Part shown: piece after piece, positions 1 to 64,000 of the stretch | Layout: each line of letters starts with the position of its first letter | How positions within the stretch are numbered: the first letter of the stretch is position 1 | Source of the DNA: Psammoneis japonica | Lineage: Eukaryota | Length of the DNA: 64,000 bases | Direction of reading: 5' to 3' | NCBI GenBank assembly: GCA_008632985.1 | Contig: QPGO01000225.1 | Location: 1-64,000, forward strand | Position numbers and translations under genes: made by a program | The notes under the pieces: model-generated | What the model saw: only the letters and a program-made list of their open reading frames with translations | Told to the model about the DNA's origin: nothing | Database searches by the model: none

Positions 1-3000
1 CTGTCCAACTTCTCACCTTTGCAGATGACACATCCCTCATTGGAGCCTGCACTCCTTGGGCCACACCATCCAGCCCTGTTTTTTTTAGTTTGATTTGGTG
101 GAACAAGACACCAGCAAGAATGCAACAACCTTGCAGCAGGATTTTTGCACATTTTTCACTCCAATCAGTTTGACTTTCTGCAGCAAACAGTGATGCACTT
201 GATGGCAAACACCACAACCGCATTTGTGGCACCATCTGGAGCACTCATTGCTTCAACTCGTGCACTGTTGTCACAACCCACCATGTTGTCCAGAAAACCC
301 AAAGTTCATTGTGCACCAGGGCAAGGCATCCAAATGCCAAAGAAGAGGATTGCACTCTTGCACAGCTGACACACATGCAAAGGAACTGCCAGAGGACCAG
401 CATTGCACACATGTCTGTCTGAAAAAAGTCATTTGCTGCCACACAGATTTTGGAGCAATGCAAGAAAGGATTGACACCCTTGGTCCACATGAAGGCAGCT
501 GCACCCAAATTTCCAACATTGTGGGCAGAACTTTCAACAGCAAGCATTTCTGGTGCTTCATCAATGCCCAGCTGTTTGAGAATTTGGAAGGACAGCACAC
601 TTCCCATGATGTCCAAGACACTGAGTTTTAAGGAGAGAATGGAGAATTGCGCTGTCAAGAACATGGTCCCTTCACCATCATTGATGGGCTGGTGGCATCT
701 CCCAAGTGAGAGTGGAGCACAAGAGAAAGTTGCCAGCAAAGAGAAGCAATCTGCACAGTTTTTCCAGTGAGACCAAGCACTTTGTTCATTGCTTGTTGAT
801 TGACTGGCAACTTTTGCATGGATTTGCAATTCCTCCAGGAAGAAAACAGCATGCAAATTGTTGAGAATTTGCCAGCAATGGAGCCCATGGAATCCATGGT
901 CAGTTGCCTCCCGGCTGTGATCTGCAATCACTGGTTTGCCAATGATCTCACCTGAGTCAACCACAGTCAGTTTCACATCCAACCTGCTTCCTTCTGTCTT
1001 TTGTGGCATCTGTCTTTTGTGGCACGCCAATTCAGAAGAATCTTCTTGCTTCATTTGGTCTCCTCAAACAAACCTGGTTTTGTCAGCATCTTGCTTGCTG
1101 TTGGACTGCCCATGTGTCTCAGGTTGTGCAGCCATTGCTTGTCTCCTGTGATGTTTGTGCATTGGAGTCAGCCTTGGTTTGAGCAAGAAGCAATCTGAGA
1201 TTTGTCAGATGAAGCCAGGTGGTGCAACCATGGCATGTCCAGAAGCACACACAGCTCATGGCAGCTCAGCATGTGCCTGATTGAGTTCTTGATGAATTGT
1301 GTGGTCTCCAGGGAAATGCTGGTTTCTGTGGTGTGGAGTGGCTGGAACAGCAGGAGGAGGTGTGACTCTCCCTGATGGGCACTGCATCTGTCCAACACCC
1401 CTTTGGACCAGTTGATCCAGGATGTTGCATTCTTTGGCAAGGATTTGTTCCCTCAGGTTTCACAGATGTTGAATCAGCTCCAACAATTCTGAGCCACACC
1501 CACTCATGTGCTGGTGTGGGTGTGTCAAGAAATGTTGTTGCTGATGTTTCATTTGCAGCTGCTCCCAACCAAGGCATCAGATCTCATTCCATTGAATCTC
1601 CTCAAACAAATGAGACCATTGCACTGCATTGGTTGCAATGCACTTCCAGGTGTGTTGAACCCTCCCAATGCCACATCAGCACAGGACCTTTCCCATGTCC
1701 CTCTGATGGGCCAGAGAGCTCCAATGTGAAAAGCTGTCTCAATGGAAATTGCACACACAACAACTTGTCTGATCACTGGGTTTAACAATGAGATTTTTTC
1801 ATGCCTTGATCATGAAACACCAAATTGTTGACAATTAAAACAAGGTGGCTGTTATGACGCAATTGTGGTGAATGACACACTGTTTGGTGAGGCTGCTTTT
1901 TGCAGTTCATGCCACCAAAAACAAACAGCAATGCTGGCTGAGGCGGGTTTTGCTCATGCTTTGTCTCCATCACCCCTTGCCATGCATTGCCAAAAGTGAG
2001 CTGCACCAACAATGGGAGGCCCAAGCAAACTCTCTTTGCCAAGTTCAGCTGTTGATGCCACTGTTTTGGAGCATTTCCTTGAACAAACACACAATTAACT
2101 CAATCATGTGTGGCAGTCCAACAAAGCAAGGAATGCTCCAGAAATTGATTCTGTGCTGTTGGCAAGCAGGTGTCATTTTGCCTTGTGCAATGGAAAAAGA
2201 GCTCTGCATCACTTGTGACAACTTGTTTCCAGGTCATGTCAATCTCACTCACTGTTTGTCATGCAGGGAGGGATGGCTGCCACCAGAAAAGGTGTTGAAA
2301 AAACTTTCCAACAGCAAGAAGAAATCTGTGTTCAAAGGGATAGACCAGTTTCAGCGGGTGACCAAAACACTTGCCAGAGACTTTGATGAACTCAACAGTT
2401 GTCTAACCCTCTGGAGATTGATGCTGAGGCTTTTTCTGCCATCAAACACAGCATGCCATGGAGCCTAAAGCACGACACACTTGATTTGCAAATGGATGGA
2501 GTTGACAACAAAATCTGGGTGCTGGGCACAGCCAAGAACAGAGGCACTGCAGTGGTGGATGTGTCACCCTTTTCGCTGTGCAACGGCATTGGCAACACAG
2601 AAGTCAGGCACATCCAGAAGATGGGAAAGAAATGCATGATGCCAAAAGTTTCCTTTTCCATGAAACAACACAAAGAGGTTGTTCAAGCAGCATGGAAAGG
2701 GCACACAAAAGCTCTGTTGCAATGCTGCACCCCTCCAACGTGTTGTTGCTTGGCGCATCTTTGGAAAAAAAAACATTGGAAAATCTGAGCTGCTTCAGTT
2801 TGTCACGTTGGAACTCCAAGCCAGTCACCTGGGATGTTTGCCACACCCCAGCTGCAATGCATGTTGGGAGGGGGGAACACAATCCCCTTGCTGCTGCCTT
2901 TGCATGACACAGCAAATGTGTGCTTGGTGTGCCATTGCCATTGTCAGCCAAAAAGGCAGTTGTGGCAACAGACATCAATGACAATGGAAACTCTGCTGCA

Positions 3001-6000
3001 AACTCAGCCCCAATGGCCAAGATGGTTGTTGAAGAGGATTTTGTTGACAAAGCCAAGTTGCATTTGGAAGAAGAGGATGAGTGCTTCATTGATGATTCAC
3101 CACAAGCACTGTCTTGGTGTCCTTGCAAGAATTCTCCCTGGATGTGTCTGCTGTGCATTCCTCCCAACCCACAACAGATTGTGGAAAAACATCAACAGAT
3201 TGTGACTTGCTGTCAATTGAACCTCCTGATGATGGCAGCAAACCTTCATTGTCCTTGGGCTCTCTTTCCTTGGAAACAGCAGACCCAAGCATTGTGCTGC
3301 AGTTGTTTCAATTTAGCCAACATTGCAAAGTCATGGCACACTCATTGATTCACCAGCATTCATCCAAATGTTTGCTGTCCAAATGTTCCTCTGTGATGTC
3401 AAGGAAAGAGTCACGTTGCACCGTCCAGTTCTTGGTGGAATGACAACAAAGCAAGCAGCATCCTCCATGCAGTTGGGAAATGGGCGAAGTGGCAACCTCA
3501 TTGACAGAAGAACAAAGGTGGCAGACAACACATCCAAAGCTCACAGTGGCAATCAATCATTTTGAGGTCAAGGATTTGTGTTTTTAGCAGGTGGTTCCAA
3601 AAACATCTTAAGAAGACAGAGCTTTGCAGAAACCACCAAAAAATTGTTGGCATTGCCACACTGTTGTGTGCAAAACAGGAAGTGAAGAGAATCATGGAAC
3701 TTGGATGTGCTGCAAAGTCTGGACCCAGAACAACACCCTCAGAATGGGCCAACAACAAACTGAGACAATTTAAGATGTTTGAGAATGCATTTCTGAAGCC
3801 AAGTGTGAGAAAAGCTTTCCTTGTTTGAGGACAGGGACAATGTTTCATCCAATCCAAAAGACATGAACATCAGATGGGCAAAGGGACTCTCCAGTGGCTT
3901 GAGGCTTTTGTCTTCCTTTGAAAGCACGCCTTTCATTGCAGCAAGTGTTGCAAGCAACAAACCGGGATGCTCTTGGCCAGATGGACAAGTCTGGTCAGTG
4001 ATTCCAATCTTGAACAGAGCTCTTGCAGCATCTTCTGATCACTTTGCCTCTTGGGTGCATGTGCAAGAACAACTCCAAAGCATCTCTTGAACTCAGCTTT
4101 GTCAAATGGCTTGGGAAGCCCCTTGAATGTGAAGGATGGTTGATTGTCTGTTGTGCGTTCCTCATCACCGGAATGGTTGTGACACCACAACAACTTGTTT
4201 TCCAGGACTTGGCACAGGTGGGAGAAGGGACAGAGCAGATGCTTGTAAAGGCCCAAGTGCAAGGCATGCAACAGTTCCCAGGGGAGCATGCTGAATGTGC
4301 CATGCCTTCCTCTGCCATTGGAGAGGTCTCACAACACAGGACAAGACAAATGAATGGTGTCTTGTTCCACCAAATTGAAGCTGAACAAGGGATTGCCACC
4401 AAAAGTGCTGTCGCATTTTGCAGCCCCCACTCATCTGAGATGTGTTGCCACAGTGGGAGTTGCAGTGACAAGCCATGCTGTTGTGGCCTTTTGCATTGCC
4501 AATTGTCAGGCACAATCAAAAGTGGAGATGGACAAAGCCAAGAGATGGCACCAAAGTTGGGAAACCAGTCTTTTGCTTTGACAGTTGAAGCAACTTGGCA
4601 AACATCTCCCGAAATGTGCCATGGCAGAACTTGATGCATGTCTCCTGTCTTGGCTTTGACTGATGGTCAGTGGTGCACACTCATTGCTTGTCTTTGGGTG
4701 TGGCAGCACCATTCCAAGTGTCAACCAAAGGGAGTGGCTGCAGCAATGCTGGTCACTTGAATTGCCAAATGTTGCAAGGACAGGTTGTGCTTGCAAACAA
4801 CCCATGTTGTTGCAAAGGGTGGAATCATTGAACAGCACAACTGGGCAAAGAAGAAAGTGTGACTCAGAAGAGCAGCCATTGCCCAGCAGCTCTACAAGGG
4901 AACAATTGACATCATGCTTGGCTTGCTTCCACCAGTCTCCAGTGGCAAAGGAGTCACAAATGATGCGCTCATTTGTTTTGGGGCAGCACTTCTCCTGTTG
5001 CAACCATTGACATGGCTGGACAACCTGGGATTGTGGAACACCCTTCTCACACAATGCAGAAAGGAAAATTGGTGCACATGCACTGGGGGGGACTCGGGTC
5101 CCACATGTGCACAGCAGAGCACAAATGGGCTCTGGGCCAACACAATTGGAGCACACGGCTTTCATGCATCTCAAGGCAATGAAGCAGGACAAATTCTTGC
5201 ACTCACAGTCACTCTCCTTGGCACAAAATCATTGCACAAACCATGGGAGAGATGATGCTTTTTTGTCACAACCAACTCTTCCTCCACTGGGTGGAGCTTC
5301 TTGTTGGTGGTGTTGGTTGCACAAATGTGCGGAGGTTGCAACAGTTGAGCTTCTTCCATCTCCTCAAAATCCAGTGCATCAAGCAGTGCAAGCCATCATC
5401 TTCTTTGTGGACACTGCAATCTTTGTTGTTTGTCCTTTTCCCTCGCAGCAAGAATGAAGTGCAGAGAGGATGCCAAACTCCTCCTCCAAAAATGGTGTGT
5501 TGTCATGGCAGAAACCATCATTGGATGGGTCTTGAGCAAGAGGGCCAATGCTGCATTCAGCCAGCACTGGTGCATGATGAGAATCAACAATGTCATCATT
5601 GAAGGAGAGAATCACTGACAGGAGAAAATGGAAAAAGGTGTCATGGATCATTGTCATAAACAGACAGGGACATGAGTCCTTTGGCCCTTGAATTGGGGGA
5701 ATGGTTTGAGAGGTCCTGGTGCATCAAAAGAGCTGAAGGCACCATTGTTGCTCAGGGAGTGGTTGGGAGAGGAAGATGCATTGTTTGGGCCAAAATGAAA
5801 GAAAAAAAACTGGGGATGCCTTTGAAAATGTCAGTGGAGAGCACACTGCAACTTGTTCCAGACTTGTGGCAGGTGGTGCGCACTTGCCCCTTTTTCGCAC
5901 AAGACCAGAATTTTTGTGTGCTGTCCATTTTGAAAACAATCAATGCCAAATTTGCCATCAAATTTTTTGTGATTGAATGCAGTCTCCAAGGTGGAAAATT

Positions 6001-8170
6001 AGAAATGCATGTCTCCGTGCAGATGATTGGGAAAACACACCAAGGGATTGAACCTTGAAGCTCACTCCTTGCCTCACAAAGCAGCTTGTCTTTTTTGCAA
6101 CTTGTTGAATCAGTCCAAAGGCTTGTGCTGCAGAAACTGACACAAAAGAGCGTCGCAGTGACTTGCAAACAAATGCCTCACTGCAAAGGCATTGGCCACA
6201 AGCACAAATCTGGCACTGGGCATGACCAACAGCCCTCAAGGAGAAGGAGATGCATCCTTCTGTTGCATCCTTGAGGAATGCACCCACTTTGGCTGCTGGC
6301 TCCAGCAGAGATGTTGCTGCTTTGCATGGCAAGCACAACATCTCTTCTGTGGTCGAGGGTGCAACTCTGCCAAAATTGCAGTTGGCGCTGCTGTTGCTCC
6401 CAACCAAAACCAAAACAGAGACAACAGTTTGCATGTGCAAGAATCTGCCAGTGCATCATCTGATCCAGCCCATGCCACAGTCCAAATGCATGGTGCAAGG
6501 AGCCACCTTGGCAATTTCTTGCAAGCTGGGAACAAGACATGGTGCTCTGGTGGGAAACAGCTTTCTCAGTCATCCAAAGCAATGGAGACGAGGGTCACCA
6601 TTTGACAACAGACTTTGACTCCGGGGCTGGACTTGTCATTGGCAACAGATGCATCATTGTCATCATCATCCAGGCACTGCATGAGCTGTGCAAGGAGAGA
6701 GAAGTCAGCATTGGGGTGGCTGGAGGGGATCCCAAGAGTGCCAGCGGGATGGCTGTTCCATTTCTTTCTTTCTTTTGGAGAGCAAGAAGGAACCTCATTT
6801 GAAACAAAACAATGATGCAATGCAGTTTGAAAAGAAAGTTCCAATCTGGGGCTGGCAGGGTCTGAGAAAAGACTGGCCATTGGCAGATCCAAAGCTGCTC
6901 TTCTTCCAGCCATTTCCAGGCAGACCAACCCATGTGGAAGAGGCAAACTGTTCTTTCTGTTTCGGCTTGAGGCACCTGTGCATCAAGTCATGAACTCTCA
7001 AGTGGACAATTGCCAAATTCTTCATTTTCTGGCAGTTGAGATTCTTGCAAGTCCTCAAAAATGTGTTGCGCATCTGCTCTTGCACCAGCTCACAACAGCA
7101 GGCTGTTTTTTCATTCTTCAGCAGATTCTTTGCTGCACTGCACTGGATTGAACTTTGGCGCTGGTGTCAATGCTGCAAGCACAAACATCTTTGGCTTCAA
7201 GCACTGAGAAAAGACAAGCTTGAGCCAGTGGCAGGTGTTGCCAAACTTGGACTCAAGAACATGAGGGAGGAAAAGAGTCCTCACTGTGGATGCAGCAATG
7301 CTCTGAGTCTGTGCAACAAAATTGCTTTGGCAACGAGGGTGCTCTTCTGCAGAAACATCGAGCAGCTGCAGAGACTCTAGACTCAACAAGCCAGCACATG
7401 CAATCCACCATGGCTGTCAGGTTCTTGCCACAGCATGGGAGGTTGTTGAAGGCCTCCAAAACTTTCTGGTGCTGAACCACAAACTGCCCTGTGGCCTTCT
7501 CTTTCTTCTTGTTGTCCAACTTGCAGGTCCAACCATGGCTTCAAACACAATGGAGCCCACATTTGCATCCAAGAGATTGACCTGCAATGTCATTGACAGC
7601 AACCACTTGCTCAAAAAAGCTGCACAATCCATTCTTGGGATTGTGCTGCAAATGAGGCAGAGCTGGAAAGCCGGTGGTGGGCTTCCACGTGAAGCCAGCA
7701 ATGAAAGCCTTCCTTGCCATTTGCGCCTCTGTTGTCCTCTTGAGTCGACGTTTGGCAACACAACATTGGCCATTGCAGCTTGCAAGTGCAGCTGCATTGT
7801 CATCCTTCTCAATGACTTGCAAAAAAGAAGAAAGGAAGCTGGCAACTCCGGCCTGTCTGCACTGTTCCCATCATGAAGATGCTCTGGGAAGCCACAGAAC
7901 CAGACCGACTCGGGATTGTTGGGATCCACATGATTGTTTTCTGTTAACTTGATGACAGCGTTGAACATTTGGCTGAGGTTGCATCCGTTTCCATCATCAT
8001 TGCTCGCAACCATCGAGTTTTAAATCCCTCAAAGCTGAGTCCTTGCTGTTGAATGCAAAGGTGTGTGCTGCGCCTGACATGCCGCTGCCACCCTGTGACT
8101 GGCTGATGTCTTTCTCTTCTTGGCCAAGGTGTTTGCACAGGAGGGGCATGGTCCAATGCTTCACACAACA
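1..8170. other. TpA/CpG-depleted hypermutated domain (decayed repeat or TE sequence, family not identified)
   Basis: TA is very rare over 8 kb and CG is rare, with TG/CA in excess. ORFs in all six frames are nearly Tyr-free and Cys/His-rich. No coherent protein family recognised. Confidence 0.8.
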
Positions 8171-8229
8171 TTGAACATAAACCAGATCCACATTCTAGGC
8201 AGCTAAACCAATTTCACTTTAGTAAATTA

Positions 8230-10187
8230 TCACGACTCTGCGGCCTTCGAAATCCTCTTTTTGCTCCAATGTGAGGTTGATTTGCCCCAAGCAAAAACTG
8301 TTCCATTTTCCGCACTGTAGTGGACACGTCCATCCTTGATGTAGAAAGCCCCAGAAGTGTGGTGCTCCAGGTCGCCAGACGCGAATTGAATGGTCATCCT
8401 GTCCGTGATTCTGACTGCCTTGCCAAGCTCCGGGAAAATGAAGAACAGTTCAACGGCGTCTGCATTGTCTCGAACATCACCTACAAACTCATAGTGGCAC
8501 GTAGTTGGCACCGACAGTTGACCAAATTGGTCAAACCAGGCTAGAAGGTGCTCTTGCTCCTCGTCAGACAAACCAGGGCACTGCCGGATGTCATCTCGGC
8601 TCCTAATCTCCACAATGCCATCATGTTCGTCAATGTGGTTGGAGCAAAAGAAGGAAATAGTCCTGTTCCCAAACGTCAGTATTCCCCTGCCGCAAATTTC
8701 TCGAGGATCACAAAGCAAGATCTTCGAAAGAGCGCCAACCAGCAATCTGTCTCGGGTGACGGCTTGGCTGGCACCAAAGCTGCCAAGATGCGAGTGAAAA
8801 GCCGTCACTGCCGGCACCTTCAGATCCACATAGTGTTCCCGGTAGTACTGAAATTTGGCCAGGTCACCAGGTCCTTCGAGTAGGTTGGTCTTGTTCCTGG
8901 CCTTAAACTCCAAAGTTCTGAGAGAAAAGAAACCCTTTTGTCCATCAAACAGATTTGTCCCATCTGACTTGGAGTTGTGCCGCTCACCATACGCAACGCC
9001 AACTCCTTCCTTTGTTAGTCTCACATGGTTCATGTCAATGTCAAAGCGCTGGAAGGAAAGAAGAGTGGCAAAAGTTAATTTTGCTTGATTGCACAGCATG
9101 CCGCTTACAGAAGACTGCTCACCTGGGATGTTTGTCCGACCTTTACCAGCTTCAGCTCATTGTTATCCACCAGAAGCGTAAGTGCTATTCCGTGAGGATG
9201 ATCACGATGGTCCACTAGATCTAACGTTTCCTCATGCTGGGAAATCAAGAAGAGCTCAGCATCGTGTTCCCGAATCGACCGGCTGCCACACTTGGTGAAC
9301 TGAAGATGATCCTCCTTCGTGACATACGCTACCTTTACTTTCTGTGCATCACCTTGCAACACATACTTCACAGCAATCTTGTCTTTCATTTTTTCCCGTC
9401 GCATGGGACACGTGGACACACCCACTGACATTTGTTCTGGTTGGTTGTGCAGCCTTTCGTACCTCCGCTTCTTACGACTCAGGCGATTCTTCTTACCGGT
9501 ACGACGATTCTTCTTACCGGTACGACTCGGACGAACACTTGAAGTAATGATGTTCTGGGGCACAATGTTCTTCCTAGATTTGACATCATACACAAAGTCC
9601 GGGCCATGATAAGACGACTGTAAGAAGCCATCCAAGCTATCCCTGATCGTATCCCGATGACACAGCTCTATCCCTGGTACAGCATGCACCACATTGATAA
9701 ACTCGAATTTGCCCTTTACCGAATACAGATCAAAGTCAAGATCCGTCTTCTTTGTAAAGCAATCCCGTATAGCTGGAAAACCTTCTCGCCAATGTAGAAG
9801 GAAATCCGGAACAGGTCTGCCGTTTGTCTTCTCGCTCTTGACCATGCCTCCCTTCCAATCGTACACAACAAGCCTTTTTTTTTTATCCTCTGAGAGAGGA
9901 GACAAGTTCTTAACAACACACAGAGTGTGAGCTCCTCGATGAGAATGTATCGCGAGTTGGCCACAACTGTTGGCCACACCCTCAGTTCGAAGGACATGAT
10001 TGGGGAATATAACTGGGTACTGACAGCTAGAGTCGACTTTGATGCGGCTATTGTCGATGTGCTTCTTCAACAACACACCACGTGGGCTGATGATGTAATA
10101 ATGCTGTCTATACGAAACAGTATCGGAGAGGCGCTTGACGGTTAACTTCGACTCAAAAGAGTGAGAAAACTTAAACCGATGCGGCAT
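8230..10187 (-). CDS. Two-exon ~627-aa protein with a C-terminal putative TET/JBP-like 2OG-Fe(II) dioxygenase domain
   Basis: ORFs 9105..10187 and 8230..9099 join in frame through a 74-nt phase-0 intron at 9122..9049 (CAG|GTGAGC ... TTAAC ... TTCCTTCCAG|CGC). The C-terminus has FFCSNHIDEHD (HxD), FFIFPELGKAVRI and LEHHTS (distal His). Tyr and TA usage are normal. The gene model is firmer than the functional call. Confidence 0.6.
9484..9525. repeat. 21-bp in-frame tandem duplication (encodes RTGKKNR twice, basic and NLS-like)
   Basis: CGATTCTTCTTACCGGTACGA occurs twice back to back. Confidence 0.9.
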
Positions 10188-10338
10188 GGTTGCCGTAGAG
10201 AGAGGGACAGGGAGACACTGTCGTTGTCAGAGTGAGATGAAAAAAAGACAAGAGCGCAAGAAGTAAGAGTGGAAATTTTTGTGTGAGGATTTGCAGCATG
10301 GCTCACAACCACGCTGGCCTGTTTTTTCTGGTAAGGCA

Positions 10339-10808
10339 GAGCTAATAAAATCAGACATGAATAGATTCAATATTCATTTTCCCGCCCTTTTTTGACGCGC
10401 GGAAATTCGAAAATATCCAGTATCGCTAAAATAGAAGATCAAAGATCTCATTGCGCTATAGCTGGCCTGTCATTTTTTGTCCCTCCAAATACAGTATGTA
10501 CAGTACGTACATTTTTCCTCATGAGGGACTACAACAGGATTACCAACAAGATTTGGCGCGTTCCTTTCGCTTTCAAGTTCTTTCTGAGAGCTAATAAATA
10601 CAGATATGAATGGATTCAATGTTCATTTTCCCGCCCTTTTGACGCGCGCAAATTTTAAAACATGGACAGTGCATTCAAAAATGTGTGCAGTGTCGATAAA
10701 ATCAAAGATCTCAGTGCGCTGGCCTGTCATTTTTTGTCCATTTCCTCATGACTGCGACTGACAACAGGATTGCCACCAAGATTTGGCGTGTTCCTTTCGC
10801 TTTCAAAG
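10339..10808. repeat. Imperfect ~240-bp tandem duplication at the island/hypermutated-domain border
   Basis: Shared blocks GAGCTAATAAA, TTCATTTTCCCGCCCTTTT, ATCAAAGATCTCA, GCTGGCCTGTCATTTTTTGTCC and TTCCTTTCGCTTTCAA at ~10339-10577 and ~10588-10808. Confidence 0.85.
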
Positions 10809-13276
10809 ATCGACCATGGCGCCACCTCTGAAGCCTCCCAAAACACAGGAAGATGCAAAGAAGGCAAAGCTCTCTTTTGTGACCAACTTCTTCTCACAAA
10901 AGGAACGTTGGGTGCCCCTGCCAACCCAGAAGTTGGGGCAGCACACAAGGCAACAAAGGAAGGGTGCAAAACACAGCGCCTCTTGCAGCAGCTCCAGCTT
11001 GTTCCAGACAAGTTGAGCGAGATGCAGAGGTGAAGATCTCTTTGTGCATGTGATCAATTTTCATCACAAGATTCCAAGTGGCATCTTGTGGGCCTTCTGC
11101 ACATCTTGGTGCTGACTTGGGCGGCACTCAAAACAAAAGACTGCTTCGGCCCTTTTCCTCTGAATGCATCACATTGAGAGAAGTGCCGTGAAAAAGATGC
11201 TGGGGCAGCGGGGCCAATCATCAAAATGACAGCACATCATCTCAGCCAAGGTTGGAATGACAGGGGTTCAATGCGGAGCTGCGAGTGTGCTGCGTGGACA
11301 GGCCAGGCTCAAGAGCCGGCTCTGGAGAGCAGGGAGCTGGTGTGCCCGTGGTTTTCCCATCATGTGGCAAGGTTGAAAGCAGTTGAAATGCTTGGAAGAT
11401 GCAAACAAGAAGAAAGAAATGAGAGCCAAGCTGCAAGAGCTGCTTCCAGCTTCAAAGGCAAAGTTGCAAGAGAAGAGCGGTGACATCAGGAAGCCACACA
11501 CAAGAGGGGCTTGTGTGCCAGGTTGGGTTCTTGGAGCACAAGAGCTTGTTGGAGAGGCAGCCCATGCTGCGCAAACTCCTGAGAGTGCTGCCAGCACATT
11601 CCCAGAGCTCCTTCAGCTGTTTTTTGCAGCATTTCTTGGTGCGCCCATGCCCAATCTTTTCTTGCACAGCCACTGCATGGCTCTCTCTTTTTCTTTTTCT
11701 CTTTTCCTAGCACTGTGCTTTGCTCCACAAATGAGCCCCTGTTTTGACCCTTCTTCAGCTCTTCTTTCATTTTCCCACACAAGCGCAGCTGCATTTTCCA
11801 TCTGCTCTCCAGCACCAGCAGACCAAATGCCATGTCACTTGCCAGAGCCAGCCTGCTCTTCAAGCAACACTCAGCTTTGAGCTGGCTTTTCCATGTGACA
11901 CTCATGATGACAGCTGGTGAGAAGCCATGCACCTCCCCATGTTTCCCTCAACTGTTGCCCTTCCTCCAAGGGCTGCACCTTGCCATTGTTTCCTGTTTGT
12001 TGGCTCTTCTTGTTGAAGCTGAGCTGGCCTGTGTGGGCTGTGCACACACAACACAAGGTGTGTCAGCATTGGCCAGTGGCACTTGCCCCAGACAGCATCT
12101 GTGTCAGCGCCCATCTGCAACAGCAGCTTCTGCTGAAAAACTGATTCTTGAGTTCTCCACCAGCACTCTCATTTGACATCTCCTGTGTTTGTGCTTTGTC
12201 GATGTGGCGCGTGGCACATTGACAAGCTTGGACAACACAGCAACTCTCCAGTGCAGTCTTGCCCCTGCTCCTTGCTTTGCCCCCAGGATGTCACAACTTG
12301 GAAGCTGATGGGGAGATGGAGATTTTGAGCCAACAAGCCAATGTTGCCAAAAGGGAATCCTGTGAGAGGTTTCCTGTGCTGCTCTTTGCACTTGCCCTGG
12401 TTGCTGTGGCAGCTGTGATTTGCCTGGAAGTTCTCAATGAACTCCAGTCTTGTGACACAGCAAAGCCTGCTGATGCCACAGCACAATTTAAGATTGGCCA
12501 CACAAAAAGGTGCCAACGGGTGCTCTCGAGCTCCCAAAATGTTTGTTGAGAAAAAGCGCCCAGAACGCAGTCGCATGATGAACAATTGTTTTTTGTGCAC
12601 ACATGTGTTTTCCAACAAATTGCTTTGACCATTGAAGTGTTTTACCAGCCTCCATTCATTGGGAAACAGGAATTGATGAACAACACACACATGGCCAGAA
12701 AGCGCTCAATGAGAGCTTTCGATTAGTGTCCACACCTGAAAATTGACCATTCGAGCTGTTTCTAGCTCTGTTGGCACCTTTCCATGTGGCCAGTCTCATT
12801 TGTGCAAAGCAACCAGATGATTTGCTGCAAAGAGCAGGACAAAAAAAGGTTGGTGAGATTGGCAATGAACCCACACTTGTTGGCAAAGCAAGTGTCACAA
12901 AATCCACCATGTCAGCATCCAAAGCATCCTCTTGTGAACAACTCCAGTGCCACTTCCGGGTTCCACATGCTTCCTGCTCATTCCCAAAGCTCCAACACAC
13001 TCATGATGCTTGCAACCATGTTCCACTGTTCACATGACCCATGCTCATTGGGTTTGTCATTGTCTTGTGACAGCCTGCCCATCACTCTTGGTGTCATTGC
13101 CACCTGTTTCAGGACTCTTTGTGTCATCCTGCAAGCTGCAAGTTGCAAGCGTGCAAATGCACATGCTTGCCACTGTTGCTGCAATCAACCAAATTGTTGA
13201 GTGCACGTGCAGCTCCATCAACACTCTTCACAAAATGCTCCATGTGAGTTGGACAAGACTTTTCTCTGTCATTTTG

Positions 13277-13663
13277 GGCACAGTGCTGCTTCTCAAGTTT
13301 CAGTGGTCATCGAGTCTCATGGCAGAAAAACACTGCCAGATTTCTGGTGTTGATCTCTTGTGCAAGCGCACTTGTTCTGTCTCCAGGAATCAGCTCCCAG
13401 GACTTGCCAACATGATCATGATGAGACTTCTTTTCACTCCTCTTGCTCTCATCTTCTTGACCTGTTGTTTGGTCCATTGCTGAGCCGCCCACAATTTCTG
13501 GAGTCAAATCCAGGAATGCCATGTTGGCACAGTGCTGCTTCTCAAGTCTCAGCGGTCATTGGGGCTCATGGCAGAAAAACACTGCCAGGTTTCTGACATC
13601 AATCTCTCATGCAAGCACACTTGTTCTGGTGTCTCTGGGAATTGGCTCCCAGGACTTTCCAAA
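13277..13663. repeat. ~135-bp direct repeat pair
   Basis: GGCACAGTGCTGCTTCTCAAGT...CTCATGGCAGAAAAACACTGCCAG...CTCCCAGGACTT at ~13277-13410 and ~13527-13663. Confidence 0.85.
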
Positions 13664-16600
13664 ATTCTTTGGTCTTGTCTGCTTTTGCAGCATGTTCCAC
13701 AACTCCAGACACATCCTTTTGCTGCCAAAGACAGAGACAATGATTGGAGCAGCAGCGGTGATGTGCTCATGTGCTTCACAACTTGTTCCCTTTTCCACTG
13801 GGATGAAGTGTGCAGCCCTTTGTTTCAAGGTTGACACCTCAGATGGGTCAATGGCTGGCGGGCCAAACTTGGGTGCAGGTGATGCCATCATCTTCAAGCA
13901 AAGGGAAGTGGCAACTGGTTTGCCTTTGTGGGTCAAGAGCAAGATTCTGGTGAGGTTCTTGGAGCAAAAGAGCTCAGCATGGAGTTTGTCTTGTGTTTCT
14001 TTGGCTCAGAGGGTGGCAAGGGTGCTGGAAAGGGGGAAGTGATTGGAAGTTGCTCAAATCTTGTCATTGGCAGTGAGGCAGTGACTTGCAAGGGGGACTT
14101 GCTCCTGAAACTTGTTGAAGGTGTGGCACCTGCTGGCAACAGGGGCGGTGACATTGGGGGGCTTTCTGGACTTTGATGGAAACATTCTTGCTGCCACCAA
14201 GTTTGATGGTTGCAAACTTGGCATCTTCAGAAATGATTTTCTCAAGAAAGGAGCTTGTGCAGCAAAAGTGCTGCTGTGCCCCATGTTGTTTGGTGCCATG
14301 CAAAGGTGCCTTCTGGCACCACTGGAGCAGCAGCACTGAGTGATCCATGTAGCAACAGCCTTGACTTCTGCAGCAACCCATTTTGTTCTCTGGCGGCAGC
14401 AAATTTGAGCTCATTCAACTCCCAAATCTGCACGTGAGTTGATGCAGGGAGTGGCAGTTGGCTGACTCCCAAGGTGGGTTCACACAAGCAAAGAATTTTT
14501 CCATGATTTTCAAGCAGTTTTTGATGTGTGGCACTTTTCACCTTTGAGCTGACAGCCTCCACACATCTCTTGGTCAATGAGAAAAAAGGACCTCTTCAAC
14601 CTGTCTTGCAGCAAAGTGAAACATGGAGTTTTCTCTTTGCAACAGAGTGGAAGGCAGTGCAATGAGAGCTTCCACAAACTTGAAGCCAGGATTTTCCAAC
14701 TCCCCAGAGTCGCTGGTCAGAACAATCTTTTGAGATGGTGACAATTGCTTGCCCATGTTTTGAGGAGCTTGTTGCACAAAGGAGTCAAGCACTCTTGCTC
14801 AAAGAAGAGCTTTGACCCCCATTGCTTGCTTTGGAGCAACCCACACACTGTGGCAATCCTTCCTTGGAAGGGAGAGCAGGTTGCAGCTCCACATGAGATT
14901 GGCAAGAGATTGCAATGGACTGACCAGGCAAGCTCTCCAGCTCAAATTGCTTTGGCAACTGCAACCCCCTGACAAGAATGGCAAAGAAGGAAATTGAGCA
15001 CTGAAAAATGTTTTGCAATCCCGCAGCTCCTGAGCTGGTTTTCAACAATGGCTCCTCCAGTGCTGGCGTGCTGGTGCTGGTGGCTTGCATGGCAACAGTG
15101 ACTGGGACATTGAGGATGCTGTGAGAACAACCATGCTGCACTTGAAAGCAGAAAGGGTCCACTGTGATTTTGCAAGTTTGTGAATTTGGTCTTGTTGCTC
15201 ATGTTGAAAATTTGTTCATCTGCCTGCTGCACTTGATGAGCTGCAGCCCCCCACCCACCAGTTGACATCTGTTGGCTGGTCTGCCTTTCTTCCATGCACA
15301 TTGGCTGGCACATCTTTCAACTTCAAATTCTGCCTCCAAATTCTGCCAACATTTGAAGTCATGATGATCCTTCAGTCAACTGCCAATCCTCTGCCACCAC
15401 CTCCATCAGGGCCCACTCCTCCAAATTGCAGTGGCGCCAAGGCTTGCTCAGTCCTGCCATTCTGCCAACCACCATTCTTGTGACAAGAAGACTCCGCTGC
15501 ACATCAAGCAGGCTCTCCACAGAGAGGGATGGAGCAGACATTGTCAAATTTGGTGGCAACAATCTTCAGCTCTCCAAGCATTGCTCCAATGACCTTGATC
15601 AAGCTCATTTTGTGCAAGCTGTTTGCACTCCTGTCAAGGATCATCACAGCATGGAGAGTTCCTTTGTCATGCGCTTGGGTTCCATGGTTGTTGATCTCCT
15701 TGCTGTTGCCAAGAGCGGTTGCTTTTCCAATGTTGCTGCAGATTTCTGCACTGCAAGCATGATGATGTCACCCTGTTGCAGTCGGTTGCTGAGTCTTGAA
15801 CATCCTGTTGATTCAGGGAGAAGACCAAGGTCCAGTTCAGGCATGACAATCTGCTCCAGCATTGTCCTGGGCAGGCTCACATGACAATGGCAACAGATGC
15901 TTGCAACACATCTCCCATCCATGACACTGCACAAGCCGCCAAGGATCTTGAAGCTCTGTTGCAACAATCTGTCTGTCCCAGCAAAGATGTTTCCAAGTTT
16001 GCTGCTGAAGAACTTTGTCTCACCAAGCTCCTTTGATCCAGGCACATGTTGCCCATTGGATTTGGATTGGATGTCCTGAATCACAGTGAGGTCTGCAAAT
16101 GTTGGATGAGGTTTTGCTCATGAAACACAAGTGTTGCCTTGGCAGTCCCAAGACACTTGCCAGGGACTCTGACTGCAATGACCTGGGACCCACTGTGTGC
16201 ATGCATTGCACTCCTTCAACAACAGTGCTGGCTCTGCATTGCTGATGAGGATTGGCCTGGCTTCTTGACTGAGCTCCCCCCTCAGAGCCACAATGCCTCC
16301 AAAATCTGATGACAGCAGTGCCCAATGCTCCTGTGGAACCACAGCAGACCACTGGGCTGGCTGGCACAACCCCAGAAAAGTGTCCCAAGAATGTGGAAGA
16401 ACAACAGAAGCAAAAGAAAAAAGTGCCAGCAGTGATGGCAGACAAAAACAAATGGCGGCATCTCTCCTGCTGCTGCCAACACCTGCTTCCTGCATGTGCT
16501 GCTGCCATTGAAATTGCCCCTGCTGAGAAACAAGAGCCAAACTCAAGGAGTTGCTCACACCAACAGGCCCCGTTGTTGCACCCATCTAGAGGATCCCACC

Positions 16601-17499
16601 AAGCCCATTGTGAGCAAGTCTGGTTTGACCTGTTTCTGTGAAAAGTGCACTCTTTCAAGCACACTGGCGACACAGGGATGTGACATGCACAAATCACAGG
16701 AAACTGGACCACACTCACAAGCTGCCCAAGCAAGAGCAGCTTGTGGGTGACCTCACCTTCATCAACCATCAACAACCCATGCTCAGGCACCCACCTGGGC
16801 TGGCCACCCAGACTGCCTCAGATCCAACTGACTCACCCAGGGATGCTCCTGTTGGTGGCAAGGAACCAGTGTGAACTGGGCTTCATTGTGCTGCAGTCAA
16901 GTGTCCATCCCCTGCTGGCTCTGCACCAACTGCACAAGTCTGCTGCAAGCCAGCTCCTGCATCTCAGAGGGAGTTCACCAAGATTGTTGTCAAGAGACTG
17001 TTGAGCCTGAAGATGCTGGTGACTGCAGCATTGCTTCAGCAGCTGTGGCGACCTCTCTTGGGACAATGCTGGTGTCATGCTCCCCAACAAGGACCCTCCC
17101 ACAAGCCAGTTGGCACCTCCTTGACAACTCTGCTCTACCTGCCACAGAGCAGCACTGCATTGATGCCATGTCCAAGCCAAATCTGGCACCTGACGTGCTG
17201 CCTGGTGCCCCAAGCTTGCACCATCTTTGCCTGTGGCATCTGCTGAGGATTCTCTCCCCACCATGTCTGCCTGCTCAAATGTGCGCCCACCCTGTGTTGC
17301 CATCCCTGCCATGAGGGTGTCATTGCAAGCACAGTTGCTCCATGGCAATTTGTGCACAGTGGCTGGCCACACTCTTTCCCACCCCTTTCAGCCCTTTAAC
17401 TCCCCATGCTCTCAGCAGACTCACAATTTTGTCTCTGCTCTTGATGGCTGAGTTGACCTGTTGCCCAGTGTGCTCATCCAGCGCTGCTCTCTCAAGGCA

Positions 17500-19930
17500 T
17501 GACACAGCTCAAATGTGAGTTGGCGGTGCACTCAGACAGAGACAAGAATGACACACCCACTCTGCCTTTTGATCTTGCCAATTTGATGGAACTGAGTGAT
17601 GACAATGATTTTGTTGAGGTGTGCACACAGCCACCCACTGATCAGGAGTGCTTTTTGATGATGAGATGCTCCGCAACACTGACTGTTCTCCAGTCTGGAC
17701 ATCTTTGGTGCTTGAGGACAACAAGCTTGAGAGTGTCATCAAAACAAATCTTGAATGTTGTGGACTCAGTCACAAGTCAACCATGCCTGTTCTTCAAGGA
17801 TGAGATGATTTGAGTGGTCTGTGTTGATGATGCCAGTCATGCTGGAAAGGACAAAGGATCAAAGCCCTGGGGGTGCAAGATGAGAAACAACATCATGTGT
17901 TTGAGTTGCAAAACAAGCAAGAAGTTGACAATTTTCTTGGTGTCAAGATTTGCAAGACTGCAATGGCCCCAAGGAGTCCTGCTCACCCAGTCTGGCTTGA
18001 TTGGAAGGTTCTCAAGACAGCTGGTGCAGAGAATCACAGGTCAGCTTCCACTCCGTGTGCCACTGCTCCATGTCACAAAGATGAAAAAGCAGCCAAATTC
18101 AACAAGAGCTGCAATTGCCATGTTCCATTGTTGGTGTGTTGATGCATCTCATCAAGCTGCCCATTTTTCCTGCACTCCCAAGCACTCTCACATGGTTGGG
18201 GCAAGAAAACATCATGCTCCATGGCATTTGCAGGGTGCTGGGGACAAGGGACTCTGCCCATGCCCTGGTGACAACAAATGGATTGGCTGCTTTGTTGGTG
18301 CCAACTTTGCCAGCCTGTGCGGCCATGGGAAACTTGGGCTTGTCAGCAGATTGTCTGTGTGTGCCAGAAGATTGACTTTTTCACTGTGAAACCACTTGCT
18401 TTGAGCAATGAACACAAAAATGCTTTTAAGTGGGGCGCACTCCCTTGGCTGCAACAAAGAACACGGCAACACACACACACCACAAAATGCATTGAAAATC
18501 ACCTCTTCCAGTCTCTCCAACACACGAGGCAGCTCACATGTGAACCACCCTTGCTTGGCCTCAGCAGCACACCTGTGCAAAAAGTTGCAGAGCCAATTTT
18601 TTCCTGTTGGCCCCTTGGAGACACAGCCAGAGAAATCATTGTTGAGTGGTGACAACAAGAGACTGCTTGAATGAAAAAAAAAAGATCAGCAGGCAGCAGG
18701 GGTCAATCCTCTGAACCAAACAATTGATCTGCTGGCCCCATTTTTCCCACAATGACCCTGTGGACCTGACTGGCATCAAGTCTTGCACTGGGCACATGTC
18801 ATCTTGGGTCATGAGTGTCTTGTTCTGTGGGTTTTCATGCTGCAGATGCAGGTCATGCTTTCTGCTGTGGAGGCTGGCTCTGTTGGCTGTGATGCACATC
18901 AACTTAGCTCCAATTTGTGAAATTTTGAAAGGATTTCAGACTCACACATTTGGGGGCAAGAACTGCAAGACACCTGCCACTGCCAAATCCAGAGCCTTTT
19001 CAGATGCAAAGGAAGGCAAGATCCCATCCTTGATTGTGTGCAAGGACAGTCTGACCTCAAGCATGCCTCAACTTTGCAAAAATGACAAAACTGTCTCCTT
19101 GTGCAAAGCACATCAGCACTCCCTGCCGCTTGCTCTGCATGAAGGCAGAGGGAGGAGGCTCTTGAGATTCGTGGCGCTGAAGCTGATCCTTTCCAAGAAC
19201 GTGATGAGTGTTGTTTCAGCAACTGTGCAAGGTTTGTGCCACCCCACAGAGTCATGGCTGCCCACCAGCATGCCTCTTCCATCAGTGGTTTCTCTGGTGG
19301 CCCAAGTGCCTCCCACTCCACCTGCAGCACACCAACACAGCCTTCTCTGTGGCGTCACCAGCCCCTTCACTTTCATCTCTGCCCCAGGTGGAGCCTTCTC
19401 CAGGTCCTCTCTTGTCAGACTTGCCTCAGAGGGAGACAGCCCCACAGACACCACACAGTGCAAGGATCAGCCCTCTGTTGAAGCCCTCCACTCCCCAGAG
19501 CCTCTCTCTCATGGACCCAGCCAAGAGAGGGAGTTGCCTCAACCACTTGCACAGAGGAAGGAAATGCCTGCCACTCCTCCTCCCTTGCATTTGACTTGAT
19601 CTCATGCTCCTCTGCAGTGGCGTGGGCATGATGGATCCAAGGGATGTGGCCACTTGGCACACTTTGACAGCTGCATCCATGCACACAGGTTCAATCATGG
19701 GTGCTCCATTTCTGTGATTGCTCCCCAGGTCTGCAAGGCCACCACTTGCAAGAACAAGGATCCCAACATGCTGTCATGGGACAAAGCAATGCACCACCCC
19801 AGATCATGAGAAATGACAGCTGAACGTGTCCGCAGCAAAAATTGCTGCCCTTGGGCAACAAGACACATGGGCTGAGGTCCCTGCATCATCTGCTGAGTCC
19901 AGGATGCTCCTCCCTGGGATTGCTCAGCTT
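17500..19930 (+). mobile_element. Ty1/Copia LTR-retrotransposon pol remnants (RT/RNase H), degenerate and rearranged
   Basis: QPCLFFKDEMI*VVCVDDA (Copia DPCLF..YVDD), VDNFLGVKI, LTQSGLI, CFVGANFASL (YVDADFAG), DP..IKSCTGH (KSRTGY), and KDPNMLSWDKAM / KIAALGQQDTW from the RT N-terminus. Confidence 0.75.
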
Positions 19931-22258
19931 GAACATTCGAGACCAGGAAATGCAAAAAAAAACTCCAAAAATTGCCATCAAAGCAGTGATGAAATTGGAG
20001 CTGTTCTTTGTGAAGCACAAATTGGATGACAATGGAGACGCTCCCAACAGAGACACGCAGCTGGTGCATGAAAATCTTCTTGCAACCATCAGATGCACAG
20101 CTGTGATTTTGCCAATTGTAAAAAGTCTGTCAGTTGAAAATTTGGTGGCTGAACTTTCTTCAATTTGTTTTCATGGTGCAAGTTAAGAAGCAGGCAAGAA
20201 ACATTTGAGAGACAAGCATTGACCATCAGTCCATGAACAATTGTGAGTGTGGAAATCACTTTCAATTGCCTCCAACAGCAGTCGCGATGTCCTCTTGCAA
20301 GCAGCCCAGCTTTTGTTTCTTTTGCGATTCATTCTTGCAGGTCCTGGAACAAGACAAGGCATGCACTCTTTACACAAGGTGTGGGAATTAGTGGCACAAA
20401 GGCTCCTGACTTGTTGTCCACAACCCATGAATTGATGAGCAAGCACAAAGTGAAAAGCACTGTGCTCTGTCGAAACATGAGACCAAGGTGCATGAGATGG
20501 ATGTGAGTGCAGTCTCTCTTGAAGGTAACCTGGTCATCAGGGTTGCAGCACAATGAAGGCTCGTCATCCACAAGTGCCAGCCAGTGGCAAATGCCAAACC
20601 CACTGAGTGAGGTGCAGATCTGATGGAGCTTGATTGGAGCACAGCACCTTTGCTTCCAGAGAAGGACTGGCAGAGAAAACTTGACTGACGCAGAGAACCA
20701 TTGGAGTGTTTGACACCACATCGCCACTCAACACCTTCCTCAAGGCAAACCATGCTCTGCCCTTCAATTCCTTCCTGCATTGATCACAGAGCTGGAGCAG
20801 TGTGTGGTGACAAGCCAAGCATTGCCAAGCCAAGAGAGCTGAGAACCTTTGCTCCATGAGCACAAGCTTCCACACAGCCCACCATTTGTGGACAGCAACC
20901 CACTTTCTGGCCAGTGCATCAAAGTGGCAGCCAACAGCTGTCAAAGACTCTAAAAGGCGGCCCTTCTTGCTGCCAACAGCATCAGGTGAATTGGTTTCCA
21001 ACAAGCAAGTTGGGAGACCAGCCTCAGCGTCAACGCAAAGGTCCAAAGCATTGTTGCTGCTGACTTTCATGACAGCGCGGAGTTCAACATGTTGCGGACA
21101 ATCTGGGGGTGTGGCGCCCATCAATTCTTGTTGTCATGAGCGATGATCTGACAACTTCAGCTGCCAATGCTCTTCTCTGGGTGTCCGGCTGTGGCAACCT
21201 TGGTTGCGGCCGCCCGGTGCTCTCACGACACGGAGATGTTCCAGAAATGCCGTCAAGTTTTCTCTGACCAAGTGGTGCATCTGGCCATGAGAAGTGGAAG
21301 CATTGCCAGAAAACATCCACTCTGCACACAAGACTGAACTGGGTGGCATGTTCTCACCACAAAAATTTCCTTCAATGTGGCTGAACTTCAAGGGGGCTCA
21401 GGGTGGGAGTGAACGGGATGTGGCTTTGCCCAACGACAATGGCTGGATGGGATGAGCACTGCTTTGGGTTGAATGATCTGTCCATGGCTCTTGGCTTGCT
21501 TGCTGCAACTTGGCTTGGACAGTTGAAGCTGGTGGTTGATGCGGCCTTTTGCAAGCCATGCCGCTCTCATCATGAACGGTGCTTGAAGACATTCTTGCAA
21601 ACGAGAGAAGTGGCAAAAGCACAAGTGCCACAAGGTGCTTTTTGAGGATGTTGTGCTTGTTCTTTGTTCTTTGGGCCCTCACCCAATCAACCAACCACTG
21701 AGAGCCGCAAGATCCCACCCCCAAGAACTGGCCACTCTCCAACAGTGACGCAGCCTGGCTGCTGCTTTGCCTGTCTCCCAGTTTCATTGAAAGGCCACTT
21801 CAAAATCAACGCCAATCTGGGCAAGGACACACAAGTGTCTGTTGCTCCTGGGCTCCACTTCGTGAGCAGAAGCACCCTGCTGTGCGGCACTGTGCAGCAC
21901 GGCACTGCAGCGGGCGGCGGGCGCCAAATGCGCATTTTGAGACTTGGCATCTTCGCGATGTCTGGCGCCCTGCCCAGCGATTGGCTGCAGGGCGCTTTGC
22001 TGTCCCTGCGTCTCAGCACAGCTGTAGAAAATCGAGAAGAAGCTGCACTCATTTTGAGAAAGGACAGTCAGATCAAGATGTCAGCAGGGCTTGCCACGTA
22101 GACTCTACGTAGCACGCAGTATGTACACCCATCGCCCAAACAGTACATCGTTCACGCGCAGTATCGCGTAGATGTCAGCAGATCTGAGACCTTGCAGATG
22201 TCAGCACTTAGCACAGGCATGTTATGCCGTCTTATCAACAACAACACAAAACAGAATA

Positions 22259-23377
22259 ATGAGTCGCCACTGTATATCACAGTTAAGCTACACACTTGTA
22301 TTCTTGTTCTTTATAACGATGCTACAAGTTGAGAGTTTAGCAACAAGCTACAAGGCCGAGTGGATAGATCTTTCCAAGAGGAGAGAGAAGATCACTCCAC
22401 CCCGATCCGGACACGTTTCTTTTACGACAAATCAAGGTGACTTGTACGTCTTTGGCGGATACGTGGAAGAAAAAGAAGAAAACGGCGATGCTATAACTCG
22501 ATACGTCAAGAATGATTTGTGGAAGTGGAGTAGCAATCAAGGTTGGATTCCACAAAAAAACAGTGATGCTCCCAACCCACGGTTGGCGTCTGCCTGCGCC
22601 ATTTTACGAAACAAGCCCACCTTATTTGGTGGTTGGGATCCACAAACACCAGGAACTGGTGGAATTATTCTAGACGATATCGTGCAATTAGAGGATGGAA
22701 GCCAATGGAATACGCTGGAAAACATCAAACTACCCGACGGACCTACGAGTCGTCATGTCGCGGTTGCTTTGCACGACGACTGCGTTTTGTTGCACACTCA
22801 TCGCTGTACCAATCACGTTCTTGTCGTGACTACTGTAAATGAAAAGGGCAGTGGCGTGTCTATTAAGAAGCAAGCCACTACGGGTGACGCCCCCTCACCA
22901 CGTGGTTTGCATGCCGCCACGTTGATATCGAAAAACAAGCTACTCATAACGTGCGGAGCCGCACAGGATAGGACCATGTCCAACGAGGTGTTTGTATTAG
23001 ATACTTCCATATGGGAGTGGACACGTGTCGAAATGACCAATGCTGCTCCGTGTCCTCGTGCTTCGCCTTGTCTATGTACCGTACAAGATGGTGTTGCCGT
23101 ACTGTTTGGTGGTGCCAAACGCAAGAATGGTGGATTGGAAGGATGCAGCGACGTTTGGTTATTGTCCATGAATGATGAATCATGCCGCAGCGGCAAATGG
23201 GAATTATTGATCGAAAATGGAGCAGCTCCCGGACGCAATGCTGCCACCATGAATCGTATTCCCGCTCCATCATCCCACAAGAAGAACGACGGAGACTACT
23301 TTTTGCTTCAAGGAGGATGGGAACCCTTTCAAAAGACTTACAATGACAATTACGTGCTGCGTGTATACAAAGAGTAA
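22259..23377 (+). CDS. Kelch-repeat beta-propeller protein with probable N-terminal signal peptide
   Basis: Repeated kelch motifs PPRSGH..LYVFGG..NDLW, PRLASA..LFGGW, PSPRGLHAA, PCPRASP..LFGG..DVW. Hydrophobic N-terminus from the ATG at 22259 (upstream in-frame ATG at 22172). Confidence 0.9.
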   Translation: MSRHCISQLSYTLVFLFFITMLQVESLATSYKAEWIDLSKRREKITPPRSGHVSFTTNQGDLYVFGGYVEEKEENGDAITRYVKNDLWKWSSNQGWIPQKNSDAPNPRLASACAILRNKPTLFGGWDPQTPGTGGIILDDIVQLEDGSQWNTLENIKLPDGPTSRHVAVALHDDCVLLHTHRCTNHVLVVTTVNEKGSGVSIKKQATTGDAPSPRGLHAATLISKNKLLITCGAAQDRTMSNEVFVLDTSIWEWTRVEMTNAAPCPRASPCLCTVQDGVAVLFGGAKRKNGGLEGCSDVWLLSMNDESCRSGKWELLIENGAAPGRNAATMNRIPAPSSHKKNDGDYFLLQGGWEPFQKTYNDNYVLRVYKE

Positions 23378-23543
23378 GCAAGCTATACAATATTCTCTAT
23401 AGTTTTACGGTACATCACAGAAATAAAACACTAGATACAGTTTTAAAATAGATAGAACGGCCGAGTTCGCGACAAGCGTTCCACAGCCACTTATGAACCA
23501 CGTCCAATAGCGAGACACACAACACACTCGCTCCTTTACATAT

Positions 23544-25438
23544 TTATTTGAATTCCGCTCTCATGACAGATTCAATATCTTCACTGAGAATCAATTGAGG
23601 ATCAAACTCATCATCCTCTTCCATTTGCGCAATACGCATTCTCCTTCGCACTTGAGCACGGCATCCGGCAAATAGCATTTCCGCAACAGTCCCATTCCGT
23701 TCCGCCCTCCACCCCGACGTGGTTTCTTGTTCCAACAATTGCGAAATCATACTAACCGTCATACCCTCCTCCAAATCAAATCCCTTGGCGGCACACAAGT
23801 CACAATAAATCTGCGCCAATTCCAGACACGTATAATCGGGAAATTCAAACGTCAAGGTGAATTTGCGTCTCAAATTCTCATTGAGCGCCAAAAAGGTTTG
23901 CATCTCAGCGGGAAAGCCCGCCAAGACAATGAGTGGAAACGTGTCATCATCGTCGGGCCGTTCTTCCGTGGCTGCCACCAATTCGGCAATGGCATCCTTG
24001 CCGGTATCAAACTGGTTCCGCCGTGACGCCATGCCGAGTGTGTAGGCTTCGTCAATAAACAAAATTCCACCACGAGCCTCATCCAAGACTTCTCTCGTTT
24101 TCAACAAAGTCGAATTGCGATCCCGTCCCGTCAAATCCATGCGCTCCACTTCGAGAAATTTCGGTTTCCGCAACAATCCCAACTCGTGATAGGCCTTGGC
24201 CAAGAGGCGCGCCACCGCCGTTTTGCCCGTCCCGGGATTGCCGACAAACACCATGTGCGGTGCGTGTTGCTTTTCCCCCGCTTGAAAGCCCGGAGGCAAT
24301 TGGGGACCGCGGCCGGGACGTATATTAGCCGGCAAGAGCGAATCGCGCAAATCGGCAATTTCCGTCGCTCGGCGTAATCCACGCACTTGCGACTTGATGT
24401 GTTCCAAACCCACCACCGACGACAACAAATCTTCGACGCGATCGCGGGGAAGATTGGATTGAGAGGATGACGAAATTTGCTGTTGTACCGCCATGCGTCC
24501 ACCCCGGGCATCCCGAATCACTGTCGTTTGACGCTTCTTGACCGCTTCCAACAAAATGGCATCCGACTGCTCCGTTTTGGATTCGGAAAAGGCCAATTCC
24601 AATTCATTCGGATCCAATCCCGCCGTATAGAGCGCATGAGGAAAGCGATCCGCCAAACGCCGGACGGCCGCCAGTGCCAAGTGCAAATCCTTGTGTTGCC
24701 GTCCCCCGGCATCACCGAGCGCATTCAACTTGCGTTCGAGAGCATCGGCCCGTTCTTGATACTTTTCCGCCTTTTGCCTCCTCGTCAATTCGGGTGGTGG
24801 CGGACGTCCCTCCAACATGGCAATGACGGCTTCGGACGCACTCTCATCGGCCAATGCCAAATCGAGCGGCGTCATGCCATCGTCGTTTTGCAAATGCAAC
24901 GCGTCGGGATAGGAATCAATCAACGTCCGAACTACTTCGGGTGACGCTTGGTTGGATGCCGCCATGTGCAGTGCCAAACTACCGTATTGATTACGAACCG
25001 TGGCGCCTTCGGGATAACGTGATAACAACAATTCGACCGTTTCCAACGGAGCTTGCCACATGGCGGCTTGGTGAATGGGTAAATTGCCTGCGCCGTTGGG
25101 TTGAGACGCACCGCCGGGATACGCCTTGAGGAGGGCCTCAATGACATCTTGTGTGCCTTGAAAGGAACATGCCGCGTGTAACGGCAAATTGCCGCGTTCA
25201 TTCAAACGAGCGGCCTCTTCGGGAAATGAGGGTGAGACCTATATAAGGAGGAGAATCAGTGGGTAAGAAACTCGTTGCACGAAAAATCGCAACGCACTCA
25301 AGACAATTTCTTTTTTATCGATTGCTATTCTCTTCGCTCTTTAACAATACTTTTTCCGTTTTTGAAATTACACACCTTGCTTCGACTCAAAAGAGCACCA
25401 AAGCCCTTGCAGAGTTCATGGAGCGTCGTGTCCGTCAT
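23544..25438 (-). CDS. Ankyrin-repeat protein fused to a CbbX/SpoVK-family AAA+ ATPase
   Basis: Ankyrin repeats (GNLPLH, GNLPIH, GSLALH, GMTPLDLA), VVGLEHIK, Walker A HMVFVGNPGTGKT, Walker B GGILFIDEAY, FEFPDY. Proposed exon 1 at 25438..25376, with a phase-0 GT-AG intron at 25375..25239. Confidence 0.9.
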
Positions 25439-25878
25439 GGTGGTGGTGTGTCTCTTGTGTTCAACGTTGTTGGGCTTTTGTTTTCGTCAAGCGGGACTTT
25501 TTTCTCCTTCCACGGAACGTCACGGTGAAACAATGTTAATCAATAGATTTTAATATTGTTATTGAATAATTTTTCATACACCATGCGTTGAATACCGTTT
25601 TTTACTATCACATTTCTTTACATTCACAATGCCACGACCGTTGAGAAGCCTTGTTCAACGGCACAAGGAATATGAATATCAAATTCAGTCTTGTGGGATT
25701 GAATCCCACTCGTGTCTGAAGTGTACGTGGATTGAAAATTTTGGTATGGTAACTTATCTTTGCGTGCGCTCATCGTTCATGCATCACTCGCCGCCGCCAT
25801 GATGGTGTGAATGATACAACGCCATACACAATAGTCTCGTGTCTATTTCAAGATCCCTCCGTATTGTTGAGAATCATC

Positions 25879-26814
25879 ATGCCTCGTACACGTTTATGGA
25901 TTATTACGGGTGTTGTAGTGGCCGCAGTCATTGGAGCCATTGTCGCAATCGTGGTGGTTGTGACGCGTGATGATGACGATTCTTCGTCATCCAACAACAA
26001 CAAGTCAGAGCAAAGCAACGCTGCTGCGGGGAATAATCCAACCGTTTTTCCATCGTTATCTCCATCCATGACGACTCCATCCCATCCAATTACTACTACT
26101 ACTGTATCTCCATCTCCGCTACTACCCATTTCATCCACAAGCCCGACGGATTCACCGACATTTACAACATTCCTTGAACCGTCCATGCATCCTTCTTTGG
26201 AACCTACTGTTCAACTTGTTGTTCCAACAGGAGAGATACTGGTGGGCCAATCGATTGGATACGATTATTTTTATTGCAATGCACCACAAAATAACAACAA
26301 CAGTAACAAACAAATTGTCTTGTTGCATGGCGCTTCCTTTAACAAGCAAGTTTGGAAAAGCACAGGCATTTTGGATCAATTGTGTGATTCTCCAACAACA
26401 ACAGTCGTGGCTATGGATTTTCCCGTCAGTTCAGATCGGGCCGATATCGAGGTATTATTGGATGCTTTACAAGATGATGGCATGATTATCAAACCCGTCA
26501 TGCTGGTGACACCGTCGGCATCGGGATTTACCATTGTGGATTGGATTGTCAATGGGGACGTTTCGTATCTACCCGAATACGTATCGACATGGGTCCCCGT
26601 AGCGCCCGTGTCCCTGTCGCTGGCATCCGATGCTCAACTCTCGGCTTTGGTCTTGCCCATTTTGGCTATCTACGGGAATCGAGATTCGGGAGGTGAACGC
26701 TACAGTCGGCGGCTGGAGCAATTGGCGGGTGCGACCGTGGTCGAATTGCAAGGGGGACACGCGGTGTATCGGCAAAGTCCCAATGAGTTTGTAGAGGAAT
26801 TGATGAAATTTTAA
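25879..26814 (+). CDS. Membrane-anchored ABHD14-like alpha/beta hydrolase
   Basis: N-terminal TM helix, Ser/Thr/Pro-rich linker, VLLHGASF..W, VTPSASG nucleophile elbow, VPVAPV, LAIYGNRD, GGHAVY. Confidence 0.85.
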   Translation: MPRTRLWIITGVVVAAVIGAIVAIVVVVTRDDDDSSSSNNNKSEQSNAAAGNNPTVFPSLSPSMTTPSHPITTTTVSPSPLLPISSTSPTDSPTFTTFLEPSMHPSLEPTVQLVVPTGEILVGQSIGYDYFYCNAPQNNNNSNKQIVLLHGASFNKQVWKSTGILDQLCDSPTTTVVAMDFPVSSDRADIEVLLDALQDDGMIIKPVMLVTPSASGFTIVDWIVNGDVSYLPEYVSTWVPVAPVSLSLASDAQLSALVLPILAIYGNRDSGGERYSRRLEQLAGATVVELQGGHAVYRQSPNEFVEELMKF

Positions 26815-26947
26815 AAAAAGGGAGGAGATGGGAATGCAAGAGAAGAATGGATGCGGAGCTTATACGCCGCTCCGCTTATATCGTACAAGTACATTGGCTC
26901 TTGCTCTAAAGTTGGGAAGGATCTATTCGACAGGGGTTGTGAATATC

Positions 26948-27397
26948 TTATTGCTCACAACTGTTTGGGACCCGCCGTGTGTCTGTTGCTTTTCCACTCA
27001 TTGCAACAAACCAGACCCCAGGATGGCATGAATGACTGCTAGGGAAATCGTGTCGATTGGATTTGAACACCATCACATCATAGAAGAGTTGGCATGGTGT
27101 GTAGCGAAGCTTTAGCACCATTACCCAGGTAAGTATCACTCACACTGATTGGGTGGTAGTTTTGGTTCTGACGTACGGCGACTCTAACATGGTTTAACCA
27201 ATAAATCTAGGCGACGCTTGTCGATGACTCATGCGGACCTGATGTGGCGGAGATTTGATCTGTTACGACATCACACAGTACGCTGTGCAGCAAAAGATGC
27301 GAAGTGGTAGTCCGGGAGATCCAGCATAGCTTACTTTCAATAGAATAATAGACTTGTACGTATTCAAAAAGAAACGAATCATTGTTGTGAGCAACAA
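26948..27397. mobile_element. ~450-bp element with terminal inverted repeats (LTR-like or MITE-like)
   Basis: TTGCTCACAAC at 26951-26961 is the reverse complement of GTTGTGAGCAA at 27384-27394. The right end is ...ACA, with an internal AATAAA. No target-site duplication seen. Confidence 0.4.
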
Positions 27398-27599
27398 CTT
27401 GTTCAATGCTAGGGCCCTATGGTGCTAGGACCCTGGTTTGTAGCCATGTTGTTGTGCTAGCTACCAAAAAGAAATGGGGCACCACAACAGCGCATAAGCT
27501 CTTACCATGTAAAACACTGAGGGCTCTGCTGTGTATAGTGCATTTGATGTCATACAACGGGTTTTAAGCGGTTGTGAGCGGCATCAGCATCAAGTTTGT

Positions 27600-30500
27600 G
27601 CAATTTTCAATTGTCAAGTAATCAGATTAGCATGGATTGGATGGGATCTCACGCAACCTTTTCGTCCAAATTGCACACTGGTCTCTTGACCGACTATCTG
27701 GATTGTTGGCATGGCTGACATTGTCAGAGTCACTGTCTTTTGACTGGAAAGTAGGTGCACTCCAGCAACTTCACTTGGAGCTTTCCAATGTTTGCTCAAT
27801 CGAGGGCGTCGACGCCCCGCCCTTCCCTGAGCAGGGACAGGGTCACCCATTCCTGCTGCCAGCTGGGTTTCTGGGGCCCAGGCTCTGGCAGCAGGGTGCT
27901 GCACCCAGGGTTGGGGCTCGCACAGAGGAGGGTCAGGGTTTGGTTGGGGAACACCTGCGCAAATTTGATGGTGAAACCAGAGCTCCAACTGCAGCATGCG
28001 ACTGTCACATGCATTGATTTCAGGCCTCCAACAAATCAACAAAATTCTGCCAACACATCAATTTGGAAAATGAAGCAGATTCCTCTGCCACTCTTGATTC
28101 AGCTCACCATCTTTGAACTGAAACCTTTGTGTGTCAGGACAATTCAGAGGATGCTGCATCTCTTCTAGACTTGGATGAATCAAAAAGCAATCCACCAACT
28201 CTTGATCTTGAATGGTGCAGAATGAGGTGCTCAATTTGGGGCCCAAATTTTCTTTGAGTGATTCATCTTCAGGAGCCACAGCAGTCGGAGGAACAGAAAA
28301 ATCAACAATGGTGCCTTTCAACTCCACTCAAGAACTCTTCCCTTCCATGGTTTTCTCCACATGAGGAAATTGTGAAAAGAAATCAGCCAGAATGTTCTCC
28401 TTGCCCTTGACGCATTCAAACTCAGGTGCAAACAATTCTTTGAGAAAAAGGCACCAACACGAAGCACTCGTTGCGTGTTGAGCATCTTGAAAGTCAAATT
28501 CTTGTGATCTGTGTGGACTGTCATTTCAGCTCCCAACAATGTGGATCAGAATTCCTTGAAACAAAGAGATGCAGCAAGCATTTCCTTTTCCATGGCAGAG
28601 CAGTTCTTCTGAGCTGCATCAAGTTTTCGGGGCCAACACGCGATCAGCTTGCCGTTCTGCGTGATGACAGCATCGAGTTGACAATCGCTTGCATCTGCAC
28701 AATTCTGAAAAGGAAGGTTGTGATCAGGACAAGCATGCAATGCATCACCCACCATTACAGCCTTGATCTCTTCAAAGGCTTTTTGACAAGCTGGGGTCCA
28801 TTCAAAATGTTGCTTCCTGGTCAAATCCGTTGATGGCGCCAAAACGTGCAATTGCCGAGGCCACATGTCACGACAGCAACTGATGGCTCCAACAAAAGAT
28901 CTGAGTTGTGTGTGGTTCTTGGGAGGATCAAGCTTGAGCACTGCCTCTGCTTTCTTCTTCCAAGGCTTGATGCCTTCTGGAGTCATCCAATGTCTCAAAA
29001 AATTGGTTTCTTGAACGGCCCATTTGCACTTGAGCGGATTCACTTTCAAACTTTTTTGCTCTGGTCATTGCAATGCGGCACTCAATGCAGCTAGATGCTC
29101 TGAGCAAACCATGGAGAAGAGACTGACATCATCAACAAAACAATCTGCACCAATCTCATTCATCACTTCTTCAATGACAGCTTGAGCAATGTCTGCCTGC
29201 AGCAGGTTTCAAACCCATCACGAGCTGACAACATTGAAACTTGCCGCAAGGAGCAACAATGGTGCACAGTTCCTTGTTGGACTCTTCATCAAGTTCCAAA
29301 GCACAATGGAACACAGATGGAGGACCCAACTTGGTGAAATGCTTGCACCCCTTTCTCTTCTTGACAATGTCTTGAATTCTTGGCAAAGGACAGATTGGCC
29401 TTTCTCGTCAGGACCTCCTGGCAGACCACAGCCTGCCATGTTGAAGCGGCACACATCTGTGCTCCATTCTTGTGACTGAACATCAGTCGGAGGAGCTCGT
29501 TGAGCCGGATGAGCATTTGGTTCCTCTGAACTGCTCTGCACCTGATTTTGATTTGCGTGAAAATTCTGAGGCAAATTCTGTGGACCGCATCCTCGGCCCA
29601 TGCTGCTCTGGTTGTGACCACAGCCACATCCACCTTGACCATGTCCAAAACCATTGTTGGGGGCACATCCACCACGCCACATCCATGCCCAGTGCAGCTG
29701 GCATTCTGAGGACCACAAAATTGGCCTCCACAATTTCCTCAGCCTGGACATGGATTGCGACCTTGTCCACGACCTGCATCTCGGCCTGTGCTTGGTGAAC
29801 CTTGGCCACCACTCTGAAAATGAGGGTTTGGATTGCAGTTGGGACTCTTGGCATTCTCCCTGCAATTTTGCCACAAATGAGGTGCTGCAGAGTCCTTGTG
29901 CAATCAAACAACAGAAGTTGGGACCAAACCTCTCTTCTTGTTCCCGGCAGAATCCACGTCTCCAGCCTTGCCTTTCTTGGATTCATCTTCAGACTTGCTG
30001 GCACTCTTCTGATCAGCAAACCTTTTCTCATTGAACATGCACTGAACAACATCTTCCAAGGAATCAGTGCTGACATCCTTTCAAGTGCGCACACAATTCT
30101 GCTTCCACATCATCGGCACTCCCGTGAACATGTTGTTCTTGATCTGCTGCTCATTGAGCAAATGCTCAGTTCCTGGCAGCTTGTCAGCATGACATGACAT
30201 TTGAATCATCCTGTCCGCATGCTCACAAGGAGAATCGCCAAAGGGTTCAGAGAAGTTTTTCAAAAATTTAAACATCGCACCACGTGCTTGATGATTGCAG
30301 CATCGCTGATTGAAGCACGCAATTTCCACATCAAACCTGACCATCGTTTGGTCTGCTTCAGCCACACCCGAAACCAAATTGCTCCACATGTCTTGAGCAT
30401 TGTCTTCTGGTGCTTCTTCAAAATGAGTGAATTTTTCAGGCCCTTCATCACAAACCAGATGCCCAGTTGTTGGGCTGTGCAGGCGTGTGTGAGGTGTGAG

Positions 30501-33500
30501 CAGAACATGCGTGGAATCACCACTGAGTGAGTTGACATGCGGCGAATTTTCTGCCTGTGCACAATCTGCATGGTCTGCATGAAAGACAAATTTATGTTGG
30601 TCTCTTGGGGTTTTACATGTCATTGACATTTCTTTGGTCTTTAAAGCGCATGTGCCCAAATTCAAAAAAGTGAGGAACATCCCGAAATGCACTCTAGAAT
30701 CTGAGTGAAAAACATTTATTTGGTGGTCCAAACAGGGTTGTCTTGAAGCAATTCTAAAATTGTTGACATTGTTCAACACAGCCAAACATCCACTGTCACC
30801 AAAACAGAGTGTGGCCATTGGCAAAATGGTGCCCCCTGTCCTTCTCAAACACTGACAAAGCATGAGAACACACAACAACAACATGGCAAGCAACGCGAAC
30901 ACAATTCACGGATCTGCAAGAGTGTGTTTCCAGACAAGATCAAAGCCATTGGACAACATTTTGTGCTTGTTTGTTCCTGGGTCAAGTTGGGTTTCTTCTC
31001 AATGCTTGTTGTCATGTCATTTTACAACATTTTGACCCACCCCATGTTTTTTCGGCACAACTCTCAAAGAATTCTGCAGTGTGGAGTGAGCACTCGATGC
31101 CACACTTGCCGGTGAACTGAGGGCACATTTTCTGTTTCTCAGCGCCACTGTCACAGTTCTGTGCAAGTTTTGCTTTGTCCAAATCTCTGTGTTTGAAGGT
31201 TGGTTTGCACACAAAGCACGTGCCCTCAACGAGGCTCTCGCCAAATGCGACATTGCGTTTGAGGCAAAGAATGCACAGCAAAGAAAAGAGAAGGAAAGAA
31301 CAAGACACAGTGTGATCACAGTGAATGGTCTTGAAAAGTTGTCCATGAATGCTTTCTAAAAATCATGGGAAAAGCTGCGATTGACTGCAGCCACAGTTTT
31401 TGGGTTTCTGTCACAGAATTTCTTCAAGGCATCAACAATCCCCCCCGGTCATTCAAATCTCCCAAATCTTGCAGCTGATGGTGCAACTGTGATGATGCAG
31501 AAGTTCACTTCAATGATGACATGCGTCATTGAGACAAACGTCACTCAAGTGAATCAGAAGAGGAGACATCCCCTTTTCACACATGAGGAATTTGGTTCTG
31601 CAATTTGAGAAAAACTGTCTGATGTGTCCACTGAGGGTTTGTTCACACGACGGTGTTTGAGGGAGAGACATGATGATCATTGAAACATGTCCTTCCACTC
31701 AATTGTTCAACGGTTTTTTTTTTTTTTTCACAAAATGGAAGTGCAAAGCACGAGCACACAAAGGCAGCCCATTCCTTCATTTGATGAAATTTGGTCATCA
31801 TGTTCAGAAGCCTCCTCATCCACCAGCAGGATGTGCCTTGTCTCTGCCCTGTGCACATTCTTGACAGCAGGCTTGAAAGATGGCTGAGCTCAGAAAACAG
31901 GGTGGCAAAAGACCTGCTCTCTAGATTGAGGGCAAGATCATCAACTGTTGGACACAAAAGCAAGAAATGCCACAAAGAAGCAGCAGATGTTCAAATTGTC
32001 TGGCACCCAGCTCTTGTTTGCTTCTGGCTCACACCTCTGGTGGCCAGACAGCCATTGTTCCACCCACAAAAAGGCATGAGAAACATGTCGATCACAATGG
32101 CCTCTCAAAGAGCCCCACTCAAAAACATGAACATGTGATTTGCTTTTGAGATTCAACTTGCAACACCATGCAAACACCACAGTGTTTGTGCTTCAAACCA
32201 TTCTTGTCAACTCATTGTGCAGCACAGCACCTGGGCACCACAAAAAGCTGCCAAAATTGCAAAATGTTTGCAAATGGACACATTTAAATTCCAAAAATCT
32301 GTTGTGCATGTCTGTTGTGTGTGACTCTGTGCTGCTGGCACCACCTTGAGTTGGAGCAGCACAGCACTCTAAAACAGTGAGCCAAGTGTCAGTGAGAGCA
32401 GCAGGCATTTTAGCACGCGAGCCTCATTGCGGTCTTCCAAGCCTCTCTGTTTTCTTCTTGGAATTTGTTTGCTCCATGTGCACTGGCAGAGGAGGGCATG
32501 TTGGGGAATCAGCAGCACGGTGTGCTCAACAAGAAATTGTGGCTGAGAGCCCAGCACAAACAATCACTGCACACTCCCCCACATGGAGACAGCTTTGTTT
32601 TCTGGGTGCAGTGATGGCAGAAGGAAAAAACACAGCAGCCATGAAAGCATGCTGCTGCATTTTTCATTGCTGCACAAGTGGGGCCAAGATGCACTGGCAC
32701 CACAACCACGCCACTCATCATGGACATGACAATGTTCAAATGGTTGACACAGCTTGCATTGCTGCAAAAATCAACCAAATCATGGTCATCACCACAACAA
32801 AACAACGTCAGAAATGGAGCACAAAATTGAAAAGAACCCGGCAGAAAATGTGGAAACCCAGAGGAGCTGCACCCATGACAAGTTTTGACTTTTTTTGCTG
32901 TGGAATTGCTCACTTTGAACAGTGAATGTAAAAATGCTTTGAGCAGAGCATTTCCTTGGTTGCAACAGAGCACATGGGGGCACACACAGAATGCATCAAA
33001 ACTCACCTTTGCCAGCCTCCAACATGCAAACCCACATCATGTGTGAGACACCCTTGGCTTGCCCCAGCAATGCACCTGTGCAAATTTGCAGCTCTGATTT
33101 TTTTCATCAGCCCCTTTGTGGAGATGTGCAGTCAGAGAAATCATTGTTGCACCATTGCAGCAAAAGACTTTTTGAAAAACAACAAAACAAAAAAATCAAG
33201 CTGGGGGGCGACACTCTTCTGAGCCAAATGGCTGGTCTGCTGGCTCCATTTTTCTGGTGTGGTGGGGCAGGCAGCAAGTGCAAGAGAGGAGGAAGGGCAG
33301 GGTTTCTTGGCTGGATCTGCTGGGCTCTTTGCTGGAACAAGGAGAGGCAGCCAGCCCTTGCTTTCTTGCTTTCCTTCCATGTCCCAAAAACAAGAACAGC
33401 TCACAGCTGCTGGTGATGAGTTTTGCAATGGCGTCAGGAGCAAACTTGCTGTGTGTTCCTCACCATGTGATGACTTTGTCAGCCGAGACTGCAAGCTGCA

Positions 33501-33680
33501 ATCACTCATGGCCACAATCCGCGAAAGTGTGTGAGGGTGGTGAGTCAAAGTGCGAAGCGGGCGCTGGACCAAGGCACCGCGTTCCGCGGTTTAGTGGCTT
33601 GCTTGCATGCGCCATCCACAAGTTGCAGCACCGGCAGGTGCAGTGGGGCCCTGGCTGCTCTGCCAGTGGCTGGCAGGCCC
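27600..33680. other. TpA/CpG-depleted hypermutated domain
   Basis: TA nearly absent, contains a Gypsy remnant. Confidence 0.85.
28060..30400 (-). mobile_element. Ty3/Gypsy LTR-retrotransposon remnant (gag-like region, RT, RNase H), frameshifted
   Basis: LPRIQDIV.KRKGCKHFTKL, LELDEES, CFVDDV, KVNPLKCKWAVQETNFL, QLRSFVGAISCCRDMW, FEWTPACQKAFEEIK, DASDCQL, EKEMLA, VHTDHKNLTF. Confidence 0.9.
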
Positions 33681-34017
33681 TCTAGCTAGAGCCAGCTCCA
33701 CCATTCTAGGGCCCTCTCTCTGTCTGCGAAAACAGGGGGGGTGCCGACGGAAGAAGAGGGGGGGAGAGGGGGAGCGAAGCGACCCCGTTGCTGCTGCAAC
33801 AACAAGAGAGAAGGAAGGAAGAGAGGAGAAGAACGCAGCAATGGTGGAAGTGAGTGCAAGGTGCGTTGTGTTGTCGCATTTTCGTGGCGTTGAAGATGCA
33901 GATCATGAGCCTGTCGCGCATAAAAAATTTCCACGGTTGATTTTGTTCAGGCGCCACCGCCCCCCATTTCCCATCTTCCGTCTCGGCGCCAATTCGAGAT
34001 GCAACCATGGGCTGGAA

Positions 34018-37000
34018 TCAAAAGGCAAGCAATGAATCTACATTTAGAGACTGCTTTGATGAACACTGTTCATCGTGTGGTGCTCTTCCTCGAGCAGCCA
34101 CCCCCAACAAGTTTGTTTTTGAAAGATGGAATTCCCTCGCTCGGCAACAGCAGCATTTTTGGTTCAGATCCGACTGCAGATTCGGCGGCATCTGCAACAG
34201 CGGCAAAACTGTTGGCACACCATTCCAAAAGGGATTAACTTGAATCGGAGCACAATGTGGAACAGAACATGGATTGGGGCATGGTACAATCGGCACTGGT
34301 GGCAGCTGTCTTGGTGGAACAACCTCTTGCAAATTCGAAGGTTTCACTTTTTTCGCGCGCGGCTCCTCAGACGGCGGCGGTTGTTGAGACTTGGATTTTC
34401 TTTTGCATGGATTCTCCACACTTGCCATTGGGTTAGAATGGGTTGAACATGGGTTTCTTGTGCCACACTTGTTGCACATGCATCTGTCAGATTTTTTTCC
34501 GGATGCTGCTGCTGCTGCGCCGGTTGCAGCACTTCTTGTTTCGAGCTGCTCTCTCACGCGTTCCAATTGCTCCGGGCAAGCTGAAAAACACCGCTCACCA
34601 TCATCTTCTTTTAGTTCTTCGACATTCCCATGCACAGGATGGGGTGCTTCTGCTTTCTCTGCCAGCTTGTTGATGTGGTCAAGCTTGCTGTGGTTGAGAA
34701 AAGTGGGAACGCCTCGAAAGGCGCACGGAATCTTGGCGCGCTCGTCAGCCGTCAGTTCGTCTGTTCGGACACGCTCTCGCATTGACATGTTGCATTCACA
34801 CGTTCCTGCAAGGCACAGTGCATCTATCAGAGAGGATCTTGAACCAGTGTTTCCAAAATGCTTGACGACATGGTGACACTTTTCAAGCTTTGATTCCGTG
34901 CCAGTGGTTGTTACAAACGTGTCGAGCTTACACTTGGACCATTTTGAAGGCTTGACAACTCTGTGTGAGTCTTCACGTGGCAGCGGCTCATCAAGTCCAC
35001 GAGCCGACAATTTTGCGTTTTCAACCGCTGGCTTTGTATCTTCCGTAAAAAGCGGCTTCCCAGAGTCTGGGTCACACCGTCCGCCAGCTTCTGCCGCGCC
35101 GGGAGACGCAGAGCACTTGTGCCGATCGAACCAAGATTCCAGATGCTTGTTCCGTGTTTCGAGTGGGTAAGTCCACCTTCGAATGTACTTCTTGTAGTTG
35201 TTCCACTTCTCACTGTTCTTGATTTCCTCAATTTCTTCCGTCGTGTTCTTCTTCCCGCCAAGTTTCCCAAAGACAAGAGCATCAACTACCTTCGCCTCGT
35301 CGGATTCATCGTTGTACCGGACGCAATCCTTTAAATCACGAACCGCACGACAGCAATCAATGTGAGCACCTCGTAAAGTCCGAATGATGCGGTTTGTCCA
35401 GTGCCAAAGACCAAGCCTGCATGCAATGTCCTGACCAAAAATTTGCTTCCAAAACTCTTCCTTGTTGGGCCAAGCATCAGAGCAATGCACTTGAGGTTTG
35501 ACATTTGGACGCCTCGCAAACTGTTCAGCTGCATGCGCATGGTCTTTTGTTTCCAATGTTGGCACTGCTACAGCTGCACCAATCTCTCCAGTCTCTGTGG
35601 CCATGGTGAAGAGTCCCTTGCCGTTGTTGTCTTTGCAATTCTTCAATTGGTCAAAAGTGTGGTCGGACGCAACACTGATGCGACAACCAACGGATTGCAT
35701 TTCCCTCGTGTGCCGAATGTTGTCGCTTGTTCCGGTCTCGGTAAGGTTTGATTGCCGGACAAAATCATGCACATCTCTCACATTTTGTCCAGTGGGTCCA
35801 CAGCGACCGACCCAATCCTCGAACACCGACAAACCCGTCGCATTCCCTCCGCCAGCATCTTTTAACAAAGAATGGTAATTTTCCTCTTTATCAACAAAAG
35901 TCTCGCCTCTTTGTTGATGAAGAAAAGCAGACATGTCATCACCATTGCCACACTTCTTCATGGCATGGTCCACACATCGTGACGTTTCGAGCGACAGGTG
36001 AAAAGACGGATTCGCGGCTGTGCATCGTAGATCCACGGGATGGCTTGTTTGCAGAGGCCTCGGCAGCTTCTTAATTAGCTTGGGATCGTTCGCCTTGCAT
36101 TTACAGCCACATTTATTGCACTCATAGAGCATTGAGCTTGTCCAATCAGCAGCGCCACTAACTTTCAATGCTGGAGTCGGTGAACACTCCTTCTTGACAT
36201 CAAACTGCTGATGCATCATCTCGCCATCATCACATCCATCAACACATGGCAAAAACATGCCAATGAAGTTCAATTCCCAGCGGAGCAAATGGATTGTAAC
36301 GCCTTCAATCTCACTGCAGAGGTTGTCGGGAGTTTTGGTCATGTCATCACGTGGCACTGTAAATGACATGGCACCGGAAGGAAAATTCTTCTGACGCCAT
36401 TTAAGTTTCTTGGCATTCACCTCTCCGCCCATGATCTCATTCGAGTCCGCATGAAACCGAGATGGACACAAGTCCAGAAGGTGCAAAATCAAAGCCTGAA
36501 TGGGTGCAGGACAAGGAATCTTCTTTTTTTTACACGTTTCAATTCGTTTCCGAATCTCTCTCTTGAGCACCTCTCTAGAGAGAGGATCTTCTTCAACAAT
36601 GTTGCCAGAATGCTCCATGCTGTTCGACGTGACGGTGCTGATGGCAGCAGCAGTGGCGTTGGCAGCAGCGTTGGCAGCAGCAGTCGGCAACGAGACGGTC
36701 GTTGCAGATGGCTTGTTGTTTTTTGAAGCCCTGGTGCCATTGTGGAACAGTGCCTCCATGCCTTCCTCAGTTGGGGCCTGACAACCCGGCAGCTTTTTTG
36801 CGTTCTTTCTTGCGTCACCAGCAATGAAGCGATGGATGGCCGCGTTTCGCTCGGTGCTCATGTTCTTTCCATGGTGGATGGATTTTGGGCAGCTCGTGTC
36901 ATGACCCTTTTTGTAGGAGGGCCCTTGTTTGCACCTTTTGCACTCAACAACCTTTTCTTGAGTAGTGTGACTGTTTGGCAGAGTCAGAATTTGCAATTCT

Positions 37001-37356
37001 GCCTCCGCCGCCGGTGATGTTGTAAACCGAGGCGCATTTTTCCCCGACAACCCAGCGATTCCAGAAAAAGCTTGCTCCTTTGCTTTTTTCGTGGCTGCCT
37101 TTCGAGTCTGAGACTGAATGCCCATGGTGCTGGGAAGCTCATGGGAGAGATGCTTCTCCATTCTGCTGCAATTCCTTCTCTCAGAACTCTCTTGTGCAGG
37201 TCGGTGCTGATGATGAGTGAGATGAAAAAAGACGGGAGGAGTTTGAATTTTGTGTGTGGTGTCTTTGTCAGAGCGCCAGTGCTCAGACTGTGGCGCATCC
37301 GTCTGAGATGGATGAACCGAGGTGGCTGTGTCTGTGTTGCATTGATCGTCAAGCAA
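34018..37356 (-). CDS. Putative DDE transposase (MULE-related, SDHTF type), copy 1; ORF open but Tyr-eroded
   Basis: CxxC and CxxCxC zinc-binding segments. RNase H-like core VASDHTF..GLFTMATETGEI, second Asp in VHCSDAW, RLGLWHW (matching the C/DxxH motif), candidate Glu in GTESKLEKCHH. Real start is probably MGIQSQ at 37125. Confidence 0.6.
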   Translation of the reverse strand: MLDDQCNTDTATSVHPSQTDAPQSEHWRSDKDTTHKIQTPPVFFHLTHHQHRPAQESSERRNCSRMEKHLSHELPSTMGIQSQTRKAATKKAKEQAFSGIAGLSGKNAPRFTTSPAAEAELQILTLPNSHTTQEKVVECKRCKQGPSYKKGHDTSCPKSIHHGKNMSTERNAAIHRFIAGDARKNAKKLPGCQAPTEEGMEALFHNGTRASKNNKPSATTVSLPTAAANAAANATAAAISTVTSNSMEHSGNIVEEDPLSREVLKREIRKRIETCKKKKIPCPAPIQALILHLLDLCPSRFHADSNEIMGGEVNAKKLKWRQKNFPSGAMSFTVPRDDMTKTPDNLCSEIEGVTIHLLRWELNFIGMFLPCVDGCDDGEMMHQQFDVKKECSPTPALKVSGAADWTSSMLYECNKCGCKCKANDPKLIKKLPRPLQTSHPVDLRCTAANPSFHLSLETSRCVDHAMKKCGNGDDMSAFLHQQRGETFVDKEENYHSLLKDAGGGNATGLSVFEDWVGRCGPTGQNVRDVHDFVRQSNLTETGTSDNIRHTREMQSVGCRISVASDHTFDQLKNCKDNNGKGLFTMATETGEIGAAVAVPTLETKDHAHAAEQFARRPNVKPQVHCSDAWPNKEEFWKQIFGQDIACRLGLWHWTNRIIRTLRGAHIDCCRAVRDLKDCVRYNDESDEAKVVDALVFGKLGGKKNTTEEIEEIKNSEKWNNYKKYIRRWTYPLETRNKHLESWFDRHKCSASPGAAEAGGRCDPDSGKPLFTEDTKPAVENAKLSARGLDEPLPREDSHRVVKPSKWSKCKLDTFVTTTGTESKLEKCHHVVKHFGNTGSRSSLIDALCLAGTCECNMSMRERVRTDELTADERAKIPCAFRGVPTFLNHSKLDHINKLAEKAEAPHPVHGNVEELKEDDGERCFSACPEQLERVREQLETRSAATGAAAAASGKKSDRCMCNKCGTRNPCSTHSNPMASVENPCKRKSKSQQPPPSEEPRAKKVKPSNLQEVVPPRQLPPVPIVPCPNPCSVPHCAPIQVNPFWNGVPTVLPLLQMPPNLQSDLNQKCCCCRAREFHLSKTNLLGVAARGRAPHDEQCSSKQSLNVDSLLAF

Positions 37357-37756
37357 TGATGATGTGTGTTCTTTCAGAAAGCCCCAAGTGTTGCAGCGTG
37401 CATTCTTAGAATGAAGCGTTCTGATTGGTCCAATCTTCCATCGGCAGGGGGCTTTCGTCGGTCTGCGAAAACAGGGGGGGTGCCGACGGAAGAAGAGGGG
37501 GGGAGAGGGGGAGCGAAGCGACCCCGTTGCTGCTGCAACAACAAGAGAGAAGGAAGGAAGAGAGGAGAAGAACGCAGCAATGGCAGAAGTGAGTGCAAGG
37601 TGCGTTGTGTTGTCGCATTTTCGTGGCGTTGAAGATGCAGATCATGAGCCTGTCACGCACAAAAAATTTCCACGGTTGATTTTGTTCAGGCGCCACCGCC
37701 CCCCATTTCCCATCTTCCGTCTCGGCGCCAATTTGAGATGCAACCATGGGCTGGAA

Positions 37757-40700
37757 TCAAAAGGCAAGTGATGAATCTACATTTAGAGACTGCTTTGATG
37801 AACACTGTTCATCGTGTGGTGCTCTTCCTCGAGCAGCCACCCCCAACAAGTTTGTTTTTGAAAGATGGAATTCCCTCGCTCGGCAACAGCAGCATTTTTG
37901 GTTCAGATCCGACTGCAGATTCGGCAGCATCTGCAACAGCGGCAAAACTGTTGGCACACCATTCCAAAAGGGATCAACTTGAATCGGAACACAATGTGGA
38001 ACAGAACATGGAACGGGGCATGGCACAATTGGCACTGGTGGCAGCTGTCTTGGTGGAACAACCTCTTGCAAATTCGAAGGTTTCACTTTTTTTGCGCGCG
38101 GCTCCTCAGACGGCGGCGGTTGTTGAGACTTGGATTTTCTTTTGCATGGATTCTCCACACTTGCCATTGGGTTAGAACGGGTTGAACATGGGTTTCTTGT
38201 GCCACACTTGTTGCACATGCATCTGTCAGATTTTTTTCCGGATGCTGCTGCTGCTGCGCCGGTTGCAGCACTTCTTGTTTCGAGCTGCTCTCTCACGCGT
38301 TCCAATTGCTCCGGGCAAGCTGAAAAACACCGCTCACCATCATCTTCTTTTAGTTCTTCGACATTCCCATGCACAGGATGGGGTGCTTCTGCTTTCTCTG
38401 CCAGCTTGTTGATGTGGTCAAGCTTGCTGTGGTTGAGAAAAGTGGGAACGCCTCGAAAGGCGTGCGGAATCTTGGCGCGCTCGTCAGCCGTCAGTTCGTC
38501 TGTTCGGACACGCTCTCGCATTGACATGTTGCATTCACACGTTCCTGCAAGGCACAGTGCATCTATCAGAGAGGATCTTGAACCAGTGTTTCCAAAATGC
38601 TTGACGACATGGTGACACTTTTCAAGCTTTGATTCCGTGCCAGTGGTTGTTACAAACGTGTCGAGCTTACACTTGGACCATTTTGAAGGCTTGACAACTC
38701 TGTGTGAGTCTTCACGTGGCAGCGGCTCATCAAGTCCACGAGCCGACAATTTTGCGTTTTCAACCGCTGGCTTTGTATCTTCCGTAAAAAGCGGCTTCCC
38801 AGAGTCTGGGTCACACCATCCGCCAGCTTCTGCCGCGCCGGGAGACGCAGAGCACTTGTGCCGATCGAACCAAGATTCCAGATGCTTGTTCCGTGTTTCG
38901 AGTGGGTAAGTCCACCTTCGAATGTACTTCTTGTAGTTGTTCCACTTCTCACTGTTCTTGATTTCCTCAATTTCTTCCGTCGTGTTCTTCTTCCCGCCAA
39001 GTTTCCCAAAGACAAGAGCATCAACTACCTTCGCCTCGTCGGATTCATCGTTGTGCCGGACGCAATCCTTTAAATCACGAACCGCACGACAGCAATCAAT
39101 GTGAGCACCTCGTAAAGTCCGAATGATGCGGTTTGTCCAGTGCCAAAGACCAAGCCTGCATGCAATGTCCTGACCAAAAATTTGCTTCCAAAACTCTTCC
39201 TTGTTGGGCCAAGCATCAGAGCAATGCACTTGAGGTTTGACATTTGGACGCCTCGCAAACTGTTCAGCTGCATGCGCATGGTCTTTTGTTTCCAATGTTG
39301 CACTGCTACAGCTGCACCAATCTCTCCAGTCTCTGTGGCCATGGTGAAGAGTCCCTTGCCGTTGTTGTCTTTGCAATTCTTCAATTGGTCAAAAGTGTGG
39401 TCAGACGCAACACTGATGCGACAACCAACGGATTGCATTTCCCTCGTGTGCCGAATGTTGTCGCTTGTTCCGGTCTCGGTAAGGTTTGATTGCCGGACAA
39501 AATCATGCACATCTCTCACATTTTGTCCAGTGGGTCCACAGCGACCGACCCAATCCTCGAACACCGACAAACCCGTCGCATTCCCTCCGCCAGCATCTTT
39601 TAACAAAGAATGGTAATTTTCCTCTTTATCAACAAAAGTCTCGCCTCTTTGTTGATGAAGAAAAGCAGACATGTCATCACCATTGCCACACTTCTTCATG
39701 GCATGGTCCACACATCGTGACGTTTCGAGCGACAGGTGAAAAGACGGATTCGCGGCTGCGCATCGTAGATCCATGGGATGGCTTGTTTGCAGAGGCCTCG
39801 GCAGCTTCTTAATTAGCTTGGGATCGTTCGCCTTGCATTTACAGCCACATTTATTGCACTCATAGAGCATTGAGCTTGTCCAATCAGCAGCGCCACTAAC
39901 TTTCAATGCTGGAGTCGGTGAACACTCCTTCTTGACATCAAACTGCTGATGCATCATCTTGCCATCATCACATCCATCGACACATGGCAAAAACATGCCA
40001 ATGAAGTTCAATTCCCAGCGGAGCAAATGGATTGTAACGCCTTCAATCTCGCTGCAGAGGTTGTCGGGAGTTTTGGTCATGTCATCACGTGGCACTGTAA
40101 ATGACATGGCACCGGAAGGAAAATTCTTCTGACGCCATTTAAGTTTCTTGGCATTCACCTCTCCGCCCATGATCTCATTCGAGTCCGCATGAAACCGAGA
40201 TGGACACAAGTCCAGAAGGTGCAAAATCAAAGCCTGAATGGGTGCAGGACAAGGAATCTTCTTTTTTTTACACGCTTCAATTCGTTTCCGAATCTCTCTC
40301 TTGAGCACCTCTCTAGAGAGAGGATCTTCTTCAACAATGTTGCCAGAATGCTCCATGCTGTTCGACGTGACGGTGCTGATGGTAGCAGCAGTGGCGTTGG
40401 CAGCAGCGTTGGCAGCAGCAGTCGGCAACGAGATGGTCGTTGCAGATGGCTTGTTGTTTTTTGAAGCCCTGGTGCCATTGTGGAACAGTGCCTCCACACC
40501 TTCCTCAGTTGGGGCCTGATAACCCGGTAGCTTTTTTGCGTTCTTTCTTGCGTTGCTAGCAATGAAGCGATGGATGGCCGCGTTTCGCTCGGCGCTCATG
40601 TTCTTTCCATGGTGGATGGATTTTGGGCAGCTCGTGTCATGACCCTTTTTGTAGGAGGGCCCTTGTTTGCACCTTTTGCACTCAACAACCTTTTCTTGAG

Positions 40701-41094
40701 TAGTGTGACTGTTTGGTAGAGTCAGAATTTGCGATTCTGCCTCCGCCGCCGGTGATGTTGTAAACCGAGGCGCATTTTTCCCCGACAACTTAGCGACTCC
40801 AGAAAAAGCTCGCTCCTTTGCTTTTTTCGTGGCTGCCTTTCGAGTCTGAGACTGAATGCCCATGGTGCTGGGAAGCTCATGGGAGAAATACTTCTCCATT
40901 CTGCTGCAATTCCTTCTCTCAGAACTCTCTTGTACAGGTCGGTGCTGATGATGAGTGAGATGAAAAAAGACGGGAGGAGTTTGAATTTTGTGTGTGGTGT
41001 CTTTGTCAGAGCGCCAGTGCTCAGACTGTGGCGCATCCGTCTGAGATGGATGAACCGAGGTGGCTGTGTCTGTGTTGCATTGATCGTTAAGCAA
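37757..41094 (-). pseudogene. Putative DDE transposase, copy 2, frameshifted
   Basis: Same protein split into ORFs 39070..41094 and 37757..39376 by a 1-nt deletion at ~39300 (AATGTTGCAC versus AATGTTGGCAC in copy 1). Confidence 0.75.
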
Positions 41095-41449
41095 CGATGA
41101 TGTGTATTCTTTCAGAAAGCCCTAAGTATTGCAACGTGTATTCTTAGAATGAAGCGTTCTGATTGGTCCAATCTTCCATCGGTAGGGGGCTTTCGTCGGT
41201 CGGTCTGCAGAGTCGTGTGACTGTTGTCTGTTCTCTGACTGCATAAAAAGCGCGCCAAAATCTAAGTTTTTCCGCGCCTGCTCGCCCTCGTTCGATTTAT
41301 TTGGCTCACATTGGCCTTGTGTAAATACAGTAAATAGAAGTAATTTACCGCTTACCGCAATACTACAGTTGAAACAGAAGCGACAGAATATCTGTTGCGA
41401 AGATCCTTGACTTTAGTGTATAATCCCTCTAGAGAGATCCTTCTCTGCG

Positions 41450-41500
41450 ACTACAGTAGCTACTACTACTACTACTAGAGGCTAGCTACTACTCAAGTAG
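41450..41500. repeat. (TAC)n microsatellite and TA-rich low-complexity tract
   Basis: CTACAGTAGCTACTACTACTACTACTAGAGGCTAGCTACTACT. Confidence 0.85.
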
Positions 41501-41607
41501 AGAGGAGCAGTCCGGAGTGTGGTACTGTAGCTCTGAGGGGTAGCTCTGTTTGTCTGTAGGCTCATTCAGAGACATACCGTACGTCTGAACAACAAACTAC
41601 AAACAGC

Positions 41608-43477
41608 ATGAATCTTGAGATGCCATGGGGGAGCGCAAGTTGGTGGCAACATGAAGCACTCACCGTCAACGGCAAAGTCGCTGACCTGCCGCTTGATGCA
41701 GCAGGTGATGGTCGCGTGCTTGCCACAGTTAAAACTTATGATGGACGTAAAGCAAAATGGGGAGCCGAACAAGTGCTCGCACGTGTCGATGGCGACCGCG
41801 TCGACATTAAACTATCACCAGGTGGGCGTGTATCCATTTTTCCACAGGTTATTTCGAAGAAACAAGCACAAGAAGTTACCGAGGAACTTCTGGAAAAACC
41901 ACTCGGAGTCAACATTTTCCGTTCATACCCTATCCAAGGATTCAATCAAGAACCGCGACTCCACTGCCAGTTTCATGAAAACGCGACGCTCGACTTTGAT
42001 CAGAAACAACCTGGGTATCGATACAACAAGCGTACAACAGCAAAGGCTCGTCCACTTTCCATGGCACGAAAGTTAGAGGGACTGTCGAAACACATTGGTG
42101 AGAGGGTGGGAGTGCAAAAGTGGAATATTGGTGTCACTGCGGTTTTGTACAGGGGCGGACATGATAAAATGGGGCAGCATGCAGGTGAGAAAGCGGGAAA
42201 ATTCCAAAATGTGATGTGTGTATGAATACTTCGTTGTTGATGTACACGCGAGACCTTACGAACATTTTCATCGAAATTTACAGACGACGATCAAGGGGAG
42301 ACGAAAATTGTGGCGCTTGTGGTGGATGCTCCTACTGATGAGCCTCGTAAAGTCCTAATCAAGCCCAAAGTTGCCAACAAGTCGCTCCAAAGTGGGGATC
42401 AGAAAATCGAACTCATCCTGCAACCTGGTGATGCCTATATGATGGACGGTGCGTATTGAGTATTGATCTACCCTTAGTGAGCTCTTTGCTTCCTTGACAT
42501 TATAACTCACCAGAATTTCTTGTCGAACTTGAAACGTGCCAGGCGAAATGCAATTCTGGTGGACTCACGGAGTGGCTCGTATTCCAGAGAAGAAAAAGGA
42601 AGGTGTTGCGGCTGCCAATCGCAGACTTGCCATCATCTTTAGGGATGGCAACCACGTAGAATTCGACAAGGATTCAGGTTCTCCAAGTACAAGTTTGGAG
42701 CCAGTAAAGCCCTGCTCAGGTCCAACATTCGGCTCTGTCGATGGCATATGTGAAGGGCATGTGTACCCTAGAGTAGAGCTAGTGCAGAAACGCGGGCATT
42801 ATTCTCAACAAGGCGGCATTAGTGGCAACTCTAAACAGGGTTGTGACGCAATCATTGTTAGTGGGAAAAGGAAAGGAGATGACCAATTCTCCAAAATCAT
42901 GTATGCCGCAGAAACAAGAGTCGGAGCCAACGGATTGGTCCTTAGCTATCAGAAGCAATTACCTATTCGAGTTTTCCGTTCCAAGAAGTACCAAAGCTCC
43001 TTTCGAGCTGTCAGTGACTCTCCAAAGAAAAAGACACAAGAGATTTACCGGTATGACGGTCTTTATTTTATTGAGTCTTTCGTACCGAGCAAGAAGAAGG
43101 GTGGGTTGTTTCAGTTTCAACTCTGTCGTTGTGCTACAACTGCGGAGCCCGGAAAATCGACGTGGCGCAATGCTATTGACAGTTCTGCCTTCTACGAAAA
43201 ATGTCTTGCCTTGAGAACCATTCCGAACCATAAAATCAAAGACTACTACAAAATGTATGAAGCTGACATTATTGTGGAAGCTCAACGCGAGATGACGGAA
43301 GAGACGCTTGGTGTAATGCAACTTCTGAGTCTGAGGCAGTCGCATCCATCTCAACTACACGACTATTCTGACGACATTGTGCATGGTGATGTGGTCAGTA
43401 GTCTTGCTTCTTATCGTGACTTTGGCTGTGCCGAGATCCTGATGGACCTCAGTGAGATGGACATGGCGGCCGTTTAA
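41608..43477 (+). CDS. AlkB-like 2OG-Fe(II) dioxygenase fused to an SRA/YDG (SAD) domain; three exons
   Basis: Exons 41608-42184, 42284-42448 and 42543-43477 with GT-AG introns. Splicing restores LYRGGHDKMGQHA-DDDQGE (HxD), LQPGDAYMMD-GEMQFWWTHGV (distal His) and RRLAIIFR. SRA motifs follow: FGSVDGICEG, GH..QQGGISG...GCDAIIVSG, LPIRVFRS, YRYDGLY. Confidence 0.88.
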
Positions 43478-44105
43478 AGGAACAGTGGGCTAACCTTGTA
43501 TTAAAGAGAAATTGTTGTGTGAAATGGGGTAGCTTTTGAAGCTGTGGTGTTTCATAACAATACTGTCGCCGCTGAATGCGGGCGGGAGCAAGAGCATCAC
43601 TTTCTCGGAACATAACACCCTCCCATATGAACATTAGCACACAACACCACGCAATAGGAATCGATTCTTTATCGTTCCCGATCAAATCTCCCTTCAACCT
43701 TGTTGATGCAATCGCCGTTGCAGTATAGTACGAAACGGTTTTCTTCTAGTCAAGACCAATCTTGATGAGGAAGTTACTCAACTTGCGAGGTTGACGCATG
43801 AGGTTGTCCTGAGACATCTCTAGATAGAATATGCGAACTCTCTGGGAAGAAATTACCAGCAGAAAAAAAACTGCGAGCATAGCTACCCCGATTTCCAAGT
43901 TTCCCGCCACGACCAATCAAGGCTCCAACCAGGATATGATGAACAATGGTCCCTCCCTTATGCCAAGAATGGATACTACTGTGATTTATGTGATAAAGAG
44001 CGCTTCTACTTTATCAACTACAAGCTCCATTTTCGCCGGCGTTGAAGTCATCTTCAAGCCTTGCCAGTCCGACGCGGATCCCAACAGTTTTGACACGGCT
44101 GTACA

Positions 44106-44316
44106 AACAAGTGGCTTGCGGTGTTACCAATCATCCAAGCGAATATTTTGCTAGAGCAAAGTGACACAGCATCCGGTCCTTGTATTGTTGCCAAGGCGGT
44201 CCTCTACTTGACACCCTCAACAAGTGGCTTGCGTTGTTACCAATCATCCAAGCGAATATTTGCTCGAGCAAAATGACACAGCATCAGGTCCTTGTATTGT
44301 TGCCAAGGCGGTCCTC
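44106..44316. repeat. ~100-bp tandem direct repeat
   Basis: AACAAGTGGCTTGCG.TGTTACCAATCATCCAAGCGAATATTT...GGTCCTTGTATTGTTGCCAAGGCGGTCCTC occurs twice. Confidence 0.9.
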
Positions 44317-44757
44317 GAGTTCCCGCGTCCGACTCCTCGCATTGGAGAACTACGACGCCAACTCGCACCAACTACGACATCCCGACGACTGTGGCGACCG
44401 TCAACCGTGACGTCACGACATCTTTCAGTATGGAGCCTCCAACTCTACCGCCATAGTGATCCAGAGAGTGGTTCAGACAGTATTCCCGCCCTCATCGATG
44501 GTCCGCTGGATCTCTTGTCATCAACTAAAGATGGGCATACCCACAAGCCTGTGAAGAAACGAAAGTCGCGAAGGAAGGTCACACTAGTCAACCCTCAAAA
44601 GTTAAACATGCTGGCCAGTGACGAGACCTTGAGAGCGACCAACCGACGACACACAGAGGAGCGTCGCAAAAAGGAAAGGAGAGCAAGACAGCACAGTCAG
44701 CGGAAAGTGCTTACAACGGAAAGTTACAGTCCATCGGCAGCGCCCTCTGCTGTGATA

Positions 44758-45023
44758 ATATGCAGAGCCAGAAGGTGCTCTCGTTCCGTCCATACAGTTG
44801 CAACCTTATAAAGTAGACATGAACTTCTTCGTGTCGGGGTGTTCAAAAACAGCAAGTGTAGACTGCTATAGCTCGCGTCACTTGCGGATATGCAGAGCCA
44901 GAAGGTGCTCTCGTTCCGCCCATACAGTTACGAACTGATGAAGTGGACACGAACTTCTTCGCGTCGGGGTGTTCAAAAACAGCAAGTGTAGAAGTGTAGA
45001 CTGATAGCGCGCGCCACTTGCGG
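44758..45023. repeat. ~130-bp tandem direct repeat
   Basis: ATATGCAGAGCCAGAAGGTGCTCTCGTTCCG...GTCGGGGTGTTCAAAAACAGCAAGTGTAGA...CACTTGCGG occurs twice. Confidence 0.9.
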
Positions 45024-46500
45024 TGTCTTGCCGGCATTTGCAGTCATGTTGGCCTGTAGTAGGGACACATAATGATTGGGTAGTGCGTTTTGTAGCAACG
45101 TACAAATGGTAGGATTGCTTAGCCAGTGTTCTTCAACGAGTTGCAATGGATCCGTGGCCATGGATAGCGATTTCTGCATTTGTTCAAGGCTATTCTCCAG
45201 GTCGAGTGACGCGGATGGCGCCGTTGGCATGACCGATACCACGTTTGCGTCTCGCTCCGATCCCAGCATGTGTGTTGAAGGGACCGTCAAGGTGACGACA
45301 TCGGCAGTCTGTGCAGACCAATTTTCTGGAAGGATGTTGGCTTCCACAAAGACGTGCTTCGAGGGGTGCTGACGGCCCGACAAAGGTGGCTGATACACTC
45401 GTTGATTCTTCAAAATCCTCCACTGCGGTGGCGGTTGTGGTGTCATCCGATACGGGAGGTCGTTGCTGAATGAATGCTAAAGCTGCTGATTCAGGACTTG
45501 TGACGCATCACCCACCCGACGTGATGGCTTGCACAACCAGAGAATGCCGCACTTGAGCGGAATATTGAGAGACGACAATAAACGATGGCTGGCATCAGTG
45601 TTGCTGTTGCTTGAATAATGTAGACACCGAGTATGGATGGTCCTTGGCGCTGCTGTGAAAAGACTCCTTGCGAATGACCAGGTTTTAATCGGTCGAGCGG
45701 TCTCCATTCTTGCTGCATGCTTACAGGAATCAGTGAATATCCATAATGCGCTCGGATTCTTTGGAATAACCACGCGTATTGCAAGATTTAACTTCCGTCC
45801 AGCGAGCTCGTATATGTTTCACCTCTACAAGGATGCATTGGAGCCGGCAATTCCCACATGTACTGTCATTCGTGGAGATGCCACCGACGTGTCCGCGTCC
45901 CATCCCAGAGCAATATCAATATGCCCTTGATTAAAGCAGCACTGCCTGATTGGAAAATCTTCCGGCACCATAACTATTGCTCCCTTCTCGTTTCAAGTAC
46001 TGGAATTTGCCAAGACGCATACATTCACCACGGAGGAGGCATCGGGAGATAAGGACCCTCCCCACGAATTGCGTTTCCCAGAGTAGAGATAGGCTGTTAA
46101 TTGGTAAGAAACTTCACAACGCGAATCACCTCGTTGGCAACGCATCGTTCCAGGCAATTCTCCGGGAAGCTCCCATTCAAAAGGATACTCGTACTGCCCT
46201 GTTTCGATGGTTCCTGTTTCGTACTGATTAAGAGGCACGTCCAGATGCACCAGCGACGTGGTGGAGCGTTCAATTTCTGTATAGCTCTCGTGAGTCCGAT
46301 TTCGCCGATGCTCTGTATCATGCGCCACCGCTCATACCTCTTCTCCCTTTAAAAGTGAATGAACGACCTGTGCCCGTCGTCCTTCTTGACCCGTTACAGA
46401 CAGATAGACATATCCCTTCAACACACCGCAGCGATTCATAGCTAGGTAGCCTGTTCCAACTTGACTCCGATCTTGACGGGTTTGCTTCCCAGTTTGATGC
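44973..46500 (-). pseudogene. Arrestin-domain (alpha-arrestin-like) pseudogene
   Basis: LKGYVYLSV..LKGEEV, GQYEYPFEWELPGELPGT..CEVSYQLTAYL, then PIRQCCFNQGHIDI and a downstream PTAP motif. In-frame TGA stops at ~46332 and ~45993, with further disruptions downstream. Confidence 0.7.
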
Positions 46501-49500
46501 TTCTTGGACGTTTCAGAATGACTTAGGGGCTCTCGGATGGTTTTATTAACAGATTTTCCCACTGACTTTGCTGCTATTCCGCTCATAAGATAAGTTCTAG
46601 GGCCCTAATCTTGTTTGTTCTATTGCGTTGTTGTGTGGTAAATGATTCCGTGATGAGAAGGTCGCATGTAGAAAAGTAGGGCCTTGAGGAGACGAATGTA
46701 CGAGCAGGTCATCGGATGGAGCTTGAGGAGCTACTCCACTCTAGGGCCCTAACTCTACTGTACCGCATGTATCCACACTCCACTCTAGCTGGAATAGCTC
46801 CTCTATTCTCTTTCTACGTTATAGTAGACCTACCGGTAGTAGCTAGAGAGATTTGACAGAGACGATGAGTTGTGGTGGGAACTAACAAGTGGCTGAACCA
46901 AGCAGACGAATGGATGGGCCAACCTGTCAGCAGACGCAGCAACTCAAAGGCCCATGATCTGTTTCCATGTACTGGAAGAGGGTAGCAGGGTAGCATCCGG
47001 GAAATTCTTTCGCTAATTGAGTTACACCGGAAGTAAAAGCCACACGTTTTGAGCAAACGTCAGGCACCAAAAGACAAGAACCAAAAGACAAGCACCAACA
47101 CAGCGTTTTCGTGGGGCGAACACCGTTCATTGTTCTACCACGCGTCTTAGTGGTAGAATGACATTCGCATTGTGCTTGAGGATAAGCCTTGAGCAATAAA
47201 GCTTGTAGCCCTAAGGTTACAACCACAACGGAGGAGACCGGTCTCCGGTGCGGGTTCTTGTATCCTTGTGAGCTCGCTTGGCGGTTTGTTTGGGTGTGAA
47301 ATAAATACACAGAAAATTTTTTTTGTTCCACGTGGCATGTCTCTCGTCCTCATGTGATTTTAAAAATCGAGAATTTGCTTCCAAGAAAATTGACAATGAG
47401 CAGGTTCAACGTTCTACCGGTCCAAAGCAGCAGCTCACAGTACAAGAGAGTTGGTGACATCCGTTTCCAGATTCGAGAAGTGACATTGTTGCACCCCATG
47501 CTTTGGTCGGCTGTGAATGACAGAGCACAGAGTCCAGCACAAGGCTTCACGTGTTGCCGATGATTCCCGATTCGACGCACAAACTCGTTGTTTTTGGAGA
47601 ATCGCAGGAACAAACGCTTTTCCCGAAAATTTCCCAATCCCCAACAAGACTGCAGCTTGCAAGCGAGTTCGTGCTCATCGTACTCTCTCCATCCGTGTCC
47701 GTGAACGATACAGCGTGTCTGTCGGTCACTACGACCCTTCTTCAAGCTCACAACATCAAGAAACCGGACCGACGGGGGACGCATGTAATTGCATCATTTG
47801 TTATATCATTGAAGGTTGAGTGTAATTTGGCGGCCAATATGATTGGACAAGCCATGGCGGCTGTTCCGAGTCAATCACGGAAAGCGACTCCGTGGGGTGG
47901 TGCAAATGACGGGAGAACACGGTATTATGAATACTAGGACGTAAAAAGTGCTTCTTAATGGCGTACTTCCATTCAGGAGGAGCTTTGGTCAAAAGAAAGG
48001 ATGGATTAGACTATGATATACCCCAAACAATATCAGTTTCGGTAACTACGTTGCTCAATTTTCACGACATTCATACTATTGACACAGAGCACATGCAGAA
48101 GAGCGAGATGACAGCTTCGTATTCTTTGCCGATTCTGATTGGGCGGCTCATTGGACGCCCGGAAAGACGGAGAGTAAGAGGGGCGGTCGCAAACCAACCA
48201 ACTCCCACTTCTGTCGACACGGCAAAACGGCTCGCTACCACTGTAGACGTCAACAGATTTGCAGGGGGGGGGCTTCACAACACGAAGTCAAAGCACTGTG
48301 GTGGTGTTGGGGGCGACGAACAGGATGGCAACGATGGAGAGAATACACAGAGCATCTCGAAGCTAAAGATTCTGTACCAAATGAGTGCAACGGAGAAGGA
48401 CATTGTGAGCGACGAGGTATATTTGGTAAGACACTATTGCACAGAAGATCGCATCTTAAACAAAGGGCAAACTTACATTGATACACCCAAAATTTCATCA
48501 TGCTTGCACGCGAGATAGTGTATGAAGTTGCTACGTGCATTGACGGGCGTAAAGTGTCAGAGAGAAATAATGTCGTTGCCGAGGAAACACGTAATGGCCA
48601 ACATGCCACGATGGGTTCAGACGTTTCAGCGACTCACAGGAGGAATAAATGAGAAGGAGGCAGCCTCAACAGAAGGAGTCGGTCATAAAGCCTGTTCACG
48701 CTCGAATCGTGTTTGCTCTGAAGCGTACCGCTCCATCATTTTCCAGCGCGGAGGCAAGAAAGAAAGCTCTACGGCATTTAGACAAGAGCTGAAAGGAAAG
48801 GTGAAGGCTGTGAAGATTTGTCTCAGGGTATACCGTACTGTACTGTACGAACCTAAAGCAAACAAAAAGCGCACCGGGACGTCGTTTTTCTGATGTCAAA
48901 CGATGATCTGGGTGCATGACTGACGACTACGCCACTCGCTTCCTTCGTGTTTCTTGCAATATGATCATGGTGTTATCAGAGTCTTTCGTCAAGCTCGTGG
49001 GGCAACACAGGAGCCTGATTCTTGGACTTCTGCGAGCGACAGTCATCCACGTTATAAGATGGTTCGCAAAAAGATTGGGATGGAAGATTGTGCACACTCT
49101 ATTGCCAACTGGGAAGCTTACTGCAAGAAGAAAGTTCCCGCCTCGTTGGTGACTCGAGTATGTGACATGCATTGATCAGCGGCGGCCCGATTATCTGGAT
49201 ATTCTTCACGCGCCAAACCACACAACTCTGATTTCTCAGCTATCTACTAAAATGTCAGTGACAATATCTCAAAGGAGAACCATCGCTCTGCTACTGCGGG
49301 TATAGCTGGATGTATCATGCCAGGCGCCCAGCGGCGTTCGTCACATGAAGAATTTCAAATGTCTGACGGCAACGAACAGGCCACCAGTGGTGCTAAAGAA
49401 ACATTTTTGGAACTCTTTCAAGTAATCCCTACTAATTTGCAATGTATAGCCTGCCATATTCGCTAATATTTAAAATGGCCGACCAACAACCGGCCTAGAA

Positions 49501-49532
49501 TTGGCACTAGAACATCTGCATAGCTCTATCGA

Positions 49533-50546
49533 TTACCTTTTTCTTCTTTTTTTCCTTTCTCCCACTCTGCTTTCTATGCGGTCTATACATTCCTTCAGTG
49601 AAGCAAGAAGATCGTCGCCCGGGATTTGAAAGACTTGCTGAACCTCGTCCAATGTCTCGTTTCGATCCTTTTCTCTAATGTGAACATGTAGCCGAACTGA
49701 ATCTGGGTTCACAGCTCCGTAGTGTAGTTTGTAGTCGTCCAACCACGCAAAGCAATTGGCGGGAATGACCTCATTGACAAATGCAACTCCTCCAGAATGG
49801 CGAAAGGCATTGTTCTGTTTGGCAAGATGAGGTAGTTGCTCGTGTGGGTCACCAACAGCAACAGTGCCAATGAGGCAGTCCCTCCCTAACAAGTTGTAGA
49901 TCATGGTGCCAGATTCTACACCTGATCCTTTTTGAGATTCTCCGGTATTGGCATCGGTGTGAACCGCTTGATCTTGCGATCCAAAGGCTATCAAGGTGAT
50001 CTTCGTCACTTCACATTTCTTACTGGCCGGCAACCCAAACGCCCAACGATGATCACTGGTCACACGCTTGATAGTTTCATTTATCATGGCGATGTGTTTT
50101 GATCGTTTCTTTTCCATGTTCGGAGCAGCTGGGTATCTCTCCGTCCCATTCTTGCAGTAGACAATGCGTTGCGGCCTGTGATCCACTCCATGCTTTTTTT
50201 TCACCTCCTTTGAAAACGGATCGTCAAACTCGATCATGGCATCACCCTCACCTTTGTCACTACGCTTTGCCATGGGACGGTTTTGATGAGCAAATGACTT
50301 TGCATAATTCTCCAATCCCGGTACGGAAGCAACAGCTGAAATTGAAGGGGCAACGGCAAAACCATCAACAGGCATGACGTGACCGACATTGGCTAGTCTT
50401 GATTTGTTCGAGGCATCAATCGTTTGCTGTTTTTTTCTTGAGCGGGTTCCCCCAGGGTTTTTCGTGCGTCGCTTGTCATCCACCGTCATTTCCACATCTC
50501 CCTCCGCTTGCTTTTGCAGCTGCCTTTTCTTGGAGCCCTTGCCCAT
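49533..50546 (-). CDS. Putative 2OG-Fe(II) dioxygenase (PhyH-like fold) with basic termini
   Basis: Intact ORF with normal Tyr use, QDQAVHTD (HxD), LHYGAVN (distal His), VRLHVHI (Arg), NLS-like RKKRRKR C-terminus. An upstream exon is possible. Confidence 0.6.
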   Translation of the reverse strand: MGKGSKKRQLQKQAEGDVEMTVDDKRRTKNPGGTRSRKKQQTIDASNKSRLANVGHVMPVDGFAVAPSISAVASVPGLENYAKSFAHQNRPMAKRSDKGEGDAMIEFDDPFSKEVKKKHGVDHRPQRIVYCKNGTERYPAAPNMEKKRSKHIAMINETIKRVTSDHRWAFGLPASKKCEVTKITLIAFGSQDQAVHTDANTGESQKGSGVESGTMIYNLLGRDCLIGTVAVGDPHEQLPHLAKQNNAFRHSGGVAFVNEVIPANCFAWLDDYKLHYGAVNPDSVRLHVHIREKDRNETLDEVQQVFQIPGDDLLASLKECIDRIESRVGERKKRRKR

Positions 50547-50663
50547 GTTCACTGCTAACAACCTGCAACGCGCAACGCAGATTTTGTTTCTATATATATT
50601 TTAGAGGTTGAAATGCATGTTGTGGGTTGTGGGTTGTGTGGTGGAAGAGTTATTGCGCGGAGG

Positions 50664-50916
50664 TTCATCGTGGAACCCCACAAATACGCGGGGACCCGTA
50701 ACCCGGAAATGTGTAGAGTTGTACGTGCATGTATGGGGACTCTTTACGTAGGTTTTGTACCAGAGCTATCTCGCGAACTAGGCGTTTTTTCGAAATTTTG
50801 TCGTAGAAACTGTACCAGTTTTGCGTATGTAGGCTACATGTTTCAGTACCACATACAAAAATGAGCGTAGACCTCTACAGGAGGGTCCCCGCGTATTTGT
50901 GGGGTTCCACGATGAA
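50664..50916. repeat. Perfect 34-bp inverted repeat with a 185-bp spacer (MITE-like or hairpin)
   Basis: TTCATCGTGGAACCCCACAAATACGCGGGGACCC at 50664-50697 and its exact reverse complement at 50883-50916. Confidence 0.92.
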
Positions 50917-50929
50917 GGTGCTTTCGCTT

Positions 50930-53388
50930 GGGGATGGAGACAAAAAACAAAAAAGGGTGGGCCGAAAGTACGGACAGACGGTCGAGAGGATGAGTTGGAT
51001 GGCTTGGCTGGCGGGTGACAGCAGGATGGCAAAGAAAAGAGTTTGGCATGTGGAGAGATGATCGGAGAGAGCAAAGCCCCAAAGTTGAGGCTGAGGATTT
51101 GAGAGGCCCAGAGTTGAGGGGTTGCAGTGTGACAAGAGGAGCTGAAGCGGTCCGGCGAAAGTTGTTTCCAGGCCGCATCATTGGAGTGGGCGAGGGGGTT
51201 GGAAGGTGTGAGAGCAGGGAGTTGGCGAAAGTGGAGAAGGGTGCTTGAGAGTTGGAAAGGGAGGGTGGGCTTGTCCAGGGTGGTTTGGGAGGAGGAAGGG
51301 GTGGGAAGGAGGAGGATGTTGTGGTGGAGGTGCAGAAAAAGAAGACGTAGAAATGACACCCAACTGCTCCAAGGTGGTCAAATGTGAGAGGAAGGAGGGG
51401 GAGCCCAGCTTGGTTGACAGTGTCAATGACATCAGAGCCATGGGCAGATGGCGCAGAGTGACCAAGAAGCTTGTCCCATGCACTGCTGAGGTGAGCCTTT
51501 TTAATGGGTTTTCAAGGACAGGCAAGCCAGGTGCAGGAGTCGGGGGAGCTGGTGGTGCAGCGACGTCAATGGCCAAGAACTGGTGGGTTGATGGGGCGTT
51601 TGGTGGTGCAGAGCCAGGAATGAGTTGAACACCAACATCGGCAGGGCATTTGAGGGGGTCGTCAGCCAAGAGGTTGGCAGGGTCAAGGTGAGCCAGTTGG
51701 CGGGAAAGGCATGAACCACAAAGAGGGCCCAGTGTTTCGATGACACGGTGCAAATGGTGTCGCAAATGTGATTTGACAGAGGGCCTTCATGCATTTTAGA
51801 TCATTCAAAGGCATGGTCTCTGCAAGGGTCTGGGTGGGTGTGGCTGCATGGGCAGTTGTGCTGGAGCAGATTTGGGGGAATCATTGGAAGGTGCAGCTTG
51901 CACAGGAGGAGAAGCAGTGCAAATGAGTTTGATGGGAGCCGGTTGGAGGCAGGAGCTCAGAAAAGGGAGTGAAGGCACAGGCTTGTTGGCGGAGACAGCA
52001 GGGATGGAAGAGCTGGTTGCATGGAGGGATCTGAGGAAGAGTGCTGTTCTTGTGATGACACAGGTGAGTGCACTGTGCAAGGCCGTGCAGGTTGTGGTGT
52101 TTGACAGCATGTGTCAAAGAGGTGAAAGAAGGACGAGAGTCAAACCACCAAAGGAGGATGTGGGAGTGCAGCAGCGGAAGATGCAACAGAGGGAAAGGAT
52201 GGAGCATGGGTTGACATGTTCCAGCTGCACGTGAACCAAATCGTGCACAAAAATGACTTTTGCGCAATTTCCGTGGGGTCTCTGACTTGCGACCTGGCTT
52301 TCTCCACCAAAAGCACAGATTTGTGCAAATTTGAATGTTTTGCAACACTGACAAGACTCGCGTCAGTGTTGCAACATCATTGCTCATGTGCAATCTGCTT
52401 TTTTTTGTTGCAACAAATGAGCTGCAATGCAACGGATGATTTTTGGTGAAATCATTGCCGTTGTTGTGATGTCAAAATTTTCCTGCGATGATGTCTGGCA
52501 TGGGTTCTGCCTGCAGACAAATCTCTGCACACAATGTGCTGTCATGCAATCAGCATTGAGTCTGCTGAGGAAGTTTGTTGTGCATTGCCCCCATGAGGAC
52601 TTGCATGCCAATGGAAAAACCAATTAAATGTTGACACTCTGGACACCTGCAAAAACACATCCACTCAAGTGTTTCATGTGCAAATGCTCCATGCACGAGA
52701 GACACACAATTTACATTCAAAATTGATTGTTGTTTTGTGCATCACCTGGGACTGGAACACGTTGGTCAGACCATGAGCCAAGAGCAGCAGAGTGGCTCAA
52801 AGGGAGATGAAAGACATTGCCGCGGGTGAGTGGGATGCTGTGTTCAGTGTGACGCATGGATCTGGTGAGAGAGGCTGTGAGAGCTGGGGTGGTGACAGTG
52901 GAGACATCACGGCAGCCGACACTGCCCAATGATTTGGATGGGCTGGCAATGAGTTTGGTGGTGGAGGGGAGTGTGGGTTGGTGTGTTGGGCAAGGCAGGC
53001 AAGGAAATGCAGGGAGCGGCCGATGATTTTGTTGGTGAAAGGAGATGTCCATTGGAAAGGTTGTGGGTGGTTGCTGGATCATTGCACAAGGTTGCAGCAT
53101 GCATCAGCTGACAGAAGATGAGCAATGGAGGGGATGGAGCATTTGCTGAAGAGCGTGCTTTGTGTTTGCTTGTTGGCAAGGTGGGCGGTGAGGTGGTGGA
53201 GGTCTGTGGCAAAGGAGGCAGCTTTGTCACAGAAGAAGTTCATGGCAAAGGCAAATGAGCCAACAGGCCAGCCAAGGAAGCGGATGCTGGCGGTGATTTC
53301 AGGTTTGTTGTGTGGGTCGTTGTTGGGATTGAGAAAGCAAGGGCTTCCAAGAGGGCATTGGCATTGGTGGCTGGAAGGCTGGCAGCCA
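50930..53388 (-). mobile_element. Non-LTR retrotransposon (CRE-like, RLE type), 3' part: RT thumb, zinc knuckle, restriction-like endonuclease
   Basis: IRFLGWPVGS..F, CSIPSIAHLL, FHLPL, NHICDTI (H..IRD), KCPADV...LAIDV (RPAD..DV), LLPLTFDHLGAVG. Confidence 0.7.
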
Positions 53389-56300
53389 GGAAAGCAATGC
53401 AAACATGGCAATGTCACATCAATGGGTGCGATGAATGGCCCATTCAAAGGATGCCCCAGCACAGTCGCAGTTGCCAGCCACACTTCACTGAAACATGAAC
53501 TTGACATCTGCACGAGTGTGGTCTCACACACAGATCTGAGGTGAAATGCATGCACTTGACAATTCACCATGATCTCATCGATGCAATTGCACCTTCTCCA
53601 CAACATGTGTCGTTTCTCCCGATGCGACAGATCCCATTCGCGATTCTCCATTGGGATCACAGGCTTGTGACTGAAGATTTAGCCAGTCTTTGTCTTCATC
53701 CCCAAGACAAAGATTGGGGCCATTCAGACATTTCTGTGCATCCCATTCCTTCAATCACTTGGACCCCCAAAATCTCTTAATCCGATGCCTCGCCATGGCT
53801 TGTGTTGATGGTGTTGGATTGCTCAATCGAGAAGTGCCGCAAGCCGCAGCAGAGGAACCATCTCTTTGTCGAAAGTTGTGATCGAATCTTGTTTGTTGTC
53901 TTGAGTCTTGGTCTTGTCGTGTTTTCGCCATTGCTTGCATGCGCCATGGCATGACAAATTAATCGCATGTCAACAAGTCACTCGGCATCAATGGATCCTT
54001 TCCCTCAACTGACCATGCGCAGCGCGATCTCCCCCAAATGTGTGCACGACTCAATCCGTTGCGCTGCCAAGTGTCACCTTCTGTCCATGCATGCATCGCG
54101 TCATCGTCAGCGTGCATGGCCTTTCACTCGCTTGTTTCATCTCGTTGCTCATTGCTTCGGCGATCTCAGAATGCAGGGTGCAATGAGAAACCAACAGAGT
54201 CATGAAAGGGGTTTGGTTGGATGTCATCTGGCGATGCGGCAAAGTGGTGTGGATGATGATTCAGAGGATCTTCAATGTCACACATCCTCCGGGGTCCCAT
54301 GCAGTCCAGCAGGTGACATCCACTGGCATGAGCTTGCGGATGGCTCTGTAAGTTCTGAAGTGGTGACCAGTCGACCACCAACATCCTGTCTCCTTGATGG
54401 ATGGTCGTGCCCTCAAATGGTGCTTTGTGGTGTGGCTTGGTGTCATGCCAATGTGGCAAGTCGCTGTCTCACACCCACATGTGTCACAGTCACTTCCAGG
54501 CGATTCCAAGCCTGCACTCACTGACTCGTTCTTTGCCTCTGTCGCACGCCGGCACGTGTCGTCATTGATGGCATGGGGGTCACCTCGGTCGTCGATTCTT
54601 TTGGTGACAGACTTCTGAGCTTCGTTGCATGGAAATGGTCGAAACTTTGTTGAGCTTGCAGTGAGCGTCCTCTGGCTCATCTCTGCCTTCCTGGAACTTC
54701 TTGTGGTTTGGGCATCTGGGCTGCGCGTCAAGCTCAATCGATCCCTTTGTGGCGTGTCCGTGACAAGAAGAGGTGGTGCAAGCTCTGGCAACAATGTGTC
54801 CGCCAATGCTTTGGGGCCACCTTCCCTGATGCCGCGCTTTGGCATCTCATCCATTCTCTCCTGTTGTCTTCCTGTGGCACAGCTGGCCAGTGGTTTCTTG
54901 ACGGATGCAGGCGCACCGACACGGTCCAGGCATGTGTGTTTCTGCATCTTCTTGTTGTTGGGGCCTGCAGGTGCTTTTGCCGACTCACACTCTTTCCCAA
55001 GCTCAAATGTCGTTGGGCTTCCTTGGGGCAGCTTTGGACCTTTTTCGAGGCAGGAGGCTGTGCATGTGATCGTGGCGGAGTCGTCCCAGGTTGCAGGTCA
55101 TGATCATCATGGCACAAGCTCCCCTCTCGCCGCATCAGGCACATGTGTGGTGAAAGGAGAGGCTCCCCTTTTGAGGCAGGAGGAGGCAATGCATGGGACA
55201 TCAGCAAAGTCGTTTTGAGTCGCAGGTCATGACCATCACTGGTGCAACATGTGCTCCCCTTTTTTGATGCTGTGGCATCCGATTGTGGCTGGTGGTGCCG
55301 GGAGGTCAATGGATTGTGCATGTCCTGTTCCTTGTGTGCCAACCTCGCTTTTTCGTTTGCCTTGTCAATGCCCACGGTGGATCCTGCATCTTCATGGCCC
55401 AACACAATGCGTGTGTCATCAGCATCGGTGTGTGGAGGGTGAAAGAGATTCAGGATGTGTGGGGCACCACTGTGGGTCGACTTCGGGGAACAATCGGGGT
55501 GACACAAACCCGACTTGTCATGGCAGTTGGTTTCCACACTTTTCCTTGGCAAATCCGAGCAGTCCTCTTTGGCTGTGGTTGGGGCTTCAGGGTTCAGGTG
55601 AATGTCTGTTGGAATGGAGCCAGTCTTGGTGGTCTCATCCGATGTTGCGTCTTGCTCCAACTCTTGGTTTGCCTGCAACTCTAGAGTGATGCTGCCTTGA
55701 TCCAGCTCATTCTCCTTTTTGCCGCGAAACATTGTTGTTCGCATGTTGCATGATCCCCCCCGTTCGTGGTGAAAGTGAGAAGGGCGGTGCGGTGTGAGGC
55801 TTTGGCGGGTGAAAGCACAGTCAAGGGCATGCAGGTTGGGAGTTGGGTTGCGCGATCTGCCCGCGAAGGCTGCACGGTGGAGGGGAGCTTGTGTGTTGCT
55901 TGGTTCTTTCAATGGTGGAACAGCATTTTGCTGCATCACCGTGGCTTGCGCAGGAATGGAGCACGCGGTTGGGGCTGTTGAGGTGCCCCTTTGGGTTGCA
56001 TGGTGCGAAGCAGAGATTCTTGATTCCGCTGGCAGGTACACAGATTTTTGCATCTTGCCATCGTTGAGACTGGCTGTTGCTTTCATCTCAAAATGCTCAT
56101 TCTCTTTCTCAGCCTTGGATGCTGTTGTGCCACCTTGGGACAACTTGGGTGGGACAGGGATTGAATCGACTTTTGTCACCGATGCGACGTGTGTCTCTTC
56201 TTTTGCTGCCGGGAATGAGTGTGGTGAGCAGATGCTCCGAGTGGGTGTTTCATGATGACGGCGACGTGTGCTCCCCTGTCGCCACGCTGGGAATTTGTTC

Positions 56301-58249
56301 CTCTTTGGTGCGTCTCGGCTGATTCCACTGTGTGTGCTTGCTTTTCCACGACAATTGGTTGTGCTCAGACTGTTCCCCCATTTCGTGGCAAAGGTGAGAA
56401 GTGGACTCGGCCATCGGACGTCATGTGTGGGGTGACCTCCGGTGGGTGCATGTTCACGGGTGAAGAGTGAGCGTCGGCGGGAGCCGGAGCGGGTGGGTGG
56501 TGGGTCTGATGGTGGTGCCACAGCTGGGGCATCTTTGGCAGCGGAGTCGTTGTAAGTCGTTGGTGCGGTTGCAGAGGTTGCAATGGGTCTTGATGCCGCG
56601 GTCATCCCTTGGGCACAGGGGTGTGTTTGACTTGGTGTCACGGAGTCTAAACTTGCAGTGGTCTGCGATGCACTGTGTGTGTGCATGGCAGGACCTGGGG
56701 TCAGTGGTCCCGATGGGCATTGGTGCAAAGCAGGGGTTGTGGTTGACCCCAACCTCGCAGTCGCCCCTGGTGTGCAGGGGCAGTTTGGACTCGCAGGAGT
56801 GGAGCCCGTGAATGGAGCATGGGTGTCTCCAGTTGTTCCATGGCATCTTGGGGTGTGGGTGGAACCTGGGGTGAAGGTGCCAAAGAACAGGGGGTTTGCC
56901 GGGGTGTCAAGTGGTTTACATCCTTGATTGGAAGTTCTCAAGGCTTCCTGTGACTGCCTTCTGTTGGATGCATCTTGGATTTCTCGGCAAATGGTGCATG
57001 TGTTCTGTTTCTCAAATGCAATGAAATCTTCTCTGTTGAATTCTAAGACACTGCCAACTCCTGACTCAGTCGTTGGCACTTCTGACAGGTGTTTTCCACA
57101 GGCCCTGATGCGGATGGCGTCGCTTCCAAGGCTCTTGCAGCCTTCGCACCCTGTGATGTCAAACACGTTGCCGTGGGGCACAGTGGCAAATCTGACAAAC
57201 CAATCAGGTGTGGAAATGCCATGATTGTGCAAGAACAGGGCAGTGGATCCTTGTAGACCCGGGCCAGCATCTCCGCTTGTAAGGTGGCATTCGCAGGTGT
57301 CGCAAATGTCAGTTTCCTTGAAGGCCACCACATCATCCCAGTCATCACAGGCGGTCATGGTCAAGAGTGGATTTGCGCAGAACAAAGCAGTTAAGGTCCA
57401 CTTCAAGACCGATTTTACAGTGTGCTTGTCACTGGTTTTGTGCTCTTGTGCCTGAGCATGTTGCAGTGTTGTGTTCACTGATTGGTGGCGTCATTCTTTG
57501 TGGCCTCTGTGACCTTGTCACGGGCACTCCTCATGCCCGGCTTGAGTGTCAAGAGCCTGTTCTTTGGGACATGAAGCTCTGGTGCTGACGGTGTCGTCAA
57601 TCCAGTGTCCTCCACCAGATCCGCAAGAGGCGACACGGGCTCTCTTGGCTTTCGTTCAACCGCCTTGACGATTGCTGGTCGCCTTGAGGGTCTCGACATG
57701 GGCGCAAACCTCCTCGGCTTGCTCAACTTCCTCAGCTGTGTGTCGGCAGGAGTGCTTCTACTCCTGACTCTCGATTCGAATCTTGATGCTGGACGTGTCC
57801 TGGTCGCTCACAGAACGTCTCTCTTCGGCCAAAAAGCGATTGGCTCTGACAAAGTGGCAGTTGGGAAAGCAATGCGAACACAGCGATGTCGCATCGATGG
57901 GTGCAATGAATGGCCCATTCAAAGGACACCCTGGCACAGTCGCAGTCACCAGCCACACTTTGCTAAAATGTGAACTTAACATCTGCACGAGTGTGGTCTC
58001 ACACACAGATCTGAGGTGAAATGCATGCACTTGACAATTCACCATGACCTCATTGATGCAATTGTGCCTTCTCCACAACATGCATCATTTCTCCCGATGC
58101 GACAGATCCCGTTCGCGACTCTCCATTGGGATCACAGGCTTGTGACCAAAGATTTAGCCAGTCTTTGTCTTCATCCCCAAGACAAAGATTGGGACATTCG
58201 GACATTTCTGTGCATCCCATTCCTTCGATCACTTGGACCCCAAAATCTC
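53389..58249. mobile_element. ~4.9-kb segment bounded by ~385-bp direct repeats, lying between the two halves of the non-LTR RT
   Basis: 53389-53776 is similar to 57864-58249 (GGAAAGCAATGC...GGACCCCAAAATCTC). The interior holds a long low-complexity minus-strand frame at 54734..57478. Confidence 0.55.
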
Positions 58250-58900
58250 CCAACAAAGGCAGTTGATGGGAGAGGTGCTGGTTGCAGATGTGAGAATTTG
58301 TGTTTTGGAGGCATTGAGCTTGATTCCAAATTGGGGGCCACAGGGCAAGCATCACAAGAGCATTTGTTGAAGCAGTTGGAAATGTCAAGGAGAAGGAGAG
58401 CTTTTGGTGCAGAGTCTGGTTGAAAGAAGCATCCAATGTTGGTGCAAGCAGCACCCACAAGGTGTGGTTCAGGCCGCCTTTGACACCAATGACCCCAAAT
58501 TGGCCAGAGATGAGGAGGTTGGCAGCAAAGGTGGCAGCAAGGAGGAACACAATGAGGGTGCACAGACGACCCTCCGCAGGGCTGTTCCAGCACTGACCAG
58601 TCAGAGTTTGGAAAGGTTGGATGAACCCTTGTGTGGGGCAAGGAAACAGTTGGATGAAAAAAGAGGTTTGATGGATGTGGGGATGTCTGCTGCAAGAATG
58701 AGGTCAAGCAAGCCTTTGAAAGTGAGCAGGCAGGGGTGTGAGGAGGACATTGGTGCAGAACGGCCATGAAGGGCATGGCCTTGAAGAGGTCAGTGGAGTC
58801 GGCAAAGGCACCGGGCACTTTGCATCTTGTCCACATGTCAACACAGGCTCAAGCTGCAAGCTCAGTTGCAGCAGGCAGGTGGGTCAGTGCAAAATTTTGA
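58250..58900 (-). mobile_element. Non-LTR retrotransposon RT, N-terminal motifs
   Basis: GTALRRV (RPI..G..LRR), GQFGVIGVKGGL, ALLLLDISNCFNK (RT motif A). Confidence 0.7.
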
Positions 58901-60209
58901 AACATGCAATGTTTTGGTTCCTGGCACAAAAACAAGAAATTCTGCACAGAATTTGCGCAGCCACAATGGCGAATTTGCATCGCATCCACCGGTTTTTCAC
59001 AAGGTGAGTCACTCGGGACGTTGTTGGCATTTGTCTGTGGCACCACTGTGTGTTGGCGCAATTTTGAAAAGTGCCACTCCACGCAAGAAAATTGATTCCG
59101 ATTGCTTTGGTGTGTGAGTCTGCTGCTGTTGTCATCGTTCCGGCATGTTGTTTCATCAAGTTTCTTGTCATTTCCCTCCTCTCATCCCTTGACCTGTGCA
59201 CAATTTGTTTCACACCAGATGCAGACAAAAGGCCCTGATGTGTGGTGTGCAGGGCGCCTTTGGAGTGTTTGAGACAAGCTCTGGATGTTGTGGCTCATGG
59301 TTGGTGTGTTTCCATGAGACATTTGCGGCCCGGCACTTGTTCCATTTGTTTCTTGGTCCACATGCAGATTCTTCCTGACAAAAGGGCCGTGTGCTTTGCT
59401 TTTTTGAATGTGTTGATGATGCAAGTGGTGGAGTTTGTGGAGATTGTTCTTTTTGCTCTTGCCCTTCACAAGCTGCAACAACCAGAAAAGAAACAGGACA
59501 ATGACTGCCATTTGGCATCCTTGACGTTCCATGGCAGAGTGTCATGTTGAGCATCTTTGTCACATTGTCACCATGGACCAATGTTGACAAGGCCTCATGC
59601 TTCACCTGGCCACACACTCTCCAAGCATCATTCTTGCAAAATGAGCCACCCTCAATGGCTTCGGCAATCATCATGGGGTTCTTGTGGATCAAATCAGGCA
59701 TGTGACACCACTTCTTTAGCACATGTCCAGGATTGCAGAGCAGCTCCATGGCAGCTTGTAAGGCTTTGTCTTTTTGTTTGAGCTCCTTCTTGTGCTCCTC
59801 TTGTAAAGCATGGATTGCGTCACAGACCAACTCTGCTTGCTTCCTCTTCTTGTTGATGGGACTCATTCTTCATTTTCTCATTTCTGTTTTGGACAACGGC
59901 TGCCAGCCAGTGGAGAGAACAAGTGCTGTCAGTTCAATGTCAATGACACATGGGTTTGATGTGCCAGCAAGGCAGGGCTGCACTGCACAGCATGCACCTG
60001 GCTCCACTCTCTGCTCTGCTGCAGAGAGCCTCAGCGGCTGCTCTTTAAAGTGGAGTGGCATGAAAAGCAAGTGATGTCTAGATCATGAGCTGCCAGCACT
60101 CTCTGTGGTGAGCTGAAGAAAATTGGCAATTCATGTTCCAATGGTCAACAGTTTTCTGGAGCGGAGTGTTGCTGACATCAGCTCCAACAAGCTCCACTTT
60201 TAAGTGCTG

Positions 60210-60420
60210 CATTGAGGATTGCAGGTTCTGTGGCACATTGGTGTCTTGCCAGAGCTGTCAAATGGCTGTTTAACTCCCAACAGTGCATGTGAGTGAGGCA
60301 GGGCCACACTGTACAGCACATGCCAGTGGCTGCCGGCAGTGTCTCTGGCAGCCCTCATTGAGGATCCCAGGCTCTACATGGGTGTCTTGCCAGAGCCGTT
60401 TGACTGCTGTTTAACTCCCA
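60210..60420. repeat. Imperfect ~141-bp-period repeat upstream of the non-LTR element
   Basis: GGTGTCTTGCCAGAGC.GT......GCTGTTTAACTCCCA at ~60240 and ~60381; CATTGAGGAT occurs twice. Confidence 0.7.
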
Positions 60421-60648
60421 TTGTTGTGTGAGGCACAAGAGCATGTTGTGCAGCATGCAGAGTTGCTGCTGATTGAGTTGACAGGCAGTGGCTTTTCACC
60501 TGTGCACAATCCGTGGACTCTGCTGTGCAGGGAAGACAAATTTGTCTCAGTGCTGAATGGCCAAATTTACACTTGGGTGAAATTGTGCTGCAAGCTCAAA
60601 TTCAGCTGATGTCTGGCATTTGTTGATGAATTTTCAACATGCAGCAGC

Positions 60649-63400
60649 ATGGAGGAGCAAAGCAGTGGTGGCACCTCCCAAGCCCAATTGGCTGAGTTGG
60701 ACAGTGCCAACAATGGCAACACTGGCGGCTCCGATTTGACGCCCGTGAAAGCCCCTGCCAAAAGAGCAAGAGTGGACCTTGGGGGTCAACCTGCCAAACA
60801 CATGGTTGCTCATGCTGCAAACATGACCAACCACACACCTCCTGCATTTGCTTCCACAAATGCAAGAACAAGGAAGGGCTCTCAACTTGTGGCTCAAGTG
60901 ACATGCATTTGGGTGAGAAGCTGCGGAAAACTTCTGACCTCCCCAGAATCCAGCCTGCTTCAGCCAAAGATTTCTCAACTCATTGACAACACCCCTGATG
61001 CTGCTGACAAACAAGACAAAGACAAGGCTGACACCAAAGCCAACAAAGAGAACATTGCACCCAACAATCAAGAGATGGATGCTGACAAGAGCAGAGGCGG
61101 CAAGGATGTTGACACTGCCACAGAGGGGGGTGTGCAGTTGGAGGACAGAGATGAGGGCTCAGAGGGGCCTGTTCTTCTGTCAATTGATGACACCAATGTT
61201 GCACCCAACAACTTCAATTCAGAAGCATGACAGATCATGTGCAAGATGCATGGCAAGACACATCATCTCAGTGACCAGCGCTGAGCCAGATGGTGGAACA
61301 TTGGTTGACAAGACACGGCAAGAGCGTTGGCACGCCGGCTGGTGCCCCACCCACAGCAATGATGCAAGCCGTGCCAAATGGCACAGCTGGAAAACAATTC
61401 ATTGCAATGTTGGCAGAGGTGCTGCATTGAGTCACAACACAGAAGTGGAGCTCAGAAAGGTTCGCAGTGTGCCAAACGGTCATTTTGCAGCGGGGTTGCA
61501 ATGCTGCTGCCGGAGCTTCAAGATGTCCATGTTGCTGACAGCAGTGCTGTCAAGACCACCACAATGCAGGACTTGATGAATCTGATGCTGATGCATTGTC
61601 AGAGTGGCTTCTGCATGGTAAAAAGGCCAGCAGATTGCTTGGAGAAGTGTGGCGCATGTTTGTAAATTGGCCAGCAAATGAGTCACCTCCATGTGCTGCC
61701 AGCTGTGCAATCATGCTGGCACAACAACTTGTCGCCCCAGACAAAAATCTGGTGGTGCATCTGGTTGGCATGGGGTGTGTGTGGCAATGAGCAATGAGCC
61801 ACTGTTGGGGCCACTCTCTCAGTTGCAGGAGCAGAGGCCAAAGGCCAAGGAAGCTTGTGGGACAGACCAGCTGTGCACTCTTGACCAGAATCAGGCATCA
61901 AAGGCACCATCCATGCAATGAGCATGCTCTGGGAGCAACACAAATTCAAAGATGACTGCAGGTTTCTCTTTGTTGACACCTCCAATGGCTTCAACAAAAA
62001 GAACAGGATCCCAATGCCACACAATGTGAGACACCTTTAGCCATCTGGTGCAAGGTTCACTTTCAAGCTGCAAGCATTGGAGCATCTTGACCATCCATGG
62101 GAACTTTGGGGTGGCCTTCAATGCAGCAATGCAATTGGCACAACAGTGCATGGACCAGAGTTGAGCAAACATTTCAAGGATGCATTCACCCCTTGGCATG
62201 CCAATGACTCTGCAGCAGCAGGAAAATTCAACATCCTGCTGATTTTTTCTTGAGAAACTCTCCAAGCCAAAGGCCCCAGGCATGGATGCTGCCCTGCTGT
62301 CAACTCCAATGACATCCTGACAGTCCCAGAGTGCAACTTGGAAAAAACACCAGCGCAACATTCTGCCAGTGCCAATCGGTGAGATCTTGGCTGATGACAA
62401 CCACCCAAGAGTTGCCCCATCTGCCATCCCAATCAAAATTTTTGGGGCTGTTCATCTGTCATCCCATGGAGTCTGCAGCTCACAACTGCAAAGCAAGTGC
62501 TCTCACATGCTCTCCCATGTGATCAAGTCACTCCATGGCTGATCCCAGCCCTCTTCCACAGTCCACTGGGACACACTGCATGCAAAGTGAAATGAGAAGC
62601 AGCCAAATGAAAAGTTGAAACACACGAGGAGACCCTCAAAATGACTCTCAGGACTCTGCCAGACCTCAAGGCCAGAGCTGTCAAGCACAGCAGTGTGACT
62701 GTCAGTGCACCCGTCAACACTGAATTGCACGGAACTGTCGCGCCAAGAGTTCTGCAATGCGCTCTTCTTTTTGTGGCATGGCGGCACTCCGCCAGACCTC
62801 TCTGAGCACTGCAATCTGATTGGCAAGGCTTGCAAACCTTCCCACACATGCAATGAACCTCTCATCAACCCCGCTGGTTGTTGCATCTCAGGAAGCCCAC
62901 ACACCTTCTCTCCAACAAGTCCAAAGATGGCAATCACAAAAATCTTCTTGCCATGAGATTTTAGGACAGAAAGACAGACATGGTGTTGGGCATTCACGCT
63001 CCTGATGAGGGCAAAGTCTTGCCTGTCTGAAACACCAGAAGAGGTCCTGGCAATGCTGTGGCTGGCGTGGCACCCCCAGAGCATTGTAGAGACAATTTTT
63101 GCTTCTTCTCATCTTGGGGCTGCCCACTCTGGCATGCACTGGCGGTGCCCCCCCCCACCAAGCACCACAGCGTGGCAAGACATTGCCACACTGGTGACAA
63201 CACAAGTGACCAAGATCAAGGGAAGGCATCTTTCTTTGCACTGGCTTGGTTCATTTTGCTGCCACAGCAAGCAAGGCCCCGCTGGCTTGAGTGGAAGATT
63301 CTGGGTTCCCTCTTCTCAATTTTTCTGTGGATCCCCATCTTGCTCTGGCTGATTGTCACATCCATGAATGACACAAGAACAGTCTGATTCCATTGCTTCC
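60649..63400 (+). mobile_element. Second degenerate non-LTR retrotransposon (RLE/CRE-like RT)
   Basis: GFLFVDTSNGFNKKNR (motif A), PSGARFTF, WHANDSAAAG (WYADD), GPRHGCCP (GP..GY.P), TELSRQEFCNAL followed by a Cys-rich knuckle. Confidence 0.7.
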
Positions 63401-64000
63401 CATCTTGCATGGTTTTAACTCTCATGATCATGGATCACGCATGTCCTCCACCCCCTGCACTTTTGCATCAACTGGCAATGACAACAATGTTGCCCCTGAT
63501 GAAGTGAGGATTGCCAATGAGCACAAGCACCCAGCTGAGGTGCAAGGTGGTTGAGGCAACATGGAACAAAACAACTCAGATGAACAAGAAGAAGAGTGCT
63601 TGATTGAGCAGCTTGTGTGGGAAGATTTGAGGAGCAACATCTTTGAAATGGTTAAAAAGGTGACCAAGAAACCATGCCATCCAACCAGTGAAGGAAATGT
63701 CCGCTGTTTTGCCAACCTCAAAGATTTTTTATTTTGTTGCCCGGGCAATCATGCTGGGCTTGCTTTTGCAATGTCTGGGAAAATGTGCATTGTGATGATT
63801 TGGCTGTCATTAAAATTGCCTTGACACATGTCTTGTTTGCAACCCAAGACCAAGAACCAACTCAAAAAATGCCACAGTGCCGTGCACTGCACACCATCAA
63901 TTCTTTGAACTTTTCTCATCTCATCCACTTGCAAGATTCTCAAGGACATCAACATGCACATTTGTGGGGAGTTTGCTGTCATTGTTCTGACACATGGACC

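Follow-up and report, generated by a model that had tools for sequence, protein, structure and literature searches.

Introduction

To our knowledge, before a 2026 preprint the dinucleotide-specific hypermutation that genomes inflict on their own selfish DNA was known only as C to T change (RIP, 5mC decay and APOBEC). RIP, in Neurospora and other fungi, makes dinucleotide-specific transitions in place, hits both copies of a duplication independently and leaves a sharp contrast with genes; it makes TpA from CpA (C:G>T:A), with a fall in GC and new stop codons. In April 2026 Mettrop et al. described a hypermutation specific to TpA that strikes the giant-virus and virophage DNA integrated in Bigelowiella natans (bioRxiv 10.64898/2026.01.13.699255). 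According to the main text of that preprint, 230 of 231 viral-region mutations in mutation-accumulation lines were A>G or T>C, the GC-biased ones all lying at TpA; the de novo rate was ~1000-fold above background, with only some lines active; and TpA-poor, CpA+TpG-rich clusters were enriched in reverse-transcriptase and DDE domains (bioRxiv 10.64898/2026.01.13.699255).

Here we analyze a 64-kb stretch of nuclear DNA from the diatom Psammoneis japonica (the window), in which the polarity is opposite to C to T: A:T to G:C at TpA, saturated. A first-pass annotation had regarded the responsible mutator as undescribed, a claim that falls with the measurement of TpA-only A:T>G:C hypermutation in B. 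natans viruses (bioRxiv 10.64898/2026.01.13.699255). As far as the main text of the preprint goes, the two systems share A:T>G:C change at TpA only, yielding TpG or CpA by strand, with an adenine deaminase suspected there, and in both the change is held within delimited regions, consisting there of non-host or selfish DNA, whereas here a selfish origin can be recognised only for a few elements. They differ in host (a chlorarachniophyte there, a diatom and thus a stramenopile here), in target (viruses there, transposon-type among the identifiable targets here) and in depth, the Rho of 0.45 given for the NCLDV region comparing with a TA o/e of 0.03-0.06 over blocks of 6-13 kb here. Furthermore, an ongoing rate was measured there, while we read a footprint from one window. 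Our literature search on TpA hypermutation, judged on titles and the starts of abstracts, returned only the B. natans preprint and nothing for diatoms. New in the window are the TAY/RTA context, the co-depletion of CpG and the independent changes in duplicates; the words 'context', 'trinucleotide', 'CpG' and 'diatom' do not occur in the preprint's main text.

Our reading, to which we give a probability of roughly 60%, is that a TpA-specific mutator has turned silent non-genic DNA, both TE-derived and other, from TA to TG/CA in place and on both strands.

Results

TpA depletion divides the window into domains

Over the whole window TA occurs 949 times (o/e 0.23 by dinucleotide count), compared with 1960 CG (0.51), 6160 CA (1.58) and 6289 TG (1.53). 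The shortage of TA is distributed in blocks, which are listed here without strand.

1..8100, D1, full TpA depletion (TA 2.5 per kb, o/e 0.036; CG o/e 0.125)
8200..10700, I1, gene island (TA 38 per kb, o/e 0.54)
10750..22050, D2, full TpA depletion (TA 1.6 per kb, o/e 0.026; CG o/e 0.174)
22100..27750, I2, gene island (TA 42 per kb, ordinary including the non-coding flanks)
27760..33718, D3, full TpA depletion (TA o/e 0.051; CG o/e 0.306)
~33.7-41.2 kb, partial domain (TA o/e ~0.19; CG o/e 0.80)
41244..50970, I3, gene island (TA 43 per kb)
51000..64000, D4, full TpA depletion (TA o/e 0.056; CG o/e 0.372)

In 1-kb bins TA amounts to 0-8 per kb (o/e 0.00-0.14) at 1-8, 11-22, 28-34 and 51-64 kb, to 4-16 per kb (o/e 0.07-0.26) at 34-41 kb and to 17-55 per kb (o/e 0.34-0.85) in the three gene islands. 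The four full domains pooled (38,361 bp) hold 102 TA, where 1620 would be expected at the rate of the islands (753 TA in 17,829 bp), and the Poisson P underflows. The positions of TA place the domain edges at ~8.02-8.18, 10.70, 22.03-22.10, 27.75, 41.20-41.24 and 50.97 kb, with a step from full to partial depletion at 33.72 kb, and the switch from TA-free to TA-rich DNA takes at most 100 bp. These counts bear out the first-pass annotation in its depleted domains, its partial loss at 33.7-41.1 kb and its ordinary TA content in the gene islands, and its boundaries agree with the TA positions within ~100 bp.

The lost TA is balanced by TG and CA. The sum of TA, CG, TG and CA is constant, at 234-257 per kb in all domains and islands, and TG/CA reaches an o/e of 1.6-2.0 in the depleted domains, with TG and CA nearly equal per kb (D1 111 v 115, D2 111 v 110, D3 100 v 114). 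D4 is skewed between strands, its plus strand being G-rich and A-poor at 51-58 kb. The AT step stands at 48-58 per kb in depleted domains versus 61-74 in islands, AA/TT is not depleted (o/e 1.0-1.4), and GC is unchanged or slightly higher in depleted domains (0.475-0.515 vs 0.465-0.479 in islands). The resemblance to RIP extends to dinucleotide-specific transitions made in place, to independent hits on both copies and to the sharp contrast with genes, but the direction is opposite, since here TpA is destroyed and TAA/TAG are removed. As TpA is removed, GC is not lowered and CpG decay is unable to remove TpA, the earlier view that the pattern is neither RIP nor CpG decay alone holds.

Tyrosine codons and duplicated elements give the direction of change

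Three elements in the depleted DNA can be compared with a relative or with a second copy.

28025..30527, minus strand, Ty3/gypsy-type pol remnant showing RT and RNase H, with weak matches upstream (in D3)
33719..37457, minus strand, tandem copy 1, 3.74 kb, partly depleted (TA o/e ~0.19, CG ~0.8)
37458..41201, minus strand, tandem copy 2, 98.5% identical to copy 1
34018-37641, minus strand, intact 1207-aa ORF of copy 1, resembling DUF6729/Mutator-like proteins (a lead)
53380..53776, plus strand, LTR-like repeat of 397 bp, left copy (in D4)
57855..58249, plus strand, LTR-like repeat, right copy, 90.4% identical to the left

When 150 pol relatives were compared with the window by tblastn, they matched only at 28025-29407 and 29709-30527. 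Between 27.8 and 31.7 kb the DNA is multi-copy, its word depth reaching 510-1380 compared with ~58 for single copy, and the edge of the multi-copy element is also the edge of depletion, at 27.75 kb. The remnant has no Tyr in 315 residues; at the nine columns that are Tyr in 60% or more of the relatives, it carries Cys (six), Phe (two) or His (one) and never Tyr. It also shows two Arg>stop and two Arg>Gln changes. Among the closest 150 public pol ORF relatives, 9 have a Tyr content of 0.62% or less. P0126, 69% identical to the normal P0125, replaces the 32 aligned Tyr of P0125 by His (16), Cys (12), Phe (3) and Val (1), keeping none; compared with viral contigs it gave no match.

The 1207-aa ORF, which is split by a 1-bp deletion in copy 2, would be akin to DUF6729 and Mutator-like clusters (Atlas 0.94 and 0.80), an assignment we use only as a lead. 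In a word-indexed search its only relative was P0123, whose 27 compared Tyr align with six His, five Cys and three Tyr among others; Tyr to His/Cys occurs 11 times vs once in reverse, and Tyr makes up 7 of 1207 residues in the ORF vs 32 of 985 in P0123. Two metagenome contigs carry DNA relatives of the gene, and in these TA is ordinary (o/e 0.28-0.73).

The two tandem copies differ at 56 columns, made up of 18 TA<->TG/CA changes, 19 CG<->TG/CA changes, 5 doublets in which one copy has TG and the other CA, 6 other transitions, 2 transversions and 1 indel. Thus transversions are 2 of 55 substitutions and transitions outside TA/CG/TG/CA steps 6 of 53, while random transitions would be interchanges among these four steps in only 48-49% of cases. 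By arithmetic on the copy comparison, 18 of ~54 TA sites changed vs 19 of ~196 CG sites, and TA and CG events follow one spatial pattern, with more in the centre than in the outer flanks (3 v 12, then 20 v 2; Fisher 1.8e-5). The LTR-like copies differ at 39 columns, which include 10 TG-versus-CA doublets; here transversions are 1 of 37 substitutions and transitions outside the four steps 4 of 36. APOBEC/AID (C>T in TC, CC or WRC) was considered and rejected, TA being the dominant loss and other transitions numbering only 6/53 and 4/36.

The TG-versus-CA doublets mean that the copies changed independently, in the chromosome and after duplication. Together with the conserved Tyr codons they polarise the change, so the distinct A:T to G:C process at TpA that the first-pass annotation had proposed is upheld for delimited, non-genic domains. 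They also bear on whether editing preceded integration, through A-to-I hyper-editing of retroelement RNA that was then reverse-transcribed, or through TA-poor master copies. Such a route would account for the 5'-T preference, which is like the preference of RNA adenosine deaminases for a 5' U that the B. natans preprint's main text describes (bioRxiv 10.64898/2026.01.13.699255), for the retroelement nature of one depleted block and for the strand skew of D4. However, LTR copies are identical at integration, and the LTR-like copies carry 10 such doublets and the tandem copies 5; the sense-only, LTR-shared changes of ADAR-type editing were not found, TG about equals CA overall in D1-D3, the loss extends to a DNA-transposon-like gene and to a BRCA2-like fragment, and whole domains are depleted, beyond transcribed units. 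We therefore hold editing before integration to be very improbable. That the 397-bp repeats are LTRs is itself unproven because no pol lies between the copies, the ~4.1 kb separating them showing no Pfam family and a stop-read-through Pfam scan of 53.7-57.9 kb in six frames adding nothing.

TAY is erased first, and CpG is lost more slowly

The first TA steps to be erased are those with a pyrimidine next in line (TAY, read as RTA on the opposite strand); the best survivors are TTAA and CTAG. Measured against the islands, a baseline that is mostly coding, the TA surviving in the full domains are 2 RTAY, 35 mixed and 65 YTAR, compared with 231, 406 and 114 in the islands (chi-square 135, p 5e-30); ATAT numbers 0 vs 49, ATAC/GTAT 0 vs 124 and TTAA 28 vs 32. 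The context order is the same against the unmutated relative L001, which is one gene only. By the +1 base, TA is lost in the order T>C>G>A, a preference that natural ADAT2/3 substrates are not known to share. ADAR-type, TadA and ADAT enzymes share with the window A>G change with a 5' U/T preference, as set out in the main text of the B. natans preprint (bioRxiv 10.64898/2026.01.13.699255), and an engineered TadA variant is reported to prefer A in 'YAC' context (PMC13109818), which resembles TA followed by C, although T, not C, is the +1 base preferred here. ADAR and TadA act on RNA (on single-stranded DNA when engineered), whereas the changes here are chromosomal, on both strands and post-integration. 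Since TpA is self-complementary, an adenine route and a thymine-side route are indistinguishable here.

CpG is depleted in the same places. Its o/e is 0.125 (D1), 0.174 (D2), 0.306 (D3) and 0.372 (D4), compared with 0.80 in the partial domain and 0.81-1.11 in the islands. This depletion is absent from the first-pass annotation, whose view of CpG loss as something apart is not supported: the loss co-occurs with TpA loss and co-varies with it in space. In the partial domain CpG loss is far behind TA loss (o/e 0.80 vs 0.19), and CpG survival depends only mildly on context (0.17-0.58), unlike TA. The window bears the marks of 5mC decay in its CG o/e of 0.125-0.37, its gain of TG/CA and the Arg>stop and Arg>Gln changes of the pol remnant; what that decay leaves over is the TA loss, which it is unable to produce and which here runs faster than the CpG loss. 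We take the CpG loss as a second, known process.

A single pyrimidine chemistry, with unchanged targeting and footprint, is an alternative, in which a TET/JBP-like dioxygenase working in silent chromatin oxidises the 5-methyl group of the T of TpA and of the 5mC of CpG, and 5-hydroxymethyl- or 5-formyl-uracil mispairs with G to give T>C. One enzyme class would then cover the joint loss of TA and CG, two self-complementary pyrimidine-purine steps that disappear in the same spatial pattern; the motif reads equally well as RTA with T as the target, and polymerases are reported to be able to insert G or C opposite 5-formyluracil (PMC2673420). Against it, neither a TET/JBP gene nor a modified base is seen, ordinary 5mC deamination suffices for the CpG part, and the CpG loss lags; because that loss is also only mildly context-dependent, unlike that of TA, two processes fit better than one. 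We consider the pyrimidine chemistry unlikely but not negligible.

Gene islands, and what the depleted DNA contains

The genes of the islands are as follows.

I1, minus strand, two ORFs without a family in a Pfam scan of the window's 21 long ORFs
22172-23377, plus strand, Kelch ORF (I2)
23544-25238, minus strand, ankyrin-AAA ATPase (I2)
25753-26814, plus strand, alpha/beta hydrolase (I2)
I3, ORFs for a 2OG-Fe(II) oxygenase, an SRA-domain protein and an arrestin-like protein

The islands allow us to ask how much of the contrast selection could explain, as TA and CG loss might be a neutral bias acting genome-wide, with the TA and CG of the islands preserved by selection on genes. The depleted DNA has no recognisable functional genes, all islands have genes, and some depleted DNA is low-copy, as this explanation would have it. 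Yet non-coding island DNA is TA-dense, at 22099-22169 upstream of the Kelch ORF, at 26861-27752 downstream of the hydrolase ORF and at 41244-41557; the short tandem duplications in I3 (112-130 bp) retain their TA, with an unremarkable spectrum (10 transversions in 19 substitutions); the switches take at most 100 bp and lie at element ends; and at the 33.72-kb step a partly depleted tandem element adjoins fully depleted DNA. Loss without targeting is therefore quite unlikely, and a mutator directed at silent non-genic DNA remains our preferred reading.

What the mutator is directed at is less clear. The sole families to score within depleted domains in a Pfam scan of 300 of the 308 stop-to-stop ORFs of at least 90 aa, the other 8 all lying beyond 62.1 kb, were RT_RNaseH_2/RT_RNaseH and the BRCA2 helical and OB1 domains; matches to Amastin, zf-ChsH2, ADAM17_MPD and Enterotoxin_HS1 (E 0.002-0.005, under the curated cut-offs) were set aside as chance. 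The BRCA2 match lies in D2:

20567..21133, minus strand, BRCA2-like fragment (PF09169 E 1.6e-6; PF09103 E 3e-4)

The fragment covers ~90 aa, from the end of the helical domain to the start of OB1, and is both TA-free and host-gene-derived; a word-indexed search found no longer relative of its ORF, and a stop-read-through Pfam scan of 19.0-22.1 kb in the minus frames added nothing. D1 has no recognisable coding remnant by Pfam among ORFs of at least 90 aa, no viral genes were seen, and no tRNA or Rfam family was found in the 64-kb window. No TE protein can be recognised in most of the depleted DNA (D1, D2 and the greater part of D4), and read depth at 14-22 kb in D2 is 1-3.5 times single copy, so that the status of most depleted DNA as 'repeat' or 'foreign' is unproven. 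It is true, as had been claimed, that every identifiable TE coding remnant is depleted, but the set is thin, consisting of the pol remnant and the transposase-like tandem gene, itself a lead. These two are also what can be identified as selfish within the sharply delimited domains, two of whose edges are element ends (the second at 41.2 kb, where the tandem repeat and the depletion end together), and the BRCA2-like fragment is depleted beside them. Dependence on duplication, which RIP requires over several hundred bp, is likewise mixed: the tandem pair, the LTR-like pair and the multi-copy pol are hit, the 112-130 bp duplications of the island are spared, and 14-22 kb is depleted at 1-3.5 copies. 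The label 'repeat-targeted' is thus at most partly shown, given that part of the depleted DNA has 1-3 copies, that TE remnants are few and that a BRCA2-like fragment is depleted.

Sequencing runs and the reality of the depleted sequence

Contigs of the public run X1, which are built from exact 31-letter words, cover 30 of 30 bins of 14001-33700 and include pieces on depleted DNA of 2355 bp with 7 other letters and of 1518 bp with 4. Contigs with a word depth of 57-66, equal to that of single-copy islands, lie on depleted DNA, which argues against a base-calling artefact. X1 is possibly the source sample of the assembly, with library type unrecorded; it rules out strand-specific miscalls but is not independent material. 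X1 differs from the window by 42 letters over 6703 bp in six depleted pieces vs 5 over 4733 bp in an island piece, paralogues being a possible cause; the 40 differences listed amount to 38 events, 19 of them among TA/CG/TG/CA and uninformative.

If the sequencing chemistry systematically miscalled 5mC at CpG and some modified base at TpA in heterochromatin, and the assembly inherited the error, a dinucleotide-exact, domain-wide pattern of this kind could result, and the runs matching the stretch all come from one sample and study of unrecorded library type. Strand-dependent miscalls at each TA would, however, break contigs, and those of X1 run for 1.5-2.4 kb on depleted DNA; element copies differ site by site in which TA changed and in whether TG or CA came out, and independent public protein records, whether of this or of other organisms, show the same erasure of Tyr to Cys/His. 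An artefact is accordingly the least probable of the explanations considered.

Contigs of run X2 lie on islands only, and the parts without X2 contigs carry no inference. One X2 contig skips 25237-25373 and for this reason looks like a spliced transcript. No public RNA runs matching 19001-29000 were found, and no contig of run X3 was placed on the stretch.

Discussion

The process we propose would convert TpA to TpG or CpA, an A:T to G:C transition, and its leading chemistry, as a guess by analogy, is adenine deamination in DNA: a TadA/ADAT-like deaminase would turn adenine into hypoxanthine, as proposed for B. natans. The accompanying CpG decay would be that of 5-methylcytosine, and methylation of the depleted DNA is predicted; if so, the TpA mutator would be aimed by silent methylated chromatin and not by repetition alone. 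With TG and CA as immune end states, each of the two processes runs to near-saturation. Tyr codons (to Cys/His) and TAA/TAG stop codons are erased alike, and the erasure of TAA/TAG explains the very long spurious ORFs; TATA-like signals are expected to be lost as well.

It is tempting to see in the diatom and B. natans footprints an ancient, RIP-like defence across SAR, present in at least Rhizaria and stramenopiles, in which a dedicated DNA-modifying enzyme, recruited to 5mC-marked silent chromatin, attacks the two self-complementary pyrimidine-purine steps, TpA first (TAY/RTA) and possibly CpG, leaving silenced insertions irreversibly TA-free, CG-free, Tyr-less and stop-poor. We regard this broader proposal as speculative and rather doubtful.

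If the finding is general, it would provide a second lineage for enzyme discovery, with the TAY/RTA motif as a sharper test for candidate enzymes; a natural DNA adenine deaminase or thymine-directed mutator would also be of interest to base editing. It would also explain why old diatom repeats are missed by homology-based TE annotation and why gene prediction yields long phantom ORFs free of Tyr within these repeats, such proteins being already in public databases, and TA o/e would become usable as a clock of insertion age and silencing. Diatoms are major primary producers, genetically tractable and transformable, with small genomes. Should a SAR-wide defence prove true, they would be a system in which to find the enzyme.

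Sharply bounded loss of TpA and CpG

Over the whole window the observed/expected ratio (o/e) is 0.23 for TA, 0.51 for CG, 1.58 for CA and 1.53 for TG. The TA deficit is uneven: 1-kb bins hold 0-8 TA per kb at 1-8, 11-22, 28-34 and 51-64 kb, 4-16 per kb at 34-41 kb, and 17-55 per kb in three islands at ~8.2-10.7, 22.1-27.75 and 41.24-50.97 kb, where non-coding DNA is also rich in TA. Pooled, the four full domains (38,361 bp) contain 102 TA where the islands' rate predicts 1620, which confirms the TpA-depleted domains described in the first-pass annotation, and the TA positions show that its domain coordinates were correct to ~100 bp. Gaps without TA extend up to 2237 bp, and the transition from TA-free to TA-dense DNA is at most 100 bp wide (the final gap closes at 22025 and dense TA begins at 22099; likewise 41183/41244 and 50969/51348). 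TG and CA each reach 99-116 per kb in depleted DNA, up from ~73-79, while the total of TA, CG, TG and CA is constant across the window at 234-257 per kb and GC content is nearly unchanged (0.475-0.515 in depleted DNA vs 0.465-0.479 in islands). The four pyrimidine-purine steps interconvert, with TA and CG draining into TG and CA.

The same domains are depleted of CpG, which the earlier annotation had missed: CG o/e falls to 0.125, 0.174, 0.306 and 0.372 across the four full domains, compared with 0.80 for the partial domain (33.7-41.2 kb) and 0.81-1.11 for the islands. Separately, the depleted block 51000-58000 has a strong strand skew, in contrast with the near-symmetric first three full domains; 51-52 kb has 40% G and 15.5% C, and at 54-57 kb A is 16-17%, with TG at 118-138 and CA at 62-90 per kb. 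Either the composition of the element itself or a strand-biased mutator could account for this skew.

X1 is a public sequencing run, possibly of the assembly's own sample, of unrecorded library type and not independent material. Its contigs were assembled from exact 31-letter words and span every one of the 30 bins of 14001-33700; miscalling of each TA in a strand-dependent way would not yield them, which excludes this artefact. Word depth is 44-66 in the depleted pieces and 57.6 in the island piece. Transitions dominate the differences among 846 contigs (A>G 199, C>T 212, G>A 170, T>C 180), with 13-29 occurrences of each kind of transversion.

Pieces of X1 contigs aligned to the window
Piece 1, depleted, 2355 bp, 7 other letters
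Piece 2, depleted, 1518 bp, 4 other letters
Piece 3, depleted, 801 bp (754 on the stretch), 4 other letters
Piece 4, depleted, 682 bp, 3 other letters
Piece 5, depleted, 751 bp, 13 other letters
Piece 6, depleted, 644 bp, 11 other letters
Piece 7, island, 4733 bp, 5 other letters

Contents of islands and depleted domains

The islands carry genes for a Kelch protein, an ankyrin-AAA protein, an alpha/beta hydrolase, a 2OG-Fe(II) oxygenase and an SRA-domain protein, and an arrestin-like ORF. The ankyrin-AAA ORF (23544-25238, minus strand) matches proteins from marine transcriptomes at 77-78% identity, and its named relatives are all diatoms, including Mayamaea, Ditylum, Pseudo-nitzschia, Nitzschia and Cylindrotheca. 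A contig from a second public run, X2, joins 25236 to 25374 across the 137 bp of 25237-25373, which looks like an intron of this gene, with a first exon then lying upstream of the long ORF. The oxygenase and SRA ORFs, of types that read or repair DNA modification, adjoin the partly depleted tandem repeat, a position that is probably coincidence. Among solved structures, the nearest relative of the SRA ORF is TagI, a restriction endonuclease directed by 5mC (6ghs, E 5e-8).

Features of the window
20567-21133, minus, BRCA2-like fragment of ~90 aa in a TA-free domain (Pfam)
28549-29064, minus, RT_RNaseH_2 ORF (Pfam E 2.9e-16)
28025-29407, with a weak match at 29709-30527, Ty3/gypsy-type pol remnant (tblastn with the best 150 of 27,334 relatives)
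33719-41201, tandem duplication, unit 3.74 kb, 98.5% identity
41560-42225, plus, AlkB-type 2OG-Fe(II) oxygenase ORF (PF13532, E 1.1e-7)
42533-43477, plus, SRA-domain ORF, the oxygenase ORF directly upstream (PF02182, E 4e-17)
44106-44316, short tandem duplication, 112-bp units, 94% match
44758-45023, short tandem duplication, 130-bp units, 91% match
53380-53776 and 57855-58249, LTR-like direct repeat of 397 bp, bracketing 4.1 kb

A Pfam scan of 300 of the 308 ORFs of at least 90 aa, the other 8 lying beyond 62.1 kb, found just two ORFs in depleted DNA that matched above chance. The RT_RNaseH_2 ORF has 27,334 relatives in an exhaustive search, the best 150 of which gave no further tblastn match to pol elsewhere in the window. 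The surrounding 27.8-31.7 kb is multi-copy, with a word depth of 510-1380 vs ~58 for single-copy island DNA in read-derived contigs, and the depth jump of this pol element coincides with the TA boundary. No Pfam match was found in any frame of the 4.1 kb between the LTR-like copies. The BRCA2-like fragment corresponds to positions 129-176 of the 187 of the helical domain, followed by positions 2-34 of the 123 of OB1, with no additional BRCA2 domains in 19.0-22.1 kb; it appears to be either a captured fragment or a non-functional host-gene piece. The remaining depleted DNA matched no known family in these searches, and 14-22 kb is present at 1-3.5 copies by read depth.

TA as the ancestral state

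Three independent lines of sequence comparison, namely the Tyr columns of pol, the 1207-aa ORF and the duplicated copies, show TA to be ancestral. In the pol remnant, the 9 columns with Tyr in at least 60% of relatives hold Cys encoded by TGY (6), His encoded by CAT (1) or Phe encoded by TTT (2), and never Tyr; two Arg>stop and two Arg>Gln changes relative to the same proteins carry a CpG signature. Its 315 residues include no Tyr, 26 Cys and 15 His, and island proteins have 1.8-4.4% Tyr. For the 1207-aa ORF encoded by the tandem unit, one relative was found (P0123, 35% identity), whose 27 Tyr align with His in 6 cases, Cys in 5 and Tyr in 3, with 1 case in the reverse direction. Two metagenome contigs encoding relatives of this ORF have ordinary TA (o/e 0.28-0.73). 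In its language-model features the 1207-aa ORF resembles DUF6729 and Mutator-like proteins, which we take as a lead only. Between the duplicated copies there are adjacent double changes of TG vs CA, 5 in the tandem pair and 10 in the LTR-like pair. The economical reading of each such doublet is that one ancestral TA (or CG) was altered independently in each copy, on opposite strands.

Changes made in the chromosome after duplication

The 56 differing columns of the tandem copies comprise 18 changes between TA and TG/CA, 19 between CG and TG/CA, 10 columns in the 5 doublets, 6 other transitions, 2 transversions and 1 indel. Of the 36 transition columns that separate the LTR-like copies, 32 are changes among TA, CG, TG and CA, a class to which only 48-49% of random transitions would belong. 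Judged from survival in the domain, the LTR-like repeat had an estimated ~12-15 ancestral TA and ~20-25 CG sites; if all loss post-dates duplication, roughly 9-10 doublets are expected by this estimate and 10 are observed. This agreement counts against an RNA intermediate having been edited, and against a TA-poor master copy as the source of the depletion. The changes arose in the chromosome after duplication. The two short tandem duplications of the third island serve as an internal control: they have kept their TA, and 10 of their 19 substitutions are transversions.

Sequence context of TpA loss

Survival of TA in depleted DNA relative to islands, by tetranucleotide
ATAT, 0 (0 vs 49)
ATAC/GTAT, 0 (0 vs 124)
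ATAG/CTAT, 0.005
GTAC, 0.016
ATAA/TTAT, 0.024
CTAC/GTAG, 0.032
GTAA/TTAC, 0.10
CTAG, 0.20
CTAA/TTAG, 0.21
TTAA, 0.41

Grouped by flanking purine (R) or pyrimidine (Y), the RTAY/mixed/YTAR counts are 2/35/65 in depleted DNA vs 231/406/114 in islands (p 5e-30). The tandem copies show the same class order, with 4/24/12 and 7/28/15 vs 40/64/15 in L001, an unmutated relative. A simple additive model, in which the base N determines how fast the A of T-A-N is hit on each strand, fits all ten classes; in units of -ln survival, the rates are approximately T 3.3 > C 2.1 > G 0.8 > A 0.45. Regeneration of TA from the abundant CA does not account for this order: ACAA/TTGT (681) and TCAA/TTGA (592) are similarly common, yet the survivors are 5 ATAA/TTAT and 28 TTAA. 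CpG survival shows a mild context dependence (0.17-0.58).

Targeting and mechanism

TA is lost faster than CG: o/e in the partial domain is 0.19 for TA and 0.80 for CG, and 18 of ~54 TA sites changed between the tandem copies vs 19 of ~196 CG sites. Over unit positions 1-2500 it is copy 2, there the inner one, that carries more mutations (12 v 3 events), and over 2500-3745 it is copy 1, now the inner one (20 v 2 events; Fisher 1.8e-5), so that changes at both TA and CG are concentrated at the tandem centre (~36.2-40.0 kb) relative to the outer flanks. Candidate causes are a chromatin gradient, an edge effect from the adjoining island or pairing between the two copies. From this spatial pattern, together with edges at element ends, TA-rich non-coding DNA in islands and depletion of low-copy and host-derived DNA, we infer that a silent chromatin state guides the mutator, and that repetition of sequence does not in itself. 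The targeted state is probably one that carries 5mC.

The change is TpA-specific, context-biased, two-stranded, made in place and delimited by domain. The mutator is probably targeted through silent, methylated chromatin, and its chemistry may be adenine deamination, to which we give less weight than to chromatin targeting. In natural TadA/ADAT substrates a U precedes the target A. The best +1 base in the window is T, a preference that we do not know from natural TadA/ADAT enzymes. According to one review, an editor derived from TadA can favour a target A within a 'YAC' context (PMC13109818). A live alternative is a TET/JBP-type enzyme that oxidises thymine (and 5mC); another study describes that 5-formyluracil can direct insertion of G (PMC2673420). 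Because TpA is its own complement, deamination and thymine oxidation are inseparable by sequence alone.

Comparison with known systems

RIP is the closest classical analogue, yet it runs the opposite way, and the inference in the first-pass annotation of a mutator opposed to RIP in direction was essentially right. ADAR- and APOBEC-type signatures fail tests against the window's changes. Our full-text literature search returned a single description of TpA hypermutation, Mettrop et al. (bioRxiv, April 2026), and among the papers listed by further literature searches none reports it in diatoms. For mutation-accumulation lines of Bigelowiella natans, the preprint's main text places 231 of 302 nuclear mutations in integrated giant virus and virophage DNA; 230 of these 231 are A>G or T>C, with the GC-biased ones all at TpA. 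It further describes 124 TpA-poor, CpA- and TpG-rich clusters in the genome and TpA-poor coding sequences enriched in RT and DDE domains, and proposes an ADAT2-like DNA adenine deaminase (bioRxiv 10.64898/2026.01.13.699255). The diatom window carries this same footprint, far more saturated than in that text, and adds the TAY/RTA context, the coupling to CpG and copy-by-copy independence; the words 'context', 'trinucleotide', 'CpG' and 'diatom' are absent from the preprint's main text. One recent precedent exists, so the process adds a member to a kind that is still very young and does not make a new category.

Consequences for encoded proteins

Tyr codons and the stops TAA and TAG vanish from depleted DNA, and the loss of the two stops leads to very long, meaningless ORFs. 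We read the long, Tyr-free, family-less ORFs as probable phantoms made possible by this loss, such as the following:

54734-57490, minus, putative phantom ORF of 918 aa with a low-complexity, Tyr-free product and no Pfam match

Nine of the best 150 among the 27,334 relatives of the RNase H ORF have at most 0.62% Tyr (P0126, P0127, P0129, P0160, P0226, P0228, P0251, P0259 and P0272). These are public retrotransposon pol fragments, ~50% identical to the window element, with 0-0.62% Tyr and 8-11% Cys plus His. P0126 shares 69% identity with the normal P0125; at the 32 aligned Tyr of P0125, P0126 has 16 His, 12 Cys, 3 Phe, 1 Val and no Tyr, and 15-21 of these 32 are retained in three normal relatives. 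Tyr-erased sequences like those of the window are already present in public protein sets.

Follow-up and report, generated by a model that had tools for sequence, protein, structure and literature searches.

In transposon domains of Psammoneis japonica, a DNA-level process that acts after insertion has changed A:T pairs at TpA to G:C, on either strand and to near completion, and the sites lost follow their flanking bases. An A followed by a pyrimidine (TAY, equivalently RTA) was preferred 3-4 fold over an A followed by A, TAG was intermediate and the preference was not absolute. It is reasonable to infer from this pattern that the specificity is enzyme-like.

Depleted domains and residual TpA sites

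The window, which is the whole stretch of 64,000 nucleotides of contig QPGO01000225.1 that was analyzed, had a TA o/e of 0.03-0.10 in repeat domains vs. 0.54-0.61 in gene blocks. Loss of TpA was confined to mobile or repeat DNA and genes were spared. The features used in the analysis are the following.

1..8177, no strand assigned: old domain of hypermutation in which decayed repeats are nested, depleted in TA and CG
3000..5850, no strand assigned: multi-copy repeat, to which 13 or more further long matches are 73-80% identical
5851..6478, + strand: fragment of a transposase-like element, from comparison with a less mutated relative, L152 (77%)
8178..10697, - strand: TA-normal block with two long ORFs, at which the depleted domain ends sharply
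10698..22098, no strand assigned: depleted domain with 18 TA (11 YTAR, 0 RTAY)
27753..33718, no strand assigned: depleted domain
33719..41201, - strand: young tandem duplication with long transposase-like frames (3739-bp unit, 98.5%)
50895..64000, no strand assigned: depleted domain with 44 TA (24 YTAR, 3 RTAY)

TG and CA o/e were about 1.8 in the first domain, and positions 1-8170 had a TA o/e of 0.036 and a CG o/e of 0.12; AA was not depleted (o/e 1.25). Every matched stretch of the repeat at 3000..5850 was TA-poor, and no unmutated copy of 3000-4500 was present in the 20 loci examined out of 60 matches. Where L152 has 14 TA, the window retains none at 5851..6478 (8 TG, 1 CA, and 5 other); motifs in P0121 suggest that this fragment is a putative DDE-type transposase. 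Pfam gave no match for that fragment or for the repeat at 3000..5850 (stops read as X), and a scan of 30 ORFs plus six frames of 1-8160 (stops as X) gave zero matches for 1-8170, so most elements of 1-8170 stay nameless. Contigs of run X1, which may be the source sample, spanned the stretch with their longest pieces at about 98-99%, and this match shows that the loss of TA is not an assembly artifact.

Twenty TA remained at positions 1-8170. Fifteen were YTAR (TTAA 8, TTAG 4, CTAA 2, CTAG 1), and the others were three RTAR, two YTAY and no RTAY. A preliminary description, made by eye, had called the residual TA mostly YTAR, and the count bears this out: its 15 YTAR positions and four exceptions were all real, within 1-2 bases, although one exception was overlooked (5657, ATAA). 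Base composition predicts a YTAR share of 0.25, xT and Ay dinucleotides 0.33, an origin of the survivors by back-mutation of TG/CA 0.24, the full set of one-step neighbors 0.24 and the normal domains 0.15. The excess over these five null models had P-values of 1.6e-4 to 3.8e-9, and composition, dinucleotide, back-mutation and gene-domain accounts, which expect 15-33% YTAR vs. the 15/20 seen, were all rejected. Residual NTAN frequencies thus did not match flanking composition; a match was what the description had named as refuting its claim. Its proposed comparison of NTAN in depleted and normal domains gave YTAR at 64/102 sites in the pooled old depleted domains of the window vs. 114/748 in the normal domains.

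Flank rule in transposon copies

Survival by flank was counted in the hit zones of 15 copies of one young copia family. TA survived at 31/472 RTAY, 96/620 YTAY, 25/125 RTAR and 96/220 YTAR sites. Decided YTAY sites had mostly become TG (72/81) and decided RTAR sites CA (15/17), while outcomes at YTAR and RTAY sites were evenly split. Another count, of 181 sites, gave TG 75 and CA 72. The asymmetry was repeated in six further families (YTAY, TG188/CA85; RTAR, TG45/CA93). Survival and strand outcomes agree without recourse to a baseline, and with the replication they sustain the earlier proposal that TAY (or RTA) is the preferred target and YTAR the slower one. The mutational signature that had been called for from TE alignments is C ~ T > G > A after the A, with fitted T[A]N rates of 3.9 (3.0-5.8) for C, 3.4 (2.3-4.9) for T, 1.5 (1.0-2.3) for G and 1 for A, and the fit showed no strand bias (strand ratio 0.90). 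Loss was about 2-3 fold slower, for both strands alike, where the second base 3' of the target A was itself an A (equivalently, where the second base 5' of the T was a T); survival of YTAY with 0, 1, and 2 A-run neighbors was 49/484, 34/106, and 13/30, respectively. According to the fit, YTAR should make up 63-71% of the sites left at 3-6% survival, and the observed values were 15/20 at 1-8170 and 142/216 across 85 old depleted kb.

The changes were nearly exclusive to TpA. TA in the hit zones of 17 copies had 1297 transitions and 16 transversions at 1799 strand-sites. Other A contexts in these zones were changed at 0.7-1.9% (AA 73/3932, CA 74/5025, GA 37/5034), GA being the least hit class, and AA was changed about 40-fold less than TA (13/483 in a separate tally). 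The scarce A>G changes outside TA likewise favored a 3' pyrimidine. CpG was changed at 175/4129 sites. Four of 80 metagenome copia contigs followed the same flank rule, the YTAR shift was absent from most low-TA metagenome loci, and TA changes were a small share of the differences in five near-identical metagenome pairs.

The tandem duplication at 33719..41201, whose frames are presumably Mutator-like although Pfam gave no match for them, was in mid-process, with a TA o/e of 0.19 and a CG o/e of 0.80. Its second copy retained more TA close to the domain edge. The 54 copy-to-copy differences comprised 17 single TA changes, 19 CpG changes, 8 others and 10 in five TG/CA doublets. Twelve of the 17 single TA changes were RTA>RCA or TAY>TGY and five were at YTAR. 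The statement that most changes here are RTA>RCA or TAY>TGY therefore holds for TA changes but not overall (12/54), and the remark that some YTAR sites had changed too was correct.

Timing and spread of the mutations

Across a copia series of 28 copies, TA fell from 44 to 3 per kb and CG stayed at about 57 until TA had reached about 11; TpA loss was much faster than CpG decay. Most copia copies shared the outcome at only about 50-70% of common sites, and this discordance indicates that mutation postdates insertion. Copy-to-copy variation also hints, suggestively at most, at current, line-restricted activity. Identical LTR pairs were unequally hit (62 sites 5'-only vs. 16 sites 3'-only), e.g., 12 vs. 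0 sites in three copies. Same-strand runs were not found (residual correlations -0.04 to 0.01), and pairs in sparse zones were on the same strand 22 times vs. 17 on opposite strands. Survival did not fall near CpG (14% within 3 bases vs. 8.5% beyond 16). Survival was slightly higher, rather than lower, at stem-flanked sites (rho 0.14, p 0.03), and neither hairpin loops nor distal GC was supported as a determinant.

A 5'-to-3' front was seen in one family, with a hint in L086, and was absent from TA-poor families B-F. The evidence for a 5' start comes from a single family and leans partly on flawed assembly; the assembly carries misjoins within repeats. Same-flank pairs were considered as advanced fronts and rejected: the 3' interior of L064 lacks the private variants of its twin, and the target-site duplications of L060, L078, L079, and L080 were mismatched.

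Proposed mechanism and alternative explanations

A TA step offers two targets, one per strand, and the first hit destroys the step. The per-strand rate is set by the base after the A (C ~ T > G > A), so RTAY has two fast targets and YTAR two slow ones, and YTAR remains; an A two bases out slows both strands. Hits are single and independent, without same-strand runs. The attacked base may be the A or its paired T, which the sequence fits equally well. We lean toward a host DNA adenine deaminase acting in silenced domains as the agent. Such an enzyme would be recruited to silenced transposon chromatin, probably recognizes some 6 bp, either as duplex or while the DNA is briefly open, may often begin in the 5' portion of LTR elements and, by what is the most likely chemistry, would convert A to inosine, read as G. 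Candidate genes in the genome are TadA-like, ADAT2 and two A_deamin genes. The ADAT2 has N at the D108-equivalent place. Counting against a deaminase, the search of the genome gave no special or expanded member of the class, its complement looks ordinary, and A_deamin of the C79 type occurs widely among diatoms. The absent strand coordination argues against a processive single-strand deaminase.

It is unlikely that a dioxygenase oxidizes the T in R-T-A to a G-pairing base of the 5-formyluracil type, giving T>C, with a methyl-DNA reader aiming it at methylated transposons. Oxidized T can mispair with G, and RTA and TAY are mathematically one and the same reading. CpG transitions were up about 5-fold in the same hit zones, which are therefore probably methylated, and CG methylation is reported on diatom transposons (PMC9998398). 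The genome has an AlkB-SRA fusion gene; survival, however, was no lower close to CpG. AlkB enzymes strip N-methyl groups and are not known to oxidize T, and the genome had no TET/JBP match, a weak negative after an initial look that gave no candidate. Error-prone filling of a nick or gap at TpA, by Pol eta or by Pol iota placing G opposite T, is unlikely as well. Pol eta targets WA, the motif of the A:T phase of somatic hypermutation, and that phase resembles the changes here in being A>G at TA, on both strands and downstream of a promoter. Opposite T, Pol iota incorporates G in preference to A (PMC3031609), and the genome has Rev1, Pol kappa, two Pol eta-like genes and one Pol iota-like gene. 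Against such repair, AA was some 40-fold below TA with an o/e of 1.25, transversions were just 16 of 1313 changes at TA, same-strand clusters were absent and distance to CpG was irrelevant. Pol eta was rejected, since AA was nearly spared and transversions and clusters were almost absent.

If a 6mA-like adenine mark were placed symmetrically on TpA within repeats and later converted to G or misread as such, the flank rule would be that of the writer, and the protection of both strands two bases out is what a duplex-reading methyltransferase would give. We consider this improbable: 6mA is not known to be strongly mutagenic. A blank MT-A70 search tells little, as its controls were blank too. There is similarly little chance that the YTAR excess reflects access or repair, with stiff A-tract-like or nucleosome-facing TA shielded from a context-blind mutator. 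A-run neighbors do protect both strands, and 16 of the 20 survivors at 1-8170 have one, but shielding cannot choose which strand is hit and hence explains only the symmetric part, leaving YTAY to TG and RTAR to CA unexplained. That survivors are new TA from later mutation or assembly error, with contexts reflecting supply, is very improbable. Several survivors terminate T runs and misjoins occur in assembly repeats; on the other hand, supply nulls give 24-26% YTAR, and ancestral TA followed through copies and short-read metagenome contigs show the same bias.

Comparison with known systems

One direct precedent was found for A-to-G hypermutation of nuclear DNA, a 2026 preprint on an unrelated alga. 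It reports that integrated NCLDV and virophage DNA of Bigelowiella natans is hypermutated specifically at TpA, with TpA>TpG/CpA changes that arose de novo and a process that is active now in some lines only at an approximately 1000-fold rate; deamination was proposed (Mettrop et al., bioRxiv 10.64898/2026.01.13.699255). As described there, the changes are A>G/T>C solely at TpA on both strands, giving TpG and CpA, and affect foreign DNA only, with transposon-like genes among the TpA-poor sequences. P. japonica likewise had near-exclusive TpA transitions, both outcomes and spared genes. It belongs to a different supergroup from B. natans, the targets seen in it are transposons, and the loss is nearly total, with a TA o/e of 0.03 vs. 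the 0.45 given for the NCLDV region. The main text of the preprint has no flank analysis, although its Fig. 2B or Table S2 may show one. A title-level search, with subscription journals mostly outside it, found no publication on diatom TpA hypermutation.

RIP of ascomycetes likewise hypermutates repeats by transitions at one dinucleotide, within blocks that have sharp limits, but it makes TpA from CpA, whereas here TpA was erased and CA and TG were raised. RIP was rejected for this opposite chemistry and because LTR pairs were unequally hit, which does not fit pairing-linked mutation. TadA-derived editors act on A in DNA to give A>G, favor a 5' T and a 3' C and disfavor a 3' A, as in P. japonica; they are engineered, require single-stranded DNA, are far laxer for the 5' T and are reported to be lowest after a 5' A, whereas AA was not the lowest class here (PMC8989541). 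The natural amphioxus ADAT2, BjADAT2, which makes A-to-I changes in DNA, is reported to prefer GAA, TCG and hairpin loops (PMC10354150). This does not fit a pattern with GA least hit and no hairpin gain, and the mismatch counts against a deaminase. The hairpin-loop or single-strand preference of the TadA/ADAT fold was not seen, as stem-flanked sites were not hit more and strand runs were absent. ADAR hyper-editing of retroelement RNA shares A>G with a 5' U preference, although ADAR tolerates a 5' A nearly as readily as a 5' U and favors UAG/UAU (PMC4373398). Editing at the RNA level was rejected, since both strands were equal, LTRs diverged after insertion and TAG was slow.

The rule provides a fingerprint (rates in the order C ~ T > G > A for the base that follows the A, slower loss where an A lies two bases out, and both strands hit alike) that allows comparison with B. 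natans mutations as the same system or not, can screen candidate enzymes in vitro to narrow the enzyme search and even now speaks against Pol eta, ADAR, and an activity like that of BjADAT2. RTAY near zero can serve as a detector of the process in unnamed contigs. We suggest tentatively that diatoms, and perhaps other SAR algae, have a dedicated DNA adenine-editing defense against mobile DNA, shared with Bigelowiella, with an enzyme that would edit A in 5'-TAY-3' of double-stranded chromatin, load onto the 5' end of a transposon that has just been silenced and spread along the element from there. If true, this defense would be an A:T equivalent of RIP and APOBEC, and its enzyme a natural duplex adenine base editor, of interest for base editing. 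Unlike RIP, TA>TG/CA never makes a stop codon, and elements therefore keep open frames during TA loss, which bears on annotating and dating diatom transposons.

Residual TA steps

The window, from a 91-Mb assembly, interleaves gene blocks with an observed/expected TA ratio (o/e) of 0.54-0.61 and blocks at 0.03-0.10, in which TG and CA are elevated. Positions 1-8177 are multi-copy repeats nested in one another, and the domain edge is sharp (no TA between those at 8021 and 8178, then six within 50 bases). Twenty TA steps remain in 1-8170: 15 YTAR, three RTAR, two YTAY and no RTAY. The preliminary description's claim that survivors are mainly YTAR was borne out against all five null models, which predicted a YTAR share of 15-33% (P = 1.6e-4 under the least favorable). 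YTAR accounted for 64 of 102 TA steps across all old depleted domains of the window, and positions 5851-6478 kept none, vs. 14 in a less mutated relative. Contigs of run X1 aligned closely to the stretch with 81 differences in all; the 40 listed include three TG/CA doublets and loss of the TA at 629. Two other features of the window were:

22172-26814: gene block, TA normal; its frames are of Kelch, ankyrin-AAA and alpha/beta hydrolase type
53380-53776 and 57855-58249: 397-bp direct repeats, 90% identical, flanking a 918-aa frame

The repeats, likely an LTR pair, differ nearly always by transitions, including at least 10 TG/CA doublets.

Flank preference in copia copies

Residual sites alone hinge on ancestral supply, so known ancestral TA sites were tracked across copies. 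At 181 TA sites of an intact copia copy, a mutated relative had TG (75), CA (72), TA (25) or another dinucleotide (9). A-to-G changes in this pair affected 64 of 118 TAT, 53 of 99 TAC, 16 of 61 TAA, 19 of 86 TAG and 13 of 483 AAN. A second copia family formed a graded series of 28 copies, with TA falling from 44 to 3 per kb. CG stayed at about 57 per kb until TA reached about 11 per kb, indicating that TA loss is faster than, and distinct from, CpG decay. In most copy pairs only about 50-70% of the sites in common had the same outcome (TG vs. CA), which shows that hits were independent and later than insertion.

A likelihood model was fitted to 237 sites in 22 of the 28 copies (three non-independent copies and three below 83% identity were excluded). 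Relative to A, rates were 3.9 (C), 3.4 (T) and 1.5 (G) for the base 3' of the target A, and 2.2, 2.1 and 1.5 for the next base; a T at the second position 5' of the TA step gave 0.31, and the strand ratio was 0.90. At 3-6% survival the model forecasts 63-71% YTAR if supply is even and 55-65% if it is that of the element itself. The observed values were 15 of 20 in 1-8170 and 142 of 216 over 85 kb of old depleted sequence; the latter set contains the window and possibly counts one duplicated locus twice. The mutational signature proposed as a check thus agreed with the earlier reading in copia copies: TAY/RTA is preferred and YTAR mutates more slowly.

As a robustness check, four probably misjoined copies and one with a replaced 3' interior were set aside from 20 copies of this family; in the hit zones of the 15 left, survival was 31/472 for RTAY, 96/620 for YTAY, 25/125 for RTAR and 96/220 for YTAR. 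Strand choice in these copies followed the flanks (YTAY, 72 TG vs. 9 CA; RTAR, 15 CA vs. 2 TG). Six further families showed the same direction more weakly (C 2.1, T 1.9, G 0.9).

The tandem at 33.7-41.2 kb had been described as changing mostly by RTA to RCA or TAY to TGY. This describes 12 of its 17 single TA changes, and not its differences as a whole (12 of 54, with 19 being CpG changes). Its remaining TA was not yet rich in YTAR (27 of 90), as expected when depletion is only partial.

Mode and position of action

TA changes in 17 copies comprised 1297 transitions and 16 transversions, and A in other contexts changed at 0.7-1.9%; the process is nearly pure transition and TA-specific. The process acts on DNA, since strands were equally affected and LTRs diverged after insertion. 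The effect of the base two positions out was symmetric between strands, suggesting that duplex shape is read. In the copia copies, no same-strand runs of hits and no relation to CpG distance were found, and hairpin loops were not favored. CpG transitions were about 5-fold higher within hit zones. This fits methylated chromatin, a mark of diatom transposons (PMC9998398).

Hit positions were followed in one family:

L056-L083 and L096-L115 (fetched loci): copia family, 6.57 kb, 347-bp LTRs

The 5' LTR was hit more than the identical 3' LTR in 10 of 15 copies, with the reverse in three (L068 and L066 among copies with more 3' hits) and a tie in two; the totals were 62 vs. 16 sites. The 5' part of the element was most hit regardless of genomic orientation, with edges differing by copy. 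Unequal hits on identical LTRs and positional zones argue against RIP-like pairing. The gag-side interior was hit first in most copies, a front partly confounded by assembly and not seen in already TA-poor families. Target-site duplications were mismatched in four of 20 copies checked (L060, L078, L079 and L080, probably misjoined), and the 3' interior of L064 was replaced; these anomalies are assembly misjoins or conversion. Downstream flanks were common to different copies.

Two insertions were seen within copies. Near 8165-8699 of a joined stretch on contig C332 (L073), a 530-bp younger insertion kept its TA steps and its host copy was heavily hit. At about 5152-5483 of L084 (C160), a copia copy carries a MITE-like 300-bp element that is bounded by short inverted repeats and has at least 30 copies, 93-98% identical.

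Candidate enzymes and relation to known systems

The genome encodes a TadA-like gene, ADAT2, dCMP and further small deaminase-fold genes. It also has five polymerases of the Y family, some of them Pol iota-like or Pol eta-like. The named relatives of one gene are proteins of Attheya, Skeletonema, Cylindrotheca, Cyclotella and Seminavis, which points to a diatom host. Other candidates were:

L116 (C40) and L118 (C79): one A_deamin gene each, of the ADAT1/ADAR-domain type
Window 41608-43478, + strand: AlkB-type 2OG dioxygenase-SRA (methyl-DNA reader) fusion
L054 316-1791 (C79), - strand: 491-aa frame that joins a deaminase-fold domain to a DIOX_N/2OG-Fe(II) oxygenase

No further Pfam domain was listed for relatives of the C79-type A_deamin gene, and the L054 fusion perhaps serves nucleobase salvage. 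The AlkB-SRA gene adjoins the edge of a hypermutated block. Both its domains occur in six longer relatives, its HxD motif appears to straddle an intron near 42185-42283, and it is a candidate methylation-guided base modifier. None of the deaminase-fold, A_deamin, Y-family polymerase or AlkB-SRA genes found in the genome stood out.

On balance, adenine deamination may well be the cause, favored by the purity of the change, the direction of flank preference shared with TadA editors (PMC8989541) and the precedent in Bigelowiella natans. Thymine oxidation may also account for the transitions, as may fill-in by Pol iota or a mark on adenine. RIP, ADAR and Pol eta were each tested as sources of the pattern, and the results spoke against all three.

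The pattern is real and a variant of a type of TpA hypermutation described only recently: the process works like that of B. natans (10.64898/2026.01.13.699255), and all three features of that type tested were found here. Among the papers listed by literature searches, none reported such hypermutation in diatoms. New here are a rate model resolved by position, whose prediction was made out-of-sample, a strand test independent of any baseline, the negative tests, the LTR asymmetry (subject to the assembly caveat) and the flank rule in other organisms.

The last point comes from 80 metagenome copia contigs, with a median RTAY share of 0.30. RTAY was near zero in L211 (1/88), L206 (2/130; 98% like L211, a single lineage) and L247 (4/92). 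The left 3.6 kb of L226 held 15 TA (11 YTAR, no RTAY) with CG intact and a sharp edge near 3600. These four contigs lost TA with CpG intact, and the rule was absent from the other 76. The four are at most about 70-74% like loci of this genome, over short stretches only, so the rule is present in other organisms.

By codon arithmetic, TA to TG or CA removes Tyr codons and stops and cannot create a stop; a 1413-aa frame was intact at TA o/e 0.32 (L025). In several copia families (L120-L139), every fetched copy was TA-poor and long open frames and CpG persisted, as if TA-depleted progenitors went on transposing.

Follow-up and report, generated by a model that had tools for sequence, protein, structure and literature searches.

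How could part of a diatom chromosome come to be almost free of the dinucleotide TA, while the genes interspersed with it retain an ordinary composition? The question is raised by a 64,000-nt stretch of the Psammoneis japonica genome (the whole stretch analysed, hereafter the window), in which one region of 1061 nt (17770–18830) contains a single TA, compared to 70.5 ± 6.1 (minimum 53) in 2000 shuffled versions, and 5 CG, compared to 62.2 ± 5.9 expected, together with 123 TG and 123 CA. According to the original prediction, this pattern turns tyrosine into cysteine or histidine at catalytic motifs of unrelated classes of transposable elements (TEs) and arises in chromosomal DNA, rather than through RNA editing or errors of reverse transcriptase (RT). 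The signature proved to be real in this region, where the YVDD motif of a Copia element reads CVDD, and it extends well past it, forming the following blocks (none with a strand; o/e, observed/expected):

1–7944: fully converted block with TA and CG nearly absent and TG/CA enriched (1-kb bins with TA o/e 0.00–0.06 and CG o/e 0.05–0.24; TA-free runs of up to 1377 bp; all ORFs without a Pfam match)
7946–10697: unconverted block with normal dinucleotides (TA o/e 0.35–0.55, CG o/e 0.62–0.82) and a sharp TA border at 10697
10698–22024: fully converted block with a Copia remnant and a BRCA2-like fragment (TA-free runs of up to 2236 bp; steep rise in TA density at 22025)
22025–27752: normal host-gene block with Kelch, ankyrin-AAA and alpha/beta hydrolase genes (dinucleotide profile and Pfam)
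27753–33591: fully converted block with a Ty3/Gypsy remnant (dinucleotide profile, TA-free runs, borders)
41202–50969: normal host-gene block (TA o/e 0.46–0.85, CG o/e 0.78–1.04)
50970–53379: fully converted block (dinucleotide profile, border)
58250–64000: fully converted block including the string WHAND at 62194–62208 (dinucleotide profile)

The 33,271 nt in converted blocks contain 77 TA (o/e 0.036) and 397 CG (o/e 0.197), compared to o/e values of 0.61 and 0.95, respectively, over 18,248 nt in normal blocks. GC content is similar (0.492 in converted vs 0.477 in normal blocks) and the sum of pyrimidine-purine (YR) steps is kept (246 vs 236 per kb). Both strands are hit alike, as had been proposed, with 3671 TG and 3701 CA in the converted blocks (p 0.74) and a ratio of Tyr to Cys over Tyr to His changes of 13:6 on the sense strands (p 0.17). 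The longest TA-free runs within the window measure 2236 bp. The borders of the converted blocks are sharp in TA, and the host diatom genes between them are normal; the ankyrin-AAA ORF, for example, shares 77–78% identity with its best database relatives and 60–70% with named diatom proteins. Across the window, residual TA varies with context, TAT and TAC being the most depleted and TTAA the least, and the loss of CG begins with TCG and ACG and is graded with apparent age.

Contigs from sequencing run X1, probably of the same sample, match TA-free stretches, one of 2355 nt (14275–16630) with just 7 differing letters. Many contigs at 90–95% identity lie on converted blocks, contig depth here not being a measure of copy number, and among the 36 of 320 read-contig variant sites that were viewed, 19 were of the TA or CG type (4 doublets included) and 17 were other changes. 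Contigs of run X2 fall on the gene block only. A sequencing or assembly artefact, such as systematic miscalls at methylated sites, could be entertained in that the affected dinucleotides are of the kind that carry modifications. It is barely credible, however, given the X1 matches, the same signature in independent metagenome assemblies, copies that read TG versus CA at one site, and frames that also show ordinary decay.

A Pfam scan of all 206 ORFs of at least 110 aa in the window yielded, within the converted blocks, only BRCA2 and RT_RNaseH matches, and a relaxed scan (E ≤ 10) of 12 long ORFs gained nothing useful. Most of the 33 kb of converted sequence has no recognisable TE homology, the recognised sequences being limited to three remnants and one pseudogene, and calling these blocks TE blocks is partly inferential. 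Repeats with a 249-bp spacing at 10338 and 13267 were compared and bear no relation to each other. Three of the recognised sequences are as follows:

17553–18311, plus strand: decayed Copia-type RT, with YVDD changed to CVDD at 17820–17831 and RY to WH at 18222–18227 (relative P0135, tblastn, codons)
28570–29145, minus strand: decayed Ty3/Gypsy RT-RNase H, with NYYR changed to SCCR, NY to NC and GY to RH (Pfam RT_RNaseH_2, E 2.9e-16; RVT_1, E 0.0012 in read-through; Ty3 RT 4OL8, E 4e-14)
20657–20917, minus strand: BRCA2-like (helical/OB1) pseudogene fragment in a TA-free stretch (Pfam BRCA-2_helical, E 1.6e-6 in the ORF at 20567–21133 on the minus strand; rat BRCA2 1IYJ, E 2e-8; coordinates converted from residues 395–481 of the frame)

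A search of 1.84 billion representatives with the read-through translation of 17457–18830 returned a single significant relative, P0135 (E 2.4e-4), itself a Copia-type RT (Pfam RVT_2, E 2.3e-38). Pairwise BLASTP between the two gave 24% identity over 272 aa (E 3e-15), and tblastn placed the match at 17553–18311; searched directly against Pfam, the ORF pieces of the remnant had no match even at E ≤ 10. Aligned motifs are VVCVDD/ITYVDD, WHLQG/RYLKG and FHCW/LNYL (remnant/P0135), and the codons at 17820–17831 are TGT GTT GAT GAT (C V D D). The remnant is a dead copy: its YVDD is no longer intact but reads CVDD, and its frame is closed by TGA stops and shifts at least once. Four of its Tyr positions read Phe, which TA to TG/CA changes do not explain. 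The same holds for two of the seven Ty3 tyrosines in the alignment of the Gypsy remnant to 4OL8, which read as 4 Cys, 1 His and 2 Phe.

Cysteine or histidine at Tyr positions thus occurs in three of the four element classes for which it had been claimed, namely Copia, Gypsy and the DNA transposase described below. The fourth, a non-LTR RT at ~61.5–63.0 kb built around WHAND, is a likeness seen by eye and is not supported: the three plus-strand frames of 61500–63001 had no Pfam match at E ≤ 1, a PDB search with the WHAND frame returned no chain at E ≤ 10, and the 70-aa WHAND ORF had no usable match in the ESM Atlas. The absence of new stops, likewise part of the original prediction, stands for changes at TpA and fails for CpG to TpG, which can turn CGA into TGA; dead frames contain 14 TGA in 606 codons.

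Two further features hold duplicated sequence and bear on where the changes arose:

33719–41201, minus strand: tandem duplication (2 × 3739 bp, 98.5% identical) of an IS256/Mutator-like DNA transposon, partly converted, with the transposase ORF at 34021–37641 on the minus strand
53380–58249, no strand: LTR-like element with direct repeats at 53380–53776 and 57855–58249 (90.4% identical), its interior TA-free and CG-retaining

IS256 and Mutator transposases are kin. The ORF at 34021–37641 encodes a multicopy DDE transposase of this type with an RNase H-like fold. Its structural model (pLDDT 76.7) has the ISCth4 transposase as the best PDB match in Foldseek (E 3.6e-4, TM-target 0.39), followed by integrase cores, and D261, D323 and E517 are invariant in the family. 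Pfam gives weak matches, to DUF6729, for 2 of 12 members (best E 0.011), the family alignment used as a profile found no match in the PDB, and a search for terminal inverted repeats of the transposon returned chance-size matches only. At 20 columns with a Tyr consensus among 11 homologues, the transposase reads Tyr in 4, Cys in 7, His in 4 and other residues in 5.

The two 3.7-kb tandem copies differ at 50 sites, comprising 5 TG/CA doublets, 18 TA-type, 19 CG-type and 8 other differences, and still share 36 TA and 177 CG. Per base, TA has diverged roughly 90-fold and CG 21-fold over background, figures that are an indirect estimate from duplicates and not a mutation rate. The post-duplication changes cluster in a central tract at 36.6–39.1 kb, the outer parts being spared; with a cut point picked after viewing the data, TA-type changes are enriched there (Fisher p 3e-4), and CG-type changes show the same trend (p 0.07). 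Between the 397-bp direct repeats of the LTR-like element there are 26 differences: TG-versus-CA doublets (10), CG versus TG/CA (10), TA versus TG (2) and others (4). No pol domain was found in this element by Pfam or by homologue searches of its ORFs, and no target-site duplication was recognisable. Its 918-aa ORF has no homologue among 8000 scored candidates and, being of low complexity, is probably a stop-free artefact.

Because nearly all differences within the direct-repeat pair and between the tandem copies are of the TA or CG type or are TG-versus-CA doublets, the changes arose in the chromosome, in place and after duplication, which upholds the DNA-level origin originally claimed. An origin ahead of integration, with RNA or cDNA altered through ADAR- or APOBEC-like editing or through errors of RT, would fit the fact that most recognisable victims are retroelements, as well as the preference of ADAR for a 5' U noted in the preprint on the alga Bigelowiella natans (bioRxiv 10.64898/2026.01.13.699255). 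It could not, however, make the direct repeats of a single element differ by TA- and CG-type changes, and the signature is also carried by a DNA transposon and its tandem copies, by a TA-free stretch with a gene-derived pseudogene, and by near-identical contigs with common flanks that differ inside the element only (see below); we consider such an origin scarcely tenable. Restriction to retroelements, which would have counted against a chromosomal mechanism, is likewise not seen, with Tyr to Cys/His changes in the DNA transposon and the BRCA2-like pseudogene in TA-free sequence.

The duplicates also bear on the proposal that no dedicated mutator is involved and that methyl-CpG deamination, combined with a general under-representation of TpA in old neutral DNA, produced the blocks. 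CpG loss in methylated repeats is commonplace and the host genes too are mildly TpA-poor (o/e 0.61), but 33 kb with a TA o/e of 0.036, TA-free runs longer than 2 kb, TA sites that diverge ~90 times faster per base between 98.5%-identical copies, and hits that are clustered and confined to elements together make ordinary decay very improbable.

Scanning metagenomes with the transposase identified 251 relatives, from which 78 loci of the family formed the analysis set. Seven non-overlapping close pairs (98.7–99.96% identical) differ by 54 TA-type changes, 4 doublets, 30 CG-type and 25 other changes. Polarised with an outgroup, the direction is TA to TG/CA in 11 cases versus 1 reverse, a count from metagenome relatives with unidentified hosts and not from the window itself; majority-rule polarisation of a metagenome trio (18 vs 12) was misleading, and the outgroup on well-aligned columns was used instead. 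The base 3' of the mutated A is C in 53, T in 36, A in 13 and G in 6 of 108 events (chi2 p 8e-12), defining a 5'-TAY-3' target; no preference for G at +2 was found around the mutated A in these events. By strand, the events divide into 60 TG and 48 CA, lost TA sites are clustered (152 runs vs 179.9 ± 6.9), and strand-coordinated runs are weakly indicated (P 0.07).

Confinement to elements is most direct in L054 and L057, near-identical contigs with 8.2 kb in common, whose 5 TA-type and 2 CG-type differences all lie within the transposase gene; this gene holds 58 of the 305 TA sites and 5 of the 5 TA-type changes. Over 25 loci, TA o/e is 0.49 in the transposase gene versus 0.63 in the flanks, and across the 78 loci the fraction of Tyr replaced by Cys or His correlates negatively with TA o/e (Spearman −0.715, p 2e-13). 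The same TA-erasing process recurs in related elements from other samples.

The direction of change further disposes of classical fungal-type repeat-induced point mutation (RIP). Like the process seen here, RIP acts on DNA, is transition-only and dinucleotide-specific, and leaves sharp borders in repeats, and diatoms encode DNMT4 enzymes akin to fungal RID, as stated in the cited part of PMC9998398. However, RIP makes TpA and AT-rich DNA, whereas in the window TpA is destroyed and GC is unchanged; the direction TA to TG/CA, seen in the duplicates and in the outgroup polarity, rules it out for the TpA arm, and its overall probability is essentially negligible.

CpG loss goes along with TA loss but is separable from it. 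A single dual-specificity enzyme, deaminating A in TpA as well as C or 5mC in CpG, would account for the co-occurrence of both types of change in the same blocks and in the same central tract of the tandem duplication, and both arms would give TG on the deaminated strand; amphioxus ADAT2, as cited in the B. natans preprint (bioRxiv 10.64898/2026.01.13.699255), edits A and C in DNA. Yet the TA:CG ratio varies between element pairs, from 22:3 to 3:15 (Fisher p 4e-6; chi2 p 3e-6 over six pairs), the window contains blocks with TA at zero and CG o/e of 0.5–0.9 and none of the converse type (CG lost, TA kept), and the term 'CpG' is absent from the main text of that preprint. One enzyme for both arms is therefore quite improbable.

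We consider it likely that two transition processes, each with its own sequence context, have altered silenced mobile or junk DNA in place while sparing the neighbouring host genes. The faster would convert A:T to G:C at TpA on either strand, yielding TpG or CpA; it would prefer 5'-TAY-3', work in local clusters and end within ~100 bp of block borders. The slower would convert CpG to TpG/CpA, for which 5-methylcytosine deamination in methylated repeats is the simplest reading. Combined, they would erase the two YR steps that are self-complementary. Cys or His codons would replace those for Tyr, the Y of YxDD among them, TAA and TAG stops would vanish and CGA might turn into TGA, leaving the element dead yet ORF-rich. 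This is probably an evolved, targeted genome defence of the kind proposed for B. natans, and its targeting may depend on a silenced or methylated chromatin state.

The most likely chemistry is that a TadA/ADAT-like deaminase converts adenine to inosine in DNA, to which we give slightly less than an even chance. The same targeted process could instead act on thymine, with the T of 5'-RTA-3' modified (for example, oxidised to 5-hydroxymethyluracil, 5hmU, by a TET/JBP-type enzyme) or mispaired, and fixed as C. Dinoflagellates carry 5hmU preferentially at TpA. The signature is strand-symmetric, and therefore each TA to TG change on one strand is a TA to CA change on the other; the TAY preference is equally a 5' purine preference for T, and sequence alone does not tell adenine-side from thymine-side chemistry. 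Against the thymine side, which we regard as unlikely, the only documented TpA-specific nucleic-acid editors that came to light are the U-A-specific TadA/ADAT adenosine deaminases (PMC10027721). The most far-reaching version of the adenine-side reading, which is tentative and somewhat doubtful, is an old innate defence common to diatoms and chlorarachniophytes and thus SAR-wide, in which a nuclear TadA/ADAT-like deaminase would be sent to silenced or foreign chromatin and would deaminate adenine in double-stranded chromosomal DNA at 5'-TAY-3', beside cytosine methylation, removing Tyr codons and signals that contain TA until the invader is dead.

If the defence reading is right, a second, very distant lineage, which ranks among the most important marine primary producers, directs A:T to G:C mutation at TpA against mobile DNA, B. 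natans would no longer be a single-species case, and the defence could be widespread. The enzyme, for which the preprint names a B. natans candidate, might then be found by comparing both lineages, or diatoms that have TA-free blocks with those that lack them. The base-editing field would take an interest in a possible natural deaminase of DNA adenine, and the TadA/ADAT-like reading, if true, would provide both a purine-side counterpart of fungal RIP and a natural DNA adenine editor. There is also a hazard for annotation: the window has its 206 ORFs of at least 110 aa on both strands because converted DNA is almost without TAA and TAG stops, and such ORFs, up to 918 aa long and without a homologue, are open to mis-annotation as genes, while the dead elements themselves escape standard profile searches.

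Among known systems, RIP is a genome defence of Neurospora and other fungi in which, as in the window, repeated or mobile DNA undergoes context-specific transitions in place and on either strand, leaving sharply bounded blocks of skewed dinucleotides. In RIP, however, C changes to T mostly at CpA, creating TpA, stops and AT-rich DNA, whereas in the window A changes to G at TpA, which removes TpA along with the TAA and TAG stops and leaves GC unchanged. As to a RIP-type duplication trigger, what the window offers is that its duplicated sequences (direct repeats, tandem copies) carry changes. Methyl-CpG deamination, as in methylated transposons of vertebrates and plants, matches the CpG to TpG/CpA arm, and in Phaeodactylum TEs are methylated by DNMT5a (cited part of PMC9998398); it cannot account for the faster TpA arm. 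APOBEC and ADAR enzymes also mutate mobile elements by deamination but do so at the cDNA or RNA stage that precedes integration; DNA transposons and resident duplicates lie outside their reach. TadA/ADAT deaminases have a strict 5' U-A context, and the bacterial TadA site UACG fits the T-A-C of the diatom signature, whereas fungal ADAT-type editing prefers A/G at +1 and the diatom signature C/T (both as given in the cited part of PMC10027721). These enzymes act on RNA hairpin loops, and activity on chromosomal DNA is hypothetical.

Beyond what had originally been predicted, the analysis brought out the parallel CpG loss, the 3' pyrimidine preference and the B. natans precedent. Literature searches found no report of TpA-directed mutation in diatoms, though unsearched papers could hold one, and, with the same proviso, none of a defence by DNA adenine deamination. 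TpA hypermutation in B. natans is the closest precedent, and this is so far the sole other alga reported. As given in the main text of the preprint (Mettrop et al., 2026; bioRxiv 10.64898/2026.01.13.699255), 231 of 302 nuclear mutations in its mutation-accumulation lines fell in two viral inserts, all but one being A:T to G:C and each of those at TpA, at a per-site rate ~1000-fold over background, and TpA-depleted coding sequences were enriched for RT and DDE domains. The two systems are alike in the change of A:T to G:C at TpA, giving TpG or CpA by strand, in its confinement to foreign or mobile DNA and, if the indirect estimate from the duplicates is a guide, in changes far above background. 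The mutations are line-specific in B. natans and clustered in the window and the metagenome loci. They differ in that B. natans is a chlorarachniophyte (Rhizaria) with NCLDV and virophage inserts, whereas the window belongs to a diatom (stramenopile) and involves several transposon classes and a pseudogene; and TA o/e is 0.45 in the B. natans NCLDV region versus 0.036 here. The terms CpG, trinucleotide, flanking and diatom are absent from the preprint's main text, and near-complete conversion, the 5'-TAY-3' target with its 3' pyrimidine preference, clustering and a separable arm of CpG loss are what the diatom window adds to it.

TA and CG depletion in the window is block-wise. The overall observed/expected (o/e) ratios of 0.23 for TA, 0.51 for CG, 1.53 for TG and 1.58 for CA comprise five converted blocks (33,271 nt) with TA nearly erased (77 TA, o/e 0.036; CG o/e 0.197), two intermediate elements (12,480 nt; TA o/e 0.155, CG o/e 0.70) and three normal blocks (18,248 nt; TA o/e 0.61, CG o/e 0.95) with genes for Kelch, ankyrin-AAA, hydrolase, AlkB-like/SRA and arrestin-like proteins. 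TA density shifts within ~100 bp at 10697, 22025, 27752 and 50969, whereas CpG density changes more gradually at the block borders; TA-free runs of >400 bp number 31, the longest spanning 2236 bp. Pyrimidine-purine steps as a whole are conserved in number, normal blocks having 246 per kb and converted ones 236, which indicates that TA and CG were exchanged for TG and CA. The ankyrin-AAA protein is 77–78% identical to its best database relatives and 60–70% identical to proteins of named diatoms (Mayamaea, Nitzschia, Pseudo-nitzschia, Ditylum), which places the window in a diatom.

No homology is recognisable in most of the converted sequence. The 64 kb contain 206 ORFs of ≥110 aa, and long ORFs occur on both strands of converted DNA because TAA and TAG are nearly absent; six-frame tyrosine content falls from 2.38% to 0.04% on conversion, and a 918-aa ORF at 54737–57490 (−) is of low complexity and without homologue. 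Such stop-poor DNA is a hazard for gene prediction.

Remnants and duplications in the window
17553–18311: match to P0135, a Copia reverse transcriptase (tblastn)
20567–21133 (−): BRCA2-like helical/OB1 fragment (Pfam E = 1.6e-6; PDB 1IYJ, E = 2e-8)
28570–29145 (−): Ty3/Gypsy RT-RNase H remnant (E = 4e-14 to Ty3 RT)
33719–41201: tandem duplication, unit 3739 bp, copies 98.5% identical
53380–53776 and 57855–58249: LTR-like direct-repeat pair, 397 bp, 90.4% identical, 4475 bp apart

The region 17770–18830 (1061 nt), in which the original prediction had read a Copia catalytic YVDD changed to CVDD, contains a single TA, compared with 70.5 ± 6.1 by letter shuffling (the lowest count among 2000 shuffles being 53), and 5 CG, compared with 62.2 ± 5.9, alongside 123 TG and 123 CA. 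Pfam did not recognise its ORF pieces; when the read-through translation was compared with 1.84 billion representatives in a full HMMER search, one significant relative emerged, the database protein P0135 (E = 2.4e-4), itself a reverse transcriptase of Copia type (RVT_2, E = 2.3e-38). Aligned pairwise, the two share 24% identity over 272 aa (E = 3e-15), which sets VVCVDD on ITYVDD, WHLQG on RYLKG and FHCW on LNYL, so that the CVDD reading was right, its codons TGT GTT GAT GAT (17820–17831) standing at the YVDD of the Copia enzyme. With stops, and a change of frame at least once, the region is a dead Copia reverse transcriptase.

The seven Ty3-aligned tyrosines of the Gypsy remnant read as four Cys, one His and two Phe (for example, NYYR → SCCR and NY → NC). 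The tandem element encodes an ORF of 1207 aa, for which 11 homologues were found in the database at 31–36% identity (E = 1e-72 to 1e-104). In the PDB, the best Foldseek match of its AlphaFold model (pLDDT 76.7) is the IS256-family ISCth4 transposase (E = 3.6e-4, TM-target 0.39); retroviral integrase cores come next. Residues D261, D323 and E517 are invariant, ESM Atlas returned DUF6729/MULE clusters, and Pfam matched 2 of the 12 members, weakly (best E = 0.011). We read the ORF as a Mutator-like DNA transposase, IS256 and Mutator transposases being kin. At 20 consensus-tyrosine columns of its homologues it has 4 Tyr, 7 Cys, 4 His and 5 other residues, whereas Trp (6/7), Cys (12/14) and Glu (12/13) are largely kept. 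With 11 of 20 tyrosines read as Cys or His in a DNA transposase, the hits extend beyond retroelements, as had been predicted. The proposed non-LTR example fared less well: the letters WHAND are indeed present at 62194–62208, but Pfam, PDB and ESM Atlas searches lent no support to a reverse transcriptase there. Both strands are hit without strong asymmetry, again as anticipated, with 3671 TG and 3701 CA in converted blocks (p = 0.74) and 13 Tyr → Cys versus 6 Tyr → His relative to the sense strands (p = 0.17); a local TG excess occurs in the window at 55–57 kb only. The BRCA2-like fragment, a gene-derived pseudogene or captured fragment, lies inside a converted block in a stretch that is TA-free over >1 kb, so that gene-derived DNA within a block is treated alike. 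It reads ...CDQC... where the aligned motif has ...KYRY....

Self-comparison of the window yielded two informative duplicates. The LTR-like pair resembles LTRs, yet neither a pol domain nor a target-site duplication was found in the element; its 26 differing sites comprise 10 doublets (TG in one copy, CA in the other), 10 CG-type differences (CG versus TG or CA), 2 of TA versus TG and 4 others (3 transitions, 1 transversion). Of the 50 sites at which the tandem copies differ, 5 are doublets, 18 TA-type, 19 CG-type and 8 others (6 transitions, 2 transversions). A doublet implies two independent hits on one ancestral TA or CG, and the 10 and 5 observed exceed the ~2.1 and ~0.25 predicted from CpG decay alone. 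Since duplicate copies were identical when made, and here differ mostly by TA-type, CG-type and doublet changes, these changes struck resident DNA, bearing out the chromosomal, DNA-level origin originally proposed and leading us to reject editing before integration. The tandem copies have 36 TA and 177 CG in common; by a rough, indirect estimate from this one pair, TA sites changed with ~4 times the frequency of CG sites, and per-base change relative to other bases was ~90-fold (TA) and ~21-fold (CG). All 18 TA-type and most CG-type changes since duplication fall within the inner 36.6–39.1 kb (combined Fisher p = 2.6e-5, the cut having been set after the data were seen). They lie around the junction at 37458, and the outer parts of both copies retain TA. 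In an otherwise normal gene block, the copies of a small tandem repeat (44758–45023) show three same-strand TA → TG changes inside 13 nt (TTATAAAGTAG versus TGATGAAGTGG), possibly a minor cluster, strand-coordinated and lying beyond the converted blocks.

The transposase alignment, used to scan metagenome contigs, yielded 78 loci of 251 confirmed relatives, mostly from microbial-mat assemblies, with TA o/e of 0.34–0.74. Seven non-overlapping close pairs (98.7–99.96% identical) differ by 54 TA-type changes, 4 doublets, 30 CG-type changes, 8 other transitions and 17 transversions; the identical L066/L068, two pairs reusing locus L009 and all pairs of ≤92.4% identity were excluded. With L009 as outgroup, the well-aligned columns of L041 and L059 show 11 TA → TG/CA versus 1 CA → TA on the tips, and 2 CG → CA versus 1 CA → CG. 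Loci L054 and L057 have 8217 bp in common (99.89% identity), with 5/5 TA-type and 2/2 CG-type differences inside the transposase gene (3001–5217), where 58 of the 305 TA sites lie. In 25 loci TA o/e is 0.49 in the gene versus 0.63 in the flanks (Wilcoxon p = 4e-5), although coding and non-coding composition may differ otherwise; in L056 (353–2119) the values are 0.13 and 0.68. As TA o/e drops, homologue tyrosines are increasingly read as Cys or His (78 loci; Spearman −0.715, p = 2e-13). The relatives range from intact (L015, 26/27 tyrosines kept) to heavily converted (L056, with 2 Tyr, 9 Cys, 7 His, 3 Phe and 2 other at 23 positions), and a TA-erasing process thus seems, from these contigs, active in natural microbial-mat populations. 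That the TA-free pattern is an artefact is unlikely, given that unrelated metagenome assemblies display the same process and that contigs of a public run, albeit probably of the same sample, match the TA-free stretches.

We oriented 108 TA losses from eight close metagenome pairs (two sharing a locus) with A as the mutated base. Immediately 3′ of it, C was counted 53 times, T 36, A 13 and G 6 (chi square test, p = 8e-12), corresponding to relative rates of 2.05, 1.41, 0.42 and 0.24. In the window duplicates, a 3′ pyrimidine follows at 13/20 losses versus 27/74 retained orientations (p = 0.04). The target is therefore 5′-TAY-3′, equivalently 5′-RTA-3′ for T. In keeping with this target, the ratio of residual TA in the window's converted blocks to that in its normal blocks is 0 for ATAT and ATAC, 0.009 for GTAC, 0.16 for CTAG, 0.19 for CTAA and 0.37 for TTAA. 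Among TA sites, the lost ones cluster (152 runs versus 179.9 ± 6.9; P = 0.0003 for L021/L028 alone), with only a hint of strand-coordinated runs (P = 0.07).

CpG loss occupies the same blocks but lags: several stretches combine zero TA with CG o/e of 0.5–0.9, and the converse, CG lost with TA retained, was found nowhere in the window. TCG and ACG are lost first, GCGC last. Element pairs differ strongly in their TA:CG change ratio (22:3 versus 3:15, p = 4e-6; heterogeneity over six pairs, chi square test, p = 3e-6), making two separable processes more likely than one enzyme. As Phaeodactylum transposable elements are reported to be CpG-methylated via DNMT5a (PMC9998398), methyl-CpG deamination would be the simple reading of the CpG arm.

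Two domains encoded at 41560–43474 (+), adjoining the converted transposon, appear to form one gene: AlkB-like 2OG-Fe(II) dioxygenase (Pfam 2OG-FeII_Oxy_2, E = 1.1e-7) and SRA (SAD_SRA, E = 4.3e-17), with two short GT..AG introns placed by eye (~42186–42283 and ~42450–42541); the apparent end of the dioxygenase fold (…RLAIIFRDG) lies within an exon running on into the SRA domain. If one gene, it would join a methyl-DNA-binding module to a nucleic-acid demethylase-type enzyme, a fusion of which we found no description in the literature searched. Contigs of run X2 (22202–27129) are confined to the host-gene block, and one omits 25237–25373 (137 nt), like a spliced ankyrin-AAA transcript; the run may be RNA, though not so recorded.

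Among known systems, we reject repeat-induced point mutation (RIP), its direction of change being opposite and GC content here being unchanged. The literature searched yielded neither a diatom report of TpA-directed mutation nor another DNA adenine-deamination defence. We infer both the enzyme and the targeting signal that would underlie TpA conversion. TadA/ADAT enzymes are described as requiring U 5′ of the edited A, with UACG as the bacterial TadA site and A or G favoured at +1 by fungal ADAT-type editing (PMC10027721); given the fungal preference, the fit to a T-A-C target is suggestive only. The window signature is the same as that in Bigelowiella natans, for which an ADAT2-like deaminase of DNA adenine is proposed by the authors; the main text of their preprint leaves CpG, trinucleotide or flanking context and diatoms unmentioned, and its supplements may hold context data. 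In the B. natans mutation-accumulation lines, as reported there, 231/302 nuclear mutations fell inside integrated NCLDV and virophage, where all but one were A:T → G:C and every A:T → G:C change was at TpA (bioRxiv 10.64898/2026.01.13.699255).

Follow-up and report, generated by a model that had tools for sequence, protein, structure and literature searches.

A stretch of 64,000 nucleotides from the diatom Psammoneis japonica (contig QPGO01000225.1, positions 1 to 64,000; hereafter the window) contains a fragment of a Gypsy-like pol gene in which motifs normally carrying tyrosine read cysteine or histidine. This raises the question of whether the sequence belongs to a family that was always poor in TA dinucleotides or has lost them by mutation and, if so, through what kind of process. 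The original prediction opted for mutation, with TAY codons becoming TGY or CAY as the two products of a transition at TpA. We consider it probable that the fragment is a dead Ty3/Gypsy reverse transcriptase/RNase H remnant within a block of diatom repeats, that two context-specific transition processes have acted on it since insertion, and that the one affecting TpA would be an enzymatic defence.

By its domain content, the fragment is the pol region of a Ty3/Gypsy-type element. An ORF-by-ORF scan of the element gave a Pfam match to RT_RNaseH_2 (E 2.9e-16), and tblastn with full-length relatives such as P0142, whose domain order is RVT_1, RNase H and integrase, found matches at 29404-29201 and 29193-28364. 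The window copy likewise has reverse transcriptase before an RNase H of RT_RNaseH_2 type, the whole tblastn span corresponding to P0142 residues 719-1063. The recognizable parts are as follows.

29727..30443, minus strand: weak gag-like similarity, upstream of pol (tblastn, P0158 residues 81-306, E 7e-5; P0142 residues 153-259, E 1e-4).
29201..29404, minus strand: Gypsy pol piece a, N-terminal reverse transcriptase in another reading frame (tblastn, P0142 residues 719-784; alignment).
28364..29193, minus strand: Gypsy pol piece b, C-terminal reverse transcriptase and RNase H (tblastn, P0142 residues 786-1063, 42-46% identity; RT_RNaseH_2).
29171-29407, minus strand: translation containing KGCKHFTKL and FHCALELD.
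28546-29064, minus strand: translation containing ISCCRDMW, DASDCQL and QKNCS.

A frameshift near 29194-29200 separates the two pol pieces. Piece b has no tyrosine codon and is interrupted by in-frame TGA stops at 29065-29067 and 28546-28548. In relatives, Integrase_H2C2 and rve domains come after RNase H; in the window, tblastn gave no match past P0142 residue 1063, and self-comparisons of the window found no flanking repeat pair that could represent the LTRs of the copy. The lack of an integrase match and of flanking repeats marks the copy, on sequence grounds, as a truncated remnant.

The five peptides on which the original prediction was built are present as quoted, and each was compared, motif by motif, with 51 tyrosine-bearing relatives. 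Both cysteines of ISCC occupy tyrosine columns (Tyr in 31 and 49 of about 50 relatives), as does that of QKNC (Tyr in 43 of 44), and the cysteine of DASDC lies where tyrosine is the commonest residue (30 of 51). In KGCKH, the cysteine replaces a tyrosine (21 of 32) but the column of the histidine is mixed (Tyr 13, Phe 13, Trp 5). The register proposed for FHC was one residue off: the conserved tyrosine pair (30 and 34 of 36 relatives) is still lost there but corresponds to F and H, the cysteine being an insertion without counterpart.

When tyrosine columns were defined as those with Tyr in at least half of 55 relatives, 13 were obtained. The window has no tyrosine in any of them, the residues found being cysteine (8), phenylalanine (3), histidine (1) and tryptophan (1), whereas other conserved residues are retained at 136 of 210 columns (Fisher p 2.7e-6). 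Tyrosine was thus lost at 13 of 13 columns as against 74 of 210 for the other conserved residues and 5 of 16 for the phenylalanine and tryptophan controls (p 1.3e-4); the majority residue of the relatives at these positions is tyrosine rather than cysteine or histidine. The loss is informative because the relatives do have tyrosine at these columns, and it follows from the loss of TA, without which no tyrosine codon is possible: the interval 28546-29390 contains 2 TA compared to 60.6 expected from base composition, the lowest of 2000 shuffles having 38. Cysteine or histidine at nine of the 13 columns agrees with the predicted conversion of TAY to TGY or CAY. One TpA transition cannot account for the three Tyr-to-Phe changes or for the Tyr-to-Trp change, which count against our preferred explanation; phenylalanine (TTY) is a minority residue of the relatives in its columns.

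A second comparison involved 80 related Gypsy loci from metagenomes. Their TA rho ranges from 0.43 to 1.02, and the homologous segment has 2.6-8.9 TA per 100 bp in the 80 loci as compared to 0.19 in the window. Over the homologous 516 bp, median counts for the loci are 8 for Tyr (range 5-11), 2 for Cys and 3 for His; the window has 0, 10 and 6, respectively. Nineteen sites occupied by TA in most of the loci read TG (14), CA (3) or TT (2) in the window, and never TA, while majority-TG and majority-CA sites, used as controls, are retained at 18 of 30 and 13 of 20 (p 9e-7). These data bear on the idea that scarcity of TA and CG is an inherent trait of the family, due to its initial composition or to selection at the RNA level against UpA and CpG. 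Suppression of both dinucleotides is well known in RNA viruses. Nevertheless, the normal TA content of all 80 loci contradicts such an origin, as do the replacement of conserved tyrosines in the window copy, the state of that copy (frameshifted, twice interrupted by in-frame stops and devoid of an integrase match) and the presence of unrelated window sequences in the same TA-less condition; we regard it as scarcely tenable. As judged from its relatives, the Gypsy family is not TA-poor originally, and the prediction that TA is ancestral and its loss mutational is upheld. Since all 80 metagenomic relatives are unmutated, the process is not general to the hosts of this family.

Some of the cysteines and histidines, plus both in-frame stops, are attributable to decay of CpG in arginine codons instead. 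Arginine has been replaced by glutamine (CAA, CAG and CAA) and, twice, by TGA; the columns of the two stops are arginine in 38 of 55 and 34 of 46 relatives. Tyrosine content below 0.5%, with raised cysteine and histidine, was also seen in 8 of the 150 closest database representatives. The other tyrosine-less relatives gave Cys:His ratios of 5:11, 6:3, 4:6 and 8:2 at conserved tyrosine columns, and the coding strand of the window copy has a TG:CA ratio of 14:3; the strand bias is inconsistent between copies, which counts against our preferred explanation. A transcription-linked bias (14:3, or 27:8 when pooled with the tandem units described below) had been entertained and was dropped in view of the 5:11 and 4:6 copies.

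The original prediction concerned a single element, but most of the window is affected by the process. As many as 44,750 of the 64,000 bases (about 70%) lie in 200-bp windows with a TA rho below 0.15. Within the TA-less blocks, TA rho is mostly 0-0.1 (about 0.03), CG rho varies between 0.03 and 0.8, TG and CA are at 1.4-2.4 and G+C is 0.45-0.52 (about 47%); the corresponding values for host ORFs in the window are 0.34-0.68 for TA and 0.83-1.28 for CG. Block boundaries are sharp within some 100-400 bp. The following blocks, and one fragment, were delineated.

1..8020, no strand: TA-less and CG-less block running off the window start (0-4 TA per 500 bp; TA rho 0-0.11, CG rho 0.03-0.34).
10698..22024, no strand: TA-less block with the BRCA2-like fragment (composition, boundary scan).
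20567-21133, minus strand: BRCA2-like fragment (Pfam BRCA-2_helical, E 1.6e-6; BRCA-2_OB1, E 3e-4; PDB 1mje, E 1.5e-9).
27753..33591, no strand: TA-less block containing the Gypsy copy (17 TA and 101 CG in 5839 bp).
50970..64000, no strand: TA-less block running off the window end (TA rho 0-0.24, CG rho 0.07-0.77).

At the edge of the Gypsy-containing block, the final TA of the flank lies at 27752, and none follows until 28166. Pfam matched none of the 34 ORFs scanned in block 1..8020; for 114 ORFs of the TA-less blocks other than the Gypsy-containing one, it gave the BRCA2-like match only. Together with the Gypsy RNase H, this completes the Pfam matches obtained in such blocks. Longer homologues of the BRCA2-like ORF were sought by a word-based search, without success. 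The view that the blocks are transposons comes from two sources, depth for the 28-34 kb region and one Atlas lead. By depth, the segment 31874-32941 has one copy at a likeness of at least 90%, yet it is TA-less; the affected sequence includes tandem units, high-copy stretches and this single-copy portion. We hold a TpA/CpG transition signature in repeat DNA to be highly probable.

Such a signature could also arise if modified bases caused TA and CG to be misread as TG or CA during sequencing or base calling. However, contigs assembled separately from run X1, with a word depth of about 57-63x, agree with the window sequence from 26000 to 34000, one of them spanning the block edge (26000-28039); the differences listed for these contigs are mostly CG or TA versus TG or CA. 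The library type of run X1 is unrecorded and its sample is the same as that of the best-matching run, which makes it not fully independent. Even so, misreading on both strands should yield a consensus with TA and CG at roughly the frequency of TG and CA, the contigs in question show normal host genes, and tyrosine-less relatives occur in NCBI, ENA and JGI/IMG records. An artefact thus has hardly any credit with us, and a genuine change in the DNA is the reading retained.

Two sets of repeats in the window allowed the changes to be followed between copies. The first comprises tandem units, for which the Atlas gives a Mutator-like lead.

33719..41201, minus strand: two tandem 3.74-kb units (33719-37463 and 37458-41201), partly TA-depleted, 98.5% identical.
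34021-37641, minus strand: open ORF of unit A, 1207 aa (split in unit B).

The units differ by 53 transitions versus 2 transversions, with 42 of 50 difference events at pyrimidine-purine steps (47-50% expected); TA versus TG/CA accounts for 18 of the 50 events and CG versus TG/CA for 19. Per present-day site, the difference rate is 0.33 at TA, 0.10 at CG and 0.002 elsewhere. In the 1207-aa ORF, tyrosine is retained at 2 of 10 columns with Tyr in both homologues (His 3, Cys 3), the figure for other residues being 151 of 253. Over the final 745 bp of the unit, 14 TA still present in copy B are gone from copy A, and the reverse is never seen; this one-sided loss looks episodic and local. The same data weigh on the proposal that no dedicated enzyme is involved and that TpA is slowly lost through a spontaneous, context-dependent bias of replication or repair, in repeat chromatin that is silenced and replicates late, alongside ordinary decay of methylated CpG. 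TpA is mildly under-represented everywhere, including the host genes of the window (rho 0.34-0.68), and old blocks could have gathered changes over a long time. A spontaneous bias is nonetheless hard to reconcile with TA differing about 150 times as often as other positions, and about three times as often as CpG, at an overall divergence of only 1.5%, or with the apparently episodic loss in copy A. We consider it improbable and favour a targeted process.

The second set consists of a pair of direct repeats.

53380..58249, minus strand: TA-less element with 397-bp direct repeats (53380-53776 and 57855-58249, 90.4% identical).

These repeats differ by 35 transitions versus 1 transversion, with 22 of 26 events at pyrimidine-purine steps (CA/TG 10, CA/CG 9, TA/TG 2, CG/TG 1), and are identical over 341 bp in purine/pyrimidine coding. 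The ten CA/TG sites are what would be expected had one ancestral TA or CG been hit independently in the two copies. The pair lacks TG...CA ends and a clear target-site duplication, and a word adjoining the right-hand repeat resembles what we take to be a primer-binding site for initiator tRNA-Met; for these reasons, the repeats are only tentatively called LTRs. Self-comparison of the window in purine/pyrimidine coding, aimed at transition-masked repeats, revealed no further pairs. Since both repeat pairs differ almost exclusively by transitions at TA and CG steps, the changes occurred in DNA after insertion.

This timing argues against the possibility that an ADAR-like activity edits A to I in retrotransposon RNA, with the edits fixed by reverse transcription so that copies arrive already mutated. 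Such editing would suit the predominance of sense-strand A-to-G changes in the window Gypsy copy (TG 14, CA 3) and the preference of ADARs for a 5' U (bioRxiv 10.64898/2026.01.13.699255). If the 397-bp repeats are LTRs of one insertion, however, their 26 difference events postdate integration, and the tandem units differ in the same manner. Furthermore, a host BRCA2-like fragment sits in a TA-less block, other tyrosine-less copies have more histidine than cysteine, and TA is lost completely whatever the flanking bases, which is stricter than the ADAR preference. The differences at TA and CG steps between copies of one chromosomal origin contradict RNA editing as sole cause, and we rate it very improbable. 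Within the limits of sequence comparison, the existence of the signature can be considered established, as can the direction of change, the confinement to repeat blocks and the action on DNA after insertion or duplication.

The preferred scheme involves two processes. The first would convert TpA to TpG or CpA almost to completion, erasing all TAY codons (Tyr to Cys or His) as well as all TAA and TAG stops and, alone, creating no stop. The second, slower and still partial, would convert CpG to TpG or CpA, turning CGA into TGA and arginine into glutamine, histidine, cysteine or tryptophan; this may be ordinary 5-methylcytosine deamination in methylated repeats. We infer that the first would be an enzymatic, domain-targeted genome defence. 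As to its chemistry, deamination of the TpA adenine in DNA to inosine, which is read as G, as proposed for Bigelowiella natans, seems the foremost candidate, though we advance it tentatively. Alternatively, the thymine of TpA might be modified, for example to 5-hydroxymethyl- or 5-formyluracil by an oxygenase of the TET/JBP type, and mispair with G, yielding T-to-C changes that appear as A-to-G on the opposite strand. Dinoflagellate DNA contains 5-hydroxymethyluracil preferentially at TpA, and TA-to-CA and TA-to-TG are a single event viewed from two strands, so that the base attacked is indistinguishable by sequence. We know of no modified thymine in diatoms, however, and the 2OG-Fe(II) oxygenase encoded at 41560-42222 in the window has its match in 2OG-FeII_Oxy_2 rather than in a TET/JBP family. 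The sole published case also favours adenine deamination, without proof (bioRxiv 10.64898/2026.01.13.699255). The modified-thymine route therefore seems unlikely, and adenine deamination remains our working choice.

Somewhat more speculative than adenine deamination itself is the suggestion that diatoms possess a dedicated defence that edits the chromosomal DNA of silenced repeats at TpA (perhaps also at CpG, through the same or a partner deaminase), is homologous to the Bigelowiella TpA hypermutation and spreads over chromatin domains. Such spreading would explain why the BRCA2-like fragment and the inner tandem copy were hit while the outer edge was spared. If correct, the system might be an old counterpart of fungal RIP, extending across stramenopiles, alveolates and rhizarians (SAR) and based on adenine rather than cytosine deamination.

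No report of TpA-erasing hypermutation in diatoms was found in the literature searched; for natural targeted A:T-to-G:C hypermutation of chromosomal DNA the search found one report, a 2026 preprint on a chlorarachniophyte. A near-saturated signature in a diatom would indicate that the process is not peculiar to one species and provides a second group, ecologically dominant and genetically more tractable, in which to search for the enzyme. A natural TpA-specific DNA adenine deaminase would interest builders of base editors. In addition, a TA rho near 0 with TG/CA excess could serve as a simple genome-wide marker for dating and mapping silenced diatom DNA. A warning for annotation also follows: TA-less DNA has TGA as its only stop, and it is therefore filled with long spurious ORFs. 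The window contains 470 ORFs of at least 70 aa, and tyrosine-less "proteins" are already public, as in the 8 of 150 representatives above.

The closest known system is that of B. natans, where TpA hypermutation affects integrated DNA of giant viruses and virophages (Mettrop et al., bioRxiv 10.64898/2026.01.13.699255). According to this preprint, A-to-G and T-to-C changes confined to TpA were measured in mutation-accumulation lines, at a de novo rate about 1000 times the baseline and variable between lines, and adenine deamination was proposed, with an ADAT2-like candidate; the words "diatom", "stramenopile" and "CpG" do not occur in its main text. On that account, the two cases share changes almost exclusively from A to G or T to C at TpA, giving TpG or CpA, a restriction to foreign or selfish DNA beside normal host sequence, a long-term trace of TpA depletion with gain of CpA and TpG, and an apparently episodic action. 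TpA-poor coding sequences of B. natans are enriched in reverse transcriptase and DDE transposase domains, which likens them to the targets in the window. They differ in host (a chlorarachniophyte versus a diatom, which is a stramenopile), in extent (TA rho of about 0.03, near saturation, in the window blocks versus 0.45 in the B. natans giant-virus region) and in recognizable targets (transposon-like repeats and a host-gene fragment versus integrated viruses). Moreover, CpG loss accompanies TpA loss in the window, where CG versus TG/CA represents 19 of the 50 tandem-unit events and 10 of the 26 direct-repeat events, whereas the B. natans regions are almost without GC-to-AT change; CpG loss is probably a second, separate process. 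Finally, B. natans was studied through mutations arising de novo in experimental lines, whereas the evidence from the window is comparative only, with the per-site difference rate of the tandem units (0.33 at TA, 0.002 at other positions) as the sole proxy for a mutation rate.

RIP of ascomycete fungi, which depends on duplication and the sexual cycle, changes C to T mainly at CpA, creating TpA as well as TAA and TAG stops and making the DNA AT-rich. The window resembles it in having DNA-level transitions in a dinucleotide context, inactivated repeats and sharply bounded blocks of skewed composition; it differs in its near lack of TpA, its surplus of CpA and TpG, its G+C of about 47% and a TpA process that makes no stops. 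RIP is mentioned in PMC9998398, where diatom DNMT4 is described as related to fungal RID. Methylation-driven CpG decay, with CpG going to TpG or CpA in the same blocks and arginine CGN codons to CAA, CAG or TGA, explains only the CG half of the pattern, TA changing about three times faster per site than CG. The APOBEC and ADAR enzymes of animals provide examples of deaminase hypermutation with a neighbour preference that cripples retroelements. They act on the cDNA or RNA of the element during replication and leave a fixed strand bias, whereas the changes in the window accumulate in resident chromosomal DNA and their strand bias varies between copies.

The region from 28364 to 29404 (minus strand) encodes the reverse transcriptase and RNase H portion of a Ty3/Gypsy-type pol, with a Pfam RT_RNaseH_2 match at 28549-29064 (E 2.9e-16). 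When 1.84 billion representative proteins were searched, the 172-residue piece encoded there gave 27,334 matches, with a top identity of 54%. Tblastn with full-length relatives placed 29404-29201 and 29193-28364 on residues 719-784 and 786-1063, respectively, of P0142, a relative with the domain arrangement of Gypsy elements (RVT_1, RNase H, Integrase_H2C2, rve). The copy in the window is badly degraded, with a reading-frame shift near 29197 and TGA stops in frame at 29065-29067 and 28546-28548; its gag similarity is weak, and neither integrase nor LTR was found by tblastn with relatives or by repeat comparison within the window. The host is a diatom: the adjoining ankyrin/AAA gene shares 77-78% identity with proteins from marine transcriptomes, and its named matches are diatom without exception.

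The original prediction quoted five peptides from this copy as Gypsy motifs in which Tyr reads Cys or His. All five were found in the window sequence; one mapping needs amending, as FHCALELD is there but the conserved Tyr pair aligns to its F and H, the C being an insertion. An alignment was made with 55 of 150 listed relatives (those matching P0142 residues 691-1075 at 40% identity or more across at least 250 residues), the remaining 95 being too short or too distant. Of the 13 columns where half or more of these relatives carry Tyr, the window keeps it in none, reading Cys 8, Phe 3, His 1 and Trp 1 instead (codons TGT/TGC, CAT, TTY and TGG). Other conserved residues are retained at 136/210 columns, including Phe at 6/10 and Trp at 5/6, the controls originally proposed (Fisher p for Tyr loss: 2.7e-6 versus the other residues together, 1.3e-4 versus Phe and Trp combined). 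Leaving out four Tyr-less relatives gives 16 Tyr columns, at which the window has Cys 8, His 3, Phe 3, Trp 1 and one gap. The 14 conserved Arg columns read Arg 8, Gln 3 (CAA, CAG, CAA), TGA stop 2 and Gly 1; it is in these codons that the CpG half of the decay shows.

Direction of change was assessed with the DNA of 80 related elements from metagenomes. Their TA rho (observed/expected dinucleotide ratio) ranges from 0.43 to 1.02, and none of the 80 is TA-poor. Over a homologous 516 bp their TA count per 100 bp ranges from 2.6 to 8.9 with a median of 5.5, and they encode medians of 8 Tyr, 2 Cys and 3 His; Cys and His do not stand in for Tyr among these 80. The corresponding segment of the window contains 0.19 TA per 100 bp and encodes 10 Cys and 6 His but 0 Tyr. 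TA stands in half or more of the relatives at 19 positions, where the window reads TG 14, CA 3, TT 2 and TA 0; it retains 18/30 majority-TG and 13/20 majority-CA sites. With relatives of normal TA content and 17 of 19 majority-TA sites now TG or CA, the claim that TA is ancestral and was lost through transitions is borne out.

Tyr loss in the Gypsy pol is a local symptom of a block-wide change. The whole window has a TA rho of 0.23 and a CG rho of 0.51, with a blocky distribution; TA rho is below 0.15 (200-bp windows) over 44,750 of 64,000 bases. The features concerned are:

1-8020, 10698-22024, 27753-33591 and 50970-64000, TA-less blocks, 0-7 TA per 500 bp
33.6-41.2 kb, intermediate zone, TA rho 0.07-0.34, CG rho 0.62-1.02
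34021-37641, minus strand, 1207-aa ORF of a tandem unit, open frame, 0.6% Tyr
37760-41121, minus strand, ORF of the second unit, in two parts of 543 and 683 aa owing to a 1-bp deletion near 39299

Within the TA-less blocks a count of 7 occurs only at 60001-60500 (elsewhere 0-6); most TA rho values fall at 0-0.1, CG rho spans 0.03-0.8, and TG and CA stand at 1.4-2.4. Composition in host ORFs is normal (TA rho 0.34-0.68, CG rho 0.83-1.28). Block edges are sharp; for instance, TA is dense until 27752 and then absent before 28166. Wherever CG loss has begun TA loss is complete, but the converse does not hold, so TA loss is faster or earlier than CG loss.

The sole sequence shared between blocks is a 69%-identical direct repeat (18372-18746 and 32885-33254) that joins two of them. 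Short local tandem duplications of about 100-260 bp, 69-95% identical, lie at 13267-13665, 44106-44316, 44757-45023 and 10338-10806, some in host-like sequence. A BRCA2-like fragment inside a TA-less block (20567-21133, minus strand) comprises the helical domain and the start of OB1, within which it stops; compared with mammalian BRCA2, it has Gln, Trp or His at Arg sites and Cys in place of one Tyr. It is apparently a piece of a host gene, or a pseudogene, that the same hypermutation reached, in which case the process would extend beyond transposon sequence. A 2OG-Fe(II) oxygenase gene (41560-42222, plus strand; 2OG-FeII_Oxy_2, E 1e-7) adjoins the mutated tandem repeat but lies outside it, beside a gene for a SAD/SRA domain protein (42533-43474, plus strand; E 4e-17). 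SRA domains recognise methylated DNA. Both are probably ordinary host genes, and no connection with hypermutation was seen at the locus.

The 1207-aa ORF has no Pfam family; it gave only Mutator-like/DUF6729 Atlas leads and two database homologues (32-34% identity). It keeps Tyr at 2 of the 10 columns with Tyr in both homologues (His 3, Cys 3), against 151/253 for other residues. A second, unrelated element thus shares the fate of the Gypsy copy.

Repeat pairs within the window bear on when the changes arose. Direct repeats of 397 bp (53380-53776 and 57855-58249; 90.4% identical) differ by 35 transitions and 1 transversion, with 22 of 26 events at pyrimidine-purine steps (CA/TG 10, CA/CG 9, TA/TG 2, CG/TG 1); the ten CA-versus-TG sites are as expected if a single ancestral TA or CG was struck independently in each copy. 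Tandem 3.74-kb units (33719-37463 and 37458-41201; 98.5% identical) differ by 53 transitions and 2 transversions, with 42 of 50 events at such steps (CA/TA 13, CG/TG 12, CA/CG 7, CA/TG 5, TA/TG 5), which make up only 47-50% of positions (p 7e-8 and 3e-4). In the tandem units the difference rate per present-day site is 0.33 at TA, 0.10 at CG and 0.002 elsewhere. Change is local as well: at the end of the unit (36645-37463 versus 40383-41201), the last 745 bp hold 4 TA in copy A and 17 in copy B, and 14/14 TA-type differences are losses in copy A (p 1e-4). The copy A tail lies inside the tandem array and the copy B tail adjoins unique DNA, suggesting that targeting extends across a domain or that edges beside host DNA escape it. 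These comparisons show that the change took place in DNA after insertion. RNA editing before integration is very improbable as the main cause, since copies sharing one chromosomal origin differ mutually.

Between the 397-bp repeats lies a 918-codon open frame (54737-57490, minus strand) of no family, low-complexity and rich in Thr/Ser/Pro/His, where G+C and A+T skew are both strong (GC skew up to 0.34). Possibly it is a coding region in decay whose frame persists solely because stops are scarce in TA-less, T-poor DNA.

Contigs of the public sequencing run X1 reproduce 26000-34000 at about 57-63x word depth, equal to that of the flanking host gene, and one spans the block boundary; the run derives from the sample that also gave the best-matching run, making this check not fully independent. 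Against the stretch, 502 related-copy contigs gave A>G 16, C>T 18, G>A 21, T>C 18 and 14 transversions, and most of the 40 differences listed for related copies set CG or TA against TG or CA. Independently of this run, Tyr falls below 0.5%, with raised Cys and His, in 8 of the 150 closest database representatives, and such Tyr-poor entries carry Cys or His at conserved Tyr columns. The window yields 470 ORFs of at least 70 aa, TA-less DNA giving long ORFs in all six frames. Public collections already contain Tyr-less, Cys/His-rich 'proteins' predicted from TA-less DNA (P0125, P0126, P0128, P0159, P0225, P0250, P0271 and P0227).

The patterns show two context-specific transition processes in resident DNA, limited to repeat blocks. 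The CpG part is probably deamination of 5-methylcytosine in methylated repeats, and the TpA part an enzymatic, targeted defence. A non-enzymatic bias is an unlikely source of the TpA changes. Adenine deamination is tentatively favoured, given the hypothesis advanced for Bigelowiella natans, with an ADAT2-like candidate, and the natural targeting by ADAT/TadA enzymes of A after U (bioRxiv 10.64898/2026.01.13.699255); attack on the thymine of TpA instead is a weaker candidate. Strand bias varies among copies (TG:CA 14:3 in the window, Cys:His 5:11 in P0125), which, speculatively, fits episodes each acting mainly on one strand.

The closest known case is TpA hypermutation in B. natans, described in a 2026 preprint. 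Its mutation-accumulation lines yielded 302 nuclear mutations, of which 231 lay in two integrated viral regions; apart from a single exception these were A-to-G or T-to-C, all at TpA, with a rate of about 6e-7 per site per generation. Reverse transcriptase and DDE domains were over-represented in TpA-poor coding sequences (bioRxiv 10.64898/2026.01.13.699255). The main text of that preprint does not mention diatoms, stramenopiles or CpG, and a literature search found no published report of the process in diatoms; the diatom case is thus a further instance of a very recently described process. It differs from B. natans in host lineage and recognisable targets, and in a TA loss that is near saturation and accompanied by CpG decay. 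According to a 2023 survey (PMC9998398), diatom DNMT4 is a relative of fungal RID with no known function. TpA loss, in contrast to fungal RIP, creates no stop codons and removes TAA and TAG, so mutated elements stay open in many frames and are inactivated through missense changes.

Follow-up and report, generated by a model that had tools for sequence, protein, structure and literature searches.

Position-dependent loss of TA dinucleotides in a tandemly duplicated DNA transposon at the edge of a TA-poor domain

Two tandem copies of a DNA transposon were compared within a window of 64,000 nucleotides (the whole stretch of DNA analyzed), and their differences, almost all at TA and CG dinucleotides, point to a fast, region-limited mutation process that removes TA from silent DNA and does not reach the neighboring gene. 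TAs were lost from copy 1 at 14 of 18 sites in the last 845 alignment columns and at none of the 36 in the first 2900 columns (Fisher p = 9e-10), and none of the 18 was lost from the right end of copy 2, which adjoins a normal gene island. We regard as reasonably probable an account in which TpA and CpG steps decay in a silent domain, acting here on a tandem transposon whose right end is shielded at the domain border. A literature search found no report of TpA-erasing mutation in diatoms.

The tandem copies and the encoded transposase

Tandem 3.74-kb duplicates had been proposed in an earlier, sequence-only reading of this DNA, and they were borne out by self-BLAST and by the spacing of the repeats found within the window (3738/3739). 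Copy 1 (33722-37460) and copy 2 (37461-41198) lie head to tail, with the minus strand as sense strand, and are 98.5% identical, differing by one 1-base indel and by 55 substitutions, of which 53 are transitions. Self-BLAST paired 33719-37463 with 37458-41201 (98.505% over 3745 columns, 55 mismatches and 1 gap) and detected no third copy of the unit in the window. Copy 1 contains 40 TAs and 187 CGs (TA O/E 0.15-0.2; CG O/E 0.7-0.85), and copy 2 contains 50 TAs and 187 CGs. The tandem is bounded by the 8-mers TCTGTCTG on the left (33719-33726), a possible target-site duplication or microhomology, and TCGGTCGG on the right (41196-41203), which, as read from the sequence, are identical at six of eight positions. 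At the junction between the copies, the first half of the 8-mer TCGGTCTG (37458-37465) equals the right 8-mer and the second half the left one, the form to be expected if an unequal exchange took place within the imperfect 8-bp repeats that flank the unit.

The 3.74-kb unit proved to be a complete DNA transposon that encodes a DDE transposase, an identity that had been overlooked, together with the parallel CpG decay, when the sequence was first read. The complete copy 1 carries on the minus strand a 1112-aa ORF, P0001 (34018-37356), recognized from the ORF list, homology and predicted structure as a hypermutated DDE transposase with an RNase H-like core. In copy 2 a 1-base deletion at 39299/39300 breaks this ORF into pieces of 674 aa (39070-41094) and 539 aa (37757-39376). 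Relatives of P0001 formed 874 clusters at E ≤ 1e-3, and the residues D565, D627, and E821 are invariant. The predicted model (pLDDT 90.8) matched the ISCth4 transposase (Z 12.4 over 347 residues) and integrase cores (Z about 10). No Pfam family matched P0001 at E ≤ 0.01, and one of 16 homologues gave a sub-threshold match to DUF6729. As in the IS256-type/Mutator-like ISCth4 (PDB 6xg8, 6xgx), a large insertion separates the second Asp of the RNase H-like core from the Glu; however, the identity to ISCth4 is 8-11%, a likeness of the core and not a superfamily assignment, and the protein differs from ISCth4 in being about 1000 aa long with Cys-rich N- and C-terminal parts. The family has further copies in the genome: beyond 41198 and 41200 two contigs of run X1 continue in unrelated sequence, as does one contig of run X2 before 37474.

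Spectrum, direction and position of the changes

Alignment of the copies and classification of every difference by dinucleotide context and alignment column placed 48 of the 55 substitutions in YpR steps, which account for 47.3% of the columns (binomial p = 6e-10). The earlier statement that many differences are TA versus CA/TG agreed with the count of 18 such TpA-type sites, with TA in copy 1 at four (all at column ≤1597) and in copy 2 at 14 (all at column ≥2926). All of the copy-2 TAs named from the sequence were present (40383, 40520, 40528, 40717, 40890, 40934, 41088, 41106, 41123, 41128, 41139, and 41183), as were the four reciprocal copy-1 TAs (33921, 34236, 34285, and 35316), and two further copy-2 TAs, at 40557 and 40791, were added. 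CpG-type differences (CG versus TG/CA), previously unmentioned, were as many as the TpA-type ones: 19, with CG in copy 1 at 10 and in copy 2 at nine. The other differences comprised six further transitions, two transversions, and one indel, besides five TG/CA double differences. Independent hits at uniform rates would be expected to give fewer doubles than this; for CpG, with 5% loss per copy, the estimate is well under one.

The direction of change was obtained from an HMM of the transposase family, built from 47 homologues with the window protein left out. At 33 states with a Tyr consensus, both window copies show Cys/His at 16, Tyr at four, other residues at 12, and one unaligned state, whereas none of 36 Cys/His-consensus states had turned to Tyr (Fisher p = 7e-9). 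The Tyr content of P0001 is 0.6%, against 1.7-5.5% in the 47 homologues. These results, together with the TA depletion of the domains, upheld the claimed direction: in the history of the element TA has become CA or TG, being lost and not gained. Among metagenome relatives of the transposase (78 loci, TA O/E 0.20 to 0.74), a lower TA O/E went with a higher Tyr-to-Cys/His fraction (Spearman -0.55, p = 1.4e-7), and some 500-bp windows reached TA/CG O/E of 0.02/0.38 and 0.05/0.32. The 18 TpA-type sites fall either outside the ORF or in protein columns that are not conserved, and site-wise polarization was reached at one of them (41088), where a third sequence in the reads agrees with TA; TA was probably ancestral at each of the 18. 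For the loss of CpG, the CG-bearing copy has the family residue at all three copy differences in conserved columns (codon 441, V in 47/47; 446, A in 42/47; 760, R in 20/25).

The position of the changes was strongly uneven. In the right end of copy 1 (36645-37445), corresponding to the 5' region of the transposon, 14 TAs of copy 2 read CA (10) or TG (4), and a TA in copy 1 without counterpart in copy 2 was never seen in the last 845 columns (14:0, p = 1.2e-4). The last ~820 bp of copy 2 (40383-41183) form a shielded zone that has kept every one of the 18 TAs inferred to have been there when the duplication occurred, 12 of them in contexts nearly extinct in deep domains. The four reciprocal TAs are confined to the first 1600 columns, a 4:0 split that alone is not significant (p = 0.125). 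The proposal of a position-dependent process fading at the domain edge was supported, the 14:0 split adjoining the normal island. A simple monotonic gradient does not explain why the four left-side TAs were kept in copy 1 and lost in copy 2 (n = 4, p = 0.125), and the differences suggest a shielded zone of ~820 bp more than a smooth slope.

The loss of TA per site in the exposed right end of copy 1 was ~850 times the non-YpR divergence and ~29 times the loss of CpG, in keeping with the earlier description of the process as fast. CpG-type divergence was uniform, with 5 of 43 CpG sites in the right end and 15 of 154 in the body (p = 0.78); the right end is therefore neither an older segment nor one of foreign origin. 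The survival of TA depended on its context. Relative to islands, survival in deep domains was 0.36 for TTAA, 0.21 for CTAA, 0.16 for CTAG, and 0.11 for GTAA, falling to 0.026 for CTAC, 0.024 for ATAA, 0.017 for GTAC, and 0.006 for ATAG, and to 0 for ATAC and ATAT. Eleven TAs of nominally fast NTAN classes survive in both bodies, and 10 of 12 such sites were lost in the right end of copy 1, so that a reading by uniform dose needs extra rate heterogeneity. A susceptibility score fitted outside the 3.74-kb unit supports, and does not prove, such heterogeneity: its median was 4.3 for island TAs, 3.7 for those lost after the duplication, and 2.4 for those surviving in the bodies (Mann-Whitney p = 0.015). 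The TAs surviving in both bodies would occupy refractory contexts with T-rich 5' flanks (TTA/TAA type).

In the proposed sequence of events, the transposon would have landed on the margin of a silent domain derived from transposons, at a site about 400 bp upstream of a normal gene, and was probably duplicated head to tail by unequal exchange within the two imperfect 8-bp flanking repeats. Within ~820 bp of the border, the right end would have retained most of its TAs before the duplication, which would then have moved the second right end 3.7 kb into the domain, where 14 of 18 TAs were lost, and none in the copy left at the border. Two decays would operate in silent domains: a fast one from TpA to CpA/TpG, most simply explained by deamination of adenine to inosine at TpA, and one slower by roughly 30-fold from CpG to TpG/CpA, most simply by deamination of 5-methylcytosine (putative methylation). 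Both would be limited to the silent domain, sparing genes and a few hundred flanking bases. An enzyme may lie behind the TpA decay, the domain may be defined by chromatin or methylation, and its border may be set by the promoter of the neighboring gene.

Alternative origins of the right-end cluster

The cluster could instead reflect a mosaic origin, the right ~820 bp of one copy having been overwritten from another family member, with copy 1 receiving a more decayed tract or copy 2 a less decayed one, and its location would then record donor history and not position. Other genomic copies do exist, in the X1 and X2 contigs running into unrelated sequence, the differences make up one contiguous tract, and four of the eight non-YpR differences fall in the last 845 columns. 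Nevertheless, a tract from a diverged paralogue should show higher divergence in every class, and the CpG-type divergence of the tract equals that of the body. The tract is also one-sided (undecayed state in copy 2 at 18 of 19 TpA-type and CpG-type differences), and three of the four extra non-YpR changes, A/T in copy 2 versus G/C in copy 1, are ≤6 bases from a TpA-type change and resemble products of the same process under relaxed context requirements. Gene conversion is thus considered unlikely.

Slightly less likely again is a one-off, kataegis-like cluster of changes in single-stranded DNA exposed at the breakpoint during duplication, with no lasting effect of position. Strand coordination was absent overall (10 CA versus 4 TG in the cluster; 13:5 across the 18 sites, p = 0.096), although TA became CA on the plus strand in each of the first six changes of the cluster. 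In copy 1 the cluster stops 15 bp from the junction, and the four reciprocal losses of copy 2 lie on the opposite side of the junction, but at 200-1594 bp from it. Such an event would also leave unexplained the fast-class TAs kept at the border through the earlier decay of the body.

If dispersed or allelic copies had been falsely joined in the assembly, the differences would be real and the argument from position void. No contig bridging the junction at 37458-37465 was found among the listed X1 and X2 contigs, 209 of the 407 aligned X1 contigs fit two places, and the transposon family is dispersed. A misjoin is improbable, however, and more so than the two preceding explanations: the 8-mer at the junction combines the right and left flanking 8-mers exactly, as expected of unequal exchange and atypical of a misjoin, both outer junctions are spanned by X1 contigs (32947-33747 on the left; 41171-41705 on the right, with 0 differences), and the copies differ at 56 positions and are therefore no stutter of identical reads. 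The reverse polarity, a RIP-like C-to-T change at CpA (CA/TG to TA) in the end of copy 2 after duplication, would suit duplicated DNA and TpA-type differences that are all transitions (alone compatible with either direction), but is very improbable, given an element and surroundings depleted and not enriched in TA, conserved Tyr replaced by Cys/His at 16 states with 0/36 in reverse, nine copy-2-specific TAs in the ORF that give no in-frame stop (estimated probability about 0.19), and a TA density of the copy 2 end below that of the adjacent unique DNA.

The surrounding domains and comparison with known systems

The domains around the unit hold 92 TAs, against about 1545 expected at the island density of the window. 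In windows of 2 kb, the TA-poor domains showed TA O/E of 0.01-0.07 (extending over roughly 37 of 64 kb), CG O/E of 0.06-0.37, and CA and TG of 1.6-2.2. Normal islands (TA 0.46-0.67) lie at about 8.0-10.7, 22.0-27.75, and 41.2-51.0 kb, and the domain borders are 147-938 bp from the outermost ORFs. Left of the tandem, an old domain (27800-33700), recognized by composition, is nearly TA-free and CG-poor and contains a retrotransposon RNase H relic on the minus strand (28549-29064; RT_RNaseH_2, E = 2.9e-16). Contigs of run X1 confirmed this TA-free flank, with seven differences in 32000-33747, all TpA-type or CpG-type. On the right, a TA-rich spacer (41199-41607, with 28 TAs in 41251-41500) forms the border between the transposon and the next gene. 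This gene, on the plus strand (41608-43477), encodes an AlkB-like 2OG-Fe(II) oxygenase fused to an SRA domain (Pfam PF13532, PF02182) and includes an intron-like 94-nt skip (42448-42541, GT..AG) whose joint was seen in run X2. Its homologues, of 549-657 aa, have both domains, and one is named Nitzschia sp. In 42773-42933, 10 differences, mostly transversions, separate the X1 contigs from the window, and the island is therefore not wholly identical between the data sets. A BRCA2-like relic was also found within a deep domain, and the targets are therefore not only foreign DNA.

RIP in fungi is a defense-like process that affects duplicated DNA and mutates transposons beyond recognition by context-specific transitions. 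The changes described here share this character, but in the opposite sense, since RIP makes TpA from CpA and TpA is destroyed here; moreover, the mutations track a chromosomal domain, its single-copy flanks included, and not the extent of the duplication, and they hit the copies unequally. CpG methylation of transposons has reportedly been described in diatoms. The change of CG to TG/CA, polarized at three of three conserved codons and seen only in silent domains, resembles the decay of methylated DNA, but here it is the slower of two coupled processes and the methylation is putative. AID/APOBEC kataegis and ADAR hyper-editing are dinucleotide-specific and clustered, and ADAR prefers U 5' of the edited A. 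The enzyme-like dinucleotide specificity and clustering are common to these systems and the tandem, whereas the tandem shows heritable changes to genomic DNA, at A (or T) and not at C, and lacks strict coordination between strands (10:4 in the cluster).

The closest parallel is offered by a 2026 preprint on mutation-accumulation lines of the chlorarachniophyte Bigelowiella natans, which describes de novo TpA to TpG/CpA changes in only two integrated viral regions, with A:T to G:C transitions only at TpA and in discrete regions, a long-term footprint of clustered TpA depletion with CpA and TpG enrichment, depleted genes enriched in transposon-type domains, and a process that appears episodic or regulated (Mettrop et al., bioRxiv 10.64898/2026.01.13.699255). 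The tandem shares the TpA signature, the confinement to a region and the CpA and TpG enrichment. It differs in that two window genes have their named relatives among diatoms and not Rhizaria, and in its target, a DDE transposon beside retroelement relics instead of NCLDV and virophage DNA. The depletion is far deeper than the Rho of 0.45 given for the NCLDV region of B. natans (bioRxiv 10.64898/2026.01.13.699255). CpG decay accompanies it in the same domains, and CpG has 0 occurrences in the accessible text of that preprint. Relative to the same text, the present locus adds a flank preference, borders that follow genes and a comparison of rates within a single locus.

Divergence of the two transposon copies

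The tandem transposon copies record a mutator that is restricted to a domain and erases TpA, accompanied by a slower decay of CpG, at the edge of a silenced domain. The two units, copy 1 (33722-37460) and copy 2 (37461-41198), were found head to tail at a spacing of 3738/3739 in a repeat search of the window. Self-BLAST aligned 33719-37463 with 37458-41201 at 98.505% identity (3745 columns, 55 mismatches and one gap) and detected no third copy of the unit in the window. All 56 differences between the copies were taken from a MAFFT alignment, and transitions accounted for 53 of the 55 substitutions. When these were classified by dinucleotide context, as the sequence-only reading had proposed, 48 of the 55 were located in YpR steps, which hold 47.3% of the columns (p = 6e-10). 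The differences comprised 18 of TpA type (TA vs CA or TG), 19 of CpG type (CG vs TG or CA, with CG in copy 1 at 10 and in copy 2 at 9), five TG-vs-CA doubles, six other transitions, two transversions and a 1-base indel. Copy 1 contains 40 TAs and copy 2 contains 50, with 36 common to both, and the number of CGs is 187 in each copy. Every TA vs CA/TG example previously quoted, together with the four reciprocal TAs claimed for copy 1, was present in the MAFFT alignment. The earlier description of the differences as TA vs CA/TG was correct but incomplete, since CpG-type differences were equally common; two more copy-2 TAs, at 40557 and 40791, had also been missed.

The TpA-type differences were distributed unequally along the unit. 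TA was found in copy 1 at four of them, every one at column ≤1597, and in copy 2 at the other 14, every one at column ≥2926. If TA is taken as the ancestral state at all 18 sites, the right end (the last 845 alignment columns) of copy 1 lost 14 of its 18 TAs and the body (the first 2900 columns) none of its 36 (p = 9e-10); for copy 2 the losses were none of 18 in the right end and four of 36 in the body. The cluster of losses in copy 1, ten to CA and four to TG, adjoins the inner junction, where the two copies meet. A position-dependent loss of TA, fading next to the island, had been proposed from the sequence, and this reading is supported, with caveats, by the 14:0 split of the right end between two identical sequences that lie 3.7 kb from each other. 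The CpG-type divergence argues against a mosaic or gene-conversion origin of the right end: it affected 5 of 43 CpG sites there and 15 of 154 in the body (p = 0.78), so the right end is as old as the rest. The decay per lineage, in natural-log units, was 1.5 for exposed TAs, 0.052 for CpGs and 0.0018 for non-YpR positions, so that the loss of TA was about 850x the non-YpR background and about 29x the loss of CpG.

At the five double sites (33845-6, 34030-1, 34724-5, 36759-60 and 36816-7), one copy carries TG and the other CA, and two changes are needed at each. Their number exceeds that predicted from independent hits at uniform rates. Contigs of the sequencing run X1 (contigs of a run X2 are cited below) added three doubles with respect to both window copies, at 38731-2, 39713-4 and 39861-2. 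The doubles suggest that some YpR sites, originally TA or CG, are exceptionally mutable and changed in both lineages.

The junctions of the tandem were also analyzed. X1 contigs bridged the left outer junction (32947-33747) and the right one (41171-41705, 0 differences); no contig bridging the inner junction was shown among the X1 and X2 contigs, and long contigs are absent from parts of the stretch. The flanking 8-mers are TCTGTCTG on the left, TCGGTCTG in the middle and TCGGTCGG on the right, the middle one being made of the first half of TCGGTCGG and the second half of TCTGTCTG. Judged from the sequence, this hybrid would be the expected product of an unequal exchange inside imperfect flanking repeats. 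The flanking 8-mers, a possible target-site duplication, are identical at 6/8 positions, and a duplication of only 2 bp, GT, is just as possible. Two X1 contigs depart from the element, one after 41198 and the other after 41200, and continue into unrelated sequences that differ from each other; an X2 contig likewise departs into unrelated sequence before 37474. The transposon family is therefore dispersed, and its termini are the ends of the duplication unit. Terminal inverted repeats were weak, the only candidate being a subterminal inverted match of 13 nt (12/13), a score reached by 26 of 500 shuffles. Copy 1 has lost the TAs upstream of its ORF, and its stop-to-stop frame of 1207 aa (34021-37641, minus strand) now continues beyond the junction into copy 2, at its 3' end.

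Transposase family and polarity of the changes

Copy 1 contains an intact ORF of 1112 aa on the minus strand (34018-37356), encoding protein P0001, and in copy 2 the ORF is broken by a 1-base deletion into pieces of 674 and 539 aa. The intact ORF is no evidence of selection, because TA to TG/CA changes cannot make an in-frame stop. No Pfam family was found for the three ORF pieces, nor for 15 of 16 homologues, the remaining one having a sub-threshold match to DUF6729. Relatives of the protein formed 874 clusters at E ≤ 1e-3, 208 of them at E ≤ 1e-30. In an alignment of 48 members, D627, E821/E825 and D565, the last within a DHTF motif, were invariant, and Cys clusters were also seen. The predicted fold of a 611-residue core (mean pLDDT 90.8) resembled the ISCth4 transposase of IS256 type (Foldseek E = 9e-4; by VIA-align, Z 12.4 and rmsd 5.5 over 347 aligned residues). 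It also resembled the cores of retroviral integrases (Z about 10) and Hermes (Z 9). This predicted RNase H-like core and the invariant acidic triad identify the protein as a DDE transposase. A PDB sequence search with the family profile returned only merozoite surface protein-1 (E = 0.026), a weak and implausible match that was rejected.

The direction of the changes was deduced from a family HMM built from 47 homologues, with the window protein excluded. At its 33 Tyr-consensus states, both window copies had Tyr at 4, Cys/His at 16 and a different residue at 12. Of the Cys/His-consensus states, 25 were unchanged, 11 read another residue and none read Tyr (Fisher p = 7e-9). Tyr is encoded by TAY, Cys by TGY and His by CAY. 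The replacement of Tyr by Cys/His without the reverse therefore gives the direction TA to TG/CA. The Tyr content of P0001 is 0.6% vs 1.7-5.5% in the 47 homologues. For CpG, the CG-bearing copy had the family residue at 3/3 copy differences in conserved columns: codon 441 (V in 47/47), codon 446 (A in 42/47) and codon 760 (R in 20/25). Conserved columns contain none of the 18 TpA-type copy differences, which are either in variable columns or beyond the ORF, and protein homologues polarise none of them individually. The TA at 41088 of copy 2 is shared by the sole X1 contig covering 41088-41095, a contig that departs from the window at 41092 and 41095.

Additionally, relatives of the transposase were searched for in metagenomes. 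The scan with P0001 alone found no relative, and the productive scan used A3, an alignment of 12 sequences. It detected 78 loci, mostly on microbial-mat contigs, that encode relatives with 29-40% identity and have TA O/E values from 0.20 to 0.74. Some 500-bp windows among these loci had TA/CG O/E values of 0.02/0.38, 0.05/0.32, 0.12/0.33 and 0.15/0.24. Across the 78 loci, the Cys/His fraction at Tyr-consensus states increased as TA O/E fell (Spearman -0.55, p = 1.4e-7), so that this transposon family undergoes the same directional erosion in other organisms or populations. Besides P0001, eroded family members were observed in the protein P0043 and the loci L077, L034, L011 and L064. P0043 has 1.7% Tyr and Cys/His at 6/15 conserved Tyr positions, and L077 has 18 Cys/His vs 3 Tyr at Tyr-consensus states, with a flank window of TA/CG O/E 0.02/0.38.

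Depleted domains, gene islands and surviving TA sites

The window is divided into deep domains, with TA O/E of 0.01-0.07, CG O/E of 0.06-0.37 and CA and TG O/E of 1.6-2.2, and gene-bearing islands at about 8.0-10.7, 22.0-27.75 and 41.2-51.0 kb, with TA O/E of 0.46-0.67 and CG O/E of 0.7-1.3. The four deep domains (36.8 kb) contain 92 TAs and 558 CGs, vs about 1545 and 2008, respectively, expected at island density. Their borders are sharp, the count per 250 bp rising from 0 TAs to at least 12, and are 147-938 bp away from the ORFs outermost in each island. The duplicated unit, placed between a deep domain and the island at 41.2-51.0 kb, has intermediate values (TA O/E 0.15-0.2 and CG 0.7-0.85).

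Simple repeats as the basis of the deep domains were not found by Tandem Repeats Finder, which reported three small arrays, in islands only; among the arrays of the normal island are 44106-44316 (period 112, about 1.9 copies, 94% matches) and 44758-44992 (period 130, about 1.8 copies, 91% matches). A base-calling or assembly artefact as the cause of the TA and CG depletion was rejected, the TA-free left flank being independently reproduced by X1 contigs with seven differences in 32000-33747 (about 1.75 kb, single-copy). Four of these differences are of TpA type and three of CpG type, in both directions; they may reflect continuing divergence, with strain or allele differences as an alternative. 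In the island, three X1 contigs had 0 differences over 1074 nt and a fourth had one difference and an 8-nt gap. At 42773-42933, ten differences, mostly transversions, separate X1 contigs from the window, and an X2 contig matches the window; the divergent X1 sequence may belong to a paralogue.

The genes of the window encode a Kelch protein, an ankyrin+AAA protein, an alpha/beta hydrolase and a fusion of an AlkB-like 2OG-Fe(II) oxygenase with SRA. The homologues of the Kelch protein that bear a source name are from diatoms only, with a best identity of 47-52%. The oxygenase/SRA fusion gene (41608-43477, plus strand) is the first gene past the border, with a skip of 94 nt at 42448-42541 bounded by GT..AG. 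Homologues with the same fusion measure 549-657 aa, and one carries the name Nitzschia sp. The gene content is eukaryotic, and these homologues make the source probably a diatom or a near relative of diatoms rather than Bigelowiella. The SRA domain is a module that flips methylated bases. The presence of a DNA-modification enzyme gene beside what may be a modification-dependent border is only a lead, and may be a coincidence. Rfam and tRNA scans of the window for RNA genes were empty.

Pfam matches were obtained for only 2 of the 143 deep-domain ORFs of at least 110 aa, leaving 141 without a match. A retrotransposon RNase H relic was located at 28549-29064 (E = 2.9e-16), inside a deep domain. 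A BRCA2-like relic was located at 20567-21133 on the minus strand (helical domain E = 1.6e-6, OB1 domain E = 3e-4), within a domain that has almost no TA; tyrosine is absent from its translation of 186 aa. The ORF resembles a relic, or a hypermutated copy, of a gene of host type. The depleted DNA thus holds mobile-element targets (the DDE transposon and the RT RNase H relic) and also the BRCA2-like relic, so the targets of the mutator may include more than foreign DNA.

How often TA survived in the deep domains, compared with the islands, depended strongly on its flanks. Relative survival was 0.36 for TTAA, 0.21 for CTAA, 0.16 for CTAG and 0.11 for GTAA, fell to 0.026 for CTAC, 0.024 for ATAA, 0.017 for GTAC and 0.006 for ATAG, and was 0 for ATAC and ATAT. 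Surviving TAs were enriched in T at -1 (0.53 vs 0.20) and at -2 (0.61 vs 0.29). A two-position susceptibility score, fitted on the parts of the window outside the unit, had a median of 4.3 in island TAs and 3.7 in the TAs that disappeared after the duplication; it was 2.4 in the 32 TAs shared by the bodies and 1.4 in those surviving in deep domains (Mann-Whitney p = 0.015), which indicates that the body TAs are enriched for refractory sites. By contrast, 11 nominally fast-class TAs persist in both bodies, while 10/12 such sites were lost in the right end of copy 1. The edited A was followed by a pyrimidine in 13 of the 18 directional events (p = 0.096), and the losses on the plus strand were 13 to CA vs 5 to TG (p = 0.096). 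These counts hint at a preference for a 3' pyrimidine and at an excess of A-to-G on the sense strand of the transposase.

Comparison with known mutational systems

Fungal RIP converts CpA to TpA and leaves TpA-rich repeats, whereas TA is depleted here and the polarity is the opposite. Moreover, RIP tracks the repeat and affects both copies, whereas here the single-copy flanks were the most depleted and the copies were hit unequally (14:0). Methylation-driven CpG decay agrees with the CG to TG/CA polarity and the CG O/E of 0.06-0.37. Hypermutation by loss of TpA is so far known only from one 2026 preprint on one chlorarachniophyte, Bigelowiella natans, and no report of it in diatoms was found in searches of literature listings and abstract openings.

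According to this preprint, two integrated viral regions of B. natans acquired 231 de novo mutations, of which 230 were A:T to G:C, all of them at TpA, at rates about 1000-fold over the rest of the genome and in only some of the lines; an ADAT2-like deaminase was proposed as the candidate enzyme (10.64898/2026.01.13.699255). The system described there has in common with the present one the TpA to CpA/TpG transitions (here 18 TpA-type differences, with the direction given by Tyr to Cys/His), the regional confinement (here sharp domains, the 14:0 asymmetry and a rate about 850x the background) and the depletion of TpA with enrichment of CpA+TpG (here CA and TG O/E of 1.6-2.2). There are also differences: the present lineage is diatom-like, its target is a transposon, the TpA depletion is much deeper and CpG decay is coupled to it, CpG not being mentioned in the text of the preprint. 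The mutations described for B. natans came directly from mutation-accumulation lines, whereas the seven differences between the window and X1 in the single-copy flank may be strain or allele differences. The tandem contributes a comparison of rates within one locus, the preference for certain flanks and the behaviour at borders.

The inferred mechanism would be the deamination of adenine at TpA in silent chromatin, with the border shielded by the active region of the neighbouring gene. We tentatively propose, at a little below even odds, that diatoms share a Bigelowiella-like base-editing defence restricted to chromatin domains. It would change TpA to TpG/CpA, favouring TAY and avoiding TTA/TAA, and together with 5mC decay it would irreversibly erase transposons, retroelements and captured host genes in silenced domains, the neighbourhoods of active genes stopping it within a few hundred bases. 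The deeper, transposon-acting and CpG-coupled signature suggests that the system is widespread in ecologically dominant algae. If diatoms do share this defence, TpA editing would be a widespread genome defence of SAR-clade algae, similar in function to RIP and opposite in chemistry, and the tandem would naturally calibrate how fast it acts, how specific it is and how it behaves at borders. The same sequence at the border and 3.7 kb inside provides a built-in control from which the relative rates, the preferred flanks and the extent of the shielded zone are obtained, which makes the definition of the target domain and the acting enzyme testable questions.

TpA erasure would also shape most of the intergenic DNA of such algae and render old transposons unrecognisable. 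With TAA and TAG erased, two of the three stop codons are gone and long false ORFs overlap in all frames, a hazard for annotation. A 918-aa open frame at 54737-57490 (minus strand), in a deep domain and without a Pfam match, was also observed; the plus strand there has CA O/E of 1.74-1.94 vs TG of 1.46, and the frame may be another eroded mobile-element gene. The CA/TG skew of the other deep domains showed no consistent agreement with the orientation of the relics. Finally, a strong GC skew of +0.18 to +0.34 was detected at 50001-54000, where the island passes into the next deep domain.
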